Positions 1 through 64,000 of a stretch of DNA of 64,000 nt are shown piece by piece. A program made the position numbers and the translations under genes. Under the pieces are notes generated by a model. The model did not search any database, had not been told where the DNA came from, and worked only from the letters and a program-made list of their open reading frames with translations. Position 1 is the first letter of the stretch. Each line of letters begins with the position of its first letter. The stretch is from a virus. Where the stretch lies: positions 1-64,000 of the IMG/VR virus record IMGVR_UViG_3300021963_000077; one strand, given 5' to 3'.

Positions 1-407
1 TGCATGATGTCATTGACCGTCCGCGTCTTGCCACGATCAATGACGCTGAAAACATCATCATCAAGCTCGTCAACAAGAACAGTCGGGAATGGAACTCCAG
101 ACTCGATGCATGCCTGAAGGCGGTGTTGCCCGTCAATCAGACGCTTCTTGCCAGTTTGTGGATCCATTGCGCGCTTGATGGACTCGCCAGACAGCTTCCA
201 CTGTCCACGCTTCATTGCATCAATGTAGATGCGAACGCGAGCACGGTTCAGTGGGCGATTGCTGACATTTTCGCTCATCAGAGCTGTAGCAATTTCGGGT
301 GTGATTTCAATGATACGGACGCTGGGGCCGTCCTGGATTGCGGAGACCATTACAGGTTTCGCTTTCGCAGTCTTCCCCATGACCGTTGGGTGGTTTTTGC
401 TTTTCAT
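1..407 (-). CDS. ParB-like/DGQHR domain protein (runs off window edge)
   Basis: Not in ORF track; manual translation MKSKNHPTVMGKTAK...ITPEIATALMSENVSNRPLN...LIDGQHRLQACIESG...VIDRGKTR; preceded by a 17-bp-spaced promoter. Confidence 0.8.
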   Translation of the reverse strand, partial: MKSKNHPTVMGKTAKAKPVMVSAIQDGPSVRIIEITPEIATALMSENVSNRPLNRARVRIYIDAMKRGQWKLSGESIKRAMDPQTGKKRLIDGQHRLQACIESGVPFPTVLVDELDDDVFSVIDRGKTRTVNDIM

Positions 408-414
408 GTGTGGG

Positions 415-443
415 AATCTACGTCATGAAAATGCAGTTGTCAA
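415..443 (-). promoter_or_regulatory. SigA/sigma70-type promoter, leaderless
   Basis: TTGACA-17bp-TAGATT, 7 nt before ATG at 407. Confidence 0.7.
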
Positions 444-979
444 CCTTCTTCGTTGAAATTTTGCAGATAGCGATAAAAAGAATCCAGAATGAAAGCAACA
501 GCACCACCTTGAACGCCCTCAGTGACCTCTGGTTGGCCAAATACTGGCATTCCATCATCCCCGTAGCTGTATTCAACCAATCCGCCAGCATGCGACCCAT
601 CTCCAAAGACCGCAGAGGCAACAAGGATCTCCCTAACCGGCGCAGATGGGTCAGACCTGTGTTGCTGCTCAAGCGTTTGGGTTGACTCCTTGATGGTCTT
701 GATCATGTCTTCCTCGTTGTCAAACTCCATGCCAAAAGCATCCCCAACGAACCCAGCCTCAATGAATGGTCCATGCTGGTTATAGGCCTCCGTAAGCGCA
801 TTCATGAGCCACACATTGGGATCTGAATTCTCAAGCATTGGGATCACGGTATGACCATGCCCGTTTGAGTAATACAAGCATGACGGAATATCCGCTGGCC
901 CATTATTTTCAAAGCATTCTGACAATTTAACAATGACACCACTATCGAGCATCTTTTCAATAAAAGCTGTTTTTGACAT
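440..979 (-). CDS. hypothetical protein
   Basis: 179-aa ORF with promoter directly upstream. Confidence 0.75.
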   Translation of the reverse strand: MSKTAFIEKMLDSGVIVKLSECFENNGPADIPSCLYYSNGHGHTVIPMLENSDPNVWLMNALTEAYNQHGPFIEAGFVGDAFGMEFDNEEDMIKTIKESTQTLEQQHRSDPSAPVREILVASAVFGDGSHAGGLVEYSYGDDGMPVFGQPEVTEGVQGGAVAFILDSFYRYLQNFNEEG

Positions 980-985
980 ACCACA

Positions 986-1014
986 AAGATACTTGCGCCA
1001 AGTGGATTAGTCAA
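986..1014 (-). promoter_or_regulatory. SigA-type promoter, leaderless
   Basis: TTGACT-17bp-TATCTT-6nt-ATG(979). Confidence 0.7.
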
Positions 1015-1055
1015 CCTGCCAGGATATGGAATAAATTAATCCAGAACGAGGGATC

Positions 1056-2081
1056 ATGAGTCACGATATTGAGATCAACAAGGACGGAACGGCAAGGTTC
1101 GCCTACTCAAGTCATGAGGTGCCTTGGCACAGGCTTGGCACCCCCATGAAGGGTCTCCAGACCATGGAGGCAATGCTTCAGGCCTCTAGGAGCGACTACG
1201 ACGTACTTATAACGAAAGTAGCTGCGATAGACGATGACGGCAATCTAATACGCAATCCAGACGGCTCAATAGTAACGATTGGCGACTCAAGAGCGACTGT
1301 ACGCCAGAATACGGATGGATCTTTTGATGCTCTTGCAACCGTCGGAACAAGGTACGAAGTACGGCAGAACAGGCAAGTTCTAGAAAGAGCCCTTGCGGTT
1401 GTTGGGGCTTCTGGTGGAGATGCCGTAATAGACACATGTGGAACGCTAAAAGGCGGAGCTCGCTTCTTTGCCACCATTGACCTTGGTGCCCTTGTTATTG
1501 ATCCCGCTGGCGTTGGGGACAAGGTAGGAAGATATCTCGTGGTGTCGTCTGGCCATGACGGAATCTGGCCAGTTCGGTATGCAAATACTGACATTAGAGC
1601 CGTATGTCGCAACACTGTGATCATGGGTCTGGAGCAGGCGCAACGCGTCTTCACTGCGCGCCATACCAGGAACATGGACGAGGCCTTGGAAGATGCAAGA
1701 ACAGTTCTTCATATCAGCACTCAATGGTCTTCAGAGTTTGAGAAGATGGCAGAGCGCATGCTCCGGATACATGTTGATCCACGATCTGGCGCAATAGATA
1801 AAGTTCTGAACAAGGTATTTCCAGCCAAGCCTCACGAAACAGAACGACAGAGGAAGCATAGGGAGCATGTCTTTGCCACAATTTTTGCTCTTTACGAAAA
1901 CTCGCGCAATGCTGGCCGTGTAGGTAGCAACGGATGGGCCTTATTCAATTCTGTTGTTGAGTATCTTGACCACTACAGAGAAACAACACCAGACGAGCGT
2001 GCGATTGCATCAATGGATGACAACTCAGTTGTTACGCGGAAGAAGATTGAAACGCAAGGTCTTGTGTTAGCATTGGCTTGA
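1056..2081 (+). CDS. DUF932 family phage/plasmid protein
   Basis: PWHRLG, VGTRYEVRQN, GTLKGGARFF, GHDG, RAVCRNT, RHT, WALFNSVVEYLDH motifs. Confidence 0.85.
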   Translation: MSHDIEINKDGTARFAYSSHEVPWHRLGTPMKGLQTMEAMLQASRSDYDVLITKVAAIDDDGNLIRNPDGSIVTIGDSRATVRQNTDGSFDALATVGTRYEVRQNRQVLERALAVVGASGGDAVIDTCGTLKGGARFFATIDLGALVIDPAGVGDKVGRYLVVSSGHDGIWPVRYANTDIRAVCRNTVIMGLEQAQRVFTARHTRNMDEALEDARTVLHISTQWSSEFEKMAERMLRIHVDPRSGAIDKVLNKVFPAKPHETERQRKHREHVFATIFALYENSRNAGRVGSNGWALFNSVVEYLDHYRETTPDERAIASMDDNSVVTRKKIETQGLVLALA

Positions 2082-2554
2082 TGGATCAGCCTGAATGGGA
2101 AGACGACGAGTTCCTTTCATCACCAGATGTTGATGAAAGCTTCTACGACCAAGATACAGATCATCGCTATGTCCGAGCTGAGGACATAGAAGACTTTCGG
2201 TCATTCCGTAGCAGAATTGCATTTGCGCGCGAGGTAGTTGCTGACGCATCCGATGTATGGGGCGATGCAGGGATACTCTCTCTAATCCACGCCATTGAGA
2301 GCCAAACTGGCTGGGCGCTTGAAATAATTGGAGAGCGTTCAGACATTGACAACATTCTTCTTGAGCGATATGGCATCTATGATGATGATGCATGGTTGAA
2401 ACTCAAGAGTTCAGAAGCGTGGATTGCGTTATCCACAGACATATTTGAGTTAACAACGAAGCGCATGCATATCGCCGCGCGACAAATTGCAAATGCGCAT
2501 CAAGTACCGCAGCCACAGAAAAAATCATTGTGGAATAGGTTGACTAAACGCTGA
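2078..2554 (+). CDS. hypothetical protein
   Basis: 158-aa ORF coupled to upstream stop. Confidence 0.7.
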   Translation: MMDQPEWEDDEFLSSPDVDESFYDQDTDHRYVRAEDIEDFRSFRSRIAFAREVVADASDVWGDAGILSLIHAIESQTGWALEIIGERSDIDNILLERYGIYDDDAWLKLKSSEAWIALSTDIFELTTKRMHIAARQIANAHQVPQPQKKSLWNRLTKR

Positions 2555-2568
2555 TCGCTCTGTATGGT
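2540..2568 (+). promoter_or_regulatory. SigA-type promoter for whiB/primase operon
   Basis: TTGACT-17bp-TATGGT; implies WhiB start at 2579. Confidence 0.55.
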
Positions 2569-2578
2569 TGAGCGCCAT

Positions 2579-2881
2579 ATGGAGGGGACAGATAAAACAG
2601 AAGCGCCACGTAACGGAGCCTGCAGTGGCAAGCCAGTTGATTGGTTCTACCCAATTGCGCCACGAACACGTGAGTCAATTATCAATAACCGAGCCGCTAT
2701 CAATCTTTGCAAAGAATGCGACATCCTTAATAATTGCTTAAACTATGCGCTTGAATTTGAGCTGCATGGCATTTGGGGTGCAACAATGCCGAGAGAGCGC
2801 GAAGAGATTAGACGCGCGCGCGGAATTGCTCTGCGGCATAGGCAGTACGATGCGCTCACCGGCGAAGTGACTATCAGGTAG
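2579..2881 (+). CDS. whiB: WhiB family Fe-S transcription regulator
   Basis: GAC...WFYP...AINLCKECDILNNCLNYAL...GIWGATMPRER: four Cys plus G[IV]WG motif. Confidence 0.9.
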   Translation: MEGTDKTEAPRNGACSGKPVDWFYPIAPRTRESIINNRAAINLCKECDILNNCLNYALEFELHGIWGATMPREREEIRRARGIALRHRQYDALTGEVTIR

Positions 2882-2895
2882 TGTTGCGTTAGATC

Positions 2896-4599
2896 ATGCC
2901 TGACTCAATTAGCACCGAAGTAGACAACTTTCTTTCACTTCTCAACGGAGTGAAGCGCAATGGCGCCAACTGGTCAGCACGATGCCCATGCAGGAATGAC
3001 GACGAGAATCCATCTTTGTCAATTGGGCAAGGAGATGACGGGCGCGTTCTTGTGACATGCCATAGAGGGGCAGGATGTGATGTCAAGGAAATATGCAAAT
3101 CCGTAGGCATTACGGTCAACGAACTGTATCCTCCCAACAAGGAAGCGAAACCAAAGAAACAGCTCGTCAAGGCCTACAAATACATTGACGAAAACGGTGA
3201 GCTTGTATATGAAAAGCTGAGGTACATTGATGAGCAAGGCCGCAAGAGTTTTGGTCAGCGTCGTCCTGATCCTGATCGCCCTCGCGAATATATCTATAAC
3301 CTGGATGGTGTTACAAAACTTCTTTACAACTTACCTGCGGTCATAAAAGCCGTTGCCAACGGTGATCCTGTTTGGTTAGTTGAAGGCGAGAAAGATGCCG
3401 ACACTCTCATCTCTAGGGGAATCGTTGCAACCACGCCTCCTAATGGAGCCGGAAAGTGGGAGGGGCGGTTTACAAAGTTTCTTGCTGGTGCGCACATTGA
3501 GGTAATTGCCGACAACGATGAGGTTGGAATTGCGCATGCTTGGGATGTCGCAGAAAAACTTACAGCAGCTGGATCCGTATGCCGTGTTTGGAAGTCGCCA
3601 AAGTTCAAGGACATTAGCGACCACCTTGGTGGAGGTCTTGAATTTGATGACCTTGATTTGATGGATACACGACCAATCCATGTCAAGTTTGAAGAAACTC
3701 AAATGGGCGTGCTTCTTGATCAAATCACTCAGATTCTCAGGAACGAAGCACTTGACGATGAGCAGAGGCTCAATCGTGTCAGTCTTGCAATTAATTCCAC
3801 AACAACAGAGAAGCCAGTAGATTCAGGACGACTTGTTGTCTGGGAAGAATTCCTGAAGGAAGCCGAAAAAGAGACCTATGAGTGGGTAATCCCGGACATG
3901 ATTGAAGTCGGGGAGAGGGTAATCGTGGTTGCTTCTGAGGGTGTCGGAAAGACAATGCTCGCACGCCAGGTTGCTCTTTGTTCCGCAGCTGGGATTCACC
4001 CATTCACATATCAGCGAATGCCACAGATTCGCACCCTCACCATTGACTTAGAGAACCCAGAGCGCATCATTAGACGCACATCTCGTAACATCCTGAATGC
4101 AGCCATGTCTCGTGGTTACGCCAAGAATGTTGATGCCCATCTTCTGATCAAGCCGTCTGGTATGGACTTAACAAAAGCAGCAGATAGGGCGCTTATTGAG
4201 CAGACTATTGAGCGGGTTAGGCCACAGTTGATCTGTCTTGGTCCTTTGTACAAAGCCTTTGAAGACAACGGAACACGAACCAGCGAAGCCTTGGCCGTTG
4301 AGGTTGCTAAGTACCTTGACATGATTAGAGATGTCTACAAATGCGCACTCTGGCTTGAGCACCATGCTCCACTTGGCTCAACCGGGCACACGCGTGAGTT
4401 GCGTCCATTTGGCAGTGCCGTATGGTCTAGGTGGCCAGAATTTGGTCTGGCTTTACAACCAGATCCAACAGCAACCGAGGGTTACGTATACGAAGTTAGA
4501 CACTTCCGTGGTGCACGCGATAAAAGGCCATGGCCAACTCGGATGAAGCGTGGCAAGATGTTCCCGTTTGAGGTAATTGAGTTCGCTAAAGTGGAGTGA
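2896..4599 (+). CDS. DNA primase-helicase (Zn finger + TOPRIM + RepA/AAA_25 helicase)
   Basis: ARCPC..DD.NPSLS, VEGEKDAD, IADNDEVG, ASEGVGKT Walker A, LEHH, RPFGS. Confidence 0.88.
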   Translation: MPDSISTEVDNFLSLLNGVKRNGANWSARCPCRNDDENPSLSIGQGDDGRVLVTCHRGAGCDVKEICKSVGITVNELYPPNKEAKPKKQLVKAYKYIDENGELVYEKLRYIDEQGRKSFGQRRPDPDRPREYIYNLDGVTKLLYNLPAVIKAVANGDPVWLVEGEKDADTLISRGIVATTPPNGAGKWEGRFTKFLAGAHIEVIADNDEVGIAHAWDVAEKLTAAGSVCRVWKSPKFKDISDHLGGGLEFDDLDLMDTRPIHVKFEETQMGVLLDQITQILRNEALDDEQRLNRVSLAINSTTTEKPVDSGRLVVWEEFLKEAEKETYEWVIPDMIEVGERVIVVASEGVGKTMLARQVALCSAAGIHPFTYQRMPQIRTLTIDLENPERIIRRTSRNILNAAMSRGYAKNVDAHLLIKPSGMDLTKAADRALIEQTIERVRPQLICLGPLYKAFEDNGTRTSEALAVEVAKYLDMIRDVYKCALWLEHHAPLGSTGHTRELRPFGSAVWSRWPEFGLALQPDPTATEGYVYEVRHFRGARDKRPWPTRMKRGKMFPFEVIEFAKVE

Positions 4600-5231
4600 T
4601 GGCGAACAATAAAGGCTTGACAAGAGAGTTCTTGGCAGAGCGTGATATGCGCATATTCAAGATGCGTCAAGCTGGTGTCTCACAGCAGGAAATAGCCAGA
4701 AGATTTAACATGACGCTAGCTGCCGTTAACGCAGCGATAGTCAGACAGCTCCAGAAGCTAAACCGCGAGGCCCTGATGGCCTACCCGGAAGTTTTGCGTC
4801 TTGAGCTTGAACGCTTGGATTCCTTACAGCAGTCAATCTGGCCACTGACTCAACACAGAAAGGTGCAGATGGATGACGGCACCGAAGTAATGGTTGAGCC
4901 AGACATGAAAGCAATACAGCAAGTGTTGTCAATTATGGATCGCAGGTCAAAGCTCCTAGGCATGGAGCAGACAAATGTAAATGTCCAGATGGATGTAACA
5001 AGCGGCCAAGAGCCAATTCGCGCATCTCTCGCAGGAACCGATGCTCAGCAAAACGCATTGAGCACATTCTCTCCAGAGGCAGAAGCAAAGAAGCTCCTAG
5101 AAATCATGGGACGATCTGGTGTACTGCCAACCAGTGTCGTAAATGAGCTAATGGGCTTGAAAGACGACAATATTATTGATGCAGAAATAGTAGAAGACAT
5201 CAAACAAGATAAGGTTGAAAATAATGAATGA
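4596..5231 (+). CDS. HTH protein, probable terminase small subunit
   Basis: N-terminal HTH (GVSQQEIARRFN) plus ELERLD...AIQQVLSIMDRRSKLLG pattern seen in actinophage TerS-like proteins. Confidence 0.6.
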   Translation: MMANNKGLTREFLAERDMRIFKMRQAGVSQQEIARRFNMTLAAVNAAIVRQLQKLNREALMAYPEVLRLELERLDSLQQSIWPLTQHRKVQMDDGTEVMVEPDMKAIQQVLSIMDRRSKLLGMEQTNVNVQMDVTSGQEPIRASLAGTDAQQNALSTFSPEAEAKKLLEIMGRSGVLPTSVVNELMGLKDDNIIDAEIVEDIKQDKVENNE

Positions 5232-5535
5232 TCAAGACAATATTGATGCAGCGATGGACAAGGTAGCAGAGACGCTCGATATGTCAATCAATCGCAACCT
5301 TGAAGACGATGGTGAACCGTCTCAGAAGCAGGTTTTATTCCGAGCATCAGAACGCGAACATCGCAGATGGAAGGAAGCAGCGGCAAAGAACAATATTTCA
5401 ATGGCCGAGTTCATCCGTGAAACAATGAACAAGGCAGCTGAACTAACACTTGATTGCAATCATCCAATTAGCGCGCGCAAAATGTATCCATGGGCGAACA
5501 TCTGCACCTTGTGCAAGGCTCGCTTGCCGATTTAG
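5224..5535 (+). CDS. ribbon-helix-helix DNA-binding protein with C-terminal Cys/His cluster
   Basis: QVLFRASEREHRRWKEAAAKNNISMAEFIRETMN; CNH...CTLC. Confidence 0.6.
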   Translation: MNDQDNIDAAMDKVAETLDMSINRNLEDDGEPSQKQVLFRASEREHRRWKEAAAKNNISMAEFIRETMNKAAELTLDCNHPISARKMYPWANICTLCKARLPI

Positions 5536-5547
5536 TTATTGCTTGCG

Positions 5548-5889
5548 TTAACCTGTGTAGCTCTGCACAACGCCGTCTGGAATAATGGCAAATCTACACT
5601 TGCCTCCAGGTTCAACTTGGGTTTGCAAAATCTTGCATTCCGAACCGCCTTCATATAGAACACAGTTCGCACACTTAACACCAATTTTGGCAACTTCATT
5701 ATCTTCTGGCTTGTCATACCCAGCCCAGACTCCCTTGTAGTCTTCATTGAATTTGCCGTGACGCTTTGTGATGCGGATCAGGGCATATGCGAGCTCTTTC
5801 TCGTCCTCACTCAAGGTGTAGTCGCTGTTTTTAGCTATGTGAACATGCCCACCATTTAAGAGCATTTCTATCAATTTCATTTTGTCCAT
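5548..5889 (-). CDS. hypothetical protein with HiPIP-like 4-Cys motif
   Basis: CANCVLY-x5-C-x12-C (VEPGGKC). Confidence 0.6.
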   Translation of the reverse strand: MDKMKLIEMLLNGGHVHIAKNSDYTLSEDEKELAYALIRITKRHGKFNEDYKGVWAGYDKPEDNEVAKIGVKCANCVLYEGGSECKILQTQVEPGGKCRFAIIPDGVVQSYTG

Positions 5890-5894
5890 GATTC

Positions 5895-6308
5895 CTACTT
5901 TGTTTTGAATTCAGCCCAAGTCTTATCGCCTACGCCATAGTACTCACGAGCATAGCCAGACTGGATGATGTCCTTATTTAGGCATGCCGTTGTTTGCGCG
6001 TCAACTTCGTCTGATGAGTAGATACGTGCGAGTATGCGACCGTACTTATCATTCTTGTCTGGGATCGTGTTGATGTATACCCACTTGTGGTTTGTAAGCC
6101 AATCCTCGGTAAACTTCTTTGCCTTCAGGCCAAGCTCTTTCTCAGCTGCATCCTTAGTCCGAGACTCTGGAGTATTGACGCCGTATAGGCGCACCCTGAT
6201 CTTGTGATGGATGTTGAACCCAAGGTCAATCATCAGGTCAATTGTGTCGCCATCAATTACCTTTAAAACGGTTGCTCCATACCAAAAACGTTCACTCATA
6301 AGATCCAT
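5895..6308 (-). CDS. staphylococcal nuclease (SNase/thermonuclease) family
   Basis: KVIDGDTI, RVRLYGVNTPE, DKYGRILA, GYAREY. Confidence 0.9.
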   Translation of the reverse strand: MDLMSERFWYGATVLKVIDGDTIDLMIDLGFNIHHKIRVRLYGVNTPESRTKDAAEKELGLKAKKFTEDWLTNHKWVYINTIPDKNDKYGRILARIYSSDEVDAQTTACLNKDIIQSGYAREYYGVGDKTWAEFKTK

Positions 6309-6321
6309 TTTCCCATAGTGG

Positions 6322-6350
6322 TTGGTAATTCAGGGCACAAATGCTAGATT
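6322..6350 (+). promoter_or_regulatory. SigA-type promoter, leaderless
   Basis: TTGGTA-17bp-TAGATT-6nt-ATG(6357). Confidence 0.55.
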
Positions 6351-6356
6351 GCCGTC

Positions 6357-6635
6357 ATGCAAGCCCTTAAGTACATCAAATATGGATCAGCTAAGAAAAC
6401 AGTCCTCTATTACCTCAAGATGAAGGACTCTCCGGTTTCTTTTATGTGTATCTACAACTTTGTCAAGCACTATCAGCAAAGGCCATTTCGCATCAAAGAA
6501 GGCCTTATTGCCATGCAGAGAGATGGTCTTGTAGAGCAGATTGGTGAAGAAAGCTGGAAGATCACGCCACTTGGCATTAAAGCGGTGTACGAACTCGGCA
6601 AGCGTGATAGTGATCGTGAAAAATCACGACTTTAA
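6357..6635 (+). CDS. winged-helix-like protein
   Basis: LIAMQRDGLVEQIGEESWKITPLG wing pattern. Confidence 0.55.
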   Translation: MQALKYIKYGSAKKTVLYYLKMKDSPVSFMCIYNFVKHYQQRPFRIKEGLIAMQRDGLVEQIGEESWKITPLGIKAVYELGKRDSDREKSRL

Positions 6636-6641
6636 TCAAGA

Positions 6642-7001
6642 TTAACGCTTAAACCACGCAAGCATGCGCTGACGTAGAGTCTTTTGCGCAACGTCCTGAA
6701 CACGCACCACAGTTGAGTCAACAGCATTCAACACAGACTCGGCAATTTGGTATGCAGTCTGGTTTGCGGTTGTGGTTATGTTGACCGGTGTAGGCGTGTA
6801 GGCAAATGTTATTTCTAGATCTGCCGTGTTAGCTGTGCTCGACTTTGGTTTCGCAGGCAACTTCTTTGCAGCTTGCTTCTTTGGTTGAGCCTTCTTAACT
6901 GCTGCCTTCTTTGCAGGCTGCTTCTTTGCAGTCTTTGCAGGCGACTTCTTAGCTGCCTGCTTTTTAGCTGGTTGTTTCTTTGCTGGTTTCTTGTTTGCCA
7001 T
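6642..7001 (-). CDS. histone H1-like Lys/Ala/Pro-rich protein
   Basis: Multiple PAKK/AAKK repeats in N-terminal half. Confidence 0.7.
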   Translation of the reverse strand: MANKKPAKKQPAKKQAAKKSPAKTAKKQPAKKAAVKKAQPKKQAAKKLPAKPKSSTANTADLEITFAYTPTPVNITTTANQTAYQIAESVLNAVDSTVVRVQDVAQKTLRQRMLAWFKR

Positions 7002-7061
7002 GCTTTACACAATAATCCAGCAGTTACAACCGTGGCGTAAGTGCTGATGTAATTTGTAGAT

Positions 7062-7694
7062 ATGGATATATACCCAACAACTCTTGACAAGCTGGCACTG
7101 GTAGTAACTGCCAGCACCATGGCTAAAGAGCAGTCAGTAAAGGAGTACGGCGTTGGGGAGGATCTCCCATTCAATGTCTATGGTTGGAGAAACCATAGGC
7201 TTGCAATAATGTGCCAAATTGATTCAGGGCTAATGAATATTGACCCTATGGAAAGATTTACAAAGCTTGCTAATGCGGCCTGCATTATGCGAAAGGGTTT
7301 CTGCGTAGATGGCTTCACATTGCTTGCAGAAGGATTTGTGAGTACTGACCCAGAGAATACGAAGGACAAGAAGCTAGCTGAGGCATACCTAGAGAAGGAC
7401 TCGCCAGTCAAAGAGTGCTTGACATTTACGCATGTTGACAATGGTCGCGTAACCTTTGTAACGAAGCCGTACATGTACACCGTTCCAAGAGGAGTTGAGT
7501 GGGAAGAAGAGATGCACTTCCCTGGTGGAACAATGTTTCGCTCAAAAGACGGAGCTATACCGATCATGTTTGACAAAGTTCTTGCACTTGAAACAGCAGA
7601 AGAACCAGAGGACGAAGAAGAATACGAGGAGTATCACGAAGCTCTCGGCCAAGGCCTACTTGCTGAAGGCTTCTATGCGCAATGGTTCGTGTAG
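7062..7694 (+). CDS. hypothetical protein
   Basis: 210-aa ORF. Confidence 0.75.
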   Translation: MDIYPTTLDKLALVVTASTMAKEQSVKEYGVGEDLPFNVYGWRNHRLAIMCQIDSGLMNIDPMERFTKLANAACIMRKGFCVDGFTLLAEGFVSTDPENTKDKKLAEAYLEKDSPVKECLTFTHVDNGRVTFVTKPYMYTVPRGVEWEEEMHFPGGTMFRSKDGAIPIMFDKVLALETAEEPEDEEEYEEYHEALGQGLLAEGFYAQWFV

Positions 7695-7703
7695 TATTGT
7701 CAG

Positions 7704-7817
7704 GACTGACTAGCCCTTTCCTTTCGGGGTGATGGGTGGCCTGCGCCTCAACAGTTTTAGTGGTTTCTGTTGCGCCGTTATTGAGGTAGTTGTTTCCTCA
7801 AAGGCCACCCGTCAGTC
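7704..7817 (+). ncRNA. candidate structured ncRNA (multi-stem junction)
   Basis: GACTGAC/GTCAGTC closing stem, 13-bp TGATGGGTGGCCT/AGGCCACCCGTCA, inner CAACAG/CTGTTG and TTGAGG/CCTCAA stems; TAGTAT -10 box 6 nt upstream. Confidence 0.45.
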
Positions 7818-7869
7818 GCCTATGCCACCCTTTGATGAATGACGTAAAGCTGTTAACGTATAACCATAA

Positions 7870-7950
7870 GGGCGAGTGGCGAAATTTGGCATACGCGCTA
7901 GGTTTAGGTCCTAGTTCCTCGGAGTGTGGGTTCGAGTCCCACCTCGCCCA
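7870..7950 (+). tRNA. tRNA-Leu(TAG)
   Basis: GGGCGAG/CTCGCCC acceptor, CTAGG-TTTAGGT-CCTAG, long variable arm, GGTTCGAGTCC. Confidence 0.95.
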
Positions 7951-7955
7951 CTTAT

Positions 7956-8189
7956 ATGGCATGGTTTGACACAAACATAGAAAATACACACCGCGAACTC
8001 GGTATCTTGATTGAGGAACTTGTTGACGACCGCAACAGACTCAGACGGATAATCATTGACTTCTACAATGCAGAGCGCGATTATCTGGATGCAGTACATG
8101 ATGCAGAGCTTGGTGATGTAGTTCTTATAACCGATGAATGGCGAATTGCCTGGGATGCATTAAAGAAGGAAGCAACAGATAATGGCTGA
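7956..8189 (+). CDS. hypothetical protein
   Basis: ORF MAWFDTN...; longer ORF-track start overlaps the tRNA. Confidence 0.6.
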   Translation: MAWFDTNIENTHRELGILIEELVDDRNRLRRIIIDFYNAERDYLDAVHDAELGDVVLITDEWRIAWDALKKEATDNG

Positions 8190-8385
8190 GTACGAGTTCG
8201 GATCAACCGGCATACAAATCAAAGGTAGCGACTCATACCACGTCGTGAAGATTGACGAACAGGACGAATGGCTTCTGTTACGTAAACGCAATGGCTCGTA
8301 TTACCAAGCTGCCGTATTCTCTTCTGCTGACGAGGCCAGAGCATTTATTAACTCCTGCGATCTCACGCTGTCAAAACTTAAGTGA
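8182..8385 (+). CDS. hypothetical protein
   Basis: 67-aa ORF overlapping upstream stop, AAGGAAG RBS. Confidence 0.6.
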   Translation: MAEYEFGSTGIQIKGSDSYHVVKIDEQDEWLLLRKRNGSYYQAAVFSSADEARAFINSCDLTLSKLK

Positions 8386-8389
8386 CTCC

Positions 8390-8473
8390 GGGGGATTGGC
8401 GGAACAGGCAGACGCTGGGGGCTTAAACCCCCTTGGTAGCAATACCGTGAGGGTTCAAGTCCCTCATCCCCCA
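8390..8473 (+). tRNA. tRNA-Leu(TAA)
   Basis: GGGGGAT/ATCCCCC acceptor, CTTAAAC loop, GGTA-GCAA-TACC variable arm, GGTTCAAGTCC. Confidence 0.92.
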
Positions 8474-8482
8474 CTTAGGGCA

Positions 8483-8511
8483 TTGCGCTTTTCGTAGGTG
8501 GTACGTATGAT
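8483..8511 (+). promoter_or_regulatory. SigA-type promoter, leaderless
   Basis: TTGCGC-17bp-TATGAT-6nt-ATG(8518). Confidence 0.6.
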
Positions 8512-8517
8512 GTCGCC

Positions 8518-8703
8518 ATGGCTGAAGAGTACTCATACGAAGATATGCAAAAAGACCTTGACTTCCTTGTTAAGAAGGGACTCATTGAGATCGGTGGCAT
8601 CACCGAAGACGGGCAATGGCTCTACCGTGCAACTCAGATGTCACTTGAAATGACAGAAGAAGAGCGTGAGGCTTTCGTCATTTCAGAACTCGAAGGCGAA
8701 TAG
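8518..8703 (+). CDS. small winged-helix-like hypothetical protein
   Basis: LDFLVKKGLIEIGGITEDGQWLYRAT. Confidence 0.6.
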   Translation: MAEEYSYEDMQKDLDFLVKKGLIEIGGITEDGQWLYRATQMSLEMTEEEREAFVISELEGE

Positions 8704-8745
8704 CGCCCAATAAGCCGCGAAAGCGCCCTTACTTCATCCAAGTAA

Positions 8746-9171
8746 TCAGGGCTTCATTGGCACATTGGGATCCTTGAGTTTCAGCGTAAGGTCACTGACA
8801 AGTTGACCCCATGGGATCCACAGCGTGTAGTCGTAACATTCAAGATCCTCAGGAAAGAATGGCGACGAGAAGTCTTCTGGACATACCGTAAGGGCTTCTT
8901 TTGATAACGACTCAATAGCAACCCCAAACACTACGCATTCTTTAAACGCGTCAAAAGATGGAATGCTGTACTTCTTGTCTGTCGTTGTCACAACTTCATC
9001 CATACCCTTCCACCTCTTGCCACCCGTAAGGGCTATGAAGCCTGCTGAGTGAAATGGATTAGTAGTCAGGTGAATCAGGCCTTGCTCATTCGGCGCAATG
9101 CCTTCCTTCCTTATGCGCTCTGCATAATCTGGAAAAGTTGCGTGATACAGAATCTCAATGGTCTTTGGCAT
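8746..9171 (-). CDS. KptA/Tpt1-like NAD-binding (ADP-ribosyltransferase fold) protein
   Basis: LYHAT...IRKEGIAP...IHLT resembles the Tpt1 NAD-lobe HGT...EGL.P...VHLS pattern. Confidence 0.55.
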   Translation of the reverse strand: MPKTIEILYHATFPDYAERIRKEGIAPNEQGLIHLTTNPFHSAGFIALTGGKRWKGMDEVVTTTDKKYSIPSFDAFKECVVFGVAIESLSKEALTVCPEDFSSPFFPEDLECYDYTLWIPWGQLVSDLTLKLKDPNVPMKP

Positions 9172-9230
9172 ATCTAAATACTATTCCTTTCGTAGTTGCT
9201 TGACTAGATGCAACCGCAAGCCCTACCGCA

Positions 9231-9265
9231 AGAGAAAAGCCCCCCACCCTTTCGGGCAGGGGGCT
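9231..9265 (-). terminator. intrinsic terminator
   Basis: AGCCCCC-TGCCCGAAAGGGTGG-GGGGGCT-TTTCTCT on minus strand. Confidence 0.75.
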
Positions 9266-9279
9266 CGCTCTCAGTGGTC

Positions 9280-9468
9280 TCAGTAGTTGAGTCCCCACAT
9301 TTCACGATGACGCTTAGCAACGAATTCTGCCTGCTCGTTGTCACGGCACACCAGATCAAGAATCTGGCTGTCACTGCTGTCTCCTGTCGGGCTTGCGAAC
9401 CAAAGGCTCACGATGTTTCCTGCGATGGTTGTGGCGACAAGGTCACCTTTCAGAATCAACTTGCTCAT
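9280..9468 (-). CDS. hypothetical protein in stand-alone promoter-gene-terminator unit
   Basis: Start MSKLILKG at 9468 after GAGAGGA RBS. Confidence 0.7.
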   Translation of the reverse strand: MSKLILKGDLVATTIAGNIVSLWFASPTGDSSDSQILDLVCRDNEQAEFVAKRHREMWGLNY

Positions 9469-9511
9469 TTCATTTCCTCTCTGTTTGGGGCTTTCTGCCC
9501 TTGTGAAATAC

Positions 9512-9540
9512 ATAGTAGTCAAATAAAAAGTAGTTGTCAA
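9512..9540 (-). promoter_or_regulatory. strong SigA-type promoter
   Basis: TTGACA-17bp-TACTAT; leader hairpin GGGC-AGAAA-GCCC. Confidence 0.75.
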
Positions 9541-9616
9541 CCTTTGCACGCAACTTTTTTGGATTTCTTTGTGAGCACTCTGCTGTCTCTAGTTAGCACT
9601 CTTTCCCTGCGTAAGG

Positions 9617-9681
9617 GTGGCACTAGGTCAAGGTAGTGACACTAGGTAGGCGTGGTGACACTCGCTCGTCGTCGTGCCACT
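9617..9681. repeat. 4 x GTGNCACT at exact 19-bp period
   Basis: GTGGCACT 9617, GTGACACT 9636, GTGACACT 9655, GTGCCACT 9674; two weaker AGCACTCT copies upstream. Confidence 0.7.
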
Positions 9682-9875
9682 ATGTAGGCGTGATGCGTGG
9701 CTATTACTGCGTCACGCTTGCGTCAGTAGCTTCGCTTATCTTTCTTAGACGCAGAATGAGTAGTAGCAGGGGTAGGAGTAATCGGCGCTTACGGGGCTTT
9801 GGAGGCGCCTTTCGGGGGGCGTGTGGGAGCACATGACGGCCTTAATGGCCCCATTTAGAATAGATTTATCTGGCC

Positions 9876-10304
9876 CTATTGCTCGCGGAAGCGACCCTCA
9901 ACCCAACGGGTGATGGCACTACGCAGGCCTTCTGGATCGCGACTGCCTTCAAGATATTCCTCAAGCGTTTCGGAATCGTTCTTGATGGACTCCGGGAGCG
10001 AAAGGATCACATGCTTGCTGTTGTCAATGATCTCTTTGAGCAGAGCTGCAACCTGGTTTGCGATGCGGAAATTGTCCCAGAGCTCTTCCTTTTGGTGCCC
10101 GCTCATGTTTGGCTTAGCCTGCTCATATTGCGCCAGAAGGCTCTGAGCGCTGAAATCAGCCTCTACAAACATCTTGATGAGGTATGAGGCCACAAGGGCT
10201 GTATCGAGCTTGTAGATGAGCGGAGTGAGGCCTCCTTCGCTATTAATTGCTACAAGATCTGGGTACAGCTCTACAGCTTTATGTACTGATTCGTGTGAGG
10301 ACAT
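9876..10304 (-). CDS. hypothetical protein
   Basis: 142-aa ORF with AAGGAGAG RBS. Confidence 0.75.
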   Translation of the reverse strand: MSSHESVHKAVELYPDLVAINSEGGLTPLIYKLDTALVASYLIKMFVEADFSAQSLLAQYEQAKPNMSGHQKEELWDNFRIANQVAALLKEIIDNSKHVILSLPESIKNDSETLEEYLEGSRDPEGLRSAITRWVEGRFREQ

Positions 10305-10490
10305 TTTTACTCTCCTTATTTACTTGGCAGGGAATATTACAGAAGGCGTTAGTGTGTTGGATAAATTTATCTAGAAAACGGTGACAAAAAACATATCATT
10401 AGTTGTGTATTAGTGGTAAATGGGTCATTTATTATCTAGTCATGGCCGCATTTTTTGCTGTTGCCCTGGCGCTTGCGCTTAAGGGAACAA

Positions 10491-10676
10491 TCAGAACTTC
10501 TTAAAACCTTTCCGGCGCTTAATTTTATAGCCGGCGTTATGCAGCTCCTCGATAATGTGCTCGGGGATGCCGCTCCATACAGTCACACCCTTGTGGATCA
10601 GGGCGCGAGCGATGGTTGCACGCTTTGGCCCCAGATCAGCGATGTCCTGATGGAAGTGCTCTACATTTTCACTCAT
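10491..10676 (-). CDS. hypothetical protein
   Basis: 61-aa leaderless ORF under promoter 10683-10711. Confidence 0.65.
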   Translation of the reverse strand: MSENVEHFHQDIADLGPKRATIARALIHKGVTVWSGIPEHIIEELHNAGYKIKRRKGFKKF

Positions 10677-10682
10677 AGGACG

Positions 10683-10711
10683 AGAGTATCTAGATAGATT
10701 TATCTAGTCAA
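10683..10711 (-). promoter_or_regulatory. SigA-type promoter with palindromic operator in spacer
   Basis: TTGACT-agataaatctatctaga-TACTCT-6nt-ATG; CTAGATAGATTTATCTAG near-palindrome 10690-10707. Confidence 0.7.
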
Positions 10712-10779
10712 GGGTATTAGCTCTGTATTCTACTCCTCGTACTGATTTATCTATTAAATGATAATATAAAGCAACAAAG

Positions 10780-11567
10780 GTCTGGATTGACCAAGACGTA
10801 TGCAACGGGAGAAATTGGACTATGGCTGATAAAAATGGCGACGGAATTGTTTATCATCGCTCGGACTGTAGTCTTGGCTACGTAAGGATGTATGGAGCAG
10901 GCGGAGATTTGCCTGGTTCAGCATGTGGTACTTGGGGGCTCAGCGATAGGGCAATACAGTACATCCACGATCACCCTGAAGAAAATCACAGGTTTGAAGA
11001 TGTAGTGGGGCGCGAGTGGGACGAAGAAGTTATGCCAGTACTCACACCCATAGTAGATTTAATAGGCTCTAACATAAAAGAAGGTTATGAAATAGTAGAA
11101 GCAGGCGTAATTGATGCGTATAACTGGGTAGATGCAAACGCCTGTAACCTAGCAGTAACAGCGGCAATCTCCGCAGGTGCCGTTGCCCTCTTTACACCAG
11201 CGCAACCTGAAGGTGCTGCAACATCAACCACGTTATCTCTTATGGCACAGCCAGTTCTTTGGGCCACGGACAAAGCACTTAAGGTAACCGCGGTAGCGGC
11301 GATGAGTACAGTTATAAAAGATGCGTTTTTACTCATACCAGAAGTTGCAAACAGTATTGACGAGACGCTGTTATACAACATAATTTCAAACTGTTTGGCC
11401 GTGAGCCTAGATTCAGCAGAACTATGGGCAACGCCAGCCGGCGTTGGTGTCGCAATCGCAGCAGCATTTGCACCCGTAATCGCAGATTTGATATGCAAAA
11501 AAACCTGCCCTGAAGGATTTACCAAAGCGTTTGGCGCATAAAATTGAGAGTCTGGATTGACCAAGAC
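10780..11567 (+). repeat. 18-bp direct repeat GTCTGGATTGACCAAGAC flanking ORF 10822-11541
   Basis: Identical copies at 10780-10797 and 11550-11567 (ferredoxin codons VWIDQD). Confidence 0.85.
10822..11541 (+). CDS. hypothetical protein with Ala-rich hydrophobic helices and paired Cys
   Basis: 239-aa ORF. Confidence 0.75.
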   Translation: MADKNGDGIVYHRSDCSLGYVRMYGAGGDLPGSACGTWGLSDRAIQYIHDHPEENHRFEDVVGREWDEEVMPVLTPIVDLIGSNIKEGYEIVEAGVIDAYNWVDANACNLAVTAAISAGAVALFTPAQPEGAATSTTLSLMAQPVLWATDKALKVTAVAAMSTVIKDAFLLIPEVANSIDETLLYNIISNCLAVSLDSAELWATPAGVGVAIAAAFAPVIADLICKKTCPEGFTKAFGA

Positions 11568-11804
11568 CTCTGCACCGGGGATGGCCTGTGCGCTGAAATT
11601 GCACCTGACGTATTCTTCGGTGGAAGCGACGGCCTGTTCTATGTCAAGGAGTCCGCGGAGCACTATGGAGCTGAGAAGCTCTTTGATGGCAAGACGAACT
11701 CGGCAATGGCTGAGGGTCTTGCGCGCATCCCTGACGGTCTCCTAGAGAGCGTTATTGAAGCCGCCGAGGAATGTCCAGGAGAATGCATTTTTATTGAGGA
11801 ATAG
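11544..11804 (+). CDS. ferredoxin (single-cluster 3Fe-4S/4Fe-4S type)
   Basis: RVWIDQDLCTGDGLCAEIAPDVF...AAEECPGECI (CxxDxxC...CP). Confidence 0.92.
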   Translation: MRVWIDQDLCTGDGLCAEIAPDVFFGGSDGLFYVKESAEHYGAEKLFDGKTNSAMAEGLARIPDGLLESVIEAAEECPGECIFIEE

Positions 11805-11838
11805 CCGATTGCAATATTTCCGCACAATTATTTATTTT

Positions 11839-12069
11839 TTAGGTGCGTTTTATCCACTTGATCATGTTACGCCAGTGAACTAACTGCCACAAGAGCCACA
11901 TTGCCATAAAACCTGGTTTATTAAATATAATTGCGTATGCAAACCACGGAAAAGAATGCAGGGCAATAATTAAGTGCCCGTACCATTTTTTACTCCCTAC
12001 CAGATAACTACCAGACACTCCTATGAGTTCCATAGCAAACAAGAGCCATGTCCAAGTTGACTCGCTCAT
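11839..12069 (-). CDS. small membrane protein
   Basis: Three hydrophobic Trp-rich segments. Confidence 0.65.
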   Translation of the reverse strand: MSESTWTWLLFAMELIGVSGSYLVGSKKWYGHLIIALHSFPWFAYAIIFNKPGFMAMWLLWQLVHWRNMIKWIKRT

Positions 12070-12152
12070 CGGGTTTTGCTTTGTTTTTTATACAGATAGA
12101 TGGTGACGGCAAGATTGATTATGCCGATTAACCAACCAATGTAGTATTTCAT
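12066..12152 (-). CDS. small single-TM protein
   Basis: MKYYIGWLIGIINLAVTIYLYKKQSKTR, ATGA-coupled to downstream gene; manual call. Confidence 0.45.
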   Translation of the reverse strand: MKYYIGWLIGIINLAVTIYLYKKQSKTR

Positions 12153-12211
12153 CAAAACCCTATCTCATGTCGTAAAAGTATTTACTGTTAATTGGTTTAA
12201 CATTATCTTAT

Positions 12212-12287
12212 TGGTACCCCCAGCAGGGCTCGAACCTGCGACACGCGGATTAAAAGTCCGCTGCTCTACCAACTGAGCTATAGGGGC
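12212..12287 (-). tRNA. tRNA-Lys(TTT)
   Basis: GCCCCTA...GCGGA-CTTTTAA-TCCGC...GGTTCGAGCCC...ACCA. Confidence 0.95.
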
Positions 12288-12289
12288 CT

Positions 12290-12365
12290 TGGCGCCTCGG
12301 GTAGGACTCGAACCTACAACCTACAGATTAGAAGTCTGGTGCTCTATCCATTGAGCTACCGAGGC
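12290..12365 (-). tRNA. tRNA-Arg(TCT)
   Basis: GCCTCGG/CCGAGGC acceptor, CTTCTAA loop, encoded CCA. Confidence 0.95.
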
Positions 12366-12373
12366 AATAATTG

Positions 12374-12402
12374 TTGACACAATATACACACCAGAGTATT
12401 GT
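12374..12402 (+). promoter_or_regulatory. SigA-type promoter, leaderless
   Basis: TTGACA-17bp-TATTGT-6nt-ATG(12409). Confidence 0.75.
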
Positions 12403-12408
12403 GGTGCA

Positions 12409-12756
12409 ATGAACTTGATTGAAGAAATTCGCGCCGAGGCGCATAACGAGAGTGGCCGTGGCGAACTTAATGGCGTTCACAAGACATTGATGCTTGTAGC
12501 TGCCCATGAAATTGAAAGACTTTCTGAGCTTGTCTGGGATCTGAAAACCGAAATCCTGCAGTGGGCAAGTGATATTCCTGAAATCTTTGATAGCTTGGAT
12601 CACAATCGCAATTGCGCATATGTACCAGACGAGGACAAGTGCGACTGCGGGCTCCATGATGCCGAAAAAGCATTCAGCGAACTTTCCAAGGGAGCAGATG
12701 ATGTACTTAGCCGGTGCAATAACTATGACATCTCAATCGGCCTGAGGAAGGCATAA
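12409..12756 (+). CDS. hypothetical protein
   Basis: 115-aa ORF with H..NC...CDCG motif. Confidence 0.7.
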   Translation: MNLIEEIRAEAHNESGRGELNGVHKTLMLVAAHEIERLSELVWDLKTEILQWASDIPEIFDSLDHNRNCAYVPDEDKCDCGLHDAEKAFSELSKGADDVLSRCNNYDISIGLRKA

Positions 12757-12758
12757 TC

Positions 12759-13025
12759 ATGAGCGATAAAGAGACCAACGTTTGGGAGTACTACGCAGAC
12801 CCCGCACCCAGCTTCTTGCGTCCAGAAAACAATGAGACATCACTTGTTGACAGGCTGAAGAATACGGGTCCAATTAAGGATGAGAACGATAATTGGACTG
12901 GGCGCTTTCCCAGTTGGCAAGATGCCCACGAAGCGGCAATACGCATTGAGCGTCTTGAGCGAGTAGTCCAAGAGTACGAAGAAACTATTCGTTACCTCAC
13001 GAATCAACTTAGCAAGACTCTGTGA
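12759..13025 (+). CDS. hypothetical protein
   Basis: 88-aa ORF in operon. Confidence 0.65.
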   Translation: MSDKETNVWEYYADPAPSFLRPENNETSLVDRLKNTGPIKDENDNWTGRFPSWQDAHEAAIRIERLERVVQEYEETIRYLTNQLSKTL

Positions 13026-13501
13026 GTTCAGTTGAGAGAAACGAGCTTCAATGGTTAATTAGCCTTGAGGTTCTTGCTGCAAACTTTTCAACATGCGCAA
13101 AACGCCAGTATGCAGCTGTTGTTTTAGCTCCAAATAAACGCGTTGTTGGTTTTGGGTACAACGGATCACCGCCGGGCATGGCGCATTGTGTTGATGGAGC
13201 ATGCCCTCGTCTGCAAGAGAATTCGGCAAATGGATCCGTCTACGACACATGCATTTCTCAGCATGCTGAAGCCGGCGCCTTGCTGTGGTCTGATGCTTCA
13301 TTGAGGATTAGCGGAACTCTTATTGTTAACGGCCCACCATGTATGGGATGTGCAAAATTAATAGCTAGTTCTGGAATAAAACGCTTAGTTTTTAAACAGG
13401 ATTCATCATACAAAAACTGGCCCGATGTTGAGTCGTTTTTGATAGCCGCTGGTATAGTCGCAATCGGTGTGAACGTGGCGCTTGCGACCAAGGAGGGTTA
13501 A
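13022..13501 (+). CDS. dCMP deaminase
   Basis: STCAKRQ, GYNGSPPG, HAE, PPCMGC zinc-deaminase motifs. Confidence 0.9.
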   Translation: MSSVERNELQWLISLEVLAANFSTCAKRQYAAVVLAPNKRVVGFGYNGSPPGMAHCVDGACPRLQENSANGSVYDTCISQHAEAGALLWSDASLRISGTLIVNGPPCMGCAKLIASSGIKRLVFKQDSSYKNWPDVESFLIAAGIVAIGVNVALATKEG

Positions 13502-13503
13502 AA

Positions 13504-13914
13504 ATGGAAGATACTTGCGTAAAGAAGCCAATGCATAAACACATCTTGGTGAGAGCGATGGTTAAAAACCCGCCGCAGGACGAACCTTCGGTTATTTTAT
13601 GGCTCGCAGGACTTGTTCAATTTCTCGGAATGAAGGTCGTTAAAGGGCCGTTTGCTTCTTACATTAATGCGCCTGGAAATAGGGGAATGACCGCAACAGT
13701 GATGATTGAAACATCACATATTGCGTTCCATGTCTGGGATGAGCAGGATCCATCTCTTTTGCAGTTTGATATATACACATGCGGAAGCTTGAACACAGAA
13801 GGCGTGCTCAAACAAATTAATAAATATTTTGAATGCGAGTCGTATGAGTATATCGTTTACGACAGGGAGCATTCATTTGACAAAGTTGATTCAGGGAAAC
13901 ACATAAGCAACTAA
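13504..13914 (+). CDS. speD: S-adenosylmethionine decarboxylase proenzyme
   Basis: GMTATVMIETSHIAFHVWDE, FDIYTCG. Confidence 0.88.
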   Translation: MEDTCVKKPMHKHILVRAMVKNPPQDEPSVILWLAGLVQFLGMKVVKGPFASYINAPGNRGMTATVMIETSHIAFHVWDEQDPSLLQFDIYTCGSLNTEGVLKQINKYFECESYEYIVYDREHSFDKVDSGKHISN

Positions 13915-13917
13915 ATG

Positions 13918-14005
13918 GGAAGGGTGGCAGAGCGGACGAATGCACCTGTCTTGAAAACAGGCGTGGGGTTGCACCCCACCGGGGGTTCAAATCCCTCCCC
14001 TTCCG
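13918..14005 (+). tRNA. tRNA-Ser(TGA)
   Basis: GGAAGGG/CCCTTCC, CCTGT-CTTGAAA-ACAGG, long variable arm, G73. Confidence 0.95.
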
Positions 14006-14012
14006 CAAGACT

Positions 14013-14549
14013 ATGAACGACTCAAACTACTATTTCAATGACAAAGAAAAAGGGACAGCATTTTTTGTGTCTCAACTTTCGCAAGGCCATAAGTGGGCGC
14101 GTTATGTAGCAAAGTGCCTCAATGACCTTGATATCACATGCCATGTGAACGACATGGAGGTCGCTGACACTGTTGAAGAAAGACAGAAGTTCCATAACGA
14201 AAAAGATGTCATTTTCACCAGTATGTCTGGATGCCTTGAAGTCAAGTCTCAAAGCTGTGAGTTCACTAATGATCCAAGCAGCTGGCCGTATCGTCGCTCA
14301 ATAGTAGATACAGCACTTGGTTGGTCGCGCAAAACTCCAAAGCCATTGGCAACGGTTCTTGTGTGTATCCACAATGGAAGCATGCTCGTTATCCCATCAA
14401 GTACTCAGGATCAATGGCGTATTGAAGAAAAGTACGACAGGTACAGGCAGATCACTGATAATTTTCTGACAATTGACGCTCGCCTTCTTCGGCCATTTGA
14501 TGAACTCGCTGACTGGCTTCGTGTAAGACAATCAAAGGCAGTAGCTTGA
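14013..14549 (+). CDS. PD-(D/E)xK-like nuclease
   Basis: EKDVIF...CLEVKSQ catalytic-like motif. Confidence 0.55.
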   Translation: MNDSNYYFNDKEKGTAFFVSQLSQGHKWARYVAKCLNDLDITCHVNDMEVADTVEERQKFHNEKDVIFTSMSGCLEVKSQSCEFTNDPSSWPYRRSIVDTALGWSRKTPKPLATVLVCIHNGSMLVIPSSTQDQWRIEEKYDRYRQITDNFLTIDARLLRPFDELADWLRVRQSKAVA

Positions 14550-15970
14550 CTATGGGTGCAGAAGCGCGTATCATTCCAAACGTGTCAAAAAAATTTGGAA
14601 GTTTGTTTGCCGGCGTTGGAGGTTTTGATATTGGCCTCGAATCAGCTGGATGGGAATGTGGTTGGCAGGTTGAGTGGGATCAAAATTGCCAGCAAGTCCT
14701 TTCGTACCACTGGCCAGAATGCCCAAAGTGGCTTGACGTTTGTGATGTCAATGGCGCAGAGCTGCCACCTGTAGATGTCATTACGTTTGGCAGTCCATGT
14801 CAAGACCTCTCAGTTGCCGGCAAGAGAGCTGGCCTTGATGGTGGACGATCTGGTCTGTTTTTTGAAGCAACACGAATCATTAGGGAGATGAGAAATGCAA
14901 CAGGAAATGCTTTTCCAAGATGGGCAATTTGGGAAAATGTCGTCGGAGCTCTGTCAAGCAGAGGTGGTGACGACTTTGAGGCAGTCCTCAGGGAAATGGC
15001 TGACCTCGGGTGCAATCACATTGAATGGGCAGTCTTGGACGCACAGTTCTTCGGAGTCCCCCAAAGGCGTAGACGAGTGTTCGTCATCGCTCGCCTTGAT
15101 TCTCCAGAGCCCTTCAGAGGTGGCCCCAAAATACTCGCTGTCGGTGAAGGCCGCGCAAGGAATTCTGCGAAGGGCAAAAAACAGGGGAAAGAATCTCCCG
15201 GAGAAATTAGTCTCAGCTTTGGAGATGGTCGCAGCTGGGCCGACACGGAACAAGTAGATGACTTTATTGACTCGTTCACCCCATCTAGTCACGCATCCTA
15301 TGCGCCTGGTGTTGGAACGGTCAGAGCAAATGGTGGAGACATTGGTGGCGGAAGTGAAACTCTCGTAGTTTCCGCTATTGCGCCAACTCTTAGGAGCGGT
15401 GGCGACGGAGGTGTTCCATCCAGTAGAGGAGAGCATCTTGTTATCGTTGCCGAGAAGAAAGAAGAAATACTCCTTATTGATGGCCGTAGAAATGATGATG
15501 TGCGAATCACGACGGAGCCAGTCAGAACACTTGAAGCACGAATGGGTACTGGAGGGGGTAATGTTCCAGTTCTTGCAATACCAATTCAAGACGGCCGCGA
15601 AATTGAGAAAAAACAGAATGGCCTCGGTGTTGGTTCAGACGGAGACCCTTCTTATACGCTTGATCAAACTGGTGCTCAGTCCGTAGCGGTAGAAGCGTAT
15701 GATGAATTCAATGACTCACTTGGTGGCAATGTTCATCATGCCCTGAGGGCTGGTACACGTCAATCAACTGGGGTGCTGGTTCCATTAATGAGCGTTAGGC
15801 GTCTCACTCCGATTGAATGCGAGCGATTGATGGGCTGGCCAGATAATCACACCCTTCATCGCGCAGACGGAAAACTGAATAGTGACACAATTCGCTACAA
15901 GATGTGCGGAAACGGTGTAGCATCTCCAGTTGCAAAGTGGATTGCGGAACAAATCAATCTTTGCGAGTAA
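14546..15970 (+). CDS. DNA (cytosine-5)-methyltransferase
   Basis: FAGVGG (I), GSPCQD (IV), ENV (VI), QRRRRVF (VIII), RRLTPIECERLMG (IX), YKMCGNGV (X). Confidence 0.93.
   Translation: MTMGAEARIIPNVSKKFGSLFAGVGGFDIGLESAGWECGWQVEWDQNCQQVLSYHWPECPKWLDVCDVNGAELPPVDVITFGSPCQDLSVAGKRAGLDGGRSGLFFEATRIIREMRNATGNAFPRWAIWENVVGALSSRGGDDFEAVLREMADLGCNHIEWAVLDAQFFGVPQRRRRVFVIARLDSPEPFRGGPKILAVGEGRARNSAKGKKQGKESPGEISLSFGDGRSWADTEQVDDFIDSFTPSSHASYAPGVGTVRANGGDIGGGSETLVVSAIAPTLRSGGDGGVPSSRGEHLVIVAEKKEEILLIDGRRNDDVRITTEPVRTLEARMGTGGGNVPVLAIPIQDGREIEKKQNGLGVGSDGDPSYTLDQTGAQSVAVEAYDEFNDSLGGNVHHALRAGTRQSTGVLVPLMSVRRLTPIECERLMGWPDNHTLHRADGKLNSDTIRYKMCGNGVASPVAKWIAEQINLCE
14895..15257 (+). CDS. nested +1-frame ORF inside the C5-MTase gene
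   Basis: 120 aa, AGGGAG RBS 7 nt upstream; SL..IL...KYSLS.KAAQGILRRA..RGK.LP..L..ALE. Confidence 0.6.
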   Translation: MQQEMLFQDGQFGKMSSELCQAEVVTTLRQSSGKWLTSGAITLNGQSWTHSSSESPKGVDECSSSLALILQSPSEVAPKYSLSVKAAQGILRRAKNRGKNLPEKLVSALEMVAAGPTRNK

Positions 15971-16042
15971 GCCCGGATAGCTCAGTGGTAGAGCAACCGC
16001 CTTGTAAGCGGTAGGTCGTCAGTTCAATCCTGACTCTGGGCT
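15971..16042 (+). tRNA. tRNA-Thr(TGT)
   Basis: GCCCGGA/TCTGGGC, ACCGC-CTTGTAA-GCGGT. Confidence 0.93.
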
Positions 16043-16653
16043 CTGGTTACTGAGCCAATGCGCGGCGTAACGCGGACTGAGTTTGACCAAGCTGCCCTCA
16101 AGGTTTCACCATCTTGTGTCGTAATATCTCCGCCATTTAAAAAATGTCCGTTCCAATCTGGATCTGAAACAATAAGCAGATCAGCAACAGAAATGATCTG
16201 TGTTGATATTCGCTTTCTTCTGTGCTCTGGAGCAACAAAGATCTGTTGGATCCTAGAATCTGGGGCAATCCACCTAACAAAACCAGCTGATTTATTAAGT
16301 GAAATATTTTTATCACTGATGTCTTCTGGATTCAAGACTGTTCCGTTTGGGTACCTCTGATCGGCAAATGCGATCACTGACCTTAACGGGGGAGTAAGAA
16401 GTGCTCCATCAAGAAATACGTACCATAATGATTCACAACCAACGAAGTCATCGCTTACAAGACTGACGACCATATTGCCGGACTCATCTACATAATTAAA
16501 CGAGTGACAAGCCGAATGATCTGGCGATTTTATTCCTGATATTAAGCTAGGCTTTTGATACTTGTCATCAAAAAAAGACATGACATGTTTTCTGCCATTT
16601 TGCAGAATATGCCCAGAATCCCAAAACCATACTGTTTTGAATTTGCTCATCAA
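16024..16653 (-). CDS. GNAT-like acetyltransferase domain protein
   Basis: IQQIFVAPEHRRKRISTQI (motif A-like), T.DGE. Confidence 0.55.
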   Translation of the reverse strand: MMSKFKTVWFWDSGHILQNGRKHVMSFFDDKYQKPSLISGIKSPDHSACHSFNYVDESGNMVVSLVSDDFVGCESLWYVFLDGALLTPPLRSVIAFADQRYPNGTVLNPEDISDKNISLNKSAGFVRWIAPDSRIQQIFVAPEHRRKRISTQIISVADLLIVSDPDWNGHFLNGGDITTQDGETLRAAWSNSVRVTPRIGSVTRAQSQD

Positions 16654-16662
16654 GCAAATCTA

Positions 16663-17355
16663 TCAGTCGTTGTACCATGCTGTCCAAGGCTTTGCTGTTG
16701 CAGATGCTTTATCTTCGGCGTGCATGCCAGTGTAGGCAACCGAGATTGTGACCTTTGCGTCATTTTCGTATCCTGTCCAGTCGCCACTGTGGGCGTAGAC
16801 AAACAATTGAAGGATTTCGTCAGTATGCATGACTGCAACATCTGCGAGGTAGGTGTTTGCATTGAACTCCGATTCGTTCCAATTTGAGTTAAGTGCACTT
16901 GATTTTTCTATAAGTGCCACTGCGGTACTACGAAGGTCAAGTACGCCGTTGCCATAGTATGGCTGTGTGCCGAATGCTCCAATTCTTCCAGCAGCATCGT
17001 CTGGGTTTCCAAGCCACATTGTTGGCTTGAGGTCTTCATCTAAGGTGCCGTAGTATCCAACATCCTCAAAGCCAAACATATAGTCTGTTGGGTTGTCAGT
17101 CGCATTGTGCTGTGTCTTGGAGTTCTTGGTTTTGATGGCCGCAAGGGAGAGTCGTCGCTCGGTTGTCTCTCTATCTACCATGCCACTGTCTGTAGTCCCC
17201 CAAAGACCATTGGTTACGCCCATAATTTGCTGAGTGGTGAACCAGATTGACTCAATCTTGACACGGAATGGGAAAGACACATTGAGGTAAGAAGTGTCAC
17301 CCTGCCTGACGGTCCAGTCATAATTAACGATTGATGGGGGTGTAATTCCAGACAT
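16663..17355 (-). CDS. hypothetical protein
   Basis: 230-aa ORF, GAGGAG RBS. Confidence 0.75.
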   Translation of the reverse strand: MSGITPPSIVNYDWTVRQGDTSYLNVSFPFRVKIESIWFTTQQIMGVTNGLWGTTDSGMVDRETTERRLSLAAIKTKNSKTQHNATDNPTDYMFGFEDVGYYGTLDEDLKPTMWLGNPDDAAGRIGAFGTQPYYGNGVLDLRSTAVALIEKSSALNSNWNESEFNANTYLADVAVMHTDEILQLFVYAHSGDWTGYENDAKVTISVAYTGMHAEDKASATAKPWTAWYND

Positions 17356-17391
17356 TTTATCTCCTCGATGTGATTTACAGCACTAATTTTA

Positions 17392-18159
17392 TCATTTTGG
17401 ATACATGTCTATAGGTATGCGTTTAAAATGGCCAACAACTATTTGTGGATCAACATAGACTGATCTGCCAGATTCTCGCACTCTTTGGCAAAACGAGCCA
17501 TCTTCAGATATCTGTTTGCCGGCTATGACGCTTCCATCTGGCATCTGCCATGTGTAGTCTGTTTGGAAATATATTGGTCTTTGTAGTGATTCATAAACGC
17601 CATATCGCACTTTCATAAAACCAAATCCAACAGAAAATACTTCAATCAAACCATTATTTGTTTTTTTGCGAAGTGTTTCAATTTGATTTATGCTTGTCAT
17701 TGAAGATGGGTGTATGTGTACTACGAATTCAGTAGCATTGGCAGCTAGGTATAATCCAGATACAACATCTTCTGGATGGTTTAGCAACTTGATAATGTCT
17801 TCGGCAACCCAGTAAATATCATTATCTATCCATACAATTTGATCATATGTAAATTGTCCATCAAAAGCCCGCCATTCCGACCAATATTCGTCATCCGCAA
17901 ATGGACGGTAGCCTCCATTCCCAGCCGAGCCGCCGTTTACTATTATGTCGCGTAGCTCGTGGATACTTGGCCCAGCATCAGCTGCAACATATACAGACAT
18001 TCCAAGGTGCGTCAAATACTGGACTGTTGATAATAGCGACATAACACATGGTAGGTAGTAGTGAAGACCAGTTATACAAAACACAACATCGTAATGAGGA
18101 ACTTGACGATTATCATTAGCTATGTGGAAGCCATGGCTTTGTGGTTTGATTGTTGCCAT
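17392..18159 (-). CDS. GT-A fold glycosyltransferase
   Basis: WIDNDI (DxD), VVSGLY, GFGFM, SEDGSFCQR, VYVDPQIVVGH. Confidence 0.8.
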   Translation of the reverse strand: MATIKPQSHGFHIANDNRQVPHYDVVFCITGLHYYLPCVMSLLSTVQYLTHLGMSVYVAADAGPSIHELRDIIVNGGSAGNGGYRPFADDEYWSEWRAFDGQFTYDQIVWIDNDIYWVAEDIIKLLNHPEDVVSGLYLAANATEFVVHIHPSSMTSINQIETLRKKTNNGLIEVFSVGFGFMKVRYGVYESLQRPIYFQTDYTWQMPDGSVIAGKQISEDGSFCQRVRESGRSVYVDPQIVVGHFKRIPIDMYPK

Positions 18160-18182
18160 ACTGATAGGCTAATCCAAATTAA

Positions 18183-18259
<77 letters not shown>

Positions 18260-18315
18260 CTCACATACGCCAGCGTTGACCGCTTGAGTGAGGCTCTGTA
18301 CAGGGCGCTGGCTAG

Positions 18316-18386
18316 GGCCGGTTAGTGTAGGACAAGCACGTTCATCTTCGGGTTGAAAAGAGCGGGGGAGGCACCCGCACCGGTCT
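18316..18386 (+). tRNA. non-canonical tRNA-Arg(TCG)-like gene with degenerate T-loop
   Basis: GGCCGGT/ACCGGTC acceptor, GTGT/GCAC D stem, TTCAT-CTTCGGG-TTGAA, GCGGG-GGAGGCA-CCCGC. Confidence 0.65.
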
Positions 18387-18391
18387 GCACC

Positions 18392-18464
18392 CCAAACGTA
18401 GCTCAATTGGTAGAGCGCCGCTTTCATATGGCGTCGGTTGCAGGTTCGAGTCCTGCCGTTTGGA
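18392..18464 (+). tRNA. tRNA with CAT anticodon (Met or Ile2), Pro-like acceptor
   Basis: CCAAACG/CGTTTGG-A, CCGCT-TTCATAT-GGCGT, GGTTCGAGTCC. Confidence 0.85.
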
Positions 18465-18487
18465 CAATATGAATGAAGGAGACATGA

Positions 18488-18775
18488 ATGAACAAATTTA
18501 TGCGCAACATTGCTGGCGCTGTGAAGACGATGAGTTCTCGGTCGTACTGGAATGCACCCAACACGGTAGAGGCATGGGGATTCGCAACAAAGATCGCTAT
18601 TATTTTTCCAGGCCTACTGTTTGGTAAGCAGTTCTGGTGGCTTTATATTTTTGCCATCATCTCAAGCGTTGCGCTCATATGGTCGTCAACAAAGAAGACA
18701 CTGCCGACTATTATTCTCTTTAATGTTTGCTGGATTGTTCTTGCGTCAACCGCAATTATTAAGCACTTTGCCTAG
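18488..18775 (+). CDS. small membrane protein
   Basis: Three hydrophobic segments, AAGGAG RBS. Confidence 0.7.
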   Translation: MNKFMRNIAGAVKTMSSRSYWNAPNTVEAWGFATKIAIIFPGLLFGKQFWWLYIFAIISSVALIWSSTKKTLPTIILFNVCWIVLASTAIIKHFA

Positions 18776-20697
18776 CGAACTGGACAAGCTCCAGTTGCAC
18801 ACCCATCAATATCAAGAAGATCTGTAACTACAGACTGGAGTGGCACAGAGAAGTCAATCTTTGAGAACAGCTTTGTGTACTGATCTTTTGTGATCTCTTC
18901 ATATGGTGGCAGCGGGAAGTTGTGATCAGTGTGAAGCAAGAACGAAACTGATTTAACACTGCTGTCATAGTTTGATGCAAGCCATTCCTTAATCGTTGGC
19001 AACTCTTCCTTGCGGTAATAAACGGTAACCGAAACTGCATTGTCTGCCCATTCGGTTTGCATCTTTTTCACCCATTCAAGCTGTTCAACAGCCGTCATCT
19101 CGGAAGCGAGAATAGATCCTTCTGGTGACTCGCATGGAAACTCAACTACATAGCGAGTGTGATCCTCGCGACCGTCCAGGCCAATATCCCACTGGACCTT
19201 GTACCCGCGCTTGCGACAAGCGTCAACGAGCGGATCGGCAGCTCCAAAACGCACACGCCTAATGTAGTAGCGAGCGTATGCTGGGTGGATACCTGGTGTT
19301 ACACCTGGCAGAAGTGACAGTGTTCCAGATGGTTGAACAGTTGTAAGGCGAACAGACTCTGGCCATCCATTCTTCTTTGAGTAATCAGCGTCAAGGCCAC
19401 GGAGGTACTCGTATGCTGGCGAGAGCCAAGAGAGCTGATCATCCGAACACTGAAGAATGCCCGTAACGCTTTGCCCAAGTCGTGCATTTTTGCGAACAAT
19501 TTCAGTCGTCTTATCGTATGGATAGTTCATGCGAGTGATTTGCTTTTGAACCATATAAAGCAGTTTTGAGATTTCCTTGAATTGCTCAAGTGACTCAACA
19601 TTTGGAAGGAAAATGGTTGAGAGATTACATGACTCACCATCTGCAAGACCAATCTCTGCACATGGGTTGAATCCATCAATTGAGTTATCTACACGCACTT
19701 CTCCGAGACGTCCAAAGCGTCGGGTAAGGCGCCGATTGAGGAGACCATATGGCTCACCCGAGCCGTCGTATCCCTTCCAGAGCTCAGACATAATTTCTTC
19801 ATAGTGATCTGCATAAATGCTGTTGTTTGAGTTTGCGCGCCATGCCGGCACATTTCCAGATGACCAGTTTTTGGCCCGTAAGAACAGGATGTCATCAGGA
19901 TCGCCAATTGCAATCTGCGCAGAACGACGTGATGATCCAGACACAACAATGCGTCCGATGATATTGCAGATATCAAGAACATCAATTGAGCGAAGCTTCT
20001 TGCCTTCGCGGTTTTTCATAACCTTACAAATGTCTTCAACGCCCTCAATGAGGGCGCCAGGACCACTGGCTGTACCACCAAATGTCTTAAGCGGTGCGCC
20101 AAATTCACGAACAAGAATCGTGGAGTACGTAAAAGACTTTCCTGTCTCAAAATAAGACTTGAGAACGCTGTGGAGCAAACGCTTCCATCCTGTACGACTA
20201 TCGGGAACAATAATGTCTGCGTCGTTACTGCGCTCGTGCGTAATTGAAACTCCAGACTTCACTTTTGGAAGATCATGGATCTTTGAACGCTCAACGGAAA
20301 ATCCAACTCCACCACCAAGCATCAGGTACTCAAAGAGGAGTTCAAAATCTTCAATTTTTTCAATGTTCGTGAAGTAGCAGTTGTTAAGCGATGTTGCATT
20401 AAATTTTTTTACAAGTGGAGTTCCAAGCTGCCACAATGCGCGGCCAGAGAAGGAGCAACGCAAATTGAACATATGATCAAACAGCGCCTCGGCTTCCTTT
20501 GTTGTGTACGGAACACCAATTTCACCAGCGCCCTCAATCACGCGTGAAAGAGTTTCAACCCATGTCTCAGAACGCTCCTCGCTTTCAACAGGACGGCTAT
20601 ATGTGCGGAGGAAAACAACCTCGCCCATGCCGCCAAATCCCCAAGGTGGGAGTTTTTGAGAATACGAAGCTAAGAATTCTGAAGACAAAAGAGTCAT
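18772..20697 (-). CDS. nrdJ: class II (adenosylcobalamin-dependent) ribonucleotide reductase, monomeric RTPR type
   Basis: RTYSR, SLNNC, GGGVG, RRSAQI, NPCAEI, CNL, VQPSGTLS, C-terminal CATGACPVR. Confidence 0.93.
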   Translation of the reverse strand: MTLLSSEFLASYSQKLPPWGFGGMGEVVFLRTYSRPVESEERSETWVETLSRVIEGAGEIGVPYTTKEAEALFDHMFNLRCSFSGRALWQLGTPLVKKFNATSLNNCYFTNIEKIEDFELLFEYLMLGGGVGFSVERSKIHDLPKVKSGVSITHERSNDADIIVPDSRTGWKRLLHSVLKSYFETGKSFTYSTILVREFGAPLKTFGGTASGPGALIEGVEDICKVMKNREGKKLRSIDVLDICNIIGRIVVSGSSRRSAQIAIGDPDDILFLRAKNWSSGNVPAWRANSNNSIYADHYEEIMSELWKGYDGSGEPYGLLNRRLTRRFGRLGEVRVDNSIDGFNPCAEIGLADGESCNLSTIFLPNVESLEQFKEISKLLYMVQKQITRMNYPYDKTTEIVRKNARLGQSVTGILQCSDDQLSWLSPAYEYLRGLDADYSKKNGWPESVRLTTVQPSGTLSLLPGVTPGIHPAYARYYIRRVRFGAADPLVDACRKRGYKVQWDIGLDGREDHTRYVVEFPCESPEGSILASEMTAVEQLEWVKKMQTEWADNAVSVTVYYRKEELPTIKEWLASNYDSSVKSVSFLLHTDHNFPLPPYEEITKDQYTKLFSKIDFSVPLQSVVTDLLDIDGCATGACPVR

Positions 20698-20759
20698 TAT
20701 TTACCCCTGTGGTTTATCTGTGATTGACGATTTTACTATGAGCTGACTTTGCTCAGGTG

Positions 20760-21050
20760 TTAAGCGATGCCAAGTTCTTTTGCTTTTTCAAGTGTCACAT
20801 AGGTGCCCTTGGTCGCAAGTATCACCTTAGCAGTTGTAAACGGAGAAATTTGTCTCTCTCCGTAAATTGTTTCTTCAACCAAAATCATTTGAGAAGACTT
20901 AATTGTTTCAACAACTGAGTCTGCTCCAAAAATATGATGAGGAGTCGCAAGATCAACGGAACAGTCGCCAGTTGGGTGTCCGCAAACAGGGCACGGTTCG
21001 CGATTGGCTCTAGTTAACTCAATGTCGCCAAAAATGTATTCTTTATCCAC
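20760..21050 (-). CDS. hypothetical protein with CPVCGH motif
   Basis: Probable GTG start at 21050 overlapping upstream stop; ORF-track extension overlaps the MTase. Confidence 0.6.
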   Translation of the reverse strand: MDKEYIFGDIELTRANREPCPVCGHPTGDCSVDLATPHHIFGADSVVETIKSSQMILVEETIYGERQISPFTTAKVILATKGTYVTLEKAKELGIA

Positions 21051-21639
21051 AGGCGAGCCCCCACTGCGCGGCCATGGCATCAGCAATTCCTTGGAATGTT
21101 TTGCTTCGTATCTTCCACCTGTCTTCAGACGGTGGTAGGTAAAACAGTCTTTGACTCTCGGCTTTGTTTGAGGATATGTCAACAGTGTTCGTTGGTGAAA
21201 GCTTCGGCAGGCCGCGAAGCCAGAAACATGTCGCTTTTGTCTCGGGATGACCAAACATCCACGGCTGAACTATTTGGTCTGGCTTTCTAAATGTTGACGA
21301 CATGATCCCAATAGGGTTCTCAACAGCAACATGGTCGGCATTAGCGTTATAACAAGCCATAAAAAATTTTATCGCTTCTTCACGTTGCTTGGGTCTATCT
21401 GGGAATCTATCCCTGTACTCAGGTTTCATCCATTTGTTTCCAGAGACCGTCAAATATGTACACGGCGGATGGGCGACGACCAGATCCCACCGATCAAGCA
21501 TTACTTCGGTCACGTCGTCTTGTATGTGGGGTCCAGGTTTGTCGCTTGGCAGGAGGTCGCAAGATATCGCATCATGGCCAGCCTTGATGAACGCATCACG
21601 GACTGTTCCAGAGAATTCGCAAGCCACCAAGACGCGCAT
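21043..21639 (-). CDS. short DNA cytosine methyltransferase (phage type)
   Basis: MRVLVACEFSG, SCDL, AHPPC, VENP, QPWMFGH..TKATC, RSKTFQGIADAMAAQWG. Confidence 0.82.
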   Translation of the reverse strand: MRVLVACEFSGTVRDAFIKAGHDAISCDLLPSDKPGPHIQDDVTEVMLDRWDLVVAHPPCTYLTVSGNKWMKPEYRDRFPDRPKQREEAIKFFMACYNANADHVAVENPIGIMSSTFRKPDQIVQPWMFGHPETKATCFWLRGLPKLSPTNTVDISSNKAESQRLFYLPPSEDRWKIRSKTFQGIADAMAAQWGLACG

Positions 21640-21640
21640 T

Positions 21641-21841
21641 TCAGTTAGCTTTCTGCTCGAGCAGGTAGATACGAGAGCGAAGTTCTTCATTATCCAGACG
21701 AAGTCTCTTAATCTCCTCAACTGCACGCTCTAATGCGCTCAGTGACCTGGGAACGCCCTCAAAGGCCTTGTAGCGGAGCTTTGATATCATCTCAAGCTCG
21801 TTCACAACGTCTGTTTTGCTTTGTTCATTTTCGGAAATCAT
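21641..21841 (-). CDS. hypothetical coiled-coil protein
   Basis: 66 aa, ATGA-coupled to thyX. Confidence 0.6.
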   Translation of the reverse strand: MISENEQSKTDVVNELEMISKLRYKAFEGVPRSLSALERAVEEIKRLRLDNEELRSRIYLLEQKAN

Positions 21842-22518
21842 GGCGTGACCCTACCATAGTCAACCCATGCTGTATAGGTCTGTGGCATAACTTGACTGAA
21901 AAGAGACTCAACTGCCTCTGCGTAAACGCGTATCTCGTACTGAGCTGCATCATCATTGCGAAGACTGAGAAAGTTCATCAACGCGCGAGCATTCACAGTC
22001 CAGTAAAACTCCGTGTATGAACCGAGTGGAAGAATCATCCGAGCGACTTCTTTAGCCACCCCACGCTCAACAAGTGATTCATAAAGTGAGAAAGCGCCTT
22101 CATTACATTCATGCATGAGCGACGCAACTTCCGTTGCCGTGGCTTCCTCAATCGGCTCAAATGTATAGCTTCCTGGTTTTCCAACTTGTGTTCTCATGTT
22201 CCTTGGGTCTGGAACATAGTGCTCAGTTGGCATGACTGCATACCTACCGGAGTATTCGTTAAATGATCCAATGCGATGTCTAAACCATTCACGGGCAACA
22301 AAAATTGGTGCTTTTACATGGAATCGGAACGAGTTGTGCTCAAACGGCGTTCCGTGGCGCGAGCGCATAAGAAAGCGGATGAGCCCAGAATCTGCGTCAC
22401 CGATCACTTCCGTTCTTTTACCAAACGACACACGCGCTGAGTTGACTACAGAAATGTCATCGGCCATATGCCCATCAAGGCGTACAAATCCATTATTGAA
22501 TACTGAGATGCTATCCAT
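21838..22518 (-). CDS. thyX: FAD-dependent thymidylate synthase
   Basis: ARVS, HGTPFEH, RHRIGSFNEYSGRY, EVARMILP, LR...AQYEIR. Confidence 0.96.
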   Translation of the reverse strand: MDSISVFNNGFVRLDGHMADDISVVNSARVSFGKRTEVIGDADSGLIRFLMRSRHGTPFEHNSFRFHVKAPIFVAREWFRHRIGSFNEYSGRYAVMPTEHYVPDPRNMRTQVGKPGSYTFEPIEEATATEVASLMHECNEGAFSLYESLVERGVAKEVARMILPLGSYTEFYWTVNARALMNFLSLRNDDAAQYEIRVYAEAVESLFSQVMPQTYTAWVDYGRVTP

Positions 22519-22527
22519 CTCGCGATA

Positions 22528-22812
22528 CTACATTGTCTCCGTTTTTTCTGGCGAATTGGATTCTGCGTTAAGCAAGATATGAGAAAGTTCTATGCAATTA
22601 GTTCTATGTGTATGAAGAATGTCTGCAATTTTGCCAGACTTTATCCAGTCGCGTGATGCCAGTGCCTCAAAGTAGTCATACTCCAGTTCGCACAGAAGTA
22701 GCCATTCGTTTATGGCCGCTTTGTAGGCATCATTCTCCGTTATAGTATGAGACTTCTTCTTGAACCACGCCACTGTTGTCCTCCCCGATGTATCGCTGAA
22801 CCATCTCTTCAA
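22528..22812 (-). CDS. hypothetical protein
   Basis: ORF in operon; start uncertain. Confidence 0.45.
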   Translation of the reverse strand: MKRWFSDTSGRTTVAWFKKKSHTITENDAYKAAINEWLLLCELEYDYFEALASRDWIKSGKIADILHTHRTNCIELSHILLNAESNSPEKTETM

Positions 22813-22930
22813 CTCTTGCGAGAGCTGATGCTGTTTGATCGTCTAAATAAAGAAACCTAAAGTCTTCTTGGCAGCGAATGGAGGTTGTCAATTTCCTCAC
22901 AGTTTCAGCAAATTGAAACAGTTCAGTCAT
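22730..22930 (-). CDS. hypothetical protein
   Basis: Likely start MTELFQF overlapping upstream stop. Confidence 0.45.
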   Translation of the reverse strand: MTELFQFAETVRKLTTSIRCQEDFRFLYLDDQTASALARVEEMVQRYIGEDNSGVVQEEVSYYNGE

Positions 22931-23189
22931 GCTCAAGGCTATATACATCAGCAAGCTCTCCGTACTCAAAGAGAGGCTGAAACTTAGACGAATCATGTGC
23001 CCCAAACCTCAGGTATTCAAGACCACCATCTACAAAGATGCGTGTATGTTTCGCCGGAGGGAGAAGCTCATCCGTTTTCCAGCACGAACAAGATACGAAG
23101 TCATGCCTATGGCGCGACTCAATAGTCTCTTCACATACCAAACATTTAGCTGCGTTCCGAATTATCTTTCTCCGCGTTCCAGTAGTCAT
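22923..23189 (-). CDS. Zn-ribbon-like phage protein
   Basis: IIRNAAKCLVCEETIESRHRHDFVSCSC...VDGGLEYLR. Confidence 0.7.
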   Translation of the reverse strand: MTTGTRRKIIRNAAKCLVCEETIESRHRHDFVSCSCWKTDELLPPAKHTRIFVDGGLEYLRFGAHDSSKFQPLFEYGELADVYSLEHD

Positions 23190-23316
23190 TCTTCCTCCAT
23201 GACCATACATACATCACTTCTTTGATCAGAAGATATGCCATCTGAACAAGGCATGCAATAACCAAAACAATTAAAACTAACCCAATGCAAAAGGCAACCC
23301 CCACAGAAAAAGACAT
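23146..23316 (-). CDS. small single-TM protein
   Basis: Manual translation MSFSVGVAFCIGLVLIVLVIACLVQMAYLLIKE...; 56 aa. Confidence 0.45.
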   Translation of the reverse strand: MSFSVGVAFCIGLVLIVLVIACLVQMAYLLIKEVMYVWSWRKNDYWNAEKDNSERS

Positions 23317-23507
23317 ACAGTTTAATTATTATTTATCGTCAAGATAATGACTATGTGAATCAAGAATTTTATGTCCCACACCATACAGGATAAACACTGC
23401 AACTACATACAACATAATGCCTCCAGTAACTATTCTACATATATTGAATATCCTGGATGTGACATATGTCAAGCCCTAAAAAGTCATAACAAAATTCGCT
23501 ACAGAGG

Positions 23508-23537
23508 TTGACTGGGTGCATTCTTTGGTCATATATT
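23508..23537 (+). promoter_or_regulatory. SigA-type promoter
   Basis: TTGACT-18bp-TATATT; leader hairpin GGCT-AGA-AGCC. Confidence 0.55.
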
Positions 23538-23586
23538 TACCAACGGCTAGAAGCCATCAAACCACTAGAACACGGAGTTACACACA

Positions 23587-23807
23587 TGAGTGAGTATCAA
23601 AAGATTATTTCCAGCGGAAAGAGCAATAGAGGGCGCAAGCCACTTCCCGCAGACGAAAAGGCACGCCGTGCCGAGGTCCAGAAGGAACAGAACCGGAAGC
23701 GCTCCGAGGCCCGTCGTCGCGCCGCGCTCGTCCTCCAGCATCGTCACGCTGACGAATTTGAAGAACTCTACAAGTCGGAGTTCACGACCATCATGAACTC
23801 TAAGTAA
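23587..23807 (+). CDS. small basic hypothetical protein
   Basis: MSEYQK...RGRKPLP...ARRRAALVLQHRHADEFEELY; GGAG RBS. Confidence 0.7.
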
Positions 23808-23821
23808 GAGTTCAAAAAAGG

Positions 23822-23856
23822 AAAGACCCTCAGCCGGACGCTGGGGGTCTTTTTTT
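23822..23856 (+). terminator. intrinsic terminator
   Basis: AAGACCCTCAGC-CGGAC-GCTGGGGGTCTT followed by T-run. Confidence 0.85.
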
Positions 23857-23933
23857 ACCCCTGTATCCCCTCACTCTTATAAAGTGTAGAAAGGGTAGTT
23901 GGTGACACGTGGGTTCAAGTCCCACCAGGGGTA
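23857..23933 (+). tRNA. D-arm-less tRNA-like RNA with TAT (Ile) anticodon
   Basis: ACCCCTG/CAGGGGT acceptor + A73, canonical T arm GTGGG-TTCAAGT-CCCAC, CACT-CTTATAA-AGTG anticodon hairpin, no 5' D arm. Confidence 0.7.
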
Positions 23934-23979
23934 CAAGTTCTCACAAACTGAGAAGTATTGTCCATTTAGTGGATATATC

Positions 23980-24051
23980 GGGCGCTTAGCTCAGCGGTAG
24001 AGCAACTCGTTTACACCGAGTAGGTCGGGGGTTCGAGACCCTCAGCGCCCA
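23980..24051 (+). tRNA. tRNA-Val(TAC)
   Basis: GGGCGCT/AGCGCCC, ACTCG-TTTACAC-CGAGT. Confidence 0.95.
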
Positions 24052-24053
24052 CT

Positions 24054-24272
24054 ATGAAGCATATTATTCATGTACATCAGCAAAAAATTCGCAAGGGCCT
24101 TGACGCAATAATTGATCGCACATACAAGGGATCAAAGCACTATAGGAAGCTTGATATTGTTTGCCCTTCTTGCAATTGCGTGGCAGCGACAGTTGTCCAG
24201 AGCGATACTCCAGACTCGTGCGGTGCTCGCGTTTGGATTGAGGCATCAGGGACTAATCCAACTAGTATCTGA
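24054..24272 (+). CDS. hypothetical phage protein
   Basis: IIHVHQQKIR...SCGARVWIE. Confidence 0.7.
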   Translation: MKHIIHVHQQKIRKGLDAIIDRTYKGSKHYRKLDIVCPSCNCVAATVVQSDTPDSCGARVWIEASGTNPTSI

Positions 24273-24279
24273 TTAATTA

Positions 24280-24352
24280 GGGCCTGTAGCTCAGTGGTCA
24301 GAGCAGGGGACTCATAATCCTTTGGTCGTGGGTTCAATCCCCACCGGGCCCA
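24280..24352 (+). tRNA. tRNA-Ile2(CAT, lysidine type)
   Basis: GGGCCTG/CGGGCCC-A, GGGGA-CTCATAA-TCCTT; ileX-like body. Confidence 0.88.
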
Positions 24353-24735
24353 CTTTTCTTGCGTGGATCAAGAACCCATTTGCCATCCCTTGTGCCGAGG
24401 TATGTTTGAAGTTCGTTTGTATCTGGGTGACGCTTGAAAGTCCACGAGAACTCGCAACAAGGAGTATCTTCGCTACACGGGTGATGCCCAAAGCCGCCAA
24501 GGGCCTTGGCAATGGACGCAAAAGAACGTACAAGTCGCAAGCAACAGTCGTGGCAGAGCCTCACATAATCATCGTCGGTAACCGGATCACATGGAAAGTT
24601 GTCAGTAAATCCGCCGTAATACCCAAACGATCTGGGGTCAAAAGTCATCCCCCCATCAGGGAGTAAGGTTGATGTCTGCTGGGTGGCTGGGAAAGTATTT
24701 CCGCACTCGGAACAAATTGGGGCTTTTTCTGTCAT
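24334..24735 (-). CDS. Cys-rich hypothetical protein
   Basis: CSEC...GYYGGFTD...LCHDCC. Confidence 0.7.
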   Translation of the reverse strand: MTEKAPICSECGNTFPATQQTSTLLPDGGMTFDPRSFGYYGGFTDNFPCDPVTDDDYVRLCHDCCLRLVRSFASIAKALGGFGHHPCSEDTPCCEFSWTFKRHPDTNELQTYLGTRDGKWVLDPRKKSGPGGD

Positions 24736-24807
24736 AGCCTGCCAACGCTATAGGCTAACAATCATAGCCACAACCTCAAAAACCATATTTTTTGATATTA
24801 TCCAATT

Positions 24808-24984
24808 ATGGGAAAGAAAAAGAAGTCAGCTGGAGTTAGATCAGGATCTAGGACAAGGATCAACCCCTTGACTGGTCAAGTTGAGACAGTAACTGGAACC
24901 AAAGCAGGTAAAAAGCGTACGCGTTTGCCTTTTGGTGACAAACTAAGAACTCACGACCTAGATCAGCAGACAAAAAAGCGCTAA
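24808..24984 (+). CDS. small very basic protein
   Basis: Manual: MGKKKKSAGVRSGSRTRINPLTGQVETVTGTKAGKKRTRLPFGDKLRTHDLDQQTKKR; TATTAT 6 nt upstream. Confidence 0.6.
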   Translation: MGKKKKSAGVRSGSRTRINPLTGQVETVTGTKAGKKRTRLPFGDKLRTHDLDQQTKKR

Positions 24985-24994
24985 CATTTACGGC

Positions 24995-25147
24995 ATGTTC
25001 AAGATACCGCAAATGTGGAGACCAGCGCGCCGAGGCATGGCAGGCCTTGCCATTGTGGCTATAGTTTCTTTTGCATCTTGGGTGACGGGATTTGTTATGT
25101 TCTCAGTGCTCGCTTTATACGGCTACTGGAGAAGCACGAAGCGCTAA
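24995..25147 (+). CDS. small membrane protein
   Basis: Manual: MFKIPQMWRPARRGMAGLAIVAIVSFASWVTGFVMFSVLALYGYWRSTKR. Confidence 0.5.
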   Translation: MFKIPQMWRPARRGMAGLAIVAIVSFASWVTGFVMFSVLALYGYWRSTKR

Positions 25148-25326
25148 CCCTTAACGATTTGCGATACAGAAGGCGTGTAAGAGCTAATAGTGCCACCTTT
25201 GATGTATACGACATCACTCACCCTGCTTGTGCTTTTAGTTTGATTAACAAGCAGCTCTATTGATTTCTCAATATTTGATAGGCGCTGGTTTATGTGTGCA
25301 ATCTGCATTTCAAGCGATTGATCCAT
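25144..25326 (-). CDS. hypothetical protein
   Basis: MDQSLEMQ... after GGAGG RBS. Confidence 0.55.
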   Translation of the reverse strand: MDQSLEMQIAHINQRLSNIEKSIELLVNQTKSTSRVSDVVYIKGGTISSYTPSVSQIVKG

Positions 25327-25403
25327 AGTTTCCTCCACGCAAAGATTTCCACAAGTATTACACATATTATACCCATAAACGCAAAATTTCAGATACTTCT
25401 ATG

Positions 25404-25449
25404 AAACAAGAAACCCCCCGCCTTCAAAACAAGGACGAGGGGTTTCCTG
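25404..25449 (-). terminator. intrinsic terminator
   Basis: AGGAAACCCCTCG...CGGGGGGTTTCTT-GTTTC. Confidence 0.7.
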
Positions 25450-25489
25450 GATTAGCCCTAAGGTAGGCATGTTTTAATTGTCTCACATT

Positions 25490-26086
25490 TCAAATGGCAT
25501 CTACGATTAGGTGTACTCGGTCTTTATCGCCATTGTTTTCTACACTGTGATATCTATTAGTATTGTCTATAATCCAAATCTGACCTGCTTCTAGATTCAG
25601 GGATTCTTCTCCTACGCTGAATATACAAAACGGGTTTGTTATCACCGGTATATGTATGCGGTGCGTTTTGGCCGTCAACTGGCCCTTGTCCCTGTGTCTC
25701 GGTATAACGGTATGGGCTTTAAGTCGAGTGAGCATTGCTTGTTGTACTTTTACTTCACCAATGTGTTGCCTTGCAAAAAGGACAACCTCGTTTGTGTATG
25801 CACTAAACCGCTCATAGTTTTCGTGCAAAATGCCTGAGTTAAGCCGATGCTTTAAGTCGTACATCAAGGGAATTGTGTCGGAGTTATATGATGCTGCTCC
25901 TCCCGTCTTTTTGCGGTCTTTATATTTAGACCAGTCTTCTTGCGTTAGGGAAAGGACTTCTTTAAGTAGATCATCAAACGATGGCATATATCCCAAGAAT
26001 AAAAATGCTTCATTTTTTTCATACTCAACCCTACCCAGAGTGTTTGTGCAACTTTTTATTCCCTTTTTCGGGCTCGTTTGCTTCAC
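25490..26086 (-). CDS. aspartyl/asparaginyl beta-hydroxylase-like 2OG-Fe(II) oxygenase
   Basis: IPRHRD (HxD), HRIHIPVITN, HSVEN.G..DRVHLIVD. Confidence 0.85.
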   Translation of the reverse strand: MKQTSPKKGIKSCTNTLGRVEYEKNEAFLFLGYMPSFDDLLKEVLSLTQEDWSKYKDRKKTGGAASYNSDTIPLMYDLKHRLNSGILHENYERFSAYTNEVVLFARQHIGEVKVQQAMLTRLKAHTVIPRHRDKGQLTAKTHRIHIPVITNPFCIFSVGEESLNLEAGQIWIIDNTNRYHSVENNGDKDRVHLIVDAI

Positions 26087-26099
26087 TAGTTAATCTTTT

Positions 26100-26552
26100 T
26101 TAGCTGCGCTTTTTATTCTGTTTATTGCTCGTTATAGGTCCACCGGCTACCCACGCCCTGCATGTTCTTTGAGCGGCACACTTGAAGTCAAATGCTTCGC
26201 AATAACCCAATTCCCCTGCGGAATCAATCGCACCCCATTCATCCGCACGTTCACCACGAGTTACGCCAGTCTTGATGCACGACTTCATTTCAGGAGTAAC
26301 AATAAACATGACGCAGTTGCCACATCTTTGCTTCTTTGCGGACGCAATATCTACGTCCCATTCTTTTGCAATGTCTTGCCAGTAATCACTGTTTGATTCT
26401 GCTGGATTGAGCGGACCATACATCGCTGTTTTTATTGCGTTCCCTCTATTTTTGAGGTTTACTGCAATATCCTTAGTTGCTTTTGGACAAGAATCTGCTT
26501 CTTTAATATCAAAAGATACTTGCTGATTGAGGATTAGTTCAGTGAATTTCAT
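26100..26552 (-). CDS. Cys-rich conserved phage protein
   Basis: CPKAT.D..VNLKNR..AI...YGPLNP...CGNC...GYC..FDFKC...RTC.AW. Confidence 0.7.
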   Translation of the reverse strand: MKFTELILNQQVSFDIKEADSCPKATKDIAVNLKNRGNAIKTAMYGPLNPAESNSDYWQDIAKEWDVDIASAKKQRCGNCVMFIVTPEMKSCIKTGVTRGERADEWGAIDSAGELGYCEAFDFKCAAQRTCRAWVAGGPITSNKQNKKRS

Positions 26553-26575
26553 GCTTAACATTATCTCATAAATGC

Positions 26576-26612
26576 AAAAACCCCGCCCACCCCCGAAGGT
26601 GTGAGCGGGGTT
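26576..26612 (-). terminator. intrinsic terminator after major capsid gene
   Basis: AACCCCGC...GCGGGGTT-TTT. Confidence 0.8.
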
Positions 26613-26626
26613 CCGCTTAGTTGTTA

Positions 26627-27931
26627 TTAGGCTTCTGGAGCGGCGTCAAATGTGACGCTGACAAATGCCTCTGGGCGCTTGACTGCGAGAGCCAGTCTCT
26701 GTTCTGCGAGAACAACGATTGCGTTGCGGACGAAGAAGTCTGCATGCTGTTCGCTCACGCGGATAGTTGCCTGCTCGCGGTCATACAGCTGAGCACCGGT
26801 GCCGAAGGCGCCGACGAGAGCTGTACCCTCTGGCATTGCTGGTGTGTCAATGACCGGAATTCTCCACAGCTTCGGCTCGCCACCCATGGCAACCGAAACA
26901 GCGATGAGGTACTGGCCGTTGAGGTCCTTGGTCAGCTCGATGTCTTCCCAGTCGTTCGGGTTAAGAACGATACCGGTTGGCTCGTAGTAAGCGAGCAACG
27001 ACAGCGTAGCTGCACGACGGAGTGCATCTGCCTTTGTGTCTGGTACTGGAGTTGCTGCGCCATCTGACCAGTCGTAGGTCTGGATGCCAGGTGTCTGAAG
27101 AACACCCTGCAGGTTTTCACCAGTGCCGTCACCGTTGAGGATTTGATCATCCTCTTCAAGGCGCAAGCCGTACATGAGCTCGTTGTCAATGATTGAGCGG
27201 AGCTGTGGCTCGTCAGCAAGGACGTTGCGGTGAGCAGCTTCCCAGTGAGCGAGTGTACGTACAGGAGCCTGCTCACCAACGAAGGTGAACGATGACTGTG
27301 GCTTAGCAGTGAATGCTGCACCAGTGCGCTCTGCTACAGGAGCAGCGTTGTTCGTGAAGCCAGTCATGCGGAAGTACTCAATGACAGCAGCTGTCGTGGT
27401 ACGAGCCGGGAACAAGTCACGGACGCGACGTGTGCGCATCGGTGGGATGACAATCGGATCACGCTGAATGGTGCCGAATGAGCCAGGTGTGCCGGTTGGA
27501 AGCGCTGAGTAAACATCCTTCACTCCGTAGGAGGTGATGTTTGAAGCGTTCAAAACGAACGGTGCTGGCATGTTTGCGCCATTCTTGCCACCATTGAGTG
27601 ACTTGAACTCTGGTGAATCTACGAATGCCTGACCGACAGACGATTTGTGGACTGGTGCAAAAGACTGACCAGCAGCAAAAGCGGCAGCTGCTGAATCGCC
27701 AGCTGGCTGCGTGCCCCACTCGTCAACCTTCTTCATCTGCTCAAGACCCTCGATGAGGCCCTTGATTTCACGGATGTCTGACATGTTGCGGTCAAAGGCT
27801 GACTTCTGATCAGCATTGACGATAACGGTGCCATCTTCTACACGGAATGAATCGGCAATTTGCTTATTCTCCGCCATTTTTGAACGAAGCGCGCCCTGGA
27901 GCTCACTTAGTCTTGATTCGTCAAAAGACAT
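26627..27931 (-). CDS. major capsid protein, HK97 fold with N-terminal delta/scaffold domain
   Basis: RVRDLF, APVAE...KPQS, EDDQILNGDGTGENLQG, NPNDW...KDLNGQY, LWRIPV, FVRNAIVVLAEQRLALAVKRPEAF; start MSFDES after AAGGGAG. Confidence 0.95.
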   Translation of the reverse strand: MSFDESRLSELQGALRSKMAENKQIADSFRVEDGTVIVNADQKSAFDRNMSDIREIKGLIEGLEQMKKVDEWGTQPAGDSAAAAFAAGQSFAPVHKSSVGQAFVDSPEFKSLNGGKNGANMPAPFVLNASNITSYGVKDVYSALPTGTPGSFGTIQRDPIVIPPMRTRRVRDLFPARTTTAAVIEYFRMTGFTNNAAPVAERTGAAFTAKPQSSFTFVGEQAPVRTLAHWEAAHRNVLADEPQLRSIIDNELMYGLRLEEDDQILNGDGTGENLQGVLQTPGIQTYDWSDGAATPVPDTKADALRRAATLSLLAYYEPTGIVLNPNDWEDIELTKDLNGQYLIAVSVAMGGEPKLWRIPVIDTPAMPEGTALVGAFGTGAQLYDREQATIRVSEQHADFFVRNAIVVLAEQRLALAVKRPEAFVSVTFDAAPEA

Positions 27932-28064
27932 TTCTTTCTCCCTTGAGAAAAATTTATGGATTGGTATTTTGAGCGACACAGGCGGCTTAGGTAAGCACCC
28001 AGCCCTTACGTCAAATAACAATCTAACAGACTTTATATAGTCTGTAGTGAAAGGTAATAGATAT

Positions 28065-28253
28065 TTATGATGGGAATTCTATAATCTGACCAGATTTCTC
28101 TGCTTCGTCAATCAAAATCAATGCTTCTTTGAGCAATTGACGATTTTTAGGAGTATCTGGTACTTCAACTTCTTCAAGTGTGTCATCAAACATCGCAGCC
28201 ATCAATATCTGCTGGTAGGTGTTGAAATCAACTTCTGATTTTTGATCTTTCAT
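28065..28253 (-). CDS. small acidic protein, candidate immunity/antitoxin
   Basis: 62 aa, ATGA-coupled directly after the zeta domain. Confidence 0.55.
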   Translation of the reverse strand: MKDQKSEVDFNTYQQILMAAMFDDTLEEVEVPDTPKNRQLLKEALILIDEAEKSGQIIEFPS

Positions 28254-31200
28254 GGTTCCTCACCTATGCGCATTGTGGTATTTAGGTTACTAGTGCTTAG
28301 GTACTGTTTTGTGCGATCATCAAAGATTTCCACAACCCAATTACCATTAGGACTCATGGCCTTGCGTGCTAGTAGCACTGGTTCACCGTCTGAATCATTA
28401 GCCCACAGGCTGAACTCATTAAAGTTACTCATTTCCATAGCCATAATATTTCGGAGATTTGCTTGAATTATGTCTACGTACTCTTCTGGCACTGATCTTC
28501 CAGTTTCTTGCTTTCTATTTCTTATGCGCGATAGCAAAACATCTCTATCACCAACGAAATAGTGCGCTTCAATTTTGTATCCAGCACGAGTCAGTCTGTC
28601 TAAAGTTCCTGGATCGTTGTTGAATTGACCACTTGAGTCAAAGACAACATCAAGCTCTTTTCTGATGGCTTCCTGGATGGTTGCGAATGCAATGTTTTGA
28701 GATTCCGTATGTGTTGCACCAGCAGCCGATGAGTTGCCTCTTGATATATAGCCGTTGTACTCAGGTATTAATTGTTTCATTTCGTCAATGTCAACATGAG
28801 CTGCTTCACGACGAGAAGGAATTCTCCCATCAAAACCATTAAGGCGTTGAGTTGTTTTTCCAGAACCTGGGGCGCCCCCAATGATAATCGCACGCTTTCT
28901 TAGCGTTGTCGGGTCGGTGCTATCTCTTTTCTTTGTTACGTAGTCAGTTATGCCACGCATAATTTCACGCCATACATTGTCGTAGCGCGAATCAGTAACT
29001 TTTCTTCCTCCAGCGCCATACTTTCCCATAGTGTGCTGACCACTCTGGTAGTCGCGTTCACTGAAGGTACTAGGCATCCTCTTGTCAATGTCAAGCATTT
29101 CATTGAGTTTGTAAGACGGCTGTGCCTGCATGGATCCAGATGGCCGACGTCCAGATGGTGTAACTATTGAACCCTTTGGAACAGAGCCACCAATTTTGTC
29201 TAGATAAGCCAGCGCGCTAATTTCTACAGGTGTAATTGACGATGTGCGCGTTCTTGCAGTTGACGCCATTGGCTTACTTGAGTAGTTACGCGTAGACATT
29301 GCACCAGATATAAATCTGCGATACATGGGGTTATCAAGAAGTGCTTGATCTTGTGCTTTTCTAGCCTGAATAGCTTTTCTGTATTCAGTTGGCGACAGTG
29401 CCCTAACCGCACCATCTGCTCGTTCCTCTGCGCGCTTGCGCATTTCCTCAAGCTTTGTCTTTTCATCTCTTAGTCTGTCAACTTTGGTATCTAGGCCATG
29501 GAATAAACCTCTTGTGCCACTACCAACTTCAGCATACTCATCAAGTTGCTGAATTAACTTCATAAACGTCGGGTTAGTATCTACTGCCCACTGATACATC
29601 CTAAAAGCAAAATCTTCCGACGACTCCCCATCTCCGCGGACTGGTTTTGTCTCGTAGAGCCAAGATCCAAGAACCATTGCCCGTGTGTATGCACGACGCG
29701 AAGCTTGATATTCAGCCGATGCTTGATTGCGCGCATTTTTTACTCTGTCAAGCTTCCTATTTAGGCGACGGATCTTTTCATCAATTGCCTTTATTGAGCG
29801 AGGAACAGTTGCTCCTAAAGCATCAATCTCGGCATCAATCTCAGCATTTGCCTTGTTCACCTCATATGCATCACGGCGCTTGATCCATGAACGCTCAGCT
29901 GCATTTATTGCACGTTCAACGTCATCCTTGTCCATTCCGGACTCTTGTCCAGCTTTAAGCAAGGCGCTGCGAAGGATGCTACGTGGTGTTGAATACTCAT
30001 CAGCTAGCTCTTGCAACCAAACATCTTCAGATGTGAATTGATTCCACAGATCTGCTCGCTTCTGTTGCGATGCCTTTGACCTTCCACTCCACGCATTTCT
30101 AAGTTGCTTGCGTTTTTCTTGGCTTGTAGAAATCTCGTCCGAGATGTCATCCCATGTTCGGTCATCATCGTCAAGGTCGCTATCAATGGCCGCCAACATT
30201 TTGTCCCAGTCAATTGACTCTGGATCCTTTAATTCTGGTGGCTCCGGTGCATATCTGTTTGGCTGATCCTCTATCCACTCACGCTCAACCCATGTTGGAT
30301 TTGCAAATGGTGAGTCTTTCCAAATATCGTATGAATTAATTGCGTCATCAAAGAATGATTCATCGTCTTTAGCGGCTTGCTCGACTGATTCAATTAGCTC
30401 TTCATAAGCACGCTCGTACTCATCCTCAACCAGACGCTCCAAGGCATCGTCCCATGGATCTTGATCGGAGCTTGGTGGAGGCGTTACCGACATTGCTCCA
30501 GCTATGCGACGCTTAGACATTGACCCACTGACATTTTTGTTTTTTCGTGGTTCGCGTAGGTCTTCATCTTCATACCGAGCTGCAACCGCATCACCAAACG
30601 ATTGAGCAACAAGGGAGCGCAATGAATTCTTATCGTCTTCACTGAGGTCATATATTGCTGCTAGCTTTGAAAAGCTATCAAAGTCTTCAGGAAGATTAAG
30701 TTGACCGCTCTCTGGATCAAGGTATCCAGAACGTAACTCGTTTATTATTGAATAAAGCTTTGATTGTTGTGCTTTTTGTTGCTCTGGACTTAACGCATCT
30801 TCACCATCAGGATTATCAATCCTTCTAAGACTTGCTCGCATTTCGTCAGGCGTAGCGCTCAATATTTCTTTGGGTGACCTAAAACCAAATACTGCCTCCA
30901 ACCTAGAAGCAGGAAGACTTTCAAGTTTTTCAGACGATACAAAACCAATGGCTTCAAATTGGCTCTCTATGTTTTTGAGTTTTCTATTGTCGCCTGGTTT
31001 ACCGCTAAAAATTGATGGCTCATCAATATATGGAGAATGCATCCATACTTCACCCTTTTGCGAATGGGTGATTGTAAAGCCTTGATCAATTGCTTCATTA
31101 ACCCATTTCTTAAGCTTTGGATCTTGAATACGTTTCATTGCTTGGGCGGTTGTTTCTGGCTGTGGAGTCGTTCGTGTTCCACGACGCAGCTGTGCAATAT

Positions 31201-31855
31201 CTTCAACCCTCAGAGCACCAGATATACGGCGAGGCCGTACCGCTGATGGTATTACTCTTGGCGTTGATGGGCGCTCAAATGCAGTTCCCTCTTGCACTAG
31301 ACCATCTGAATCACCATCAACAGCATTTGGATCATATGGTTCAGTATTTCTAGATATACGGCGAAGCTTTCTTCCCAGTGCTTTAGTATCCTGCGTTTGA
31401 CCAGACTTTGAAGATTTGCTCTTCCATGGGTGACCTTCAGGCAGCAGGTCCGAATCTCCAACATAACGAAGATTTGTTGGTTTACCCTTATCAAGCATTT
31501 TGAGGAATGCGTTTACGCGTCCGTATGCCCACTGGTTGCGAGACATGCCTGGTCTGTGTGAGCTTGAATAAGCACCAGCGCCGCGCCTAAATACCGCCTT
31601 TAGCGTACCAACGCTTGCCATGGCGTGACTTGGCCGGCCAAGTTCAGACATCTTCTTGTTGTGGATACGTACTTTTACCTGAAGTGCTCTAACTATGTCT
31701 TGTGACAGATCTATATCTTTTGCGCTTGACGCAGAAGACGCTGAACCTCTCTGGTTTTTAGAGGATCCAACGATTCGTTCGGATGGTTTTGATGGGGTTG
31801 CAGCTAGGCGGTCTTTTCTAGCCTTGCGCATTTTTTTGTTATTTTCACTCATCAT
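28250..31855 (-). CDS. 1201-aa polyvalent protein: head-associated N-domain + DGDxDG tag + HicA-like + C-terminal zeta-toxin-like P-loop kinase
   Basis: LKAVFRRGAGAY...WAYGRVNAFL; YDPNAVDGDSDGLVQEGTAFERP; GGAPGSGKTT, HVDIDEMK, THTES, VVFDSSG. Confidence 0.8.
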   Translation of the reverse strand: MMSENNKKMRKARKDRLAATPSKPSERIVGSSKNQRGSASSASSAKDIDLSQDIVRALQVKVRIHNKKMSELGRPSHAMASVGTLKAVFRRGAGAYSSSHRPGMSRNQWAYGRVNAFLKMLDKGKPTNLRYVGDSDLLPEGHPWKSKSSKSGQTQDTKALGRKLRRISRNTEPYDPNAVDGDSDGLVQEGTAFERPSTPRVIPSAVRPRRISGALRVEDIAQLRRGTRTTPQPETTAQAMKRIQDPKLKKWVNEAIDQGFTITHSQKGEVWMHSPYIDEPSIFSGKPGDNRKLKNIESQFEAIGFVSSEKLESLPASRLEAVFGFRSPKEILSATPDEMRASLRRIDNPDGEDALSPEQQKAQQSKLYSIINELRSGYLDPESGQLNLPEDFDSFSKLAAIYDLSEDDKNSLRSLVAQSFGDAVAARYEDEDLREPRKNKNVSGSMSKRRIAGAMSVTPPPSSDQDPWDDALERLVEDEYERAYEELIESVEQAAKDDESFFDDAINSYDIWKDSPFANPTWVEREWIEDQPNRYAPEPPELKDPESIDWDKMLAAIDSDLDDDDRTWDDISDEISTSQEKRKQLRNAWSGRSKASQQKRADLWNQFTSEDVWLQELADEYSTPRSILRSALLKAGQESGMDKDDVERAINAAERSWIKRRDAYEVNKANAEIDAEIDALGATVPRSIKAIDEKIRRLNRKLDRVKNARNQASAEYQASRRAYTRAMVLGSWLYETKPVRGDGESSEDFAFRMYQWAVDTNPTFMKLIQQLDEYAEVGSGTRGLFHGLDTKVDRLRDEKTKLEEMRKRAEERADGAVRALSPTEYRKAIQARKAQDQALLDNPMYRRFISGAMSTRNYSSKPMASTARTRTSSITPVEISALAYLDKIGGSVPKGSIVTPSGRRPSGSMQAQPSYKLNEMLDIDKRMPSTFSERDYQSGQHTMGKYGAGGRKVTDSRYDNVWREIMRGITDYVTKKRDSTDPTTLRKRAIIIGGAPGSGKTTQRLNGFDGRIPSRREAAHVDIDEMKQLIPEYNGYISRGNSSAAGATHTESQNIAFATIQEAIRKELDVVFDSSGQFNNDPGTLDRLTRAGYKIEAHYFVGDRDVLLSRIRNRKQETGRSVPEEYVDIIQANLRNIMAMEMSNFNEFSLWANDSDGEPVLLARKAMSPNGNWVVEIFDDRTKQYLSTSNLNTTMRIGEEP

Positions 31856-32870
31856 TCAGAACCATTCCAATACTGGTAGAAACAAAGCGCCTACCATCGA
31901 GCATCCTTGACTGAACCTCAATAAATTGAATTACAGAATTGTTTCTTTGAGACTTTTCTAATATAGCAATACCAGCAGACTTACCACGCATCATTCTTGT
32001 GACTCGCCTAGCAATTCTCTCTTCCGTAGCTCTTTCTCTTCGGTTGCGATCCCTCTGTGCTTGAGGTCCAATTCCTCGCCTACGACGATAATCGGATTCA
32101 TTTGTGCACGGCATCCAAGCAACGCCACCACTAGTAGTTGAATATCTACGAATACCAATGCACCCGAGCTCGCGCGACCTCTTCAAGGCCGATGTCTGAT
32201 TATCAAACACATCAGGATCCCCAGGACGGATTATCATAGGAACACCAAGAGAGTCCTTAACGTTGACAACCGTGCGAGTCGGCCATGCTGATTTCTGCGA
32301 ACCCCTAGAGCGCCTATTTGGAAGATTGTCCCTCATTGCATCAAGATGTCGGATGCCTTCAACATCTTGTTCCTTTAGCACTCTGAGTACCGTTCTTAAC
32401 CTCTTTATGCCTTCTTCGGTGAAGTTCATTGAGAGAGTTTCATCATCCTTTTTTACTGCGCCAGCTTGCTTGATTGCCGCAATTGCGCGCATCAGTGAGC
32501 GCCGGCGTTCTCGAGACTGGGTTTTGGAGTCTCCATACTCAAATTTCGGATCATTTAGAGCATCTTGCAGATACACCATCATGTCCGTGGAAAACTCATT
32601 CCATTCTCGCATTGATATTCCAGATACATTAAATGTCTCTGGTTTGGCCGGCGAACGCGAATATAAGTCCTCATCAGGCTCACTATCTAGGTCCAAGTCT
32701 CCTAGAGCATCACTTAGTTGAGGCTTTGGCGGGTTAAATCTACCCCAAGACATTGCTCCAGAAACTCTTGGTTTAGCAGGTCTTTGAAAAGGGGTTGCAT
32801 CCTGAACTAGTCCGTCATTGTCACCATCAATGGCGTTTGGATCATATCTTTCAAAAATGCGACGTTTCAT
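31845..32870 (-). CDS. DGDxDG-tag protein with LGC...WMPC domain
   Basis: RYDPNAIDGDNDGLVQDATPFQRP...PRVSGAMS; ELGCIGIRRY...WMPC. Confidence 0.75.
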   Translation of the reverse strand: MKRRIFERYDPNAIDGDNDGLVQDATPFQRPAKPRVSGAMSWGRFNPPKPQLSDALGDLDLDSEPDEDLYSRSPAKPETFNVSGISMREWNEFSTDMMVYLQDALNDPKFEYGDSKTQSRERRRSLMRAIAAIKQAGAVKKDDETLSMNFTEEGIKRLRTVLRVLKEQDVEGIRHLDAMRDNLPNRRSRGSQKSAWPTRTVVNVKDSLGVPMIIRPGDPDVFDNQTSALKRSRELGCIGIRRYSTTSGGVAWMPCTNESDYRRRRGIGPQAQRDRNRRERATEERIARRVTRMMRGKSAGIAILEKSQRNNSVIQFIEVQSRMLDGRRFVSTSIGMVLNDE

Positions 32871-33154
32871 TGTTTTTTAGCACCGTTTTGTTTGCCCTTA
32901 TTGTTGTCTGGTCTTTTGAGTACACCAGCTGCAATAAGAGTGTCAATATAAAGCTTCCCGACTCCAGCAGGCAATGTTGAAGCAATTTGCTGCACATTCA
33001 TTATACGCATTTGCTCTGATTGCGTGTGGTTTGAGTGGCGCGAGCCAGATTCTGGCCAGTTATTTATTTCATCACATTCTGCAATATTTTGGAAAAATAA
33101 TTCACGTTTTTGTGGGTCAAACGAGTTAACTATTTTCATAATTTCTGAGTTCAT
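32867..33154 (-). CDS. small hypothetical protein (candidate partner of upstream effector)
   Basis: ATGA-coupled on both sides. Confidence 0.6.
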   Translation of the reverse strand: MNSEIMKIVNSFDPQKRELFFQNIAECDEINNWPESGSRHSNHTQSEQMRIMNVQQIASTLPAGVGKLYIDTLIAAGVLKRPDNNKGKQNGAKKQ

Positions 33155-35904
33155 TTGTACCACCTAAACATTTCTGGAGTTGTTTTTATATATTGAAGTA
33201 ATTCCGAGTACTCGAACATCATTGATAGATTTGCGTCAGTTAGGCCATTCATTCCGGACTGAGCTCCATAGATGAAGTTAATGTGATGGCGGGCTGCCTC
33301 AAACCCAAGAAGCTCAGCGGCAGCTACTCCGTTTCGCCACTCACCATCTCGGTCAAAACTTAAACCAAAAATGAAATGATTGAGGTCGTGTATATGCTCA
33401 AATGGAGCTGCACCACCAGACGAAAGCAACTTAAACTCTGGATCGCGCATCCAGTCAAGAGCGATATCTAGATATGTACCACTGTCGGATATGCCGTATC
33501 GTTCCGATGTTTCTGGCAATCCAAGCTTTTCACGAATAGCCTTAATAATTGGGTTGTAATACTGAGCCAACTCATTCAGTTTATCTGAGTATGCAATTAT
33601 TGAATCAGTTTGTTCTTTTGCGAATCGCCCTGCCTCGGTATCCGCAAACTCAATGTCTAAATTATTGAGCAATCCACGAGGCGTTGTGTCGTAGGGCGGA
33701 TTTTCCTTTACGTACCGATCATGCTCTTCCTTGTCATAGACAGGCGTTATTGGGGTTAGATATTTCATAAGAAAGGTCAAACCTATTCCTAGCCGGTCTG
33801 ACTTTGGTGCATTGTTTATTGTGTAGACATCTTCGCCATCTTTTGTTCTTGCTTTTAGAGTCTTACCATCCTTACTTCTTTCGGGTCTCCAAAATTCAGC
33901 AAGTTCTGTATCTTTTATTACTTGGTTGAGTATGGCTTCGCTAATTTCACGAGCCTCGTCATCATCGGGCTGGAAAACTTCAGTCTTTATCCTGTCACGG
34001 TTTGGGCCAAATTTATCGGCTAGGCCAGGTATTTCTGGAAGGCTCATAATTACGGACCCAGAAGGGCCTTCAGCTAGCTCAACCTCTGAAATGCGTTGCT
34101 CAGGTTTTTCAAATACTGGAAAAGCTTTTTCAAAAGCATCTTTTTGCTCTTCGTTCAGTTTTGAGAATGCAGACATTGATGCGGTTACCGCTAGTGGTCG
34201 TTCAAATGCTGTTGAGTCTTGAACTAATCCATCACCATCGCCATCTTCAGCATCTTGATCAAAGCGATCCGTTAGTGATTTTTTCTGAAGAGGAAGTTTT
34301 CTATCATCTGGACATGGTCCGGGATTGTCCCAATAATCCAAATGACCGACATAATGCTTTGTATGAGCCCTGTAGCTTTCAATCATGAACCTTACAGAAT
34401 TGAACTCTTTACAAAGACCAAGAACCTGGAGAGATCTTGCCATTTTCCATATACGCGTTCCATAAACCGAGCTTGGTGACTGACCGTTTGCAAAGTCTGG
34501 ATTATCAATCCATTCTTCCTTGTCTAGATCCCACGCCAAGGCAGATGTATAAAGTCTGGCAGCTTCAGCTACAGAGTCAGTAAACTCTTTGTTTTTGCGG
34601 AGTTTTTTAATGTTGGTTTTGGCTAGGTTGTAGCGTTCTCCATACGCTATTGATCCGCGGTCAATGGGAAATGTCCACCAGTCATAATGCTCTGAGTGAA
34701 ATTTTTTCCAGTTTGAATTATTAGCATATTCTTTGAATTTAGCAACTTGTGCTTTTTGATCTTTTATTACTGATTCATCTCCACCATATGGAGCATCATT
34801 CCAATAGCGTTTTTTCTTCTTTTTTGCTCTGAACTTAGAGAGCCAGTTTGACCCAGTTTTTTTCCGTTTTGCTGGTGAGGAAGGGCCTTGTGCGCCAAAA
34901 TCAAGCGTCATCTGCACGGGTTTTGATGGACGAGAGTTTGGAGCATCGGCGGAGCCAAGGGAGTCAATAAATGACTCATCTAGCGCTGTCTCCTCGAGCG
35001 CATCGTAGTCTTCCTGTAGTTCTTTTAACTCTTCTATGGATAGACCCGCAAAATGCGGATACATCCTATTGAGCGTATCTTCACTAATAGATGGGTCAAA
35101 ACGGTCTGAGACATAGTCTTCAAAGTCAATCAAGTCATCTGTAGAAAAAGCATCAATCAGCCTGAATGGCTGAGCAAAATCATCAAGCTCATCTGTTCCA
35201 AAAGAATCATCCGGTAGCAAGTTTCGGTCAAGAATGTAACCGCGCACAAGATCTGCATGCTGTGAGTCTGGAAGACTTGCTAGATTTGGATAGTAATCAG
35301 CTAGAGATTCTCTATTTTCCCCAGATAATATTGCCTCAACATACTCAGGCACTACATCAAAATCGTCTGAATTTAATTTTGATAGTATCTTTTTATATGC
35401 TTTTAAGGCTGACTCATCCTCGTCATTTATTCTTGCCATTGCCCCGACGATGCGCCTATTTGATGAAGGTCTTTTACCCATACGAGGTTTATCTGGTCTT
35501 TGCCAAGATGTTCCATCTTGAACAAAGCCATCTTCATCACCGTCAATAGCATTTGGGTCAAACCGCTGATTCAGGTTCCGTATGCGTGGAAGAGCCTTTC
35601 CAGAAACCTCAGCACTGACTAGTCCTCCACCTGGGAGGGTATCAATACCTAAAGGGCCACGCTCCGAAAGATTCTCCCAGTTGGAACCACGTTTTTTGCG
35701 TTTGGTTTTGCGATATACCTGATCAGGTATATCGTCGGTAGCCTTGTATTCGCGCTTTGGGTTTGACGTTTCAGCTTCGTTTGAGATTCGCTGAAGAGTT
35801 TCGTGCGAATCGCACGGCATCCAGTTGCCGTCACCGTCTTGGTGAGCACCAGAGCAGCCTAGATACCCTGCAACCTTAAGAGCTTCCTCTTTACTGCTTG
35901 CCAT
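33151..35904 (-). CDS. 917-aa polyvalent protein: LGC/WMPC domain, two DGDxDG tags, OGFr-like domain, zincin-like C-terminus
   Basis: LGCSGAH...WMPC; HYDWWTFP...RIWKMARSLQVLG; HIHDLNH...SFDRDGE. Confidence 0.75.
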   Translation of the reverse strand: MASSKEEALKVAGYLGCSGAHQDGDGNWMPCDSHETLQRISNEAETSNPKREYKATDDIPDQVYRKTKRKKRGSNWENLSERGPLGIDTLPGGGLVSAEVSGKALPRIRNLNQRFDPNAIDGDEDGFVQDGTSWQRPDKPRMGKRPSSNRRIVGAMARINDEDESALKAYKKILSKLNSDDFDVVPEYVEAILSGENRESLADYYPNLASLPDSQHADLVRGYILDRNLLPDDSFGTDELDDFAQPFRLIDAFSTDDLIDFEDYVSDRFDPSISEDTLNRMYPHFAGLSIEELKELQEDYDALEETALDESFIDSLGSADAPNSRPSKPVQMTLDFGAQGPSSPAKRKKTGSNWLSKFRAKKKKKRYWNDAPYGGDESVIKDQKAQVAKFKEYANNSNWKKFHSEHYDWWTFPIDRGSIAYGERYNLAKTNIKKLRKNKEFTDSVAEAARLYTSALAWDLDKEEWIDNPDFANGQSPSSVYGTRIWKMARSLQVLGLCKEFNSVRFMIESYRAHTKHYVGHLDYWDNPGPCPDDRKLPLQKKSLTDRFDQDAEDGDGDGLVQDSTAFERPLAVTASMSAFSKLNEEQKDAFEKAFPVFEKPEQRISEVELAEGPSGSVIMSLPEIPGLADKFGPNRDRIKTEVFQPDDDEAREISEAILNQVIKDTELAEFWRPERSKDGKTLKARTKDGEDVYTINNAPKSDRLGIGLTFLMKYLTPITPVYDKEEHDRYVKENPPYDTTPRGLLNNLDIEFADTEAGRFAKEQTDSIIAYSDKLNELAQYYNPIIKAIREKLGLPETSERYGISDSGTYLDIALDWMRDPEFKLLSSGGAAPFEHIHDLNHFIFGLSFDRDGEWRNGVAAAELLGFEAARHHINFIYGAQSGMNGLTDANLSMMFEYSELLQYIKTTPEMFRWYK

Positions 35905-35906
35905 GG

Positions 35907-36296
35907 CTACACCATGAAATTATCTATAACTAAATTGGAACTCTTATTATCTTTGATATAAGCTTTTGTTGCTTCTTCTGGGGATTTGTACCTCGACGCA
36001 TACATCTCGGCTTCTGCTATTTCTGTTTCAAGATCCTTCATAAACTTGTCAAGGAAGTTGTCTGAAAATGTTTTGGAACGATTAATAGCTTTTTGTGCAT
36101 CAGTGATTGCTTGAACAAATGCTGATCTGATCTTTGACAATTTCTCATCGCCGCCAATTTCATAGTTCAGTGGCGGAAAGTTGGATACTCGATGAAGCTC
36201 AGCGAGACGTGCGTTGAGCTCTGCCTGTTTTTCAAGTTCGTCTTGGCTCAACGATTCTTCTTCAAGCCAGTCTGCTGAAATGTATGTAGCTGCCAT
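35907..36296 (-). CDS. small acidic hypothetical protein
   Basis: Start MAATY after GGAG RBS, directly after 1984-aa ORF. Confidence 0.65.
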   Translation of the reverse strand: MAATYISADWLEEESLSQDELEKQAELNARLAELHRVSNFPPLNYEIGGDEKLSKIRSAFVQAITDAQKAINRSKTFSDNFLDKFMKDLETEIAEAEMYASRYKSPEEATKAYIKDNKSSNLVIDNFMV

Positions 36297-36298
36297 GA

Positions 36299-39200
36299 CT
36301 ATCTCCAAACTCTATCGCCGTTTTCGTCAGCAATTCTAGCCAAGAAATTCGTTATATCTTGATAACTCCGAACACCTGGAATGGTTGCTGCCCCAGTACG
36401 ATTTAGAATAACAACAATATCTCCGTTGCTACCCATATTTACCGATGTAATTGCTTCGGTAAATTGGTCATCAGTAGTTTTATAAGAGTCATCATAAGTT
36501 GTCATTGCGTCAAAACCGCCAAATACTGAAATTGTTGATGCATTTGCGTGCATTATGACCTGTTGGGCCTTGCGGATCTCGTCATTATATTCTGTTTCAT
36601 CGTCGTTACGCGGGTTTGGTATTCTTGACATTTCTAACTGTAGCCAGTAATCAACAAACGCGTCAACATAAAGATTTAATCTATTTCTTACTTCATTACT
36701 AAAGTTTGTATCAAGTTGGTTAGATTTCTTTAAAGAAGCTATTTTGTCTGTAACCGCTTCAAAATCATTAATGTCAAGAGTTTGAGATGCTTGGCTGCCA
36801 TACCTTCCGCTTCTTCCAACAGCTTGTTCAAGCTCGCTAACGATTGTTTGTATCGTATTTGAGGCTGCTGTCATTTGGCGATAGTCAGCAAAGCGTGTGT
36901 TTCTTGGAAGAAGAATAACCATGCCAGCTGCGCCGTACCCACTGAGTCCAGGACCCGTAGCGAAATAATCTCCCCAGCCATAAGCTGTTCCGCCCTGACC
37001 AGCAGCAAAGCGTTCACCAGTTTGCCACTGCTGAACCATGTCGTCACCAGTTACTCCGGAAGATGGGCTCATGTAGCGGCTCAGGATTACCCACTTATGT
37101 TTCCCATTATCGTCTTTTTCAGCAAGCATGTTCGCTGCTTCTTCTTCGGTTACCTGAACAGGAAGGTCGCTGTAGCCGTTGACTGTAAACAAGGCAGCCA
37201 TCTGAGCTGCTCCGCCAGAAGAAGCTTCCTTAGTTGATCCCGGCAATTTTTTGGATTCATATGCATCCTTCATCGCAACGAGCAACTTTTTCTCGTCGTC
37301 GGTGATGGCTGGAGTTGGATTTAATGGCGAGACGTCGCTAAATAGTTTTCCAGATTTGTGTTGATCAACTATTTTTGTTATTTCGTCTGGTGTTCTGGTT
37401 ACATCAGGTACAACACCGAGTTCTGTCGGGTCAAGCCCTCCACCGACACGCGATTTGCCAGCTTTTCTGTCAATAGCTTTCTTTATTTGAGTGTTTGACC
37501 AATCAACATAGCTCTTGTATGACTTGCGTGCTGACTTTTGAACTTCTTCAAGAATTTTATCTTCCGAGAAAACTTCAGAAGCAATTTTTTCAAGTGATTC
37601 AACAAATTCACCATGACGTACTAACTCGCGTTTTTCAGACTCTTTGAACCCAGCCCCGGGTGTTTGGAATCTCTTTATTAAGTTATTCCGCGTTGAGAGT
37701 GAAGATGCATGAAGTGATTTGAGTTCTTCAAAAGCATCAACATAATCAGTACCGTCGCCAGAAAGGACTGCTTTGTTTATCTTGTTTATCAGTGATCTAA
37801 GGGTCATTTCACCGTAGTAATTTGATGCATGCTGACCTCGCGGCCCGCGCCAATCGTACAGATTACGCGCGCGTGTGCGAACTATTTGCTTCCACCCAGA
37901 TGGCAAAATAATGTTATTGTCCTTAAATAGTTTATCTAAGTACTCATCAATTGTTTTTGGTGGGTTTGCATCATCCCAAGCGCTGTCTACTGCAGTAGAA
38001 CTTAGATTGGCAACTGCAGAAATAGCGTTTGAATATCCAACGTCTGAGATATCAAAGCTAGGCGCATAAGCCAAAACAGTTGGAAGGCTGACACCGCGAC
38101 CACCTGAACCAAAAACAAAAGATGTAGCGGCGCCTTTTGATAGCGGTTCATCTTTTGGAAATAGGTATTCAAGCAAATCACCAATTGTGGTTATACCTTT
38201 CATGTCATTTAACCAGCCTGGCCGACTGTAGGCATTTTTGGCTAATTGACTGTCAACTAAAAAGTCTACGGACTCAGACCAGGTCTTAAATGCTGGATTA
38301 GAGCTGGTGCCGACACCTGGGACAAGTGACTGGTTTTTACCATCAACCCTGACAGATGGGTACTTGACCTGACCTGGCCCACGGCTAGAAACTATTTGCG
38401 GAAGTGGTTGAGCTTTTGCAGAAAGCGCAACATCCACCGAGTCAACAACAATTTGATCTGAAACATCAACTGCGAATCCAGTATCTGGGTCAACCCATAG
38501 AACCGTACCCTTCGGATCACCCTTAGGAATCAAGCCAGTTACATCAGCGCCACGCCAGGTAGAAGGTGATCCACTTGCTGGCTTGCGTTGTGCAGGAGGT
38601 GCAGGAGGTGCAGGAGGTTGCGGCGGAGCAACGGGGGTTTTACCCGTAGCCGAAGGCTTTAAAGCCTGTTGTGTAGTTGTTGGTGAGGTCGTTTTCTTAT
38701 ATGTAACCCAGTTAACAGTCGGGTCATCTTGGCCTGCATCAGCAACTATACGATGAGCAACGAGCTCGTCATTTTCAACGATTCGGTAAGTCCTACCCAG
38801 CTTACGATCATCTTTTGGACCGTACTCATATTCCCACATTTGAATGTATGTGTCACCAGAATCATTCTTCTTATCAAATATACCAAGAACTGTTACGTCG
38901 TCATCTCCAGCACCTTTTGGAGCAAGTGTTGGAATATTATTTTGTGCCTCATCTGAATCAGTTAGATCGTTCCATCCACCAGTCGCCCGCAGGATTGCTT
39001 TAAACCTATCTTGTAGGTCAGACCATTCAGCAGCGTCAAATAATTCCATTATCACGCTGTCTACGGAATAGCCAAGGCTTTCTGCTTCCGCTGTATCAAC
39101 AAACCTAAGCGGGTACGCCCTATTGGCGGGATCTTTCACGGCTTCAGAAACGTCTTGTGTTTCTGGCGTAGCTACGGCGTTGTCTTTTTTCCTATTTGAA

Positions 39201-42200
39201 ACCGATATAAATGCATGCAGCAAATCATCTTCGCTGAGCGGTTCATCGTCATCATCCTTAGGTATGAAAGGAAATACTTTTATTAGGCCAATTTCAACCT
39301 CAACCTCAACATCATCTTCATTAAACTGGCTGACCCTAACCAAGTATGCCCGCGACTTCCCACCATTAATGGAATCAAAATCAACCATAATCATGCGCTG
39401 ATCGGGTGAAAGCATTACCTTTACTGGCTTTTGTCCATCTTCTGCGTTGGGCGGAACAAGAGCTCCAATAAGCTCATATTCTTGCGGAGTCAAATCCTGT
39501 TCGTCGTTGGAGTTATACGCATCAGTAATATCTTTCCAATATCTCGGAGGTTTTCCAGTCCTAGACATGTCTGCCAGGTCTCTTGTCTCCTGTGCCATCC
39601 CATCAAAGTCATCATTATCTCTCACGTAATTATTTGATGGTATTGATCCGCCCCTATTGACAAGACTTGAAGATACGCCATTTACTTCAAATGTGCTGTC
39701 TTTATCTTTTACATACGATTCGCTTAAGAATGGAGTCTTGGCATTGGCCCTAGCTTCTGTGTAGCTTGTCATTATGTCGCCAAAAAACTTTTCAGCTTCT
39801 TTATCATCTTCGTCTGCTGGTGTGGGAGATTTTGGTGTCAGCGCAATAAAGAAATGAGGTAGGTCGCTATCTTTACCAGCGTCTCGTATCGCCATACCGT
39901 TTTCATCAACTGGAACATCTGGAACGATGCGTAGACCAAGGCGTTCAGTATTGTCAGTTTCATCATATATGTCGTATATGCGTGCTGTCTTTCTATTTCC
40001 ATCAGCGTCGTCATACTCGATTACATAGAGATTTATGCCCTTAAGGGTGTTGGCAGCAAGTAGCACCTCACTATTTTTTAGGCGAATTCCGGTAAGTTTT
40101 TCAAGTTTATCGGTATCGTAAAAATCATCCAACCATTTTGATATTGCTCCGAAGTCTGGATCACGACTTACCTGGGCATCAAAGTCCCTGACACTGTTTT
40201 TGAATAAATCGGTCTCTGGCGAGTAATTGAGTACATCATCAATTTGTAGACCCAAATCGTCTATTGCTGTTTCTGAAATGAAATCAGCAGGATCATACTC
40301 TTTATCGGAGTCTGTATCTTTTGGGGTAGGTGGAGCCGGGGGAGCAGGGGGAGCCGGAGGAGCCTTCGGAGTCCTTGTGGGCTTTGGAGTTGATGGAGCC
40401 TGCGGAGCAGGTGTTTTATTCGCATCGTCATCACTAGTGCTTGTCGCAGAAATGTTAGCTGCATCCAATATTGCTTTACGCAGTTTTGGCTTTATGTCGT
40501 TGAACTTGGAGAAGTCGTCATTCTCCTCTATGTCGCTAAGCACTAAGAAGTTATGGAGATATGTTTTTAAGATCCCAGCCCGTTGACCATCTGTTTTCTC
40601 TAGTTCAGCCAAGAAATCAAGAATTTCGTCTTCGCTGAGTTCATCCTTTTTCTTCTTGCCGAGGCGCTTGCGCCAGCCCTTATCTAGTGAATCTAAAGCA
40701 AGAAGCGCCTCACTCTTAACTGAAGATTTTTGATCATCCGAGAGCGTGTCCCAGTCAGGAAGTAGTTCACCTTTTTGTTTTACTGTCTGCTTATTTGCTG
40801 GAAAGAAAAGCCCGGATCGGTTTGTTTTAGATAGAGCTACCCTGCGACGCCGCGAACGATCAGAGTCTTTTTTGGGTCTGACAAATCTAAAGCGTCTCTT
40901 CTTGGGGGCATCGGTGGTATCTGGAACATCTACATCAGGAGCATTTGTTGGCGTTGGTGCCTTTGGCTCTGTGTATGTTTCGTCAAGTACTTCTGATGCT
41001 GTTTCGCCAAGGCGCCTAGCAACTCTGTCACGGAGCCTATCGGTATTACGAGGCTTGCGACCCTTAATCTTTCGTTCCTTCTTTACCTTCGGTTCTTTTG
41101 GCGGCTTGGGGGTACGATCTTCAATATCGCGAACCATGTCTCTGGCCAAGCGTCTACGACTCTTTGGTACACGCCTCTTTTCGGCACGATCAACCGCTGG
41201 GGGTGTTTCTGGCTTTGAGCCACGCACTTTGCGAGGGGTTTTGCGCTTACCTCTAGGTAGTTTGGTAACTGAATCTTTGGGAGTCTCTCGTAGCTCTGCG
41301 CTACGTACTCGCCTGCCACGACGACGCTTTTTGGCTGTGGCTTCTATTTCTTGCGTTGCTTCTCTGATGCGCCTCGCTTGACGACGCGACTGACCAGAAG
41401 GTTTATCTCCGATATCTCGCAGCTTGCCCGCTCCGGACTCTAAGCTTTCAGCTATGCGTGATGCGACTATCTGAGTGCGTGTTTTATCAGCGTTTGCAGC
41501 CCGACGCGCATAACGACGACCATACTTATCAAGTCGCCCCTGTTGTCTACGTTCTCCAGCTGACTCAAGAGTTTGTCCTAGCTTTCCCAGCTTTTGCAGG
41601 TCATCCCCAGAAGCAGCGATTAAGCCACGGCCAATTCTTCTAGTTGCACCCAGTGTGCACCCACGCCCAAATCTGTTTGTAAATTGACCAGCCGTGTCCC
41701 CAGCGTTAGGAGGACATCTCCATCCACCACCTGGCTTGGCATCTGGATCCCAGACTGCACGCACGCCCTTCACATGTAGCAATAGTGAAGAAATGTCCTT
41801 ATCAAGAATAAACGCCTTGACTTTGTAGTCAATTAGGTGCTGCTTGTAGGTGACATCTATTGATGCAATTAGTGCATCAGTAACTGGCCACATATCAATT
41901 TCGTCGCCGTCTTCCTCAAACTCGTCATAGATAGACGAAATGAACTCATCGTCTGGAAGACTTTTTGACTCAATTATTAGGACTTTACTTTCTTGGCTAT
42001 CAACTATTGATGTTGGCAAAAAGTTTGAATATTCAGAGTTTGCCGAAGTTACAACTGTCGGCTTAGAGCTAAATAGATGAGATGGCAGAATTGAATCAAG
42101 ATCACTGATGTCAATATCTTGATTGTTGAACCACCTAGCAAATGTTTTAGAGCGATCAGTATTGCCATAGGCAACATATTTGTTATTCACATTAAGCAGT

Positions 42201-42253
42201 ACAGCGAATAGCGAATCTGATTCAGAATCTCTAATATCAATAACTTTAGCCAT
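36299..42253 (-). CDS. 1984-aa giant multidomain protein with C-terminal ART-like domain
   Basis: WRCPP...AGQFT...C motif; Lys/Arg-rich segment; PPAPPA linkers; ILSRY...GQGGTAYGWGDYFA...LLPRNTRFADY. Confidence 0.7.
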   Translation of the reverse strand: MAKVIDIRDSESDSLFAVLLNVNNKYVAYGNTDRSKTFARWFNNQDIDISDLDSILPSHLFSSKPTVVTSANSEYSNFLPTSIVDSQESKVLIIESKSLPDDEFISSIYDEFEEDGDEIDMWPVTDALIASIDVTYKQHLIDYKVKAFILDKDISSLLLHVKGVRAVWDPDAKPGGGWRCPPNAGDTAGQFTNRFGRGCTLGATRRIGRGLIAASGDDLQKLGKLGQTLESAGERRQQGRLDKYGRRYARRAANADKTRTQIVASRIAESLESGAGKLRDIGDKPSGQSRRQARRIREATQEIEATAKKRRRGRRVRSAELRETPKDSVTKLPRGKRKTPRKVRGSKPETPPAVDRAEKRRVPKSRRRLARDMVRDIEDRTPKPPKEPKVKKERKIKGRKPRNTDRLRDRVARRLGETASEVLDETYTEPKAPTPTNAPDVDVPDTTDAPKKRRFRFVRPKKDSDRSRRRRVALSKTNRSGLFFPANKQTVKQKGELLPDWDTLSDDQKSSVKSEALLALDSLDKGWRKRLGKKKKDELSEDEILDFLAELEKTDGQRAGILKTYLHNFLVLSDIEENDDFSKFNDIKPKLRKAILDAANISATSTSDDDANKTPAPQAPSTPKPTRTPKAPPAPPAPPAPPTPKDTDSDKEYDPADFISETAIDDLGLQIDDVLNYSPETDLFKNSVRDFDAQVSRDPDFGAISKWLDDFYDTDKLEKLTGIRLKNSEVLLAANTLKGINLYVIEYDDADGNRKTARIYDIYDETDNTERLGLRIVPDVPVDENGMAIRDAGKDSDLPHFFIALTPKSPTPADEDDKEAEKFFGDIMTSYTEARANAKTPFLSESYVKDKDSTFEVNGVSSSLVNRGGSIPSNNYVRDNDDFDGMAQETRDLADMSRTGKPPRYWKDITDAYNSNDEQDLTPQEYELIGALVPPNAEDGQKPVKVMLSPDQRMIMVDFDSINGGKSRAYLVRVSQFNEDDVEVEVEIGLIKVFPFIPKDDDDEPLSEDDLLHAFISVSNRKKDNAVATPETQDVSEAVKDPANRAYPLRFVDTAEAESLGYSVDSVIMELFDAAEWSDLQDRFKAILRATGGWNDLTDSDEAQNNIPTLAPKGAGDDDVTVLGIFDKKNDSGDTYIQMWEYEYGPKDDRKLGRTYRIVENDELVAHRIVADAGQDDPTVNWVTYKKTTSPTTTQQALKPSATGKTPVAPPQPPAPPAPPAQRKPASGSPSTWRGADVTGLIPKGDPKGTVLWVDPDTGFAVDVSDQIVVDSVDVALSAKAQPLPQIVSSRGPGQVKYPSVRVDGKNQSLVPGVGTSSNPAFKTWSESVDFLVDSQLAKNAYSRPGWLNDMKGITTIGDLLEYLFPKDEPLSKGAATSFVFGSGGRGVSLPTVLAYAPSFDISDVGYSNAISAVANLSSTAVDSAWDDANPPKTIDEYLDKLFKDNNIILPSGWKQIVRTRARNLYDWRGPRGQHASNYYGEMTLRSLINKINKAVLSGDGTDYVDAFEELKSLHASSLSTRNNLIKRFQTPGAGFKESEKRELVRHGEFVESLEKIASEVFSEDKILEEVQKSARKSYKSYVDWSNTQIKKAIDRKAGKSRVGGGLDPTELGVVPDVTRTPDEITKIVDQHKSGKLFSDVSPLNPTPAITDDEKKLLVAMKDAYESKKLPGSTKEASSGGAAQMAALFTVNGYSDLPVQVTEEEAANMLAEKDDNGKHKWVILSRYMSPSSGVTGDDMVQQWQTGERFAAGQGGTAYGWGDYFATGPGLSGYGAAGMVILLPRNTRFADYRQMTAASNTIQTIVSELEQAVGRSGRYGSQASQTLDINDFEAVTDKIASLKKSNQLDTNFSNEVRNRLNLYVDAFVDYWLQLEMSRIPNPRNDDETEYNDEIRKAQQVIMHANASTISVFGGFDAMTTYDDSYKTTDDQFTEAITSVNMGSNGDIVVILNRTGAATIPGVRSYQDITNFLARIADENGDRVWR

Positions 42254-44268
42254 TACTTTAGTCCAATAACCTTCAAGAACTGTTCTTTTGACTTACCAAG
42301 GCGTGTTACGCGAGATTTGTATATCTGCTCAACAATGGAAAGATGTTGTTTTTCATTTGAACTCAATTCGCCGTCAAACATCAATTTTTTACGGAACTCG
42401 TCAAACTGAAAGTTTTTGGCTCGTTCAAGCAGCCTCTCCAACAACATAATAACATTCCTGCGTTGTAGTGCAGAAAGTTTCTCAAAATGCGCCAATATTT
42501 CCTGCTGTCTTCTGTCAAAGTATTCATTAATGGCACTCATTGAGTCCGAACTAGCTCCTGCTCCATCGGACATATTTGCGACCGCTGTTAGGCGGCCACC
42601 ACGCCTATAAATATCGAGTGACTCCGGGTTTCTGGGCTTTGAGTTCGTCAGGTAATCACTCACGGCTATTGATATAAGGCTTTGTGGATCAACGTCACTA
42701 AGTTTTGCATCAACTAACTCATCATCATCACCCATTACGGTGCTAGTCGCTTCTGTTAAGTATGGTGCTCTTGGGCCCTGGCCGAGACGCCATGTTCTCG
42801 GTGACTTGATTCCAAGTGCAGAGTCTAGCTCTGACCTAAACCGCTGATTTACATACTCAAACTGGCTTACTTTTGAGTGCTCAAAATATCTAGCATTAGC
42901 TCCACCATCGTGAAGAATTATTCCATTTTTAATCTTGCCAGTTCTATACAAAGAACTGCGCTTTAAAGCAGCAGCCAATATTAAGGAAGAAACTCTGTCA
43001 ATTGATCCACCGTTGTTTAAGTGGCGGACAGCTGCGGCTAGATCGCTTATCCTTTCACCAAATTCTGGCTCGTTGTTTGAAATTGAACCGCGCTCAATCT
43101 TTGGGCGTTTGCCTCCCTTTGCGCGCAGTAGCGTCTCGTAATACCAGCGACGAATCATTTTCTTATTTTTTGATCCGGGTAGTGAAACTTCAACTAGTTC
43201 ATTTGGGTTTGTAATGTTCTTAAAATCTTCTTCATATTTTATGGCGTCGCCCATTTCGGCAGCTATTGCTTTCATTCGTGCTGCTGGGTCAGAAGCCGTG
43301 CTAACGCTATTGACAGATCTTACAGTTCTGCCTAGTTTCCTACGCTCACCAATCGTTAATGGACGAGCTTTTGAAATAGATAAAGTTGCACCCTTTGGAA
43401 GAATGTATTTTAGTTGCAAAATACCAGTATTGGACAGAAGGCCCAATTCGTCTTCGGGGGCTACATCGCTGAGCGCAACAACGGATGTTATGTATGTTGC
43501 GCCTTCCATGTCTCTATTGTCTGGAACTGTCCTCAGCACTGCAGGAGATACAACTGGTGTCAGAACAAAACCATCACGACGGATCATTCTCGTATTTTTT
43601 CCAGGCACACCAGCCATAGCTGTTGTTATTGAATCAATTGAACGGCGTGACGCGCGGGAGTTTGATGCTGAAACTTTTGGAATCTGTGGATCACGGACAG
43701 ATGTAACTTGTCCCTGTGTTGCAATGCCTCTAACGATTCGTCCAGAAACGCCATCGCCAATACCCCTACGCCTATCTGTTGGGGTAGTTATTTGAGCAAT
43801 TGACTCTCCAAGTTGCTTGGCAATTTCAAACAACTTCTTGCCACATGTTGAAAACCGCGAATCAGTGAACCGTCCGCCATATTGATAGCCTTCTGGACAC
43901 CTGTAGCCTCGATCTGGTTTTACGAAACCAGCACCAGGGAGATTGCCTCCGCCTGGAGTTAATGCCGATGTTACTCCAGAACGTATGGGGCTTCTGTATT
44001 TTGAGATGTTCCCAGGGGTAATAAATCCACCAAGCGCCTGTACTCCTTGTAGGTAGCGACTTGATGAGCCGGTAAGGCCAACCTTGTAGTAAATGGATTT
44101 ATGATTTCCATTTCTTTTCGCCAGACACTTGTAGTCAATGACGTCTTGAGTTTTGCCAGCAGTATCCAGCGGGAGCTTGTATACCTGCGCTTGCTTTACG
44201 GCAAGAGCTGGCATGTATGTGCGCTTCTTTAGACCACGCGGTTTATCGCAATCTTCACAACATGCCAT
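42253..44268 (-). CDS. head-locus protein with RCP..GG.FT motif and degenerate HipA/PI3K-like C-terminal domain
   Basis: YRCPEGYQYGGRFTDSRFSTC; SELDSALGIKSP...SDYLTNSKPRNPESL. Confidence 0.65.
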   Translation of the reverse strand: MACCEDCDKPRGLKKRTYMPALAVKQAQVYKLPLDTAGKTQDVIDYKCLAKRNGNHKSIYYKVGLTGSSSRYLQGVQALGGFITPGNISKYRSPIRSGVTSALTPGGGNLPGAGFVKPDRGYRCPEGYQYGGRFTDSRFSTCGKKLFEIAKQLGESIAQITTPTDRRRGIGDGVSGRIVRGIATQGQVTSVRDPQIPKVSASNSRASRRSIDSITTAMAGVPGKNTRMIRRDGFVLTPVVSPAVLRTVPDNRDMEGATYITSVVALSDVAPEDELGLLSNTGILQLKYILPKGATLSISKARPLTIGERRKLGRTVRSVNSVSTASDPAARMKAIAAEMGDAIKYEEDFKNITNPNELVEVSLPGSKNKKMIRRWYYETLLRAKGGKRPKIERGSISNNEPEFGERISDLAAAVRHLNNGGSIDRVSSLILAAALKRSSLYRTGKIKNGIILHDGGANARYFEHSKVSQFEYVNQRFRSELDSALGIKSPRTWRLGQGPRAPYLTEATSTVMGDDDELVDAKLSDVDPQSLISIAVSDYLTNSKPRNPESLDIYRRGGRLTAVANMSDGAGASSDSMSAINEYFDRRQQEILAHFEKLSALQRRNVIMLLERLLERAKNFQFDEFRKKLMFDGELSSNEKQHLSIVEQIYKSRVTRLGKSKEQFLKVIGLK

Positions 44269-44269
44269 T

Positions 44270-44962
44270 TCAGAATCCCGAGCACTTCCCGCATTCACAT
44301 TCAGATTGCTCTGGTTTCCACCACTCATGCGGAACTTCAGTTTCTTCGTCAGCATCACCAATATGTATCCAGTTGCTGTCATCTGCTATGTACATAGCAA
44401 ATTGCGGCTCCATTTCAACAAAATCACGCAATACTAGGTTTGCGTGCTCAAAGTCTGCGTCTGTGATCACTGGAACAAACGGCTCGTTTGGTGCAATTAC
44501 TCCCGACCACTCCATCTCTTTACGTCCTTGGCGAGATGTGAGCTTCCTCAGCCTGTCATCAAATTCGCGATCAGACCATACACTGCCCCTCACGACGCCT
44601 TTCATTTTGCGACGGCAGTTCTTCATTCCTGGATGGTGACATCCCTCATTTGGCCATAGTCCAGTAGTCTCGTGGTGTAGCCAGGCGCAAATATTATTCA
44701 GGGGGTATAGCTCTGGGTGGTCAGCAAGAATCACACGACAGCGCCTAAAACCACCTGGCTTTTTCATTATCGGACGCCAATAGCGCAGCAGTCTCTCTAG
44801 GTTGCCTCTTCTTGGGCCATATCCACGAAGCACATCACCAGTAACTGCCTCTTGGGCAACAACATCTATGCCTGAAGCATTCTGTAGAGCGTTTAGCTGA
44901 GATGCGCCTGGCGCTTTTTTAATAACTATATTGTTTATCTCTGCAAAGTGTTCAAATGTCAT
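44270..44962 (-). CDS. actinophage head-associated protein
   Basis: GNLERLLRYW...PGGFRRC...CAWLHHETTGLWP. Confidence 0.7.
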   Translation of the reverse strand: MTFEHFAEINNIVIKKAPGASQLNALQNASGIDVVAQEAVTGDVLRGYGPRRGNLERLLRYWRPIMKKPGGFRRCRVILADHPELYPLNNICAWLHHETTGLWPNEGCHHPGMKNCRRKMKGVVRGSVWSDREFDDRLRKLTSRQGRKEMEWSGVIAPNEPFVPVITDADFEHANLVLRDFVEMEPQFAMYIADDSNWIHIGDADEETEVPHEWWKPEQSECECGKCSGF

Positions 44963-45363
44963 TGCTCATCCAGTTCTTTCAATAATTTTTCAAGCTGTTT
45001 GCGGGAACCATCTGGGAGGTTTTTGGCAATTTGGCGCAATTTAGCAAACTGTTCTGGCGATGCTTTTATCGAGTTAAGCTCCGTATTTCTAAGCTCAGAA
45101 CTTGGACTAACTGCGAATACATCTTTTATTCCACTCACTACATTAGCATCTTCAATAATCCCAGAAATGTCAGAAGCAGACATTGGCCTAGATCTCGCGC
45201 GATCTGAAATTTGTGGCTTGAAGCGATCCATTGAGTCATTGAATCCAGACTTATTAGGCTCGTATCCACCGCTCTTTACGCTCTTTGGCGGCTTAACACT
45301 TACCAAGGAGTCTTTTGAACTAGACAGTTCCTCGTAAAGTTTTTCATGTGCTCTGCTACTCAT
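44959..45363 (-). CDS. hypothetical protein
   Basis: Start MSSRAH, ATGA-coupled to 1445-aa ORF. Confidence 0.6.
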   Translation of the reverse strand: MSSRAHEKLYEELSSSKDSLVSVKPPKSVKSGGYEPNKSGFNDSMDRFKPQISDRARSRPMSASDISGIIEDANVVSGIKDVFAVSPSSELRNTELNSIKASPEQFAKLRQIAKNLPDGSRKQLEKLLKELDEQ

Positions 45364-48300
45364 TTGATACCCAACACTTCTATTGCGTCTGGATGAATCG
45401 TATTGACCCAACGACGACCACGATACGCCCAGTCAAGCCACTTTACAATGTTTTGCTTGACAAGTTCTGGGATCATGTAATCCTTTATGCCGTGGCCCGA
45501 CATTAGGAGAGCATGTAGTTCGGCAAATATTTCCTGTGGTTCAATATCGCCTGGCTCAACCATCAGACCGCCATAATACGGTCGTTTTGATCCGTAAGAA
45601 CTAAATAATTTAGCTACATCTAATAAAGCCCGGCGATCAATTGGATCAGTAATTCCGTCCCATGTCCTTTGGCTTATTTCCCTGAAAGCTGCGCCTTGAT
45701 AGCCGTCAACTCCTAATTGAGTTGAAGGATCATAGAACATTGCAATGTCAAGATCGTAGCTGTAAGCCTCGTATGAATTTGATGGTGCTAGTTGCACATT
45801 TGTAACGGGATCATCAGGGAAGAATTCTTTATATATGTCTGATTCACGGATGTCTTCCATGAAAATTGGATCAGTAAGTATTGCCATTACTTCGTCTACA
45901 ACTCGCTCGTCGGCAATATTCTTCTTGCCATCTGGACCCATGTCTTTTCCGTAAAGTGAATGATCAGCTTCAAATGGAACAACAGTATAAATAATTTCTG
46001 AGTTCATAATAAAATCACGCAGATCAATCATATTCCGACCCGTGATTCGTTCTGCTTTTAGATTTGCTAGAGCATTGATGTACTCTGTTCTTTTTTGCTG
46101 AAGTGCTTTAGCGATTGATACATCTTTTGTCTGGCCTAAAGAAACTTCAAGTTTTGCAATCTCTAGTGGCAAATCTAGTATTGCGTCTTCAATCTTGGGA
46201 AGCAATGCTTCATAACGATCCGCTTGAATTTTTATAGTCGGCAGTATTTCTCTAGTAATTGTTCCAGTAAATATTTGTTTAGCATAACGCTTAGCCTTTG
46301 ATCTAACGGTATCAACAATTGCTTTGTCGCGTTCTAGTGCAGTTGTTCCAGACATTGACTCGTCATATGACAGAGATTCGGCCAAAGCATGGGCCATTTC
46401 ATGGTGTGCAATGTTCATGACTGCACCCGTTTGCGCAAGAGAGTGAATTTGACGGCGCTCAGCCTTGCTCATTCCACTATTTCCGGAAGAGTAAGCTGTT
46501 TTCATTATCTGTGTACCAATATTGTCGCTTGTTGAGTCTTTGTTGGATATGTAAACAGGCACAGTTTGTCCTGTTCGCGGGTCTACGTACATACGCATTG
46601 AATCACCGGAATGCTGACGAACAAGAGCTCCATCTGTGGCCAATTCCATAAGAAGCCACTTTGCTCCAGTTGAAGTGGAGCGATCAACGCCACCACTCCT
46701 ATCAAACTTGGAAACATTGGATTCAACAACGCCAGTCACTCCACCAAGAGAATCGCTTTGCTCGCGTATTGCGTAGCCCCAATCCTTTAATTCTGGTACT
46801 TGCATTGCTACTGAAATAACGCCAGCAAAAGCTGATATTTCTTCATTTGTTAAATCTCGATCATTACTACCAAAACCGGTGAATTTGATTTCTCTAAATA
46901 TTTGCGCCAATGCGCTCTTTGCGTCGCTCACTTTTCGCAGTGGGCCATATTTTGATTCAACGCTTAATATTGTGTCATCAACATATTTTCTGACATTATC
47001 AGCAGACATGCTTGGAGTTTGCTTGATTCTGTCATTATCTGCAATACTCCAATCTTTTATTTTGCCAGTCATTTCATCAATCATGTCGCGCAGTAATTGC
47101 TCAATATCGTTGAATGATGATCCTTCTGATTTTTTAGGTACAGGCCTTGACGTAGAACCTTGCTCAACGTCTCTCAACTTCTCGCTTACCGATGCAACAC
47201 CTACTGGGCGCTCAAACTGCGTTGAATCTTGCACCAAGCCGTCGCCATCACCATCTTCAGCTCTTGGATCAAACCTGGCCGTTAAAAGCCTGCCGATGCG
47301 ACGCATCTTTCGCGGCATCGCTTTTGCCTCTATCTCAACAAAATGTTCTTTTGTCTGTCCGACATTAAGTCCCATGAGCCTAAATACTTTGTATCTGCCG
47401 TCGCGTTTTACATCGTTGATTAAGTTCAATTGACCGCTACTCATAAGCCTGTCAAGAATGATCATATTATGAAGATCTGCAGCCCATACACCAAACTGCT
47501 TGCCGTCAGTTTTTTCAAACCCAGCCATGCTGTCTAGGATTTCGTCAATACCAATATTGTCGCCGGCAGACAAACCCATTCGCTGTCTAAAGATCTGCTT
47601 AAGTTGACCAAGGTATGTATCAGCTGCGTCAACTAAAATATCTTTCGCACTATCCTTGAGGCCGATGGTGTCTAGTTCTTGTCCTTTTTCTTTAGGGCTT
47701 TGCGGTCTGCTTGCGTAGAACTCCCCAGTGCGACCATCTTGCCTTACGTTATTTACAGTTGAAATATCTGATGTGTAGTTATTGATCTTTGGTGACCTGT
47801 ATCTACTGCCCTGATTTCTGAGTCGTGATTGATCTCTACGCTCAAGTGAATCAGACAAGAGCGCTCCAGCGCGTCTCTTGGCTCTGTTTACACGTCCACC
47901 TTGCTGTGGTGAAAAACGTGGACCACCAAGACTGCGTGGAACTCCATCAGCATCAACTGGAACATTGAAACGATCCGCAAATTCTTGTTGAATTATTTTC
48001 TCTAGGGTATTTTTATCTACTGCACCGATAAGGCTGGGATCTGCGTCTGCCAGCAATGAGTAGATCATTTTATAAGCTGCATAAAACTCAGCATTTGCTT
48101 CTATGCCAAAATTGCCACTTTTGTCAGTTGCGTGTGAATATTCCGACCCGACGATGTTGGCAAGGTTTTTAAGATTATCCTGTATCCCTTGGCTTGGATT
48201 TACGAGATCGTATAGCTCACTATATATTGCTTCAACGATTTGCTCACGTTTAGTTTCATCAGTTTCTAGTGGAAGTGCATCCACTAAAGGCTTGATATTG

Positions 48301-49697
48301 GGATGTGAACTTATATCTAGAACTTTACGATTTACTAGTTCGCCAGTTGCTGTATCAAGAACTTGCATATCCTTGGTTTCAGTGATTCCTGCCTGGTTTA
48401 GCTTTGCTCTAAAGTCAGCAAAATGACCGAACTCATGAGTTCCTACTTCATGTCCAAATGTCCGCATATCTGGAGGTGTTGCAAAAAGGTGCCTAGGATT
48501 GTCACCCGATACATATTGATATGTACCTCGTAGTTGCTCTGGTGCCATCAGGAGCCCAAACATTCCATCGCCATCAATTGTTAATTGAGCTAAGTCGCCA
48601 CCAATCTCCTGTGCGTCAACTAGCTTCATTGAGCCAAGCATTTGAGACCACTCGCGATTATCGTAGGCTTCTAGTAGAAATGCCTCAATAAAACCCCACC
48701 TAAACTTCACATAGTCAGCAACTTCTTCGGCGTCAGAAAATTTTTCCAAAGGAATATTCAGAAAGTCATCTATTTCTTTTTCTGGCACATTAGGAAATGA
48801 CTCCCTCATTGCTTTTTTCATCTGACGAGCAGAGCGAAGGCTGCGACGGCCAGAGATTAAGCTGCGTCTTCCAAGACCTTGGTAAGCAGCTTTGCGTCTA
48901 AGGGCAGCGCTTTCCTTGAGAAGCCGTTTGCGTAGGCTCAGCTCTTCGTCACCAACGACCATATCGCCGTTTGGCGTAGTGGCACGTAGACCTACTGCAA
49001 CAGATCCATTTATTGATTGTTTTGCGACCCGAGCTGCTCCACGCGCAGCTCCACCAGCAACAGTTCTAGCTGAAGGAATCATGCAATTTGATAACTGTAG
49101 GTCAGTGAACTGACCGCCGCCTGGGGTTTCCTCTGGACACCTCAAACGCCCTTGATCGTCAAATGGGATGTTCCTTGATCTAGCAATTCGCAGCAACAGG
49201 TTGGGGAGTTTTGAATCATCCCCGAGTGTCATTCCCAAAACGCCTTTAGCGTTAAAAGTCTGACCGTTAACGACAAACTTATCTGGGTCTTTTATTAGGC
49301 CATAACCAGTTTCGTCATTATTTGGGCCGAGGCGACATACGACCATTTTGTGCCCAGGCGGAACTAGTGGTACTGGATCACCTTTTTTGAATGTTGATAC
49401 AAAGTGATCGTAGGGGTGTAGTTTTTTTTCTGCCTTAGCTTTTGGCGTGGCATCGGTAATCGTCTTCTCTGGCTGCTTTTCTGCTTTGTGGCGCATGCCA
49501 AAGGATGATCCTTTAGCTGCAAGTATGCGCGATTCGGCCCACCGAGCTGTGTCTACTGCGGTACTTAATTCGCTCGCTTCAAAACTCATTTTTATATGCG
49601 AGCCAACAGACTTGGTGCTAAGGCGCCAAGCGTCAGTAGACGCCGTGTTGCCATCATTGCTATCCGCCGGCGAGCCCTCATGAATACCATCAGGCAC
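45360..49697 (-). CDS. 1445-aa polyvalent protein with two zincin metallopeptidase domains and one DGDxDG tag
   Basis: LRCPEETPGGGQFT; THEFGH...EANAE; RFDPRAEDGDGDGLVQDSTQFERP; HHEMAH...EIFAE; GGAGG RBS + GTG. Confidence 0.8.
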   Translation of the reverse strand: MPDGIHEGSPADSNDGNTASTDAWRLSTKSVGSHIKMSFEASELSTAVDTARWAESRILAAKGSSFGMRHKAEKQPEKTITDATPKAKAEKKLHPYDHFVSTFKKGDPVPLVPPGHKMVVCRLGPNNDETGYGLIKDPDKFVVNGQTFNAKGVLGMTLGDDSKLPNLLLRIARSRNIPFDDQGRLRCPEETPGGGQFTDLQLSNCMIPSARTVAGGAARGAARVAKQSINGSVAVGLRATTPNGDMVVGDEELSLRKRLLKESAALRRKAAYQGLGRRSLISGRRSLRSARQMKKAMRESFPNVPEKEIDDFLNIPLEKFSDAEEVADYVKFRWGFIEAFLLEAYDNREWSQMLGSMKLVDAQEIGGDLAQLTIDGDGMFGLLMAPEQLRGTYQYVSGDNPRHLFATPPDMRTFGHEVGTHEFGHFADFRAKLNQAGITETKDMQVLDTATGELVNRKVLDISSHPNIKPLVDALPLETDETKREQIVEAIYSELYDLVNPSQGIQDNLKNLANIVGSEYSHATDKSGNFGIEANAEFYAAYKMIYSLLADADPSLIGAVDKNTLEKIIQQEFADRFNVPVDADGVPRSLGGPRFSPQQGGRVNRAKRRAGALLSDSLERRDQSRLRNQGSRYRSPKINNYTSDISTVNNVRQDGRTGEFYASRPQSPKEKGQELDTIGLKDSAKDILVDAADTYLGQLKQIFRQRMGLSAGDNIGIDEILDSMAGFEKTDGKQFGVWAADLHNMIILDRLMSSGQLNLINDVKRDGRYKVFRLMGLNVGQTKEHFVEIEAKAMPRKMRRIGRLLTARFDPRAEDGDGDGLVQDSTQFERPVGVASVSEKLRDVEQGSTSRPVPKKSEGSSFNDIEQLLRDMIDEMTGKIKDWSIADNDRIKQTPSMSADNVRKYVDDTILSVESKYGPLRKVSDAKSALAQIFREIKFTGFGSNDRDLTNEEISAFAGVISVAMQVPELKDWGYAIREQSDSLGGVTGVVESNVSKFDRSGGVDRSTSTGAKWLLMELATDGALVRQHSGDSMRMYVDPRTGQTVPVYISNKDSTSDNIGTQIMKTAYSSGNSGMSKAERRQIHSLAQTGAVMNIAHHEMAHALAESLSYDESMSGTTALERDKAIVDTVRSKAKRYAKQIFTGTITREILPTIKIQADRYEALLPKIEDAILDLPLEIAKLEVSLGQTKDVSIAKALQQKRTEYINALANLKAERITGRNMIDLRDFIMNSEIIYTVVPFEADHSLYGKDMGPDGKKNIADERVVDEVMAILTDPIFMEDIRESDIYKEFFPDDPVTNVQLAPSNSYEAYSYDLDIAMFYDPSTQLGVDGYQGAAFREISQRTWDGITDPIDRRALLDVAKLFSSYGSKRPYYGGLMVEPGDIEPQEIFAELHALLMSGHGIKDYMIPELVKQNIVKWLDWAYRGRRWVNTIHPDAIEVLGIK

Positions 49698-49714
49698 GTC
49701 GCCTCCAGTTTTAA

Positions 49715-49939
49715 TTACTCAGAAATGATTTCTTCTGATGCAGAGGTTTCTTCTGTAGCAACTTCTTCAACTGCATCCGCAACTTGTGGCTCCGCAACTG
49801 CCTCTGCGACCGCCTCTTCAACAGCTTCAACCTTAGGTTCACGACGCTTTCTCGTCTTAAATTCCTTTAGTTCTTCTGCCTTATTTTCAACAGCGATCAT
49901 AAATCCAGCGGGTCCTGGTTGTGACTTCTTCTTCATCAC
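49715..49939 (-). CDS. small Glu/Ala-rich protein
   Basis: 74 aa coupled to upstream stop. Confidence 0.55.
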   Translation of the reverse strand: MMKKKSQPGPAGFMIAVENKAEELKEFKTRKRREPKVEAVEEAVAEAVAEPQVADAVEEVATEETSASEEIISE

Positions 49940-51348
49940 TTCTCCGTTTCGTCAACGCCGTGCTCAGTTGCGAGCATTTCAAATTCCATTAGAGATGCAA
50001 GGAAGCTTGCTTCTTCAGACTTTTCTCCGCCAGAGAACTTCTTCTTAACATCTTCTGGCACCCAATTACTAGGAATGAGTTCGTCAAGACCGAGCGACAT
50101 GGCTCGCTTCATGATGTGAGCCTTCGTGGCTTCTTTGTCCTTTGCGCGGCCATATGCCTGAACTGCGTTCCTAAGGTCGGCTTCATCCTTAATTGGGTAT
50201 GAACCATCTGGTAAGGCATAGCCTTGCTTGGCCATTGACATTCTTGACTCTTCGCTGTAAGCACGCTTGAGCGCAATCTCCGCTGCCTCTGCTTCTATTT
50301 CTGAAGCTTCTTCCTGCGTGTACTCGTCGTAACCAAGAATTTCGCCAGACAATGAAACAAAGACATCATATGACTTTCCGTCAATGCCCTCTATCTCAAC
50401 TGCATAGCTGTCGTATCCCTCAAAGATGTCTGGCTCAATTGCAACAACATCGCCCATAACGCTCTTTGTTGCGATATCTGCTGCTTCCTCAAAGCCAATC
50501 ATCTTGTTGCCCTCAAGGGCCGACTTGACTTGAAGTACATCCTGATTCAAAAGCTGCCATCCGAGGCACTCACCGGTCTCGCCGTCAAAAAATGCCTCAA
50601 CAGGACGACCGTCTTTGCGCTCAATGTCAACAACAAATAGGTCAGCCTTGTCGGAGAATCCAGAATCAAGGACTTTGCCACTAAACATATCTTCAGCAAT
50701 TCCTTCAATTTCAAGAAGACCAGGCATTGAACCCTCAGATACGCAGCCGCCTGGGCAGTTATCGCAAACCGAGGACCCACCAGGATAAACCTTGCGCTCA
50801 AATGCGCACATGAAAGCTTCCTCGTCAAAGTCAGCTGACTTATAGCCCATTGAGTTCATACGGCGCATACGCATCTTCTTGCGCATGGCGACCATGTCTA
50901 CTTCTTCTTCTTCTTCTTCGTCTTCGTCTTCGTCTTCTTCTGACATTTCATCAGATTCTTCTTCAGACTCGGCATCCATGGACTCGTCGTCCATCTCTTC
51001 CTCGTCGTCCATCTCGTCTTCGTCTTTTTCGGCCATGAACTCAAGGATCGCTTTTACATAAGCATCATCGTCCATATCTTCATCGTCAAGTTCTTCACCC
51101 ATGGCCATGTAGTCTTCAACCATTTTCTTTGGGGTCTTCTTCTTGCGGACTGGAGCCATTGGCATTGCGTCCTCATCGTCCTCGTCTGAGCCCCACATGT
51201 ATCCACCCTTGACAGATGTAGCCATAGCTCCGCACTTTCCGCAGACCTTTGCGCCGGGCTCATAGCCACATTCAGATAGATCTAGACCCTTGGCACACTG
51301 GATGATTTCACCGTCTGCATCTAGTTTGACTATAGCTTTTTCGTCCAT
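49936..51348 (-). CDS. acidic head-locus protein with two PepSY-like domains and C-terminal ALPDGSYPI domain
   Basis: TAATG-coupled start MDEKA; Cys clusters; IGFEEAADIA...YAVEI...YDVFVSLSGEIL; ALPDGSYPIKDEADLRNAVQAYGRAK. Confidence 0.7.
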   Translation of the reverse strand: MDEKAIVKLDADGEIIQCAKGLDLSECGYEPGAKVCGKCGAMATSVKGGYMWGSDEDDEDAMPMAPVRKKKTPKKMVEDYMAMGEELDDEDMDDDAYVKAILEFMAEKDEDEMDDEEEMDDESMDAESEEESDEMSEEDEDEDEEEEEEVDMVAMRKKMRMRRMNSMGYKSADFDEEAFMCAFERKVYPGGSSVCDNCPGGCVSEGSMPGLLEIEGIAEDMFSGKVLDSGFSDKADLFVVDIERKDGRPVEAFFDGETGECLGWQLLNQDVLQVKSALEGNKMIGFEEAADIATKSVMGDVVAIEPDIFEGYDSYAVEIEGIDGKSYDVFVSLSGEILGYDEYTQEEASEIEAEAAEIALKRAYSEESRMSMAKQGYALPDGSYPIKDEADLRNAVQAYGRAKDKEATKAHIMKRAMSLGLDELIPSNWVPEDVKKKFSGGEKSEEASFLASLMEFEMLATEHGVDETEK

Positions 51349-51542
51349 TACGACTCCTTGTATTGCATTGACTTTGTCAGGCAACCTTTGGGATTAGTGC
51401 ATCCTCCACATGGTTGCATTCTTTTTTCGCCTGTAACCATGCAGTGATACTTATGTTGAAGATTGTTTGAACCTATTGGTTTAGAATAACCCATTTGAGC
51501 CCCACTCTGTGGGTACTTTGGTGATTTCTTATTCTTTGCCAT
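51348..51542 (-). CDS. small Cys-rich protein
   Basis: YHCMVTG...PCGGCTNPKGC. Confidence 0.6.
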   Translation of the reverse strand: MAKNKKSPKYPQSGAQMGYSKPIGSNNLQHKYHCMVTGEKRMQPCGGCTNPKGCLTKSMQYKES

Positions 51543-51586
51543 GTGGATCAAAATCCTAATCTGTATAACGACTGGATCATTTTATA

Positions 51587-52660
51587 CTAACCCGAATACC
51601 GTAGCTTTGGTGGCTTCTTGATCCGAGGTCTAGCTTTTTCAGCATTCCTCAATGCTTCGAGCATTTTGGCTCTGTTGATCTTGACATCCACGATTCGCAT
51701 ACCAAATTTTTCAGCTGCTTCCGCCTCGGAGTGATTGCTGAGGTAGAGCAAGAAGCTTTTCGCATTGGGTGTCAATACTTGTGGATGATTATTAATTAAA
51801 TTAATGATTTCTGTATTAACGCCTTCTAGTTTCTGATCTGCTTCAGTATCAATGATGCGATTGTCTGGAGTGTTGAGATTAAATTCTTCGTTATATCGTT
51901 TAATAAATTTACCGACTAACGCTTGGCTAACTTTTAAAGCCTCAGCAATTTTTTCGTATGATATTCCGTACTGTGAAAAAGTGTACATTAATTGACCTTT
52001 TTCCAGAGACGATAAATCACTTAACCCAATGTCAAAATCCCTTACAGATCTGTCCACGGTTGATTTGTCTACACCGAATGCCTTGGAAACTTCATCTTTG
52101 CTAAATCCATATTTTCTAGCAACTGAAATAATTTTACGCTTTTGCTTAAAAACGCTTCTAGCAGAAATGTTATTTTTTTTCAAAACGACAGAAACATAGT
52201 CGCTTGTCACTCCAACATCCTGCGCAATTTGATTTGGCCCAATGCCGAGTCTTGCCTGTCTTACGATTTCTTTGATGCGCCCGCTGCGATCCACATTTGA
52301 AGTGCTTACATTTCCTAGCTTTTGTTTATTACGTGAGGCGCGCCTAACGGTCGCAATGCTTACTCCATATTTCTTAGCTAGGGCTTTTGCTATCTCGGCT
52401 CGCTCTTTTGGAGTTTTGCCTTTGGCTATTTCTTCGGCCATTTCGTTGCTTCTACGCTCAAATTCAGCTACAGAAGATGCTTGGTTTACAGTTCTTCCCA
52501 CTCCTGTAGTCATGCTTCCGGAGACCGCGCGACGAACTGAGGGTCGTTCAAACTGTGTTGCGTCTTGAATTAGGCCGTCGCCGTCACCATCAAATGCGTT
52601 TGAATCAAACCTATCGGTAAGGCGCCCTAGGCGGCGTGCGTCGCCTGTGCGCCTCAGGCT
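51587..52660 (-). CDS. multi-HTH protein with N-terminal DGDxDG tag, probably expressed as -1 frameshift extension of 52654-53013
   Basis: Frame open from 52666 with tag RFDSNAFDGDGDGLIQDATQFERP upstream of first ATG (52513); about five HTH-like repeats. Confidence 0.7.
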   Translation of the reverse strand, partial: SLRRTGDARRLGRLTDRFDSNAFDGDGDGLIQDATQFERPSVRRAVSGSMTTGVGRTVNQASSVAEFERRSNEMAEEIAKGKTPKERAEIAKALAKKYGVSIATVRRASRNKQKLGNVSTSNVDRSGRIKEIVRQARLGIGPNQIAQDVGVTSDYVSVVLKKNNISARSVFKQKRKIISVARKYGFSKDEVSKAFGVDKSTVDRSVRDFDIGLSDLSSLEKGQLMYTFSQYGISYEKIAEALKVSQALVGKFIKRYNEEFNLNTPDNRIIDTEADQKLEGVNTEIINLINNHPQVLTPNAKSFLLYLSNHSEAEAAEKFGMRIVDVKINRAKMLEALRNAEKARPRIKKPPKLRYSG

Positions 52661-52666
52661 TTTAAA
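52620..52666 (-). other. programmed -1 ribosomal frameshift signal
   Basis: T TTA AAA heptamer (52666-52660), 5-nt spacer, stem AGGCGC/GCGCCT enclosing AGGCG/CGCCT. Confidence 0.75.
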
Positions 52667-53013
52667 TCAAGACCGCTAGCAACAGACTTGACTACAGCAC
52701 TAATTGCATCTATTGCGTCTTCGTCCAGGTAATCCATATCCTCGATAACTAAAGACTTTGTTTCCTGCTGTATGGAAACACCGTAGTAATCAAGCACGGG
52801 CTCAAGAAAAGATTTAGCCCCCATCAGGGCCTCGTCGTCGCCAGTAATCACAAGGTTTACCTTGTTCTTGCCGCCATCAGATGAATCTATGACTTCCGCC
52901 AAAAGCTCTAAGGCTTGTCTTAATTTGCCCATATTCCTGTTGCTAATAACGCGACCACTCTTTACGTCAATGTCGTTTCCATATGGTGTTGAAAGAAAAA
53001 TTTTAGTTTCCAT
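52654..53013 (-). CDS. 119-aa head-locus protein (0-frame product)
   Basis: TAATG-coupled to protease stop; VKSGRVISNRNMGKLRQA motif typical of head scaffold segments. Confidence 0.7.
   Translation of the reverse strand: METKIFLSTPYGNDIDVKSGRVISNRNMGKLRQALELLAEVIDSSDGGKNKVNLVITGDDEALMGAKSFLEPVLDYYGVSIQQETKSLVIEDMDYLDEDAIDAISAVVKSVASGLDLKA

Positions 53014-64000: not shown

Follow-up and report, generated by a model that had tools for sequence, protein, structure and literature searches.

A putative phage isoleucine tRNA with a rewired core and its relatives in phages and tRNA arrays

The locus and its tRNA genes

The window, i.e. the whole stretch of 64,000 nucleotides that was analysed, belongs to a tailed phage, which encodes a primase/helicase, a ribonucleotide reductase, a major head protein, a portal protein, a protease and a large terminase. 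The phage is present in marine, estuary and freshwater metagenomes. Ten canonical tRNAs are located between positions 7870 and 24353, namely Leu(UAG), Leu(UAA), Lys(UUU), Arg(UCU), Ser(UGA), Thr(UGU), Pro(UGG), Val(UAC) and two with the anticodon CAU. All ten canonical tRNAs of the contig possess either U34 or CAU, and neither Ile(GAU) nor Ile(UAU) was found among them by ARAGORN. This tRNA set is aimed at A-ending codons. AUA accounts for 30% of the isoleucine codons in 63 long ORFs (405 of 1363; 16.8 per 1000), and the GC3 of the long ORFs is 0.40.

Beside these tRNAs, a gene of 77 bases lies at positions 23857-23933 of the plus strand, which reads as an isoleucine tRNA with a rewired core. 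The next gene downstream is the canonical tRNA-Val(UAC) (23980-24052, plus strand), identified by ARAGORN and Rfam. It is followed by a canonical tRNA with a CAU anticodon (24280-24353, plus strand; ARAGORN), which shares 85% identity with E. coli tRNA-Ile genes over 74 of 74 bases. This tRNA is most likely a tRNA-Ile2 and as such a second AUA decoder, which requires lysidine; the full-length identity bears out the earlier note, in which a normal Ile2(CAU) had been placed 350 bp from the element. The other CAU tRNA gave no match in E. coli. Two AUA readers thus appear to be present in the phage, one requiring the TilS of the host and one not. No conserved protein neighbour was found in the window, and the small ORFs there have no known function.

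Upstream, a terminator-like hairpin with a 10-bp stem, a 5-nt loop and a run of seven T was read from the sequence at positions 23825-23856 (plus strand). It closes a small ORF (23508-23807), and its T run ends one base before the 5' end of the tRNA, so that expression of the latter would need read-through or processing. The hairpin may double as a processing signal. Rfam aligns it, below threshold, to the terminator of Thr_leader, and the same arrangement of hairpin and T run directly before the tRNA occurs in the close relatives L004, L009 and L013. A simple promoter and terminator scan, whose numbers were not above those of shuffled sequences, did not list this hairpin and gave one promoter-like site (23508-23537; 10/12) upstream of the small ORF. 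Two of 24 runs are recorded as RNA and two more were guessed to be RNA (0.05-0.06 of the sampled words); all of them consist of contigs and possibly represent DNA. The RNA-labelled contigs, which are likewise possibly DNA, cover positions 23862-23904 only, and this via the conserved core of relatives.

Structure of the element

The element has the order ACCCCTG / TA / TCCCCT / CACT-CTTATAA-AGTG / TAGAAAGGG / TAGTTGGTGACAC / GTGGG-TTCAAGT-CCCAC / CAGGGGT / A. The 5' strand of the acceptor stem (positions 1-7 of the element, ACCCCUG; 23857-23863) pairs perfectly over 7 bp with the 3' strand CAGGGGU (23926-23932), which the discriminator A follows (23926-23933 together). Both strands lie at the two ends of the gene in the normal order, and all seven pairs show compensatory changes in the family described below. 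CCA is not encoded; the next bases are CAA. The T arm (GUGGG / UUCAAGU / CCCAC; 23909-23925) consists of a 5-bp stem, in which four of the five pairs covary, and the loop UUCAAGU. The equivalents of G53, U54, U55, C56, A58 and C61 are kept, some of them invariant and the others in at least 90% of the sequences.

The anticodon hairpin (23872-23886) has a 4-bp stem (CACU/AGUG), all pairs of which covary, and the 7-nt loop CUUAUAA with U33, the anticodon UAU at 23878-23880 and A37 at 23881. It is preceded by C14, which is 26-like, and U15 (23870-23871); both are invariant in alignment A3, C14 being fixed by the search patterns. U15 faces U31 as a weak pair like 27-43, and all four bases occur at position 31 in the relatives. 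The anticodon arm comprises four pairs plus U-U, a 7-nt loop, U33 and a purine at 37. A UAU (NAU) anticodon, A37 and the discriminator A73 are the features of a tRNA-Ile.

A local D-arm hairpin between positions 9 and 26, as in the cloverleaf, is absent: A9 is separated from the anticodon stem by no more than 6 nt. The element has a 7/5 configuration of acceptor and T stems and, on the variable side, a 13-nt strand without a supported stem. The perfect acceptor and T arms and the TCCCCT before the CU-UAU-AA hairpin are as the earlier note had described them.

ARAGORN did not call the element in its bacterial, mitochondrial, intron or relaxed modes, neither in the window nor in the contig of 89.5 kb. 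Likewise, the Rfam model RF00005 missed it in a gathering run over the full window with fast filters. When positions 23780-24000 (221 bases) were searched, RF00005 aligned with 33.7 bits (E 1.1e-05) and thereby exceeded its gathering score of 29; this alignment deletes the D arm and inserts 18 nt into the variable region. A scan for acceptor and T arms over the whole contig of 89.5 kb recovered the ten ARAGORN tRNAs and the element with no false positive, which shows that the tRNA frame of the element is not due to chance.

A helix formed by two distant strands

Covariation proves a 3-bp helix, consisting of the pairs 11-39, 12-38 and 13-37, which encloses the anticodon hairpin. Its 5' strand is C11 C12 C13 (23867-23869) and its 3' strand G37 G38 G39 (23893-23895). 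Pair 11-39 is of the Watson-Crick type in all 257 sequences that were not filtered for this pair (CG 146, AU 79, UA 17, GC 15). As the early patterns had fixed 12-38 and 13-37 as C-G, scans forbidding C-G there were carried out, which yielded 190 matches and, among these, 115 distinct sequences with a tRNA frame. Pairing at all three helix positions was found in 113 of the 115; the two exceptions were rejected as chance matches, in which the anticodon stem fails too. In the 113 genuine variants, 12-38 is UA in 53, GC in 39, CG in 17 and AU in 4, and 13-37 is CG in 59, GC in 39, UA in 8 and AU in 7, at a chance rate of Watson-Crick pairing of about one third for a constrained pair. These scans and the count of 11-39 in 257 sequences are the independent tests of the helix; alignment A3 was pre-filtered for the register 11-13/37-39, and its 100% for the helix is by construction.

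In an alignment of 120 isoleucine members, 97.8% of the cells pair, compared to 65.6% in shuffles and 34-48% with slid partners. RNAalifold, unprompted, predicted the same 19 pairs including this helix, and 16 of the pairs show compensatory changes. The fold of the single sequence has an uninformative z of -1.28, and the register of minimum energy for this sequence (8-12 with 37-41) is contradicted by the covariation. A pairing of CCCT with a downstream AGGG, which would extend the anticodon arm, had been proposed; such an arm-extending helix does exist, and its register is shifted by one base to C11-G39, C12-G38 and C13-G37. In the former register (12-15 with 36-39), 72.7% of the cells pair, and bases 12 and 39 fail to pair in 82 of 149 sequences of A3, the alignment pre-filtered for the other register.

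Between the anticodon hairpin and the 3' strand of this helix lie U31, A32 and the linker G33-A34-A35-A36 (23887-23892). GAAA is invariant in alignments A1 and A3, where all search patterns fixed it, and it is replaced in divergent members (Mildred21, L418:18380-18454; Vibrio phage, L609:2495-2578). This stretch forms a bulge in the hairpin of the anticodon branch and would replace the variable-loop bases 44-47. At the other side, the junction U8-A9-U10 (23864-23866) is invariant in A1 and A3 as well, TAT being fixed by every search pattern. In general, the patterns fixed UAU, C14, GAAA, UA and GG, and the invariance of these bases is partly by construction.

Proposed mapping of the D-loop-like strand onto the tRNA core

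The helix is followed by the single strand U40 A41 G42 U43 U44 G45 G46 U47 G48 A49 C50 A51 C52 (23896-23908), after which the T stem begins. In the family, this strand has the form U-A-R-N-N-G-G-N-(N)-N-C-A-Y. A41, G45, G46 and A51 of the element, which are the first A, the GG and the penultimate base of this form, are invariant in both A1 and A3; TA and GG were fixed by the patterns and A51 was not. R42 and Y52 covary (A-U 166, G-C 61, other 30; A-U or G-C in 227 of 257). The same pattern of R/Y covariation is known from the Levitt pair R15-Y48 of ordinary tRNAs.

These observations suggest the following mapping. U8 and A9 keep their places; U10 N11 C12 C13 would correspond to bases 22-25, with 23867-23869 in the place of 23-25, and C14 to base 26. 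The bases from U15 to U31 would represent the anticodon arm (27-43), whose first pair is weak, and N32 GAAA the bases 44-47. G37 G38 N39 U40 would then be the equivalent of 10-13, 23893-23895 taking the place of 10-12, and U10 opposite U40 would be a U-U like 22/13. Positions 23896-23908 would continue with the equivalents of 13, A14, R15, 16, 17, G18, G19, 20, a spacer, A21 and Y48, followed by the T arm. According to this mapping, all universally conserved core bases would be present and segment 10-21 would be located behind the anticodon arm. The strand directions fit, since the strand after A9 enters the anticodon stem as 22-25 do and the strand before A14 leaves it as 10-13 do.

The earlier suggestion that the D arm had been moved 3' of the anticodon arm is strengthened by the enclosing helix and the D-loop-like AGUUGG 3' of it, with covariation and conservation in hundreds of relatives. 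The description as "D-arm-less" is misleading, because an equivalent of the D stem exists and is built by two strands far apart in the sequence.

Size and distribution of the family

A first pattern, derived from the odd middle part of the element, matched 28 places in IMG/VR, 18 of which were clear relatives. Further patterns matched 111 loci, at least 118, 62 and 56, and 91 and at least 120. After a check of the tRNA frame, which required Watson-Crick pairing in the D-like helix as well as 6 of 7 pairs in the acceptor stem and 4 of 5 in the T stem, 361 distinct relatives from viral contigs, metagenome-assembled genomes (MAGs) and cultured phages were obtained. None of the 361 was called by ARAGORN. 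A covariance model was built from 120 isoleucine members, after three of 123 had been dropped due to odd length; members score 73-97 bits and canonical tRNAs at most 24 bits.

Three sequences score in between (38-41 bits). L261:2816-2892 has the anticodon GAU and an ACC/GGU helix and lacks the GAAA linker, L609:2495-2578 is an Arg(UCU) member of a Vibrio phage with 84 nt, a 4-bp CCUA/UAGG helix and an 11-nt linker, and L266:912-987 (38 bits) looks like a decayed copy. The GAU members L050, L064, L106 and L108, which have UUCAG before the T stem, show a conserved mismatch at the bottom of the acceptor stem (G7-G66 or A7-G66) and G in place of Y at the 48-like position. The true family is wider than the motif that was searched, as the divergent members without GAAA (L418:18380-18454 of Mildred21, L609:2495-2578 and L261:2816-2892) demonstrate, and other amino-acid identities may have been missed by the sampling with patterns.

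The cultured phages with family members infect Streptomyces, Microbacterium, Rhodococcus and Vibrio. With the window element as query, 46 records with a coverage of at least 80% were found, and 45 of 49 matching records belong to Samistivirus/BE-type Streptomyces phages; the remaining ones include phages of Rhodococcus and Microbacterium. Arginine versions occur in Streptomyces and Microbacterium phages, and a divergent arginine version in phages of Vibrio crassostreae. When one genome for each of 185,579 species was scanned, 39 hits were obtained. All of these are true members and lie in MAGs of scattered phyla; none of the 39 is from an isolate bacterial genome.

Canonical tRNAs are located beside the element at 68 of 80 viral loci (1.5-kb flanks) and at 33 of 39 MAG loci; the latter 33 members sit in tRNA clusters with up to 30 genes. 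In three arrays of Actinomycetota, the rewired Ile(UAU) adjoins a canonical Ile(GAU). One sequence filed as a MAG of "Candidatus Paceibacterota" (JBAZIW010000001.1, L286) and the viral contig IMGVR_UViG_3300029288_000055 (L258) are both 362,763 bp long and carry the same member; the former is probably a huge phage that was binned as a bacterium. In a MAG labelled Rhodoferax (L288:805), ARAGORN detected a suppressor-type tRNA with the anticodon UUA, which reads UAA, in a cluster with a rewired Arg(UCU). The sequence possibly stems from a phage with a recoded stop codon.

Anticodons and amino-acid identity

A scan with free anticodon revealed UAU or GAU in all 45 unique sequences of the subfamily to which the window element belongs. 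When position 36 was required not to be U or position 35 not to be A, arginine anticodons were exclusively found, in 106 distinct sequences (ACG 50, UCU 38, CCU 12, UCG 4, CCG 2). The scans for variant helices gave UAU 66, CAU 17, UCU 12, GAU 12, CCU 4, ACG 1 and UAC 1. Taken as a whole, the anticodons of the family are those of isoleucine (UAU, GAU), CAU, five kinds for arginine and one for valine. Each can be reached from another by a change of one base, in agreement with one origin and later shifts of identity.

Other bases change together with the anticodon. At position 47, directly after GG, the arginine members have A with one exception (106 of 107) and the isoleucine members U with four (144 of 148). 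As discriminator, A is present in nearly all isoleucine members (143 of 148), whereas the arginine members have G (66), A (29), U (11) or C (1). The gene includes CCA in 75 of 107 arginine versions, compared to 15 of 148 isoleucine versions. A20 is the main and classic identity base of ArgRS. The strict coupling of A after GG to arginine anticodons argues that the synthetases read this strand, where the D loop would normally lie.

The earlier note had connected the odd architecture with the UAU anticodon and the avoidance of TilS. This idea has to be given up, as the same architecture occurs with GAU, CAU, one UAC and five arginine anticodons, and some of the phages concerned possess canonical tRNA-Ile(UAU) and tRNA-Ile(GAU) as well.

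Loci in cultured phages

The Streptomyces phages EGole and Mildred21, which are relatives, allow a comparison of the same gene positions, and this comparison gives the strongest hint at a function. In EGole, the canonical tRNAs Arg(UCU), Arg(UCG) and Arg(ACG) follow Gly(GCC), Lys(UUU) and Thr(GGU). Mildred21 possesses rewired tRNAs with the same three arginine anticodons in the same slots, one of them with G13-C37, and the only canonical tRNA-Arg identified in this phage by ARAGORN is Arg(CCU). Additionally, both phages have kept a rewired Ile(GAU) beside canonical Ile(GAU) and Ile(UAU). Members of the family thus take the place of canonical genes in one case, the arginine slots of Mildred21, and duplicate them in another, the redundant Ile(GAU) of both phages.

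A gene annotated as (tRNA) nucleotidyltransferase (about 173 amino acids; L141:960-1481 in EGole, L418:5168-5689 in Mildred21) ends 14 bases before the rewired Ile(GAU). A link of this enzyme to the rewired tRNA, e.g. in CCA addition, is possible. A tRNA-repair pair, consisting of an RNA ligase and a polynucleotide kinase, is encoded by Samistivirus phages, as is a Ro-like protein.

Most copies of the family are unannotated in GenBank, and others are labelled tRNA-Leu(UUA), tRNA-Phe(GAA) or tRNA-OTHER. Gene 108 of EGole (L141:1495-1571), annotated as tRNA-Leu(UUA), has the loop CUGAUAA; gene 169 of Mildred21 (L418:23368-23443), annotated as tRNA-Phe(GAA), has the loop CUUCGAA; and gene 147 of Mildred21 (L418:18380-18454) is annotated as tRNA-OTHER. 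These labels seem to be wrong, with the anticodon read two or three bases off.

Proposed function and alternative explanations

The element most probably represents a working elongator tRNA-Ile(UAU) that reads AUA and belongs to a lineage of phages and tRNA arrays with an internally permuted core; a probability of about 0.7 is assigned to this reading. The canonical segment 10-21, i.e. the 5' strand of the D stem and the D loop, would follow the anticodon arm, which it normally precedes. The resulting order would be U8-A9, the 22-25-like strand, base 26, the anticodon arm, NGAAA, the 10-13-like strand, A14 R15 .. G18 G19 N20 .. A21, Y48 and the T arm. As reconstructed from this mapping, the RNA would fold into the usual L shape, in which the D-like helix stacks on the anticodon stem and G18-G19 touch the T loop. 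Cleavage by RNase P, CCA addition, charging by the IleRS of the host and use by the ribosome would follow. Comparative evidence points to the decoding of AUA; charging and decoding are indirectly indicated by the identity bases, which change with the anticodon, and by the takeover of canonical arginine slots. The tRNA decoy considered in the earlier note gained neither support nor contradiction. Against a working decoder count the terminator-like hairpin one base before the 5' end, the anticodon stem with only four Watson-Crick pairs plus U-U, and the redundancy with the canonical tRNA-Ile2(CAU) 350 bp away and, in EGole and Mildred21, with canonical Ile(GAU) and Ile(UAU). An unmodified UAU anticodon could also misread AUG.

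For the family, a single origin is suggested, from which the identities would have spread by single anticodon changes; the proposed steps are ACG-UCG-CCG, UCG-UCU-CCU, UCU-UAU and UAU-GAU/CAU/UAC. On balance, the evidence leans towards a class of non-cloverleaf but translation-competent tRNAs of phages and arrays, in which segment 10-21 stands behind the anticodon arm and the L shape is rebuilt. Class I synthetases (IleRS, ArgRS, perhaps ValRS and MetRS or TilS) would read them correctly in hosts ranging from Actinobacteria to Vibrio, and the rewiring was perhaps kept since it hides these tRNAs from host enzymes by which normal tRNA-Ile and tRNA-Arg are attacked or controlled.

The last point leads to a role in counter-defence, which is compatible with decoding and would add to it. 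The rewired core would then decode and at the same time escape or soak up a host factor that recognises the normal D arm and variable loop of tRNA-Ile and tRNA-Arg; tRNA nucleases, toxins and modifying enzymes would be candidates. The redundancy with canonical isoacceptors encoded by the same phages would be in agreement with such a role, as would the RNA ligase and polynucleotide kinase of Samistivirus and the occurrence of the family in phages and tRNA arrays with no isolate bacterial genome among the 39 hits in 185,579 species genomes. Furthermore, it has been proposed that phage tRNAs evade anticodon nucleases (accessible text of PMC10264068). However, no defence system or nuclease is linked to the element at any locus examined, the restriction to arginine and isoleucine is explained equally well by common descent with single anticodon steps, and in Mildred21 the rewired arginine tRNAs replace the canonical ones and are not added to them. 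A role in counter-defence is thus regarded as unlikely.

Slightly less weight is given to a tRNA-like RNA that acts outside translation, as a processing signal, as a regulator or together with a phage protein, for instance one of the Ro-like or nucleotidyltransferase type. The terminator-like hairpin directly abuts the element, the Samistivirus copy begins 14 bases after a small nucleotidyltransferase gene in a phage with a Ro-like protein, and some allo-tRNA(UAU) species are translationally inactive according to the accessible part of PMC5389517. A neighbour of the Ro-like or nucleotidyltransferase type is, however, absent from the window phage. Moreover, an RNA without function in translation would hardly keep a full anticodon loop with U33 and A37 and have nearly all of its anticodons assigned to two amino acids. 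Nor would the identity bases be expected to follow the anticodon, as they do with the A after GG of the arginine members (106 of 107) and the discriminator A of the isoleucine members (143 of 148), CCA to be encoded in 75 of 107 arginine members, or canonical arginine tRNAs to be replaced in the same slots. This explanation is considered quite improbable.

A decayed or rearranged tRNA pseudogene without function, which the missing ARAGORN call, the low Rfam score and the lack of a D hairpin might suggest, can hardly be entertained, since 361 distinct relatives keep every helix via compensatory changes together with the core bases and visibly decayed copies look different (e.g. L266:912-987, 38 bits). 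Covariation and the identity-linked bases rule out a pseudogene as well as an attachment site and a YrlA-type RNA.

Significance

According to textbooks, every known bacterial tRNA is a cloverleaf. If the rewired tRNAs were charged and used in decoding, the connectivity of the cloverleaf would be dispensable for bacterial synthetases, EF-Tu and ribosomes, and only the three-dimensional arrangement of the core would matter. Nature would then have carried out the experiment "permute the core" hundreds of times, which would provide an engineering scaffold with many compensatory variants. The family would also be a natural case in which the identity of a tRNA changes through a single anticodon step. 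Phage tRNA inventories would moreover be incomplete or wrong (ARAGORN 0 of 361; most copies in GenBank unannotated or misnamed), which would distort studies on codon compensation, especially for AUA and the arginine codons.

The accessible text of a publication from 2024 (PMC11551756) states that all known bacterial tRNAs are cloverleaves. A description of the rewired layout was not found in the literature covered, which included the accessible parts of PMC7609411, PMC5389517, PMC13092985, PMC8007984, PMC3920477 and PMC8421152 and had most subscription journals outside its scope.

Comparison with known tRNA types

The rewired family resembles canonical tRNA-Ile and tRNA-Arg (RF00005) in the 7-bp acceptor stem, the 5-bp T stem with a UUCRANY loop and the 7-nt anticodon loop with U33 and A37. 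It also shares with them the discriminator, which is A for isoleucine and mostly G or A for arginine, the A20-like base of the arginine versions, the length of about 77 nt and the location in tRNA clusters. In contrast to canonical tRNAs, the two strands of the D stem are separated by the whole anticodon arm, and the bases of the D loop lie in what would be the variable region.

A linear order of segments that differs from the canonical one is also known from the red alga Cyanidioschyzon merolae. In its circularly permuted tRNA genes, the 3' half precedes the 5' half, and processing restores a normal tRNA. In the rewired family, however, the permutation is confined to the inner segment 10-47 and leaves the ends in their normal places. 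Simple processing cannot restore a cloverleaf from this arrangement, so that the mature RNA itself should be rewired.

UAU anticodons that serve AUA without lysidine occur in bacteria lacking TilS, e.g. in Mycoplasma mobile, whose tRNA-Ile(UAU) is a normal cloverleaf, and in canonical phage tRNAs such as the tRNA-Ile(UAU) of EGole (L260:17481-17555). The element has this use of UAU in common with them. Both of these are normal cloverleaves. The rewired architecture is not specific for UAU.

Mitochondrial tRNAs without a D arm, such as mammalian mt-tRNA-Ser(AGY) and those of nematodes, likewise lack a local D hairpin and have an extended hairpin in the anticodon branch (accessible part of PMC7609411). 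According to the same source, the bases of the D loop are lost in these tRNAs, which are shortened and flexible. The rewired family, in contrast, has the full length and keeps A14, R15, G18, G19, the A21-like base and the Levitt-type pair. Furthermore, it occurs in phages of bacteria and not in organelles, and the mitochondrial mode of ARAGORN finds nothing.

The allo-tRNAs including allo-tRNA(UAU), as described in the accessible parts of PMC5389517 and PMC7609411, are also non-canonical, stem from metagenomes and phages, frequently have UAU and are missed by standard tools. The similar UAU RNAs mentioned in the earlier note are probably allo-tRNA(UAU) (PMC5389517, accessible part), and the structure of these RNAs is a different one. 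The sources describe allo-tRNAs with 8/4 or 9/3 acceptor and T stems, a long hairpin in the variable arm and a real D stem-loop (PMC5389517, PMC7609411, accessible parts), whereas the rewired family has a 7/5 configuration with neither a variable-arm hairpin nor a D hairpin.

What the first reader, a model, noticed from the sequence alone, without database searches (positions are those of the whole stretch)
29127..54093. R-x-[IV]-S-G-[AS]-M linker marks domain boundaries in the tagged proteins
Seen: about 11-12 copies, only noticed in tagged proteins: RRISGALR, KNVSGSMS, RRIAGAMS, RFISGAMS, RRPSGSMQ (1201 aa); PRVSGAMS (341 aa); RRIVGAMA, AVTASMS (917 aa); RAVSGSMT (HTH protein); SRISGSMA, PRVSGSIS, RSVSGSMT (protease). 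A new domain usually follows, often starting M-S/A/T like a natural N-terminus. Inference: a protease cleavage site that dices polyproteins, and/or the junction where whole genes were captured.
Basis: partly seen in the sequence, partly recalled or inferred. Interest (0 to 1): 0.75.

Follow-up and report, generated by a model that had tools for sequence, protein, structure and literature searches.

The report
Repeated Gly-x-Met linker in phage cargo
An uncultured large phage joins the domains of its capsid-loaded proteins with one short repeated peptide that is probably a cutting site for a phage protease, although no cut has been measured.

Summary
All 12 listed copies are present. The core SG[AS]M occurs 7 times in the 8,727-aa head module against 0.22 expected. 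It occurs nowhere else in the 89.5-kb record and only in tag-bearing proteins. Codons vary synonymously and no ribosome-binding site precedes the Met, so this is a protein motif.

The motif is shared across a family: 229 relatives in IMG/VR. Flavours differ by clade: RxLSG[AS]M, I[ST]G[RK]MG, GP[VI]GxM[SA], P[TIV][AGS][SA]M[SAG]. The common core is Gly-x-Met-small. Two relatives fuse the prohead protease to polyproteins of 3,190 and 3,984 aa that are punctuated by it. Sites sit in hydrophobic-poor linkers, are conserved in position between 32%-identical polyproteins, and precede duplicated domains.

My best reading, at about 0.55, is a proteolytic processing site in tag-addressed head cargo, most likely cut by the S78 prohead protease beside the Met. 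Three results weigh against it or fail to support it:
- The capsid protein lacks the motif.
- No free-standing homolog starts at the Met; the one candidate was a truncated gene call.
- No cleavage data exist.

Rivals are a zincin as the cutter, or an encapsulin-like docking peptide. This scan noted the same motif earlier on a relative (e1-5738621).

The parts
53013..55970 (-). 985-aa prohead protease: S78 domain (about 27-170), DUF6321, tag, Pro-rich linker, then HTH and repeat passengers separated by three motif copies
   Evidence: Pfam PF04586 E 3.1e-9, PF19846 E 1.2e-27, Sigma70_r4. PHROG 80 E 3e-26. 41-42% identity to Gordonia phage capsid maturation proteases. His65 and Ser129 invariant in 30 sequences.
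54069..54092 (-). motif copy SRISGSMA (protease, before the sigma-r4 HTH)
   Evidence: Orthologous site in 7 of 8 distinct relatives. Lies in a pLDDT<50 coil.
53754..53777 (-). degenerate copy PRVSGSIS (Met replaced by Ile), before the first FDTRGSR repeat
53427..53450 (-). motif copy RSVSGSMT, before the second FDTRGSR repeat
52508..52531 (-). motif copy RAVSGSMT; its Met is the first ATG of the 308-aa multi-HTH ORF (51587-52513)
52565..52591 (-). tag core DGDGDGLIQ lying upstream of the first start codon of the HTH ORF, reachable from the 128-aa ORF (52654-53040) by a -1 shift at T_TTA_AAA
   Evidence: Heptamer and tag kept in L009 and L010.
45360..49697 (-). 1445-aa protein with two HExxH motifs and an internal tag (47229-47255) followed by VGVASVS (no Met)
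   Evidence: No Pfam hit.
35434..35457 (-). copy RRIVGAMA (917-aa protein, after tag 1 at 35518-35544)
34171..34194 (-). copy LAVTASMS (917-aa protein, directly after tag 2 at 34219-34245)
32748..32771 (-). copy PRVSGAMS (341-aa protein, after the N-terminal tag at 32802-32828)
31208..31231 (-). degenerate copy RRISGALR (1201-aa protein, after the tag at 31292-31318)
30488..30538 (-). tandem pair KNVSGSMS-K-RRIAGAMS (1201-aa protein)
   Evidence: First copy kept in ortholog P0002.
29294..29317 (-). copy RFISGAMS (1201-aa protein)
   Evidence: Kept in P0002 as RFVRGSMS and in L091 as RFISGAMS.
29126..29149 (-). copy RRPSGSMQ, last before the Zeta-toxin-like kinase domain (residues 981-1138)
   Evidence: Kept in P0002 and L091 as RRVSGSM. 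No Zeta-region hit starts before query position 908.
26627..28021 (-). major capsid protein (HK97 fold family) closing the module; carries no motif copy
   Evidence: Pfam PF05065 E 3.5e-47. Sequence and junction alignment.

Best explanation
The peptide is a short linear motif with the family-wide core hydrophobic-(Ser/Thr)-Gly-x-Met-small. In this phage it reads [RK]-x-[IVL]-S-G-[AS]-M-[STA]. I read it as a proteolytic processing site in head-packaged cargo proteins.

Shown:
- The genes lie between the prohead protease and the major capsid gene.
- Each cargo protein carries a roughly 45-residue tag (basic helix + DPNAxDGDGDGxVQ..FERP) followed by the motif.
- Further copies separate downstream domains.

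Inferred mechanism: the tag brings the protein into the assembling prohead. The S78 (HK97-type) prohead protease carries the tag and three copies itself, and in two relatives it heads polyproteins of 3,190 and 3,984 aa. It then cuts at each copy and frees the cargo domains (HTH proteins, a Zeta-toxin-like kinase, others of unknown fold) for delivery with the DNA.

The cut is most likely just after the invariant Met: P3 Gly, P2 variable, P1 Met, P1' small. This has the same shape as the A-x-E|S rule of the giant-phage protease gp245. The enzyme and the exact bond are inferences.
For: (1) Enrichment and confinement: 7 against 0.22 expected, and only in tagged proteins.

(2) Protein-level selection. 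Ser is TCT/TCC/AGT, Gly is GGT/GGA/GGG and Arg is CGN/AGR across copies.

(3) Family-wide but clade-flavoured. In the 80 loci kept out of 229 relatives, the general pattern occurs 189 times against 25.5 expected in the protease and downstream ORFs (148,992 aa). In the other ORFs of the same loci it occurs 16 times against 20.2 (116,175 aa). There are 115 distinct site contexts.

(4) Met is specific. With Gly fixed, Met scores 164 observed against 9.3 expected, Leu 24 against 19.8 and Val 29 against 18.1. Ile scores 75 against 15.0, of which 46 are the conserved LTGTIS of the protease domain. P2 is variable (R 60, A 34, S 26, K 21) and P3 is Gly in 164 cases. This is the P3-x-P1 shape reported for SPN3US gp245: A-X-E, Val preferred at P4, Ser at P1' (PMC10052503, passage read).

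(5) Linker position. The hydrophobic fraction within 15 residues either side is 0.186 against 0.281 background (0 of 10,000 random sets as low; 11 of the 12 copies, LAVTASMS not matched by the pattern). Two of the three protease copies lie in pLDDT<50 coil next to a confident HTH domain.

(6) Positional conservation. Five sites align between the L047 and L062 polyproteins. Motif columns are 18 of 30 identical against 65 of 200 in the flanks, and Met is 5 of 5. Ortholog P0002 (52% identical) keeps 3 of the 4 single sites compared.

(7) Six loci with at least 2,500 aa downstream and no true tag (L064, L067, L072, L078, L086, L087) have 0-1 copies. Thirty-two of the 33 tagged loci have 3-11; L010, a close relative of the window, has 2 (tags classed by eye).

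(8) Precedent: T4 and phiKZ/SPN3US head cargo is targeted and then cut by the prohead protease. Polyvalent phage proteins have been proposed to be released by peptidases (PMC5512222, passages read).
Against: - No proteomic or biochemical evidence of any cut exists. The phage is uncultured.
- The major capsid protein has no copy at the delta/mature junction, which reads PVHKS|SVGQAF in the window. Only one of three aligned relatives has Met there (RRM|SVGDAF). If the S78 enzyme removes the delta domain, it must also cut other sequences. T4-type systems use one rule for shell and cargo.
- The general pattern was written after I had seen some of the loci, and the loci are related, so the 189 against 25.5 is not a set of independent events.
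- The AF2 model is poor (mean pLDDT 51.9), and the third protease copy is modelled as a short strand.
- Tag-bearing Zeta proteins from more distant sources (P0004, P0005, P0007) have the tag but no Gly-x-Met after it.
- The tandem pair nine residues apart and a 50-residue inter-site segment in the 1201-aa protein would give very small products.
Confidence: 0.55

Rival explanations
1. It is a cleavage site, but it is read by one of the two HExxH (zincin-like) domains of the 1445-aa cargo protein. The cut would happen inside the head or after ejection into the host, not by the prohead protease.
For: - Two HExxH motifs (HEFGH, HEMAH) are conserved in relatives as HEFGHL and HE[SA]IHAL.
- Iyer et al. 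2017 propose that embedded metallopeptidases release domains of polyvalent proteins (PMC5512222, passages read).
- The capsid protein lacks the motif, which fits a second protease with its own code.
- A follow-up note on another phage family reached that view (e1-5645143, not tested here).
Against: - No Pfam or PHROG hit supports a peptidase fold.
- The tag-less, motif-less clade also keeps an HExxH protein (L086 and L064), so presence of the zincin does not track the motif.
- The protease-headed polyproteins place all copies in cis with the S78 domain.
- The N-terminal region of the protein has relatives in all 4 records tested, so absence could not be used as a test.
Confidence: 0.15
2. It is not cut. 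It is a docking peptide that binds the inner face of the HK97-fold shell, like the targeting peptides of encapsulin cargo, and repeated copies add avidity.
For: - It resembles encapsulin family-1 targeting peptides (TVGSLIQ, LTVGSLRR, GSLxIGSLK; PMC10960027, passages read). Relatives here read P-V-G-S-M-S and the window reads V-S-G-S-M-S.
- The shell protein belongs to the HK97 capsid family and is 76-79% identical across clades, which would fit a conserved core motif.
- Copies sit in flexible linkers.
- Tandem copies exist.
Against: - All 12 copies are internal and none is at a C-terminus.
- Met is almost never replaced by Leu or Val, whereas encapsulin peptides use Leu or Ile.
- The residue after Met is small rather than basic.
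- A separate tag already offers a targeting function.
- A protease is encoded in the module and itself carries the copies.
Confidence: 0.15
3. The Met is an in-frame internal translation start, as in lambda C/Nu3 or Mu I/Z (recalled), or the fossil start codon of captured genes. The upstream residues would then be translated leader sequence.
For: - The residues after Met (S, A, T, G) are those common at natural N-termini of this phage's genes.
- In the HTH gene the motif Met is the first ATG.
- In L009 and L010 it is replaced by GTG, another start codon.
- Leu and Ile variants use CTG and ATT.
Against: - No Shine-Dalgarno sequence lies 6-12 nt upstream of any of the 9 Met codons inspected, while true starts such as the protease, capsid and 133-aa genes have GGAG-type sites.
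- The residues before Met are conserved as amino acids with varying codons.
- The tag upstream of the HTH Met is conserved as protein and reached by a conserved frameshift site.
- The only 'free-standing' homolog was a truncated call.
Confidence: 0.05
4. It is a passive linker relic spread by duplication of one tag-linker cassette, without a function of its own.
For: Each tag is followed by a copy, so cassette duplication explains 7 of the 12.
Against: - Five copies lie far from any tag.
- Surrounding linker sequence has diverged while the core is kept: 60% against 32.5% identity.
- The core persists across clades whose flanks differ.
Confidence: 0.05

Closest known systems
Prohead-protease processing of head-internal and ejection proteins in T4 (gp21; CTS-tagged IPI-III and Alt) and in phiKZ/SPN3US (gp175/gp245, A/S/G-x-E)
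   Same: - The protease is encoded in the head module.
- Cargo carries a targeting element plus a short P3-x-P1 motif with a small P1' residue.
- Many different proteins are loaded into the head.
- The protease processes itself.
   Different: - The enzyme here is an S78 HK97-type protease, not the T4 gp21 type.
- P1 would be Met, not Glu.
- The tag is about 45 residues and often internal.
- Copies divide multi-domain chains into several pieces rather than removing one propeptide.
- The capsid protein does not carry the motif.
Polyvalent proteins of phages and conjugative elements (Iyer et al. 2017, PMC5512222)
   Same: - Giant multi-domain proteins in virion-gene context.
- They combine kinase (Zeta-like), HExxH, DNA-binding and unknown domains.
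- Release by peptidases has been proposed.
- A portal-MuF fusion lies next door.
   Different: No conserved inter-domain linker motif or addressing tag turned up in the passages I retrieved: 'linker' occurs 0 times in the main text, and I did not read the paper through. Here the junctions carry one recurring peptide.
Encapsulin family-1 cargo targeting peptides
   Same: - A short V/I-G-S-L-like peptide on flexible linkers.
- It addresses cargo to the interior of an HK97-fold shell.
   Different: - The copies here are internal, not terminal.
- Met replaces Leu.
- The next residue is small, not basic.
- The system includes a maturation protease.
Polyproteins of RNA viruses with an embedded protease
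   Same: A protease-headed chain (in relatives L047 and L062) with one short junction motif repeated at domain boundaries.
   Different: This is a dsDNA tailed phage. The products would be capsid cargo, not replication proteins, and the protease fold is unrelated.

Membership tests
Prohead-protease cleavage sites of head cargo (T4 / phiKZ / SPN3US type) | A prohead protease is encoded in the head module together with the substrates | tested here: met
   S78 protease at 53013-55970. Substrates lie between it and the capsid gene.
Prohead-protease cleavage sites of head cargo (T4 / phiKZ / SPN3US type) | A short motif with fixed P3 and P1, variable P2 and small P1', recurring in head proteins | tested here: met
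   Gly-x-Met-[SAGT]. P2 is R/A/S/K; Met is 164 against 9.3 expected. The residues differ from the x-Glu rules.
Prohead-protease cleavage sites of head cargo (T4 / phiKZ / SPN3US type) | The same motif marks the maturation site of the major capsid protein | tested here: not met
   No copy in the 435-aa capsid protein. The junction reads PVHKS/SVGQAF.
Prohead-protease cleavage sites of head cargo (T4 / phiKZ / SPN3US type) | Cleavage shown by mass spectrometry or gel shift | not testable with these tools
   Uncultured phage known from an IMG/VR record only.
Polyvalent proteins (Iyer et al. 2017) | Two or more unrelated effector-type domains in one polypeptide, in a virion or late-gene context | tested here: met
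   The 1201-aa protein has DUF5824 plus Zeta_toxin (E 2.4e-22). The protease has S78, DUF6321 and HTHs. They are flanked by portal-MuF and capsid genes.
Polyvalent proteins (Iyer et al. 2017) | An embedded metallopeptidase domain | tested here: inconclusive
   Two HExxH motifs in the 1445-aa protein are conserved in relatives, but there is no family hit.
Encapsulin family-1 targeting peptides | A short hydrophobic-Gly-Ser-Leu-type peptide at a cargo terminus | tested here: not met
   The sequence is similar, but all 12 copies are internal.
Encapsulin family-1 targeting peptides | Binding to the P-domain pocket of an HK97-fold shell protein | not testable with these tools
   Only single-chain folding was available. 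The shell belongs to the HK97 capsid family.
Nested in-frame internal starts (lambda C/Nu3, Mu I/Z type; recalled) | A ribosome-binding site plus a start codon inside the longer ORF | tested here: not met
   ATG is present, but there is no SD at -6 to -12 in 9 of 9 Met sites inspected.

The most novel reading that the evidence does not exclude
The Gly-x-Met peptide would be the phage counterpart of encapsulin cargo-loading peptides. In this reading it is a docking peptide for the inner face of an HK97-fold capsid, possibly serving as a release site as well. That would be the first natural peptide-addressed cargo loading seen in a tailed-phage capsid, and a direct link between phage head cargo and the origin of encapsulin targeting. 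The evidence does not exclude it. The core resembles TVGSL-type peptides, the shell protein is 76-79% identical across clades that all keep the core, and copies are repeated on flexible linkers.
Probability: 0.12. Interest if true: 0.85.

Novelty: new variant of a known kind. Interest (0 to 1): 0.62.

Why it matters
If the motif is cut, this family of roughly 140-175-kb uncultured phages uses a true polyprotein strategy for capsid cargo. The strategy has three parts: an address tag, a defined Gly-x-Met junction code that drifts between clades, and an HK97-type protease. I know of no sequence rule for that protease type (recalled), and one literature search for such a rule was uninformative.

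It would give a readable grammar for predicting which phage proteins are packaged and injected, and where the mature products begin. It would also give a compact tag-plus-site module for loading foreign proteins into HK97-type shells. The cargo itself (a Zeta-toxin-like kinase, multi-HTH proteins, HExxH proteins) points to early host takeover or counter-defence functions.

The same kind of punctuated cargo chain, with other codes, has been noted by this scan in other phage families. The phenomenon may therefore be general and under-described. My searches for papers on it returned nothing specific.

Tried and rejected
1. Free-standing homolog test. On that contig the frame is open upstream to the contig end and continues the polyprotein. 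I rejected it as evidence.

2. Capsid junction test. No motif in the window's capsid protein. My script caught the L090 capsid in no filter, so only 3 of the 4 capsids were aligned.

3. Isolate relatives. The protease and capsid match Gordonia and Brevibacterium phages at 41-57% identity, with protease and capsid genes about 1 kb apart and no cargo block between them. The 1445-aa protein has no match in 50,697 phage records. No proteomics can therefore be borrowed.

4. AF2 of the protease with a 30-sequence alignment. It gave a poor model (pLDDT 51.9), usable only as a coarse domain map.

5. Orthologous G-R-M-G site in the protease middle region. Met is present in 14 of the 18 proteases flagged tag+ by the regex and in 2 of 10 tag-less ones. 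Two further proteases with Met (L043, L049) were not flagged by my tag regex, so their class is uncertain. The window itself has Val. This is weak and confounded by relatedness, so I did not use it as an argument.

6. Zincin presence or absence as a discriminator. All 4 records tested have a relative of the protein's N-terminal part, so this was uninformative.

7. A loose tag regex gave false positives inside the protease domain. I classed tags by eye from the printed contexts.

8. Phosphorylation-site reading (R-R-x-S). Rejected because other clades lack both Arg and Ser.

9. Literature.. One search was uninformative and one search found nothing. Supplements of papers were not consulted.

10. 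Not done: whole-genome motif counts in the complete relatives G001, G004 and G007, and any multimer modelling.
Full report
WHAT THE WINDOW IS. The window is the first 64 kb of an 89.5-kb IMG/VR virus record, estimated 60% complete. On the minus strand lies a head module, in this order:
- a portal fused to a MuF domain (56064-58304);
- a 985-aa protein whose first ~175 residues are an S78 HK97-type prohead protease (53013-55970);
- a 128-aa ORF;
- a multi-HTH protein;
- an acidic 482-aa protein;
- a 1445-aa protein with two HExxH motifs;
- ORFs of 150, 230, 709, 1984 and 133 aa;
- proteins of 917, 341 and 1201 aa, the last ending in a Zeta-toxin-like kinase domain;
- the major capsid protein (26627-28021).

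The closest isolates are Gordonia and Brevibacterium phages (protease 41-42%, capsid 47-57% identity). In them the protease and capsid genes lie about 1 kb apart. The ~25 kb of giant genes is therefore an insertion into the head module.

THE OBSERVATION. All 12 quoted peptides are present. The literal regular expression of the title fits 3 of them. The robust core SG[AS]M occurs 7 times, each with Arg or Lys 2-4 residues before the Ser. Five further copies are degenerate.

SG[AS]M is expected 0.22 times in the module and 0.53 times in the whole record. None of 2,000 shuffles reached 7. All copies lie in tag-bearing proteins (5,248 aa). None lies in the 4,997 aa of untagged module proteins or in the rest of the record. 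Every one of the seven tags is followed by a copy or a degenerate copy. Five more copies lie deeper in the 1201-aa protein and the protease tail.

PROTEIN OR NUCLEIC ACID SIGNAL. Codons differ between copies: Ser is TCT/TCC/AGT, Gly is GGT/GGA/GGG and Arg is CGN/AGR. No Shine-Dalgarno sequence lies at the usual distance before any of the 9 Met codons inspected, whereas several true gene starts have one. Selection therefore acts on the peptide.

THE FAMILY. The protease has 229 relatives in IMG/VR, and 80 loci were kept. Complete relatives measure 138-174 kb. The motif recurs with clade flavours:
- R-x-L-S-G-[AS]-M-[SG] in L013, L036 and L080;
- I-[ST]-G-[RK]-M-[GSA] in L014, L020, L051 and others;
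- [VL]-[VT]-G-[RA]-M in L029;
- G-P-[VI]-G-x-M-[SA] in L047, L032 and L068;
- [GE]-P-[TIV]-[AGS]-[SA]-M-[SAG] in L062.

In L047 and L062 the protease heads single ORFs of 3,190 and 3,984 aa carrying 8 and 11 copies.

A general pattern, written after seeing part of these data, occurs 189 times against 25.5 expected in the protease and downstream ORFs. In the other ORFs of the same loci it occurs 16 times against 20.2. The sites have 115 distinct contexts.

With Gly fixed, Met is 17.7-fold enriched while Leu and Val are not. The Ile excess is mostly the LTGTIS strand of the protease domain. The residue before Met varies and the residue after it is small.

Six loci without a true tag have 0-1 copies, and their cargo genes are separate and smaller. 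This scan had already noted the P-x-G-x-M punctuation of the 3,190-aa protein on its own record (e1-5738621). I reached the same observation independently.

BOUNDARIES. The flanks of the copies are poor in hydrophobic residues: 0.186 against 0.281, with 0 of 10,000 random sets as low (11 of the 12 copies, because the script's pattern did not match LAVTASMS).

In the protease tail the copies precede the sigma-r4 HTH pair and each of two FDTRGSR...DAxYD repeats.

The copy before the HTH is positionally conserved in 7 of 8 distinct relatives. In L034 two duplicated modules each begin just after a copy, and an RNase_T exonuclease domain follows the last copy.

Between the L047 and L062 polyproteins, five sites align. 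Motif columns are 60% identical against 32.5% in the flanks, and one HSP ends two residues after the Met in both proteins.

In the HMMER search with the 1201-aa protein, no Zeta-region hit starts before the last motif Met. N-terminal-domain hits end at about residue 140-218, and one (P0013) runs 30 residues past the first, degenerate copy. Only the ortholog P0002 spans the middle, and it keeps three of the four single sites compared.

The AF2 model of the protease is poor (mean pLDDT 51.9). It does place two of the three copies in low-confidence coil beside a confident HTH domain.

WHAT FAILED.
- The 287-aa protein that starts at the motif Met is a truncated call of a polyprotein, so I found no free-standing gene that starts at the linker Met.
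- Gene fission and fusion among relatives occurs upstream of the tag. The movable unit is tag + motif + cargo.
- The capsid protein has no copy at its delta/mature junction.

MECHANISM. I commit to proteolytic processing of tag-addressed head cargo, at about 0.55. The S78 protease is the most likely enzyme, and the bond after Met is the most likely cut.

The shape Val/Ile - small - x - P1 | Ser parallels the measured rule of SPN3US gp245: A-X-E, Val at P4, Ser at P1' (PMC10052503). The tag-plus-site logic parallels the T4 capsid-targeting sequence (papers listed; the T4 details are recalled).

Shown: the motif, its confinement, its conservation and its position. Inferred: packaging, cutting, the enzyme and the bond.

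Rivals:
- a zincin as the cutter (0.15);
- an encapsulin-like docking peptide, since TVGSL-type peptides resemble PVGSM (0.15);
- internal starts or captured N-termini (0.05);
- a passive relic (0.05).

NOVELTY. This is a new variant of a known kind. Head cargo processed by a prohead protease, and polyvalent phage proteins, are both known. An HK97-type system with a Gly-x-Met junction code, an internal address tag and protease-headed chains of up to 3,984 aa turned up in none of my searches. Those searches cover only the open-access library.

Noticed in passing
window 52508-53040 (-): The 128-aa ORF ends GAT TTA AAA GCC TGA. The heptamer T_TTA_AAA allows a -1 shift into a frame that reads FKSLRR...RFDSNAFDGDGDGLIQ...RAVSGSM and runs into the 308-aa HTH ORF. 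That frame has no ATG, GTG or TTG before the motif Met. The heptamer and the in-frame tag are kept in relatives L009 and L010, where the Met is GTG-Val.
   Followed up: partly
L047 (9962-19531) and L062 (9992-21943): In two relatives the prohead protease is the N-terminus of single ORFs of 3,190 and 3,984 aa. These contain HTH modules, an exonuclease-like module and many unknown modules. Their tag is a variant (ARNADNDxYVLEG / ARDADQDRLVLEG).
   Followed up: partly
L064, L067, L086 (protease ORFs): In the tag-less clade, the homolog of the window's separate 230-aa protein (GPRRGNLERLLRYWRPIMKKPGGFRRCRV...) is fused inside the protease polypeptide.
   Followed up: no
window 53013-55970, residues 165-173 of the protease: L-T-G-T-I-S-I-K at the end of the S78 domain resembles the linker motif with Ile in place of Met, and is nearly invariant in 30 sequences. 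It may be a structural strand or the protease's own release site.
   Followed up: no
P0004, P0005, P0007: More distant proteins combine DUF3721, a DUF5824-like domain, the DGD tag and a Zeta-like kinase, but have no Gly-x-Met after the tag. The tag is therefore more widespread than the linker motif.
   Followed up: no
window 45360-49697, 42253-44382, 36299-42253 (-): Three large neighbouring proteins share an R-C-P-x-G...QFTD / GGRFTD segment. It is conserved in all 4 relatives' records searched with the 1445-aa protein.
   Followed up: no
window 56064-58304 (-): Portal protein with a C-terminal Mu F-like domain (PF04860 + PF04233) joined by a Gln/Pro/Met-rich linker. The linker contains a conserved P-x-E-G-M-T-A segment.
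   Followed up: no

Follow-up and report, generated by a model that had tools for sequence, protein, structure and literature searches.

A programmed -1 ribosomal frameshift very probably joins a 119-amino-acid (aa) domain to a short tag and a multi-HTH cargo protein, and comparison of related loci suggests that this recoding is real and conserved. The locus combines a slippery heptamer in register, a downstream structure, a -1 open reading frame (ORF) that lacks a start codon, and conservation at synonymous sites. The domain order of the predicted fusion product is one that distant phages encode in a single frame. By analogy, the frameshift plausibly sets the copy number of the cargo.

Organization of the probable frameshift locus

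The window, i.e., the whole stretch of 64,000 nucleotides that was analysed, comes from an uncultured aquatic phage. Every gene named at the frameshift locus lies on the minus strand, and the site is placed between the portal/protease genes and the capsid gene:

53013..55970, minus strand: 985-aa prohead protease (Peptidase_S78) polyprotein, the upstream gene
53013..52654, minus strand: 119-aa ORF, the 0-frame gene, predicted fold unassigned; start ATG 53013..53011, stop 52656..52654
52669..52667, minus strand: TGA of the -1 frame directly 5' of the heptamer, closing that frame upstream
52666..52660, minus strand: slippery heptamer T_TTA_AAA in the X_XXY_YYZ register of the 0 frame, at Leu117-Lys118
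52656..52654, minus strand: 0-frame stop TGA, two codons past the slip site (TAA in the related locus L011)
52618..52656, minus strand: G+C-rich stem-loop, probable frameshift stimulator, whose minimum-energy fold has 8 pairs in the outer stem and 6 in the inner
52541..52636, minus strand: basic stretch and DGD tag (RRLGRLTDRFDSNAFDGDGDGLIQDATQFERP), both read in the -1 frame; the window has six copies of this tag in all
52511..52528, minus strand: AVSGSM linker, a putative processing motif; the "first ATG" of the 308-aa ORF is the codon for its Met
51587..52513, minus strand: multi-HTH cargo, 308-aa ORF; ATG 52513, stop 51589..51587; matches to HTH_23 (8.5e-16), HTH_28, Sigma70_r4_2 and others
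26627..28021: major capsid protein, HK97-like (phrog_10 4.2e-70, HK97 gp5 1e-58)

The ATG of the 119-aa ORF overlaps the TAA stop of the protease ORF in the sequence TAATG, and the 3' end of the 119-aa ORF reads ...GGT CTT GAT TTA AAA GCC TGA. After its own TGA the -1 frame continues as FKSLRRTGDARRLGRLTDRFDSNAFDGDGDGLIQDATQFERPSVRRAVSGSM... and is stop-free into the 308-aa ORF, such that the cargo ORF and the stretch up to 52666 form one open -1 frame of 359 codons. The first ATG, GTG or TTG in this frame is codon 51, which lies 3' of the tag, and the other two frames contain 3-5 stops within the next 49 codons. Upstream of the TGA, the -1 frame holds many stops of all three kinds. A fusion of 118 + 357 = 475 aa is predicted. 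A sequence-only reading of this DNA had described an ORF end GAT TTA AAA GCC TGA containing T TTA AAA, a -1 frame that reads into the 308-aa ORF, a tag located 5' of the first ATG, and a fusion of about 475 aa; our analysis bears out each of these statements, the ORF end at the coordinates listed above.

The 9-mer TGATTTAAA occurs twice in the window against 1.05 expected and is not rare alone; it is by position and conservation, not by bare occurrence, that the frameshift signal exceeds chance.

Conservation in related loci

Five metagenomic loci with 55-94% protein identity reach the junction (L001, L002, L010, L011 and L012). The split frames, the heptamer, a 0-frame stop two codons further on and a hairpin behind it are kept in all five, and a start-less -1 tag is present in the four that are long enough (L001, L002, L010 and L012), the L011 contig ending 11 codons past the slip site. 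The clade is small: given the near-identity of L001 and L002 and the early end of L011, these loci and the window, six DNA sequences, represent about three to four independent lineages. All six separately assembled sequences retain GATTTAAAAGCCT[G/A]AGG, and the heptamer is invariant among them. Constraint at synonymous sites is apparent between the window and L012, which share 55% identity: synonymous sites are near saturation, and of 64 codons for the same residue 21 are identical (0.33), yet the final four, GAT TTA AAA GCC, match completely (4/4), for which codon usage gives an expectation of 0.574 x 0.122 x 0.538 x 0.141, i.e., about 0.005. Conservation in relatives, which the sequence-only reading had named as a check on its proposal of a programmed -1 frameshift, therefore supports that proposal, with the signal conserved in five related loci. 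Its further statement that a TGA immediately precedes the heptamer holds for the window, L001, L002 and L010 and fails for L011 and L012, in both of which the -1 frame stays open upstream for 10 codons, none of them a start.

The substitution pattern downstream of the slip site indicates that the tag stretch is translated in the -1 frame and is under protein-level constraint. Differences at codon positions 1/2/3 of that frame number 7/1/12 between the window and L001, and 6/4/17 between the window and L010. Where contigs extend, the downstream frame is open for 359-507 codons, while L002 and L011 run off their contigs earlier. The cargo varies while the junction is kept: L010 carries an extra module of ~350 aa, and the L012 cargo is only 26% identical. 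The length of the 0-frame product is likewise constant, the five 90%-identity clusters that derive from other DNA, at 67-91% identity, each being exactly 119 aa long; two further rows of the cluster listing, the window's own 119- and 128-aa readings, were left out.

As a control, we screened 78 IMG/VR loci in which the end of the domain ORF is complete, looking for an X_XXY_YYZ heptamer within the final 20 codons and, in addition, a long -1 ORF without a start codon. Only two, both from this clade, had this combination. Searches for additional relatives returned no match for the stretch among GenBank phages (blastn, distant mode), none in IMG/VR protein-pattern scans with P0002, P0011 and an alignment of P0052-P0054 (relatives at 67-76%), and none in a scan of genome contigs with alignment A8. 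The homologues with ...NLKA and ...NLKV are covered at the protein level.

A hairpin downstream of the heptamer

The window hairpin folds at -22.6 kcal/mol (z = -2.0), and 7 of 200 shuffled sequences fold as well. The earlier description of a GC-rich hairpin 5 nt past the heptamer is right about the hairpin; the distance of 5 nt applies to the first G-C pairs (5-6 nt), the minimum-energy stem itself beginning only 3 nt past the heptamer. Hairpins located 3-6 nt 3' of the heptamer occur in all five folded sequences, with z-scores of -1.8 to -3.9 and energies in the relatives of -18.9 to -23.8 kcal/mol. The statistics for the window and for L012 (z -1.8; 13 of 200 shuffles fold as well) are modest. 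A consensus fold has 15 pairs, two of which show double changes, i.e., weak covariation support, and the RNAalifold covariation term is near zero (-0.08). What the relatives have in common is the position of the hairpin: the sequence of the inner stem differs, and the encoded peptide varies (TGDAR, IGGAGQ, PIGANGR). An Rfam scan of 52450-52800 at E<=1 found no family.

Alternative routes to the downstream product

The target frame alone (-1, equivalent to +2) does not tell the route by which it is reached, and a real frame change might also arise from transcriptional slippage on TTTAAAA, or from a +2 shift or hop. We consider such other recoding very improbable: known polymerase-slippage sites have about 7 or more identical bases, whereas the runs here are only T3 and A4, and the heptamer fits the X_XXY_YYZ register for tandem tRNA slippage exactly and is followed by a hairpin at the spacing typical of such sites.

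The chance is slimmer that the cargo is made mainly from the internal ATG 52513, untagged, with the upstream tag left unused. The same codon is indeed ATG in the window and L010 and GTG, also a potential start, in L001 and L002, but it encodes the M/V of a recurrent linker motif ([R/K]-[I/V]-S-G-[S/A]-M) and lacks a usable ribosome-binding site in the window (GGAAG 1 nt upstream), and the first start in L012 lies 70 codons down, inside an HTH. The protein-level constraint on the tag also speaks against an untagged cargo.

Highly unlikely, in our assessment, is an independent start at a non-canonical codon (CTG 52657 or another) or re-initiation after the TGA, without any frameshift. The window, L001, L002, L010 and L012 do share a CTG four codons into the open -1 stretch. 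In L011, however, a TGA>TAA change keeps both the 0-frame stop and the -1 Leu (CTG>CTA), which rules out the CTG as start and thereby removes the objection, raised in the sequence-only reading, that translation might begin there independently. In addition, the CTG has no Shine-Dalgarno-like sequence upstream, while several genes of the same phage have GGAG-type sites; the relatives share no other near-cognate codon between the opening of the frame and the tag; and the K-S-L peptide upstream of any such start aligns with in-frame homologues.

That the split is damage, whether misassembly or a 1-bp indel that inactivated a once-continuous gene and left its tag-cargo part as a decaying remnant, would fit the single-frame domain-tag-cargo genes of more distant relatives (P0024 etc., L090-L092), but is extremely unlikely given the same split in six separate assemblies diverged to 55% (domain) and 26% (cargo) identity, the long open downstream frame with its third-position-biased change, the uniform 119-aa length in the five clusters, and a Logan contig (X1, depth 52.6) without a gap at the split. 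X1, which may stem from the source sample, reproduces the sequence gap-free and is the contig that supports the junction, the independent contigs of X4, X5 and X6 lying outside 52567-52762; the one continuous ORF that the earlier reading had named as evidence against a frameshift is thus seen neither there nor among the close relatives.

Two further candidates were rejected. Recoded stops, i.e., a change of genetic code, fail to explain the layout because the -1 frame upstream of the TGA is full of stops of all three kinds. A second candidate site, TGATTTAAAC (53064..53056), reads T_TTA_AAC in the frame of the 985-aa ORF, whose stop follows 15 codons later, and its -1 frame is that of the 128-aa reading; it was taken as chance because L001 and L002 have GAC TTA AAC there. 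TAATG stop-start coupling is the more likely route to the 119-aa ORF.

The 119-aa domain and its in-frame homologues

The "head protein" of the sequence-only reading is, judged by sequence similarity, a domain otherwise found inside the prohead-protease polyproteins of related phages. Homologues comprise 46 representatives at E<=1e-3. In 74 of 80 IMG/VR loci, the domain shares one ORF with the VWGH[N/D/S]W protease motif; of the other six, three are truncated on the 5' side and the remaining three, all members of this clade, have the domain as its own ORF. At least 160 aa follow the domain in 12 of the 46 representatives, and 8 of these 12 have an in-frame DGD tag 25-64 aa behind it, the remaining four being short multi-stretch matches. 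The order domain-tag-cargo occurs in frame in P0024, P0010, P0025, P0027, P0041, P0043, P0046 and P0019, and L090-L092 likewise encode the three parts in one frame. The predicted frameshift products are colinear with these in-frame homologues, and the alignment runs through a conserved junction of the form K-[S/A/G]-[L/I/V]. A further protein with which they align is the 985-aa protein of the window itself (EEKAV...); it contains half a copy of the domain, in frame and immediately N-terminal to the DGD tag of that protein (hhalign probability 97.9%, residues 345-533). For the 1445-aa and 917-aa proteins, hhalign found no copy of the domain ahead of their tags.

Searches of the 119-aa domain against Pfam and PHROGs matched no family, a PDB profile search gave best E-values of only 0.16 and 0.99, and ESM Atlas scores (<=0.77) were at chance level. 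Its AlphaFold model has a mean pLDDT of 60.6, too low for a fold search, and a complex prediction of the capsid protein with the domain, run without controls, scored 0.00, a value that speaks neither for nor against an interaction.

Tag, processing motifs and proposed mechanism

The six copies of the DGD tag, located in five ORFs and the start-less frame, all map to the minus strand, within the region bounded by the protease and capsid genes. As with T4-type tags, the same short sequence is found on several unrelated head-module proteins. Motif-level hints of cleavage are the K-[S/A/G]-[L/I/V] junction and an EFK-SLNGG sequence ~110 aa into the capsid protein, K-S being the cleavage site in HK97.

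We propose that most ribosomes on the 119-aa gene would stop at the TGA and release a free domain ending in ...DLKA. A minority would pause at the hairpin with tRNA-Leu on UUA and tRNA-Lys on AAA, slip back one base to UUU AAA and go on in the -1 frame. Because neither tag nor cargo has a separate initiation codon, this slip would be their sole route of synthesis. The 475-aa product would comprise the domain, the K-SL junction, the basic stretch, the DGD tag, the AVSGSM linker and the multi-HTH cargo. We infer that the fusion enters the procapsid together with the free domain and other tagged proteins, where the S78 prohead protease would cut it, probably at K-S and at the SGSM linker. The slip frequency would then set the ratio of cargo-bearing to bare domain, following the logic of Gag-Pol.

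A broader reading is tentative, and we regard it as doubtful: the junction behind the protease-associated domain might be a general cargo port in a large group of aquatic phages, at which DGD-tagged attachments are built into the procapsid. Lineages might meter these attachments either in frame, every copy then being loaded, or through recoding (here T_TTA_AAA) at the Lys codon in the K-S maturation-cleavage site. This would amount to Gag-Pol-like dosing of genome-delivered DNA-binding proteins, with a bare 0-frame product that mimics the cleaved form.

Relation to known recoding and packaging systems

Frameshifts in tailed phages are textbook knowledge for tail chaperones and are also known for capsid extensions. 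Like the site proposed here, the E. coli dnaX tau/gamma signal directs a -1 slip of the bacterial type, with Lys decoded in the A site and a hairpin 3' of the heptamer. In dnaX, however, the heptamer is A_AAA_AAG, an SD-like element lies upstream and the shifted product is shorter, whereas our site has no clear SD-like element upstream and would yield a longer product.

For the lambda G/GT tail chaperone, PMC5221750 and PMC7230728, which refer to Levin 1993 and Xu, Hendrix & Duda 2004, describe a conserved -1 slip near the end of a short ORF, giving a major short protein and a minor long fusion at a fixed ratio, with a downstream ORF that has no start. The start-less downstream ORF and, as proposed, the slip near the end of a short ORF are shared with our locus. 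The proteins are unrelated, however, and our site belongs to the head module, where the protease is on one side and a putative packaged cargo on the other, which sets it apart from chaperones of the G/GT type.

Frameshifting also extends a head protein in T7 (10A/10B). PMC5221750 gives the same for Lactobacillus phage A2 (gp5A/5B) and Listeria phage PSA. As in these phages, recoding within the head gene cluster would produce two forms of one protein. In these phages the major capsid protein itself is the 0-frame product, and what the frameshift adds to it is short or decorative, whereas here the 119-aa protein matches no family, the capsid protein is encoded by a separate gene, and the extension is a tag followed by a 300-aa DNA-binding protein.

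A parallel in logic may be Gag-Pol of retroviruses and totiviruses, in which a minority of an assembly protein is fused to a passenger, incorporated at a set ratio and released by protease. The Gag-Pol -1 frameshift was reportedly described by Jacks in 1988. Our locus is likened to it as a predicted minority fusion of an assembly protein to a passenger; Gag-Pol belongs to another virus realm and its proteins are unrelated.

Shared address sequences and prohead-protease trimming are described for the T4 capsid targeting sequence and for ejection proteins of SPN3US/phiKZ in PMC9958956, PMC5694885, PMC7411985 and PMC10052503. The DGD tag resembles them as a short putative address sequence on unrelated proteins. 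Those tags, however, are N-terminal leaders in genes with their own starts and without a frameshift, whereas the DGD tag has a different sequence and is often internal.

In lambda C/Nu3 and Mu I/Z, the C-terminal part of the protease is also made via an in-frame internal start. A C-terminal part of the protease gene likewise appears as a separate small protein in our system, but it comes from an ORF of its own that is coupled stop to start, and a function of the 119-aa domain as scaffold is hypothetical.

Implications

In the literature covered, we found no paper with a frameshift from a scaffold or protease domain into a capsid cargo, and no published case of a frameshift that doses an internal, tag-addressed passenger from a protease-associated domain; the frameshift papers found concerned tail or capsid-extension frameshifts. 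If the proposed recoding is true, it would provide a simple genetic rule for the amount of DNA-binding cargo per virion. It would also support the DGD tag as a working module, since protein-level selection would be acting on a stretch reached only by recoding. The cargo gene would, moreover, be mis-started in every relative, with gene callers beginning at the internal Met or Val. The signal itself, a heptamer and a ~40-nt hairpin, is compact and natural.

Results

The head-module locus

The source virus record is linear, spans 89,510 bases at an estimated completeness of 60%, and contains the window as a part; pieces at least 99% identical to it were found in contigs from metagenome runs with marine, estuary, aquatic and freshwater labels. 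On the minus strand, the head genes run from the portal through a 985-aa protease, a 119-aa ORF, a 308-aa multi-HTH ORF (the cargo) and ca. 25 kb of large ORFs to the capsid protein:

58304..56064, minus strand: portal fused to a Mu-F-like domain (PF04860, 7.3e-50)
55970..53013, minus strand: 985-aa protein with an N-terminal Peptidase_S78 prohead protease (phrog_80, 3e-26), then DUF6321, a DGD tag and sigma-70-region-4-like HTHs
53013..52654, minus strand: 119-aa ORF
28021..26627, minus strand: HK97-like major capsid protein (phrog_10, 4.2e-70; HK97 gp5 chains, E 1e-58)

The window has six copies of the DGD tag, a short putative address motif, always on the minus strand and in head-module proteins, once at the extreme N-terminus of a 341-aa ORF.

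Downstream of the cargo, a 67-aa Cys-rich ORF (51348-51551, minus strand) ends in TAATG, overlapping the ATG of MDEKAIVKL..., which follows an AAGGAG site. Because of this site and overlap, the TTG start listed for the 482-aa acidic protein (49936-51384, minus strand) is probably 12 codons too early. In locus L004, the Cys-rich and acidic-protein parts share one frame.

A -1 frameshift signal at the end of the 119-aa ORF

The sequence-only reading had proposed that a programmed -1 frameshift joins a head protein to a tag and the multi-HTH cargo, and its description of the site held up. The 119-aa ORF, whose ATG overlaps the protease-ORF TAA (TAATG), ends GAT TTA AAA GCC TGA and thus contains T_TTA_AAA (52666..52660) in a register that fits tandem -1 slippage. 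In the -1 frame, a TGA directly precedes the heptamer, with many further stops upstream; from TTT onward this frame stays open for 359 codons, passing through a basic stretch, the tag RFDSNAFDGDGDGLIQDATQFERP and the linker AVSGSM into the HTH protein. ATG, GTG and TTG are absent before codon 51, leaving the tag 5' of the first start. The heptamer is followed, after 3 nt, by a stem-loop with an energy of -22.6 kcal/mol (first G-C pair at 5-6 nt). With four sequence-level features of the class present, the junction element is, as judged from its sequence, a member of the -1 frameshift-signal class.

A second TGATTTAAA lies at 53056-53064 (minus strand), where T_TTA_AAC stands in register within the 985-aa protease ORF, 15 codons short of the stop codon; its -1 frame gives a 128-aa reading of the next ORF. 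Slippage at this heptamer, if it took place, would recreate the fusion of protease and domain found in other phages. We rejected it as a slip site: L001 and L002, relatives from the clade of the window, carry GAC TTA AAC there, and the match is probably due to chance.

Conservation of the junction and rival explanations

Scans of IMG/VR and JGI metagenomes yielded five related loci that reach the junction.

Related loci reaching the junction, with protein identity to the 119-aa ORF
L001: 94%; junction same as L002
L002: 94%; contig ends inside the cargo
L010: 83%; cargo with an extra module
L011: 55%; contig ends 11 codons past the site
L012: 55%; 32-kb contig

All five keep the split, in which an ORF of 119 codons is coupled to the protease-polyprotein end, as well as the block GATTTAAAAGCCT[G/A]AGG and a -1 frame continuing SLR...; in the four loci of sufficient length, this frame reaches the DGD tag without a canonical start. 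Between the window and L012, synonymous sites are near saturation (identical codons at 21 of 64 same-residue positions), yet all four codons of GAT TTA AAA GCC are unchanged, for which the chance computed from the codon usage of the window's phage is ca. 0.005. Over the 49 codons from slip site to linker Met, -1-frame differences at codon positions 1/2/3 number 7/1/12 against L001 and 6/4/17 against L010, so that most fall on third positions; both alternative frames are interrupted by 3-5 stops. Another four clusters at the 90%-identity level (91, 76, 72 and 67% identical at the protein level) are each exactly 119 aa long and end DLKA, DLKA, NLKA and NLKV, and a 121-aa homologue, 31% identical, ends NLKA.

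A hairpin occupies the same position in all five sequences folded (window, L001, L002, L010 and L012; L011 was too short), with energies between -18.9 and -23.8 kcal/mol. Four of them have the outer stem in common and the inner stem differs; the L012 stem sequences are largely different from the others, and conservation along the stretch is lowest in the peptide encoded across the hairpin. Formal covariation is weak, involving 2 of 15 pairs with a term of -0.08.

Polymerase slippage at the heptamer could also join the frames, but T3A4 is an unfavourable run for this process, making it unlikely. Damage or assembly error, which the sequence-only reading had named as a possible refutation, is inconsistent with six diverged sequences from separate assemblies that show the same split with intact, constrained downstream frames. 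Production of the cargo from the internal ATG alone is at odds with L012, in which the first start falls within an HTH. Independent initiation at the CTG, the other refutation foreseen, is excluded by L011, which changes TGA to TAA, keeping the 0-frame stop and the -1-frame Leu and turning the candidate CTG into CTA; a ribosome-binding site is also absent. The sequences directly support the signal and its conservation, and they show that the start-less frame is constrained at the protein level; on this sequence evidence, a programmed -1 frameshift at the end of the 119-aa ORF is very likely real and conserved.

The 119-aa domain and its in-frame fusions

The 119-aa protein has no relative in Pfam, PHROG or PDB, and its AlphaFold model is poor. 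An exhaustive HMMER search gave 46 representative homologues, and a pattern scan found 80 IMG/VR loci with the domain. Since 74 of these 80 hold the domain and the VWGH[N/D/S]W protease motif in one ORF, the domain is, by sequence association, normally attached to the prohead protease. Three of the others are cut at the locus edge and three represent the window's clade, in which the domain has turned into a gene of its own, coupled stop-to-start. The "head protein" of the sequence-only reading is therefore better described as a protease-associated domain. In 73 loci the domain forms the C-terminal end of its ORF (0-39 residues past the match); none of the frames there has a DGD tag within 700 nt downstream, and the gene that follows starts in the usual way.

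At least 160 residues follow the domain in 12 of the 46 representatives. Eight of these (P0010, P0019, P0024, P0025, P0027, P0041, P0043 and P0046) carry a DGD motif in frame, 25-64 residues behind the domain, and then long, varied sequence; the remaining four, all short multi-stretch matches, have no tag. Three IMG/VR loci (L090-L092) share the in-frame form. In the window, a half-copy of the domain (hhalign probability 97.9%), lacking the KAGRVISNRNM helix, lies at residues 345-533 of the 985-aa protein, directly before that protein's own in-frame DGD tag. Predicted trans-frame products of the window, L001, L010 and L012 align colinearly with the in-frame proteins through the junction: the slip-site Lys matches a conserved Lys, with S/A/G and then L/I/V behind it (KSL in P0024 and P0027, KAI in P0010, KAV in the 985-aa protein), and basic stretch and tag come next. 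The in-frame forms and these alignments indicate that the domain-tag-cargo fusion is a natural architecture. An out-of-frame tag together with a slippery heptamer occurs only in the window's clade; among 78 complete ends, the two with this combination are L014 and L015, which lie on the contigs of L001 and L002.

P0019 (777 aa) lacks the protease part and has two copies of a ca. 170-aa module ahead of the domain; behind it come HDGDGDG and then a long tail. Domain and tag are therefore found as a unit outside protease genes as well.

Proposed mechanism and relation to known systems

Ribosomes would slip over the hairpin from UUA-AAA to UUU-AAA, yielding a 475-aa fusion beside the 119-aa product, which ends one residue past the junction Lys. 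The S78 protease may then cut at the K-S-L junction and the recurrent SGSM linkers, because K-S-L resembles both the capsid-protein boundary EFK-SLNGG, ca. 110 residues in, and the HK97 gp5 maturation cut, K|S. Such cleavage would free the HTH cargo inside the head. The capsid protein (26627-28021, minus strand), a close HK97 gp5 homologue (E 1e-58), has an N-terminal extension of ca. 110 aa (residues ~31-145 of the listed ORF; likely start MSFDES...) ending at EFK-SLNGG, a candidate delta-domain cleavage site with K-S-L as at the frameshift junction.

Tail-chaperone frameshifts differ in location from this head-module site, and in capsid-protein extension systems the 0-frame product is the capsid protein, unlike the 119-aa product; we rejected both as matches. 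By analogy, the predicted frameshift would work like that of Gag-Pol, and the surrounding, putative tag-and-cleave cargo system has counterparts in the capsid targeting sequence of T4 and the ejection proteins of SPN3US. In the literature searched, we found no published junction frameshift of a protease/assembly domain into cargo.

In L010 (3501-4868), the frameshifted frame has ca. 350 additional aa, forming a module between AVSGSM and a second linker, VVSGSM, ahead of the HTH block; cargo therefore seems to be exchanged in blocks with a linker motif at each boundary. The same 17-base junction occurs in an unrelated contig of 4333 bases (L098, IMGVR_UViG_3300010856_000080; 897-913), where NLKA* terminates an ORF of 302 aa that has a chymotrypsin-like motif, GCSGxP; a -1 ORF of 539 codons begins one codon ahead of the heptamer. 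This looks like an RNA-virus protease/polymerase -1 frameshift using U_UUA_AAA.
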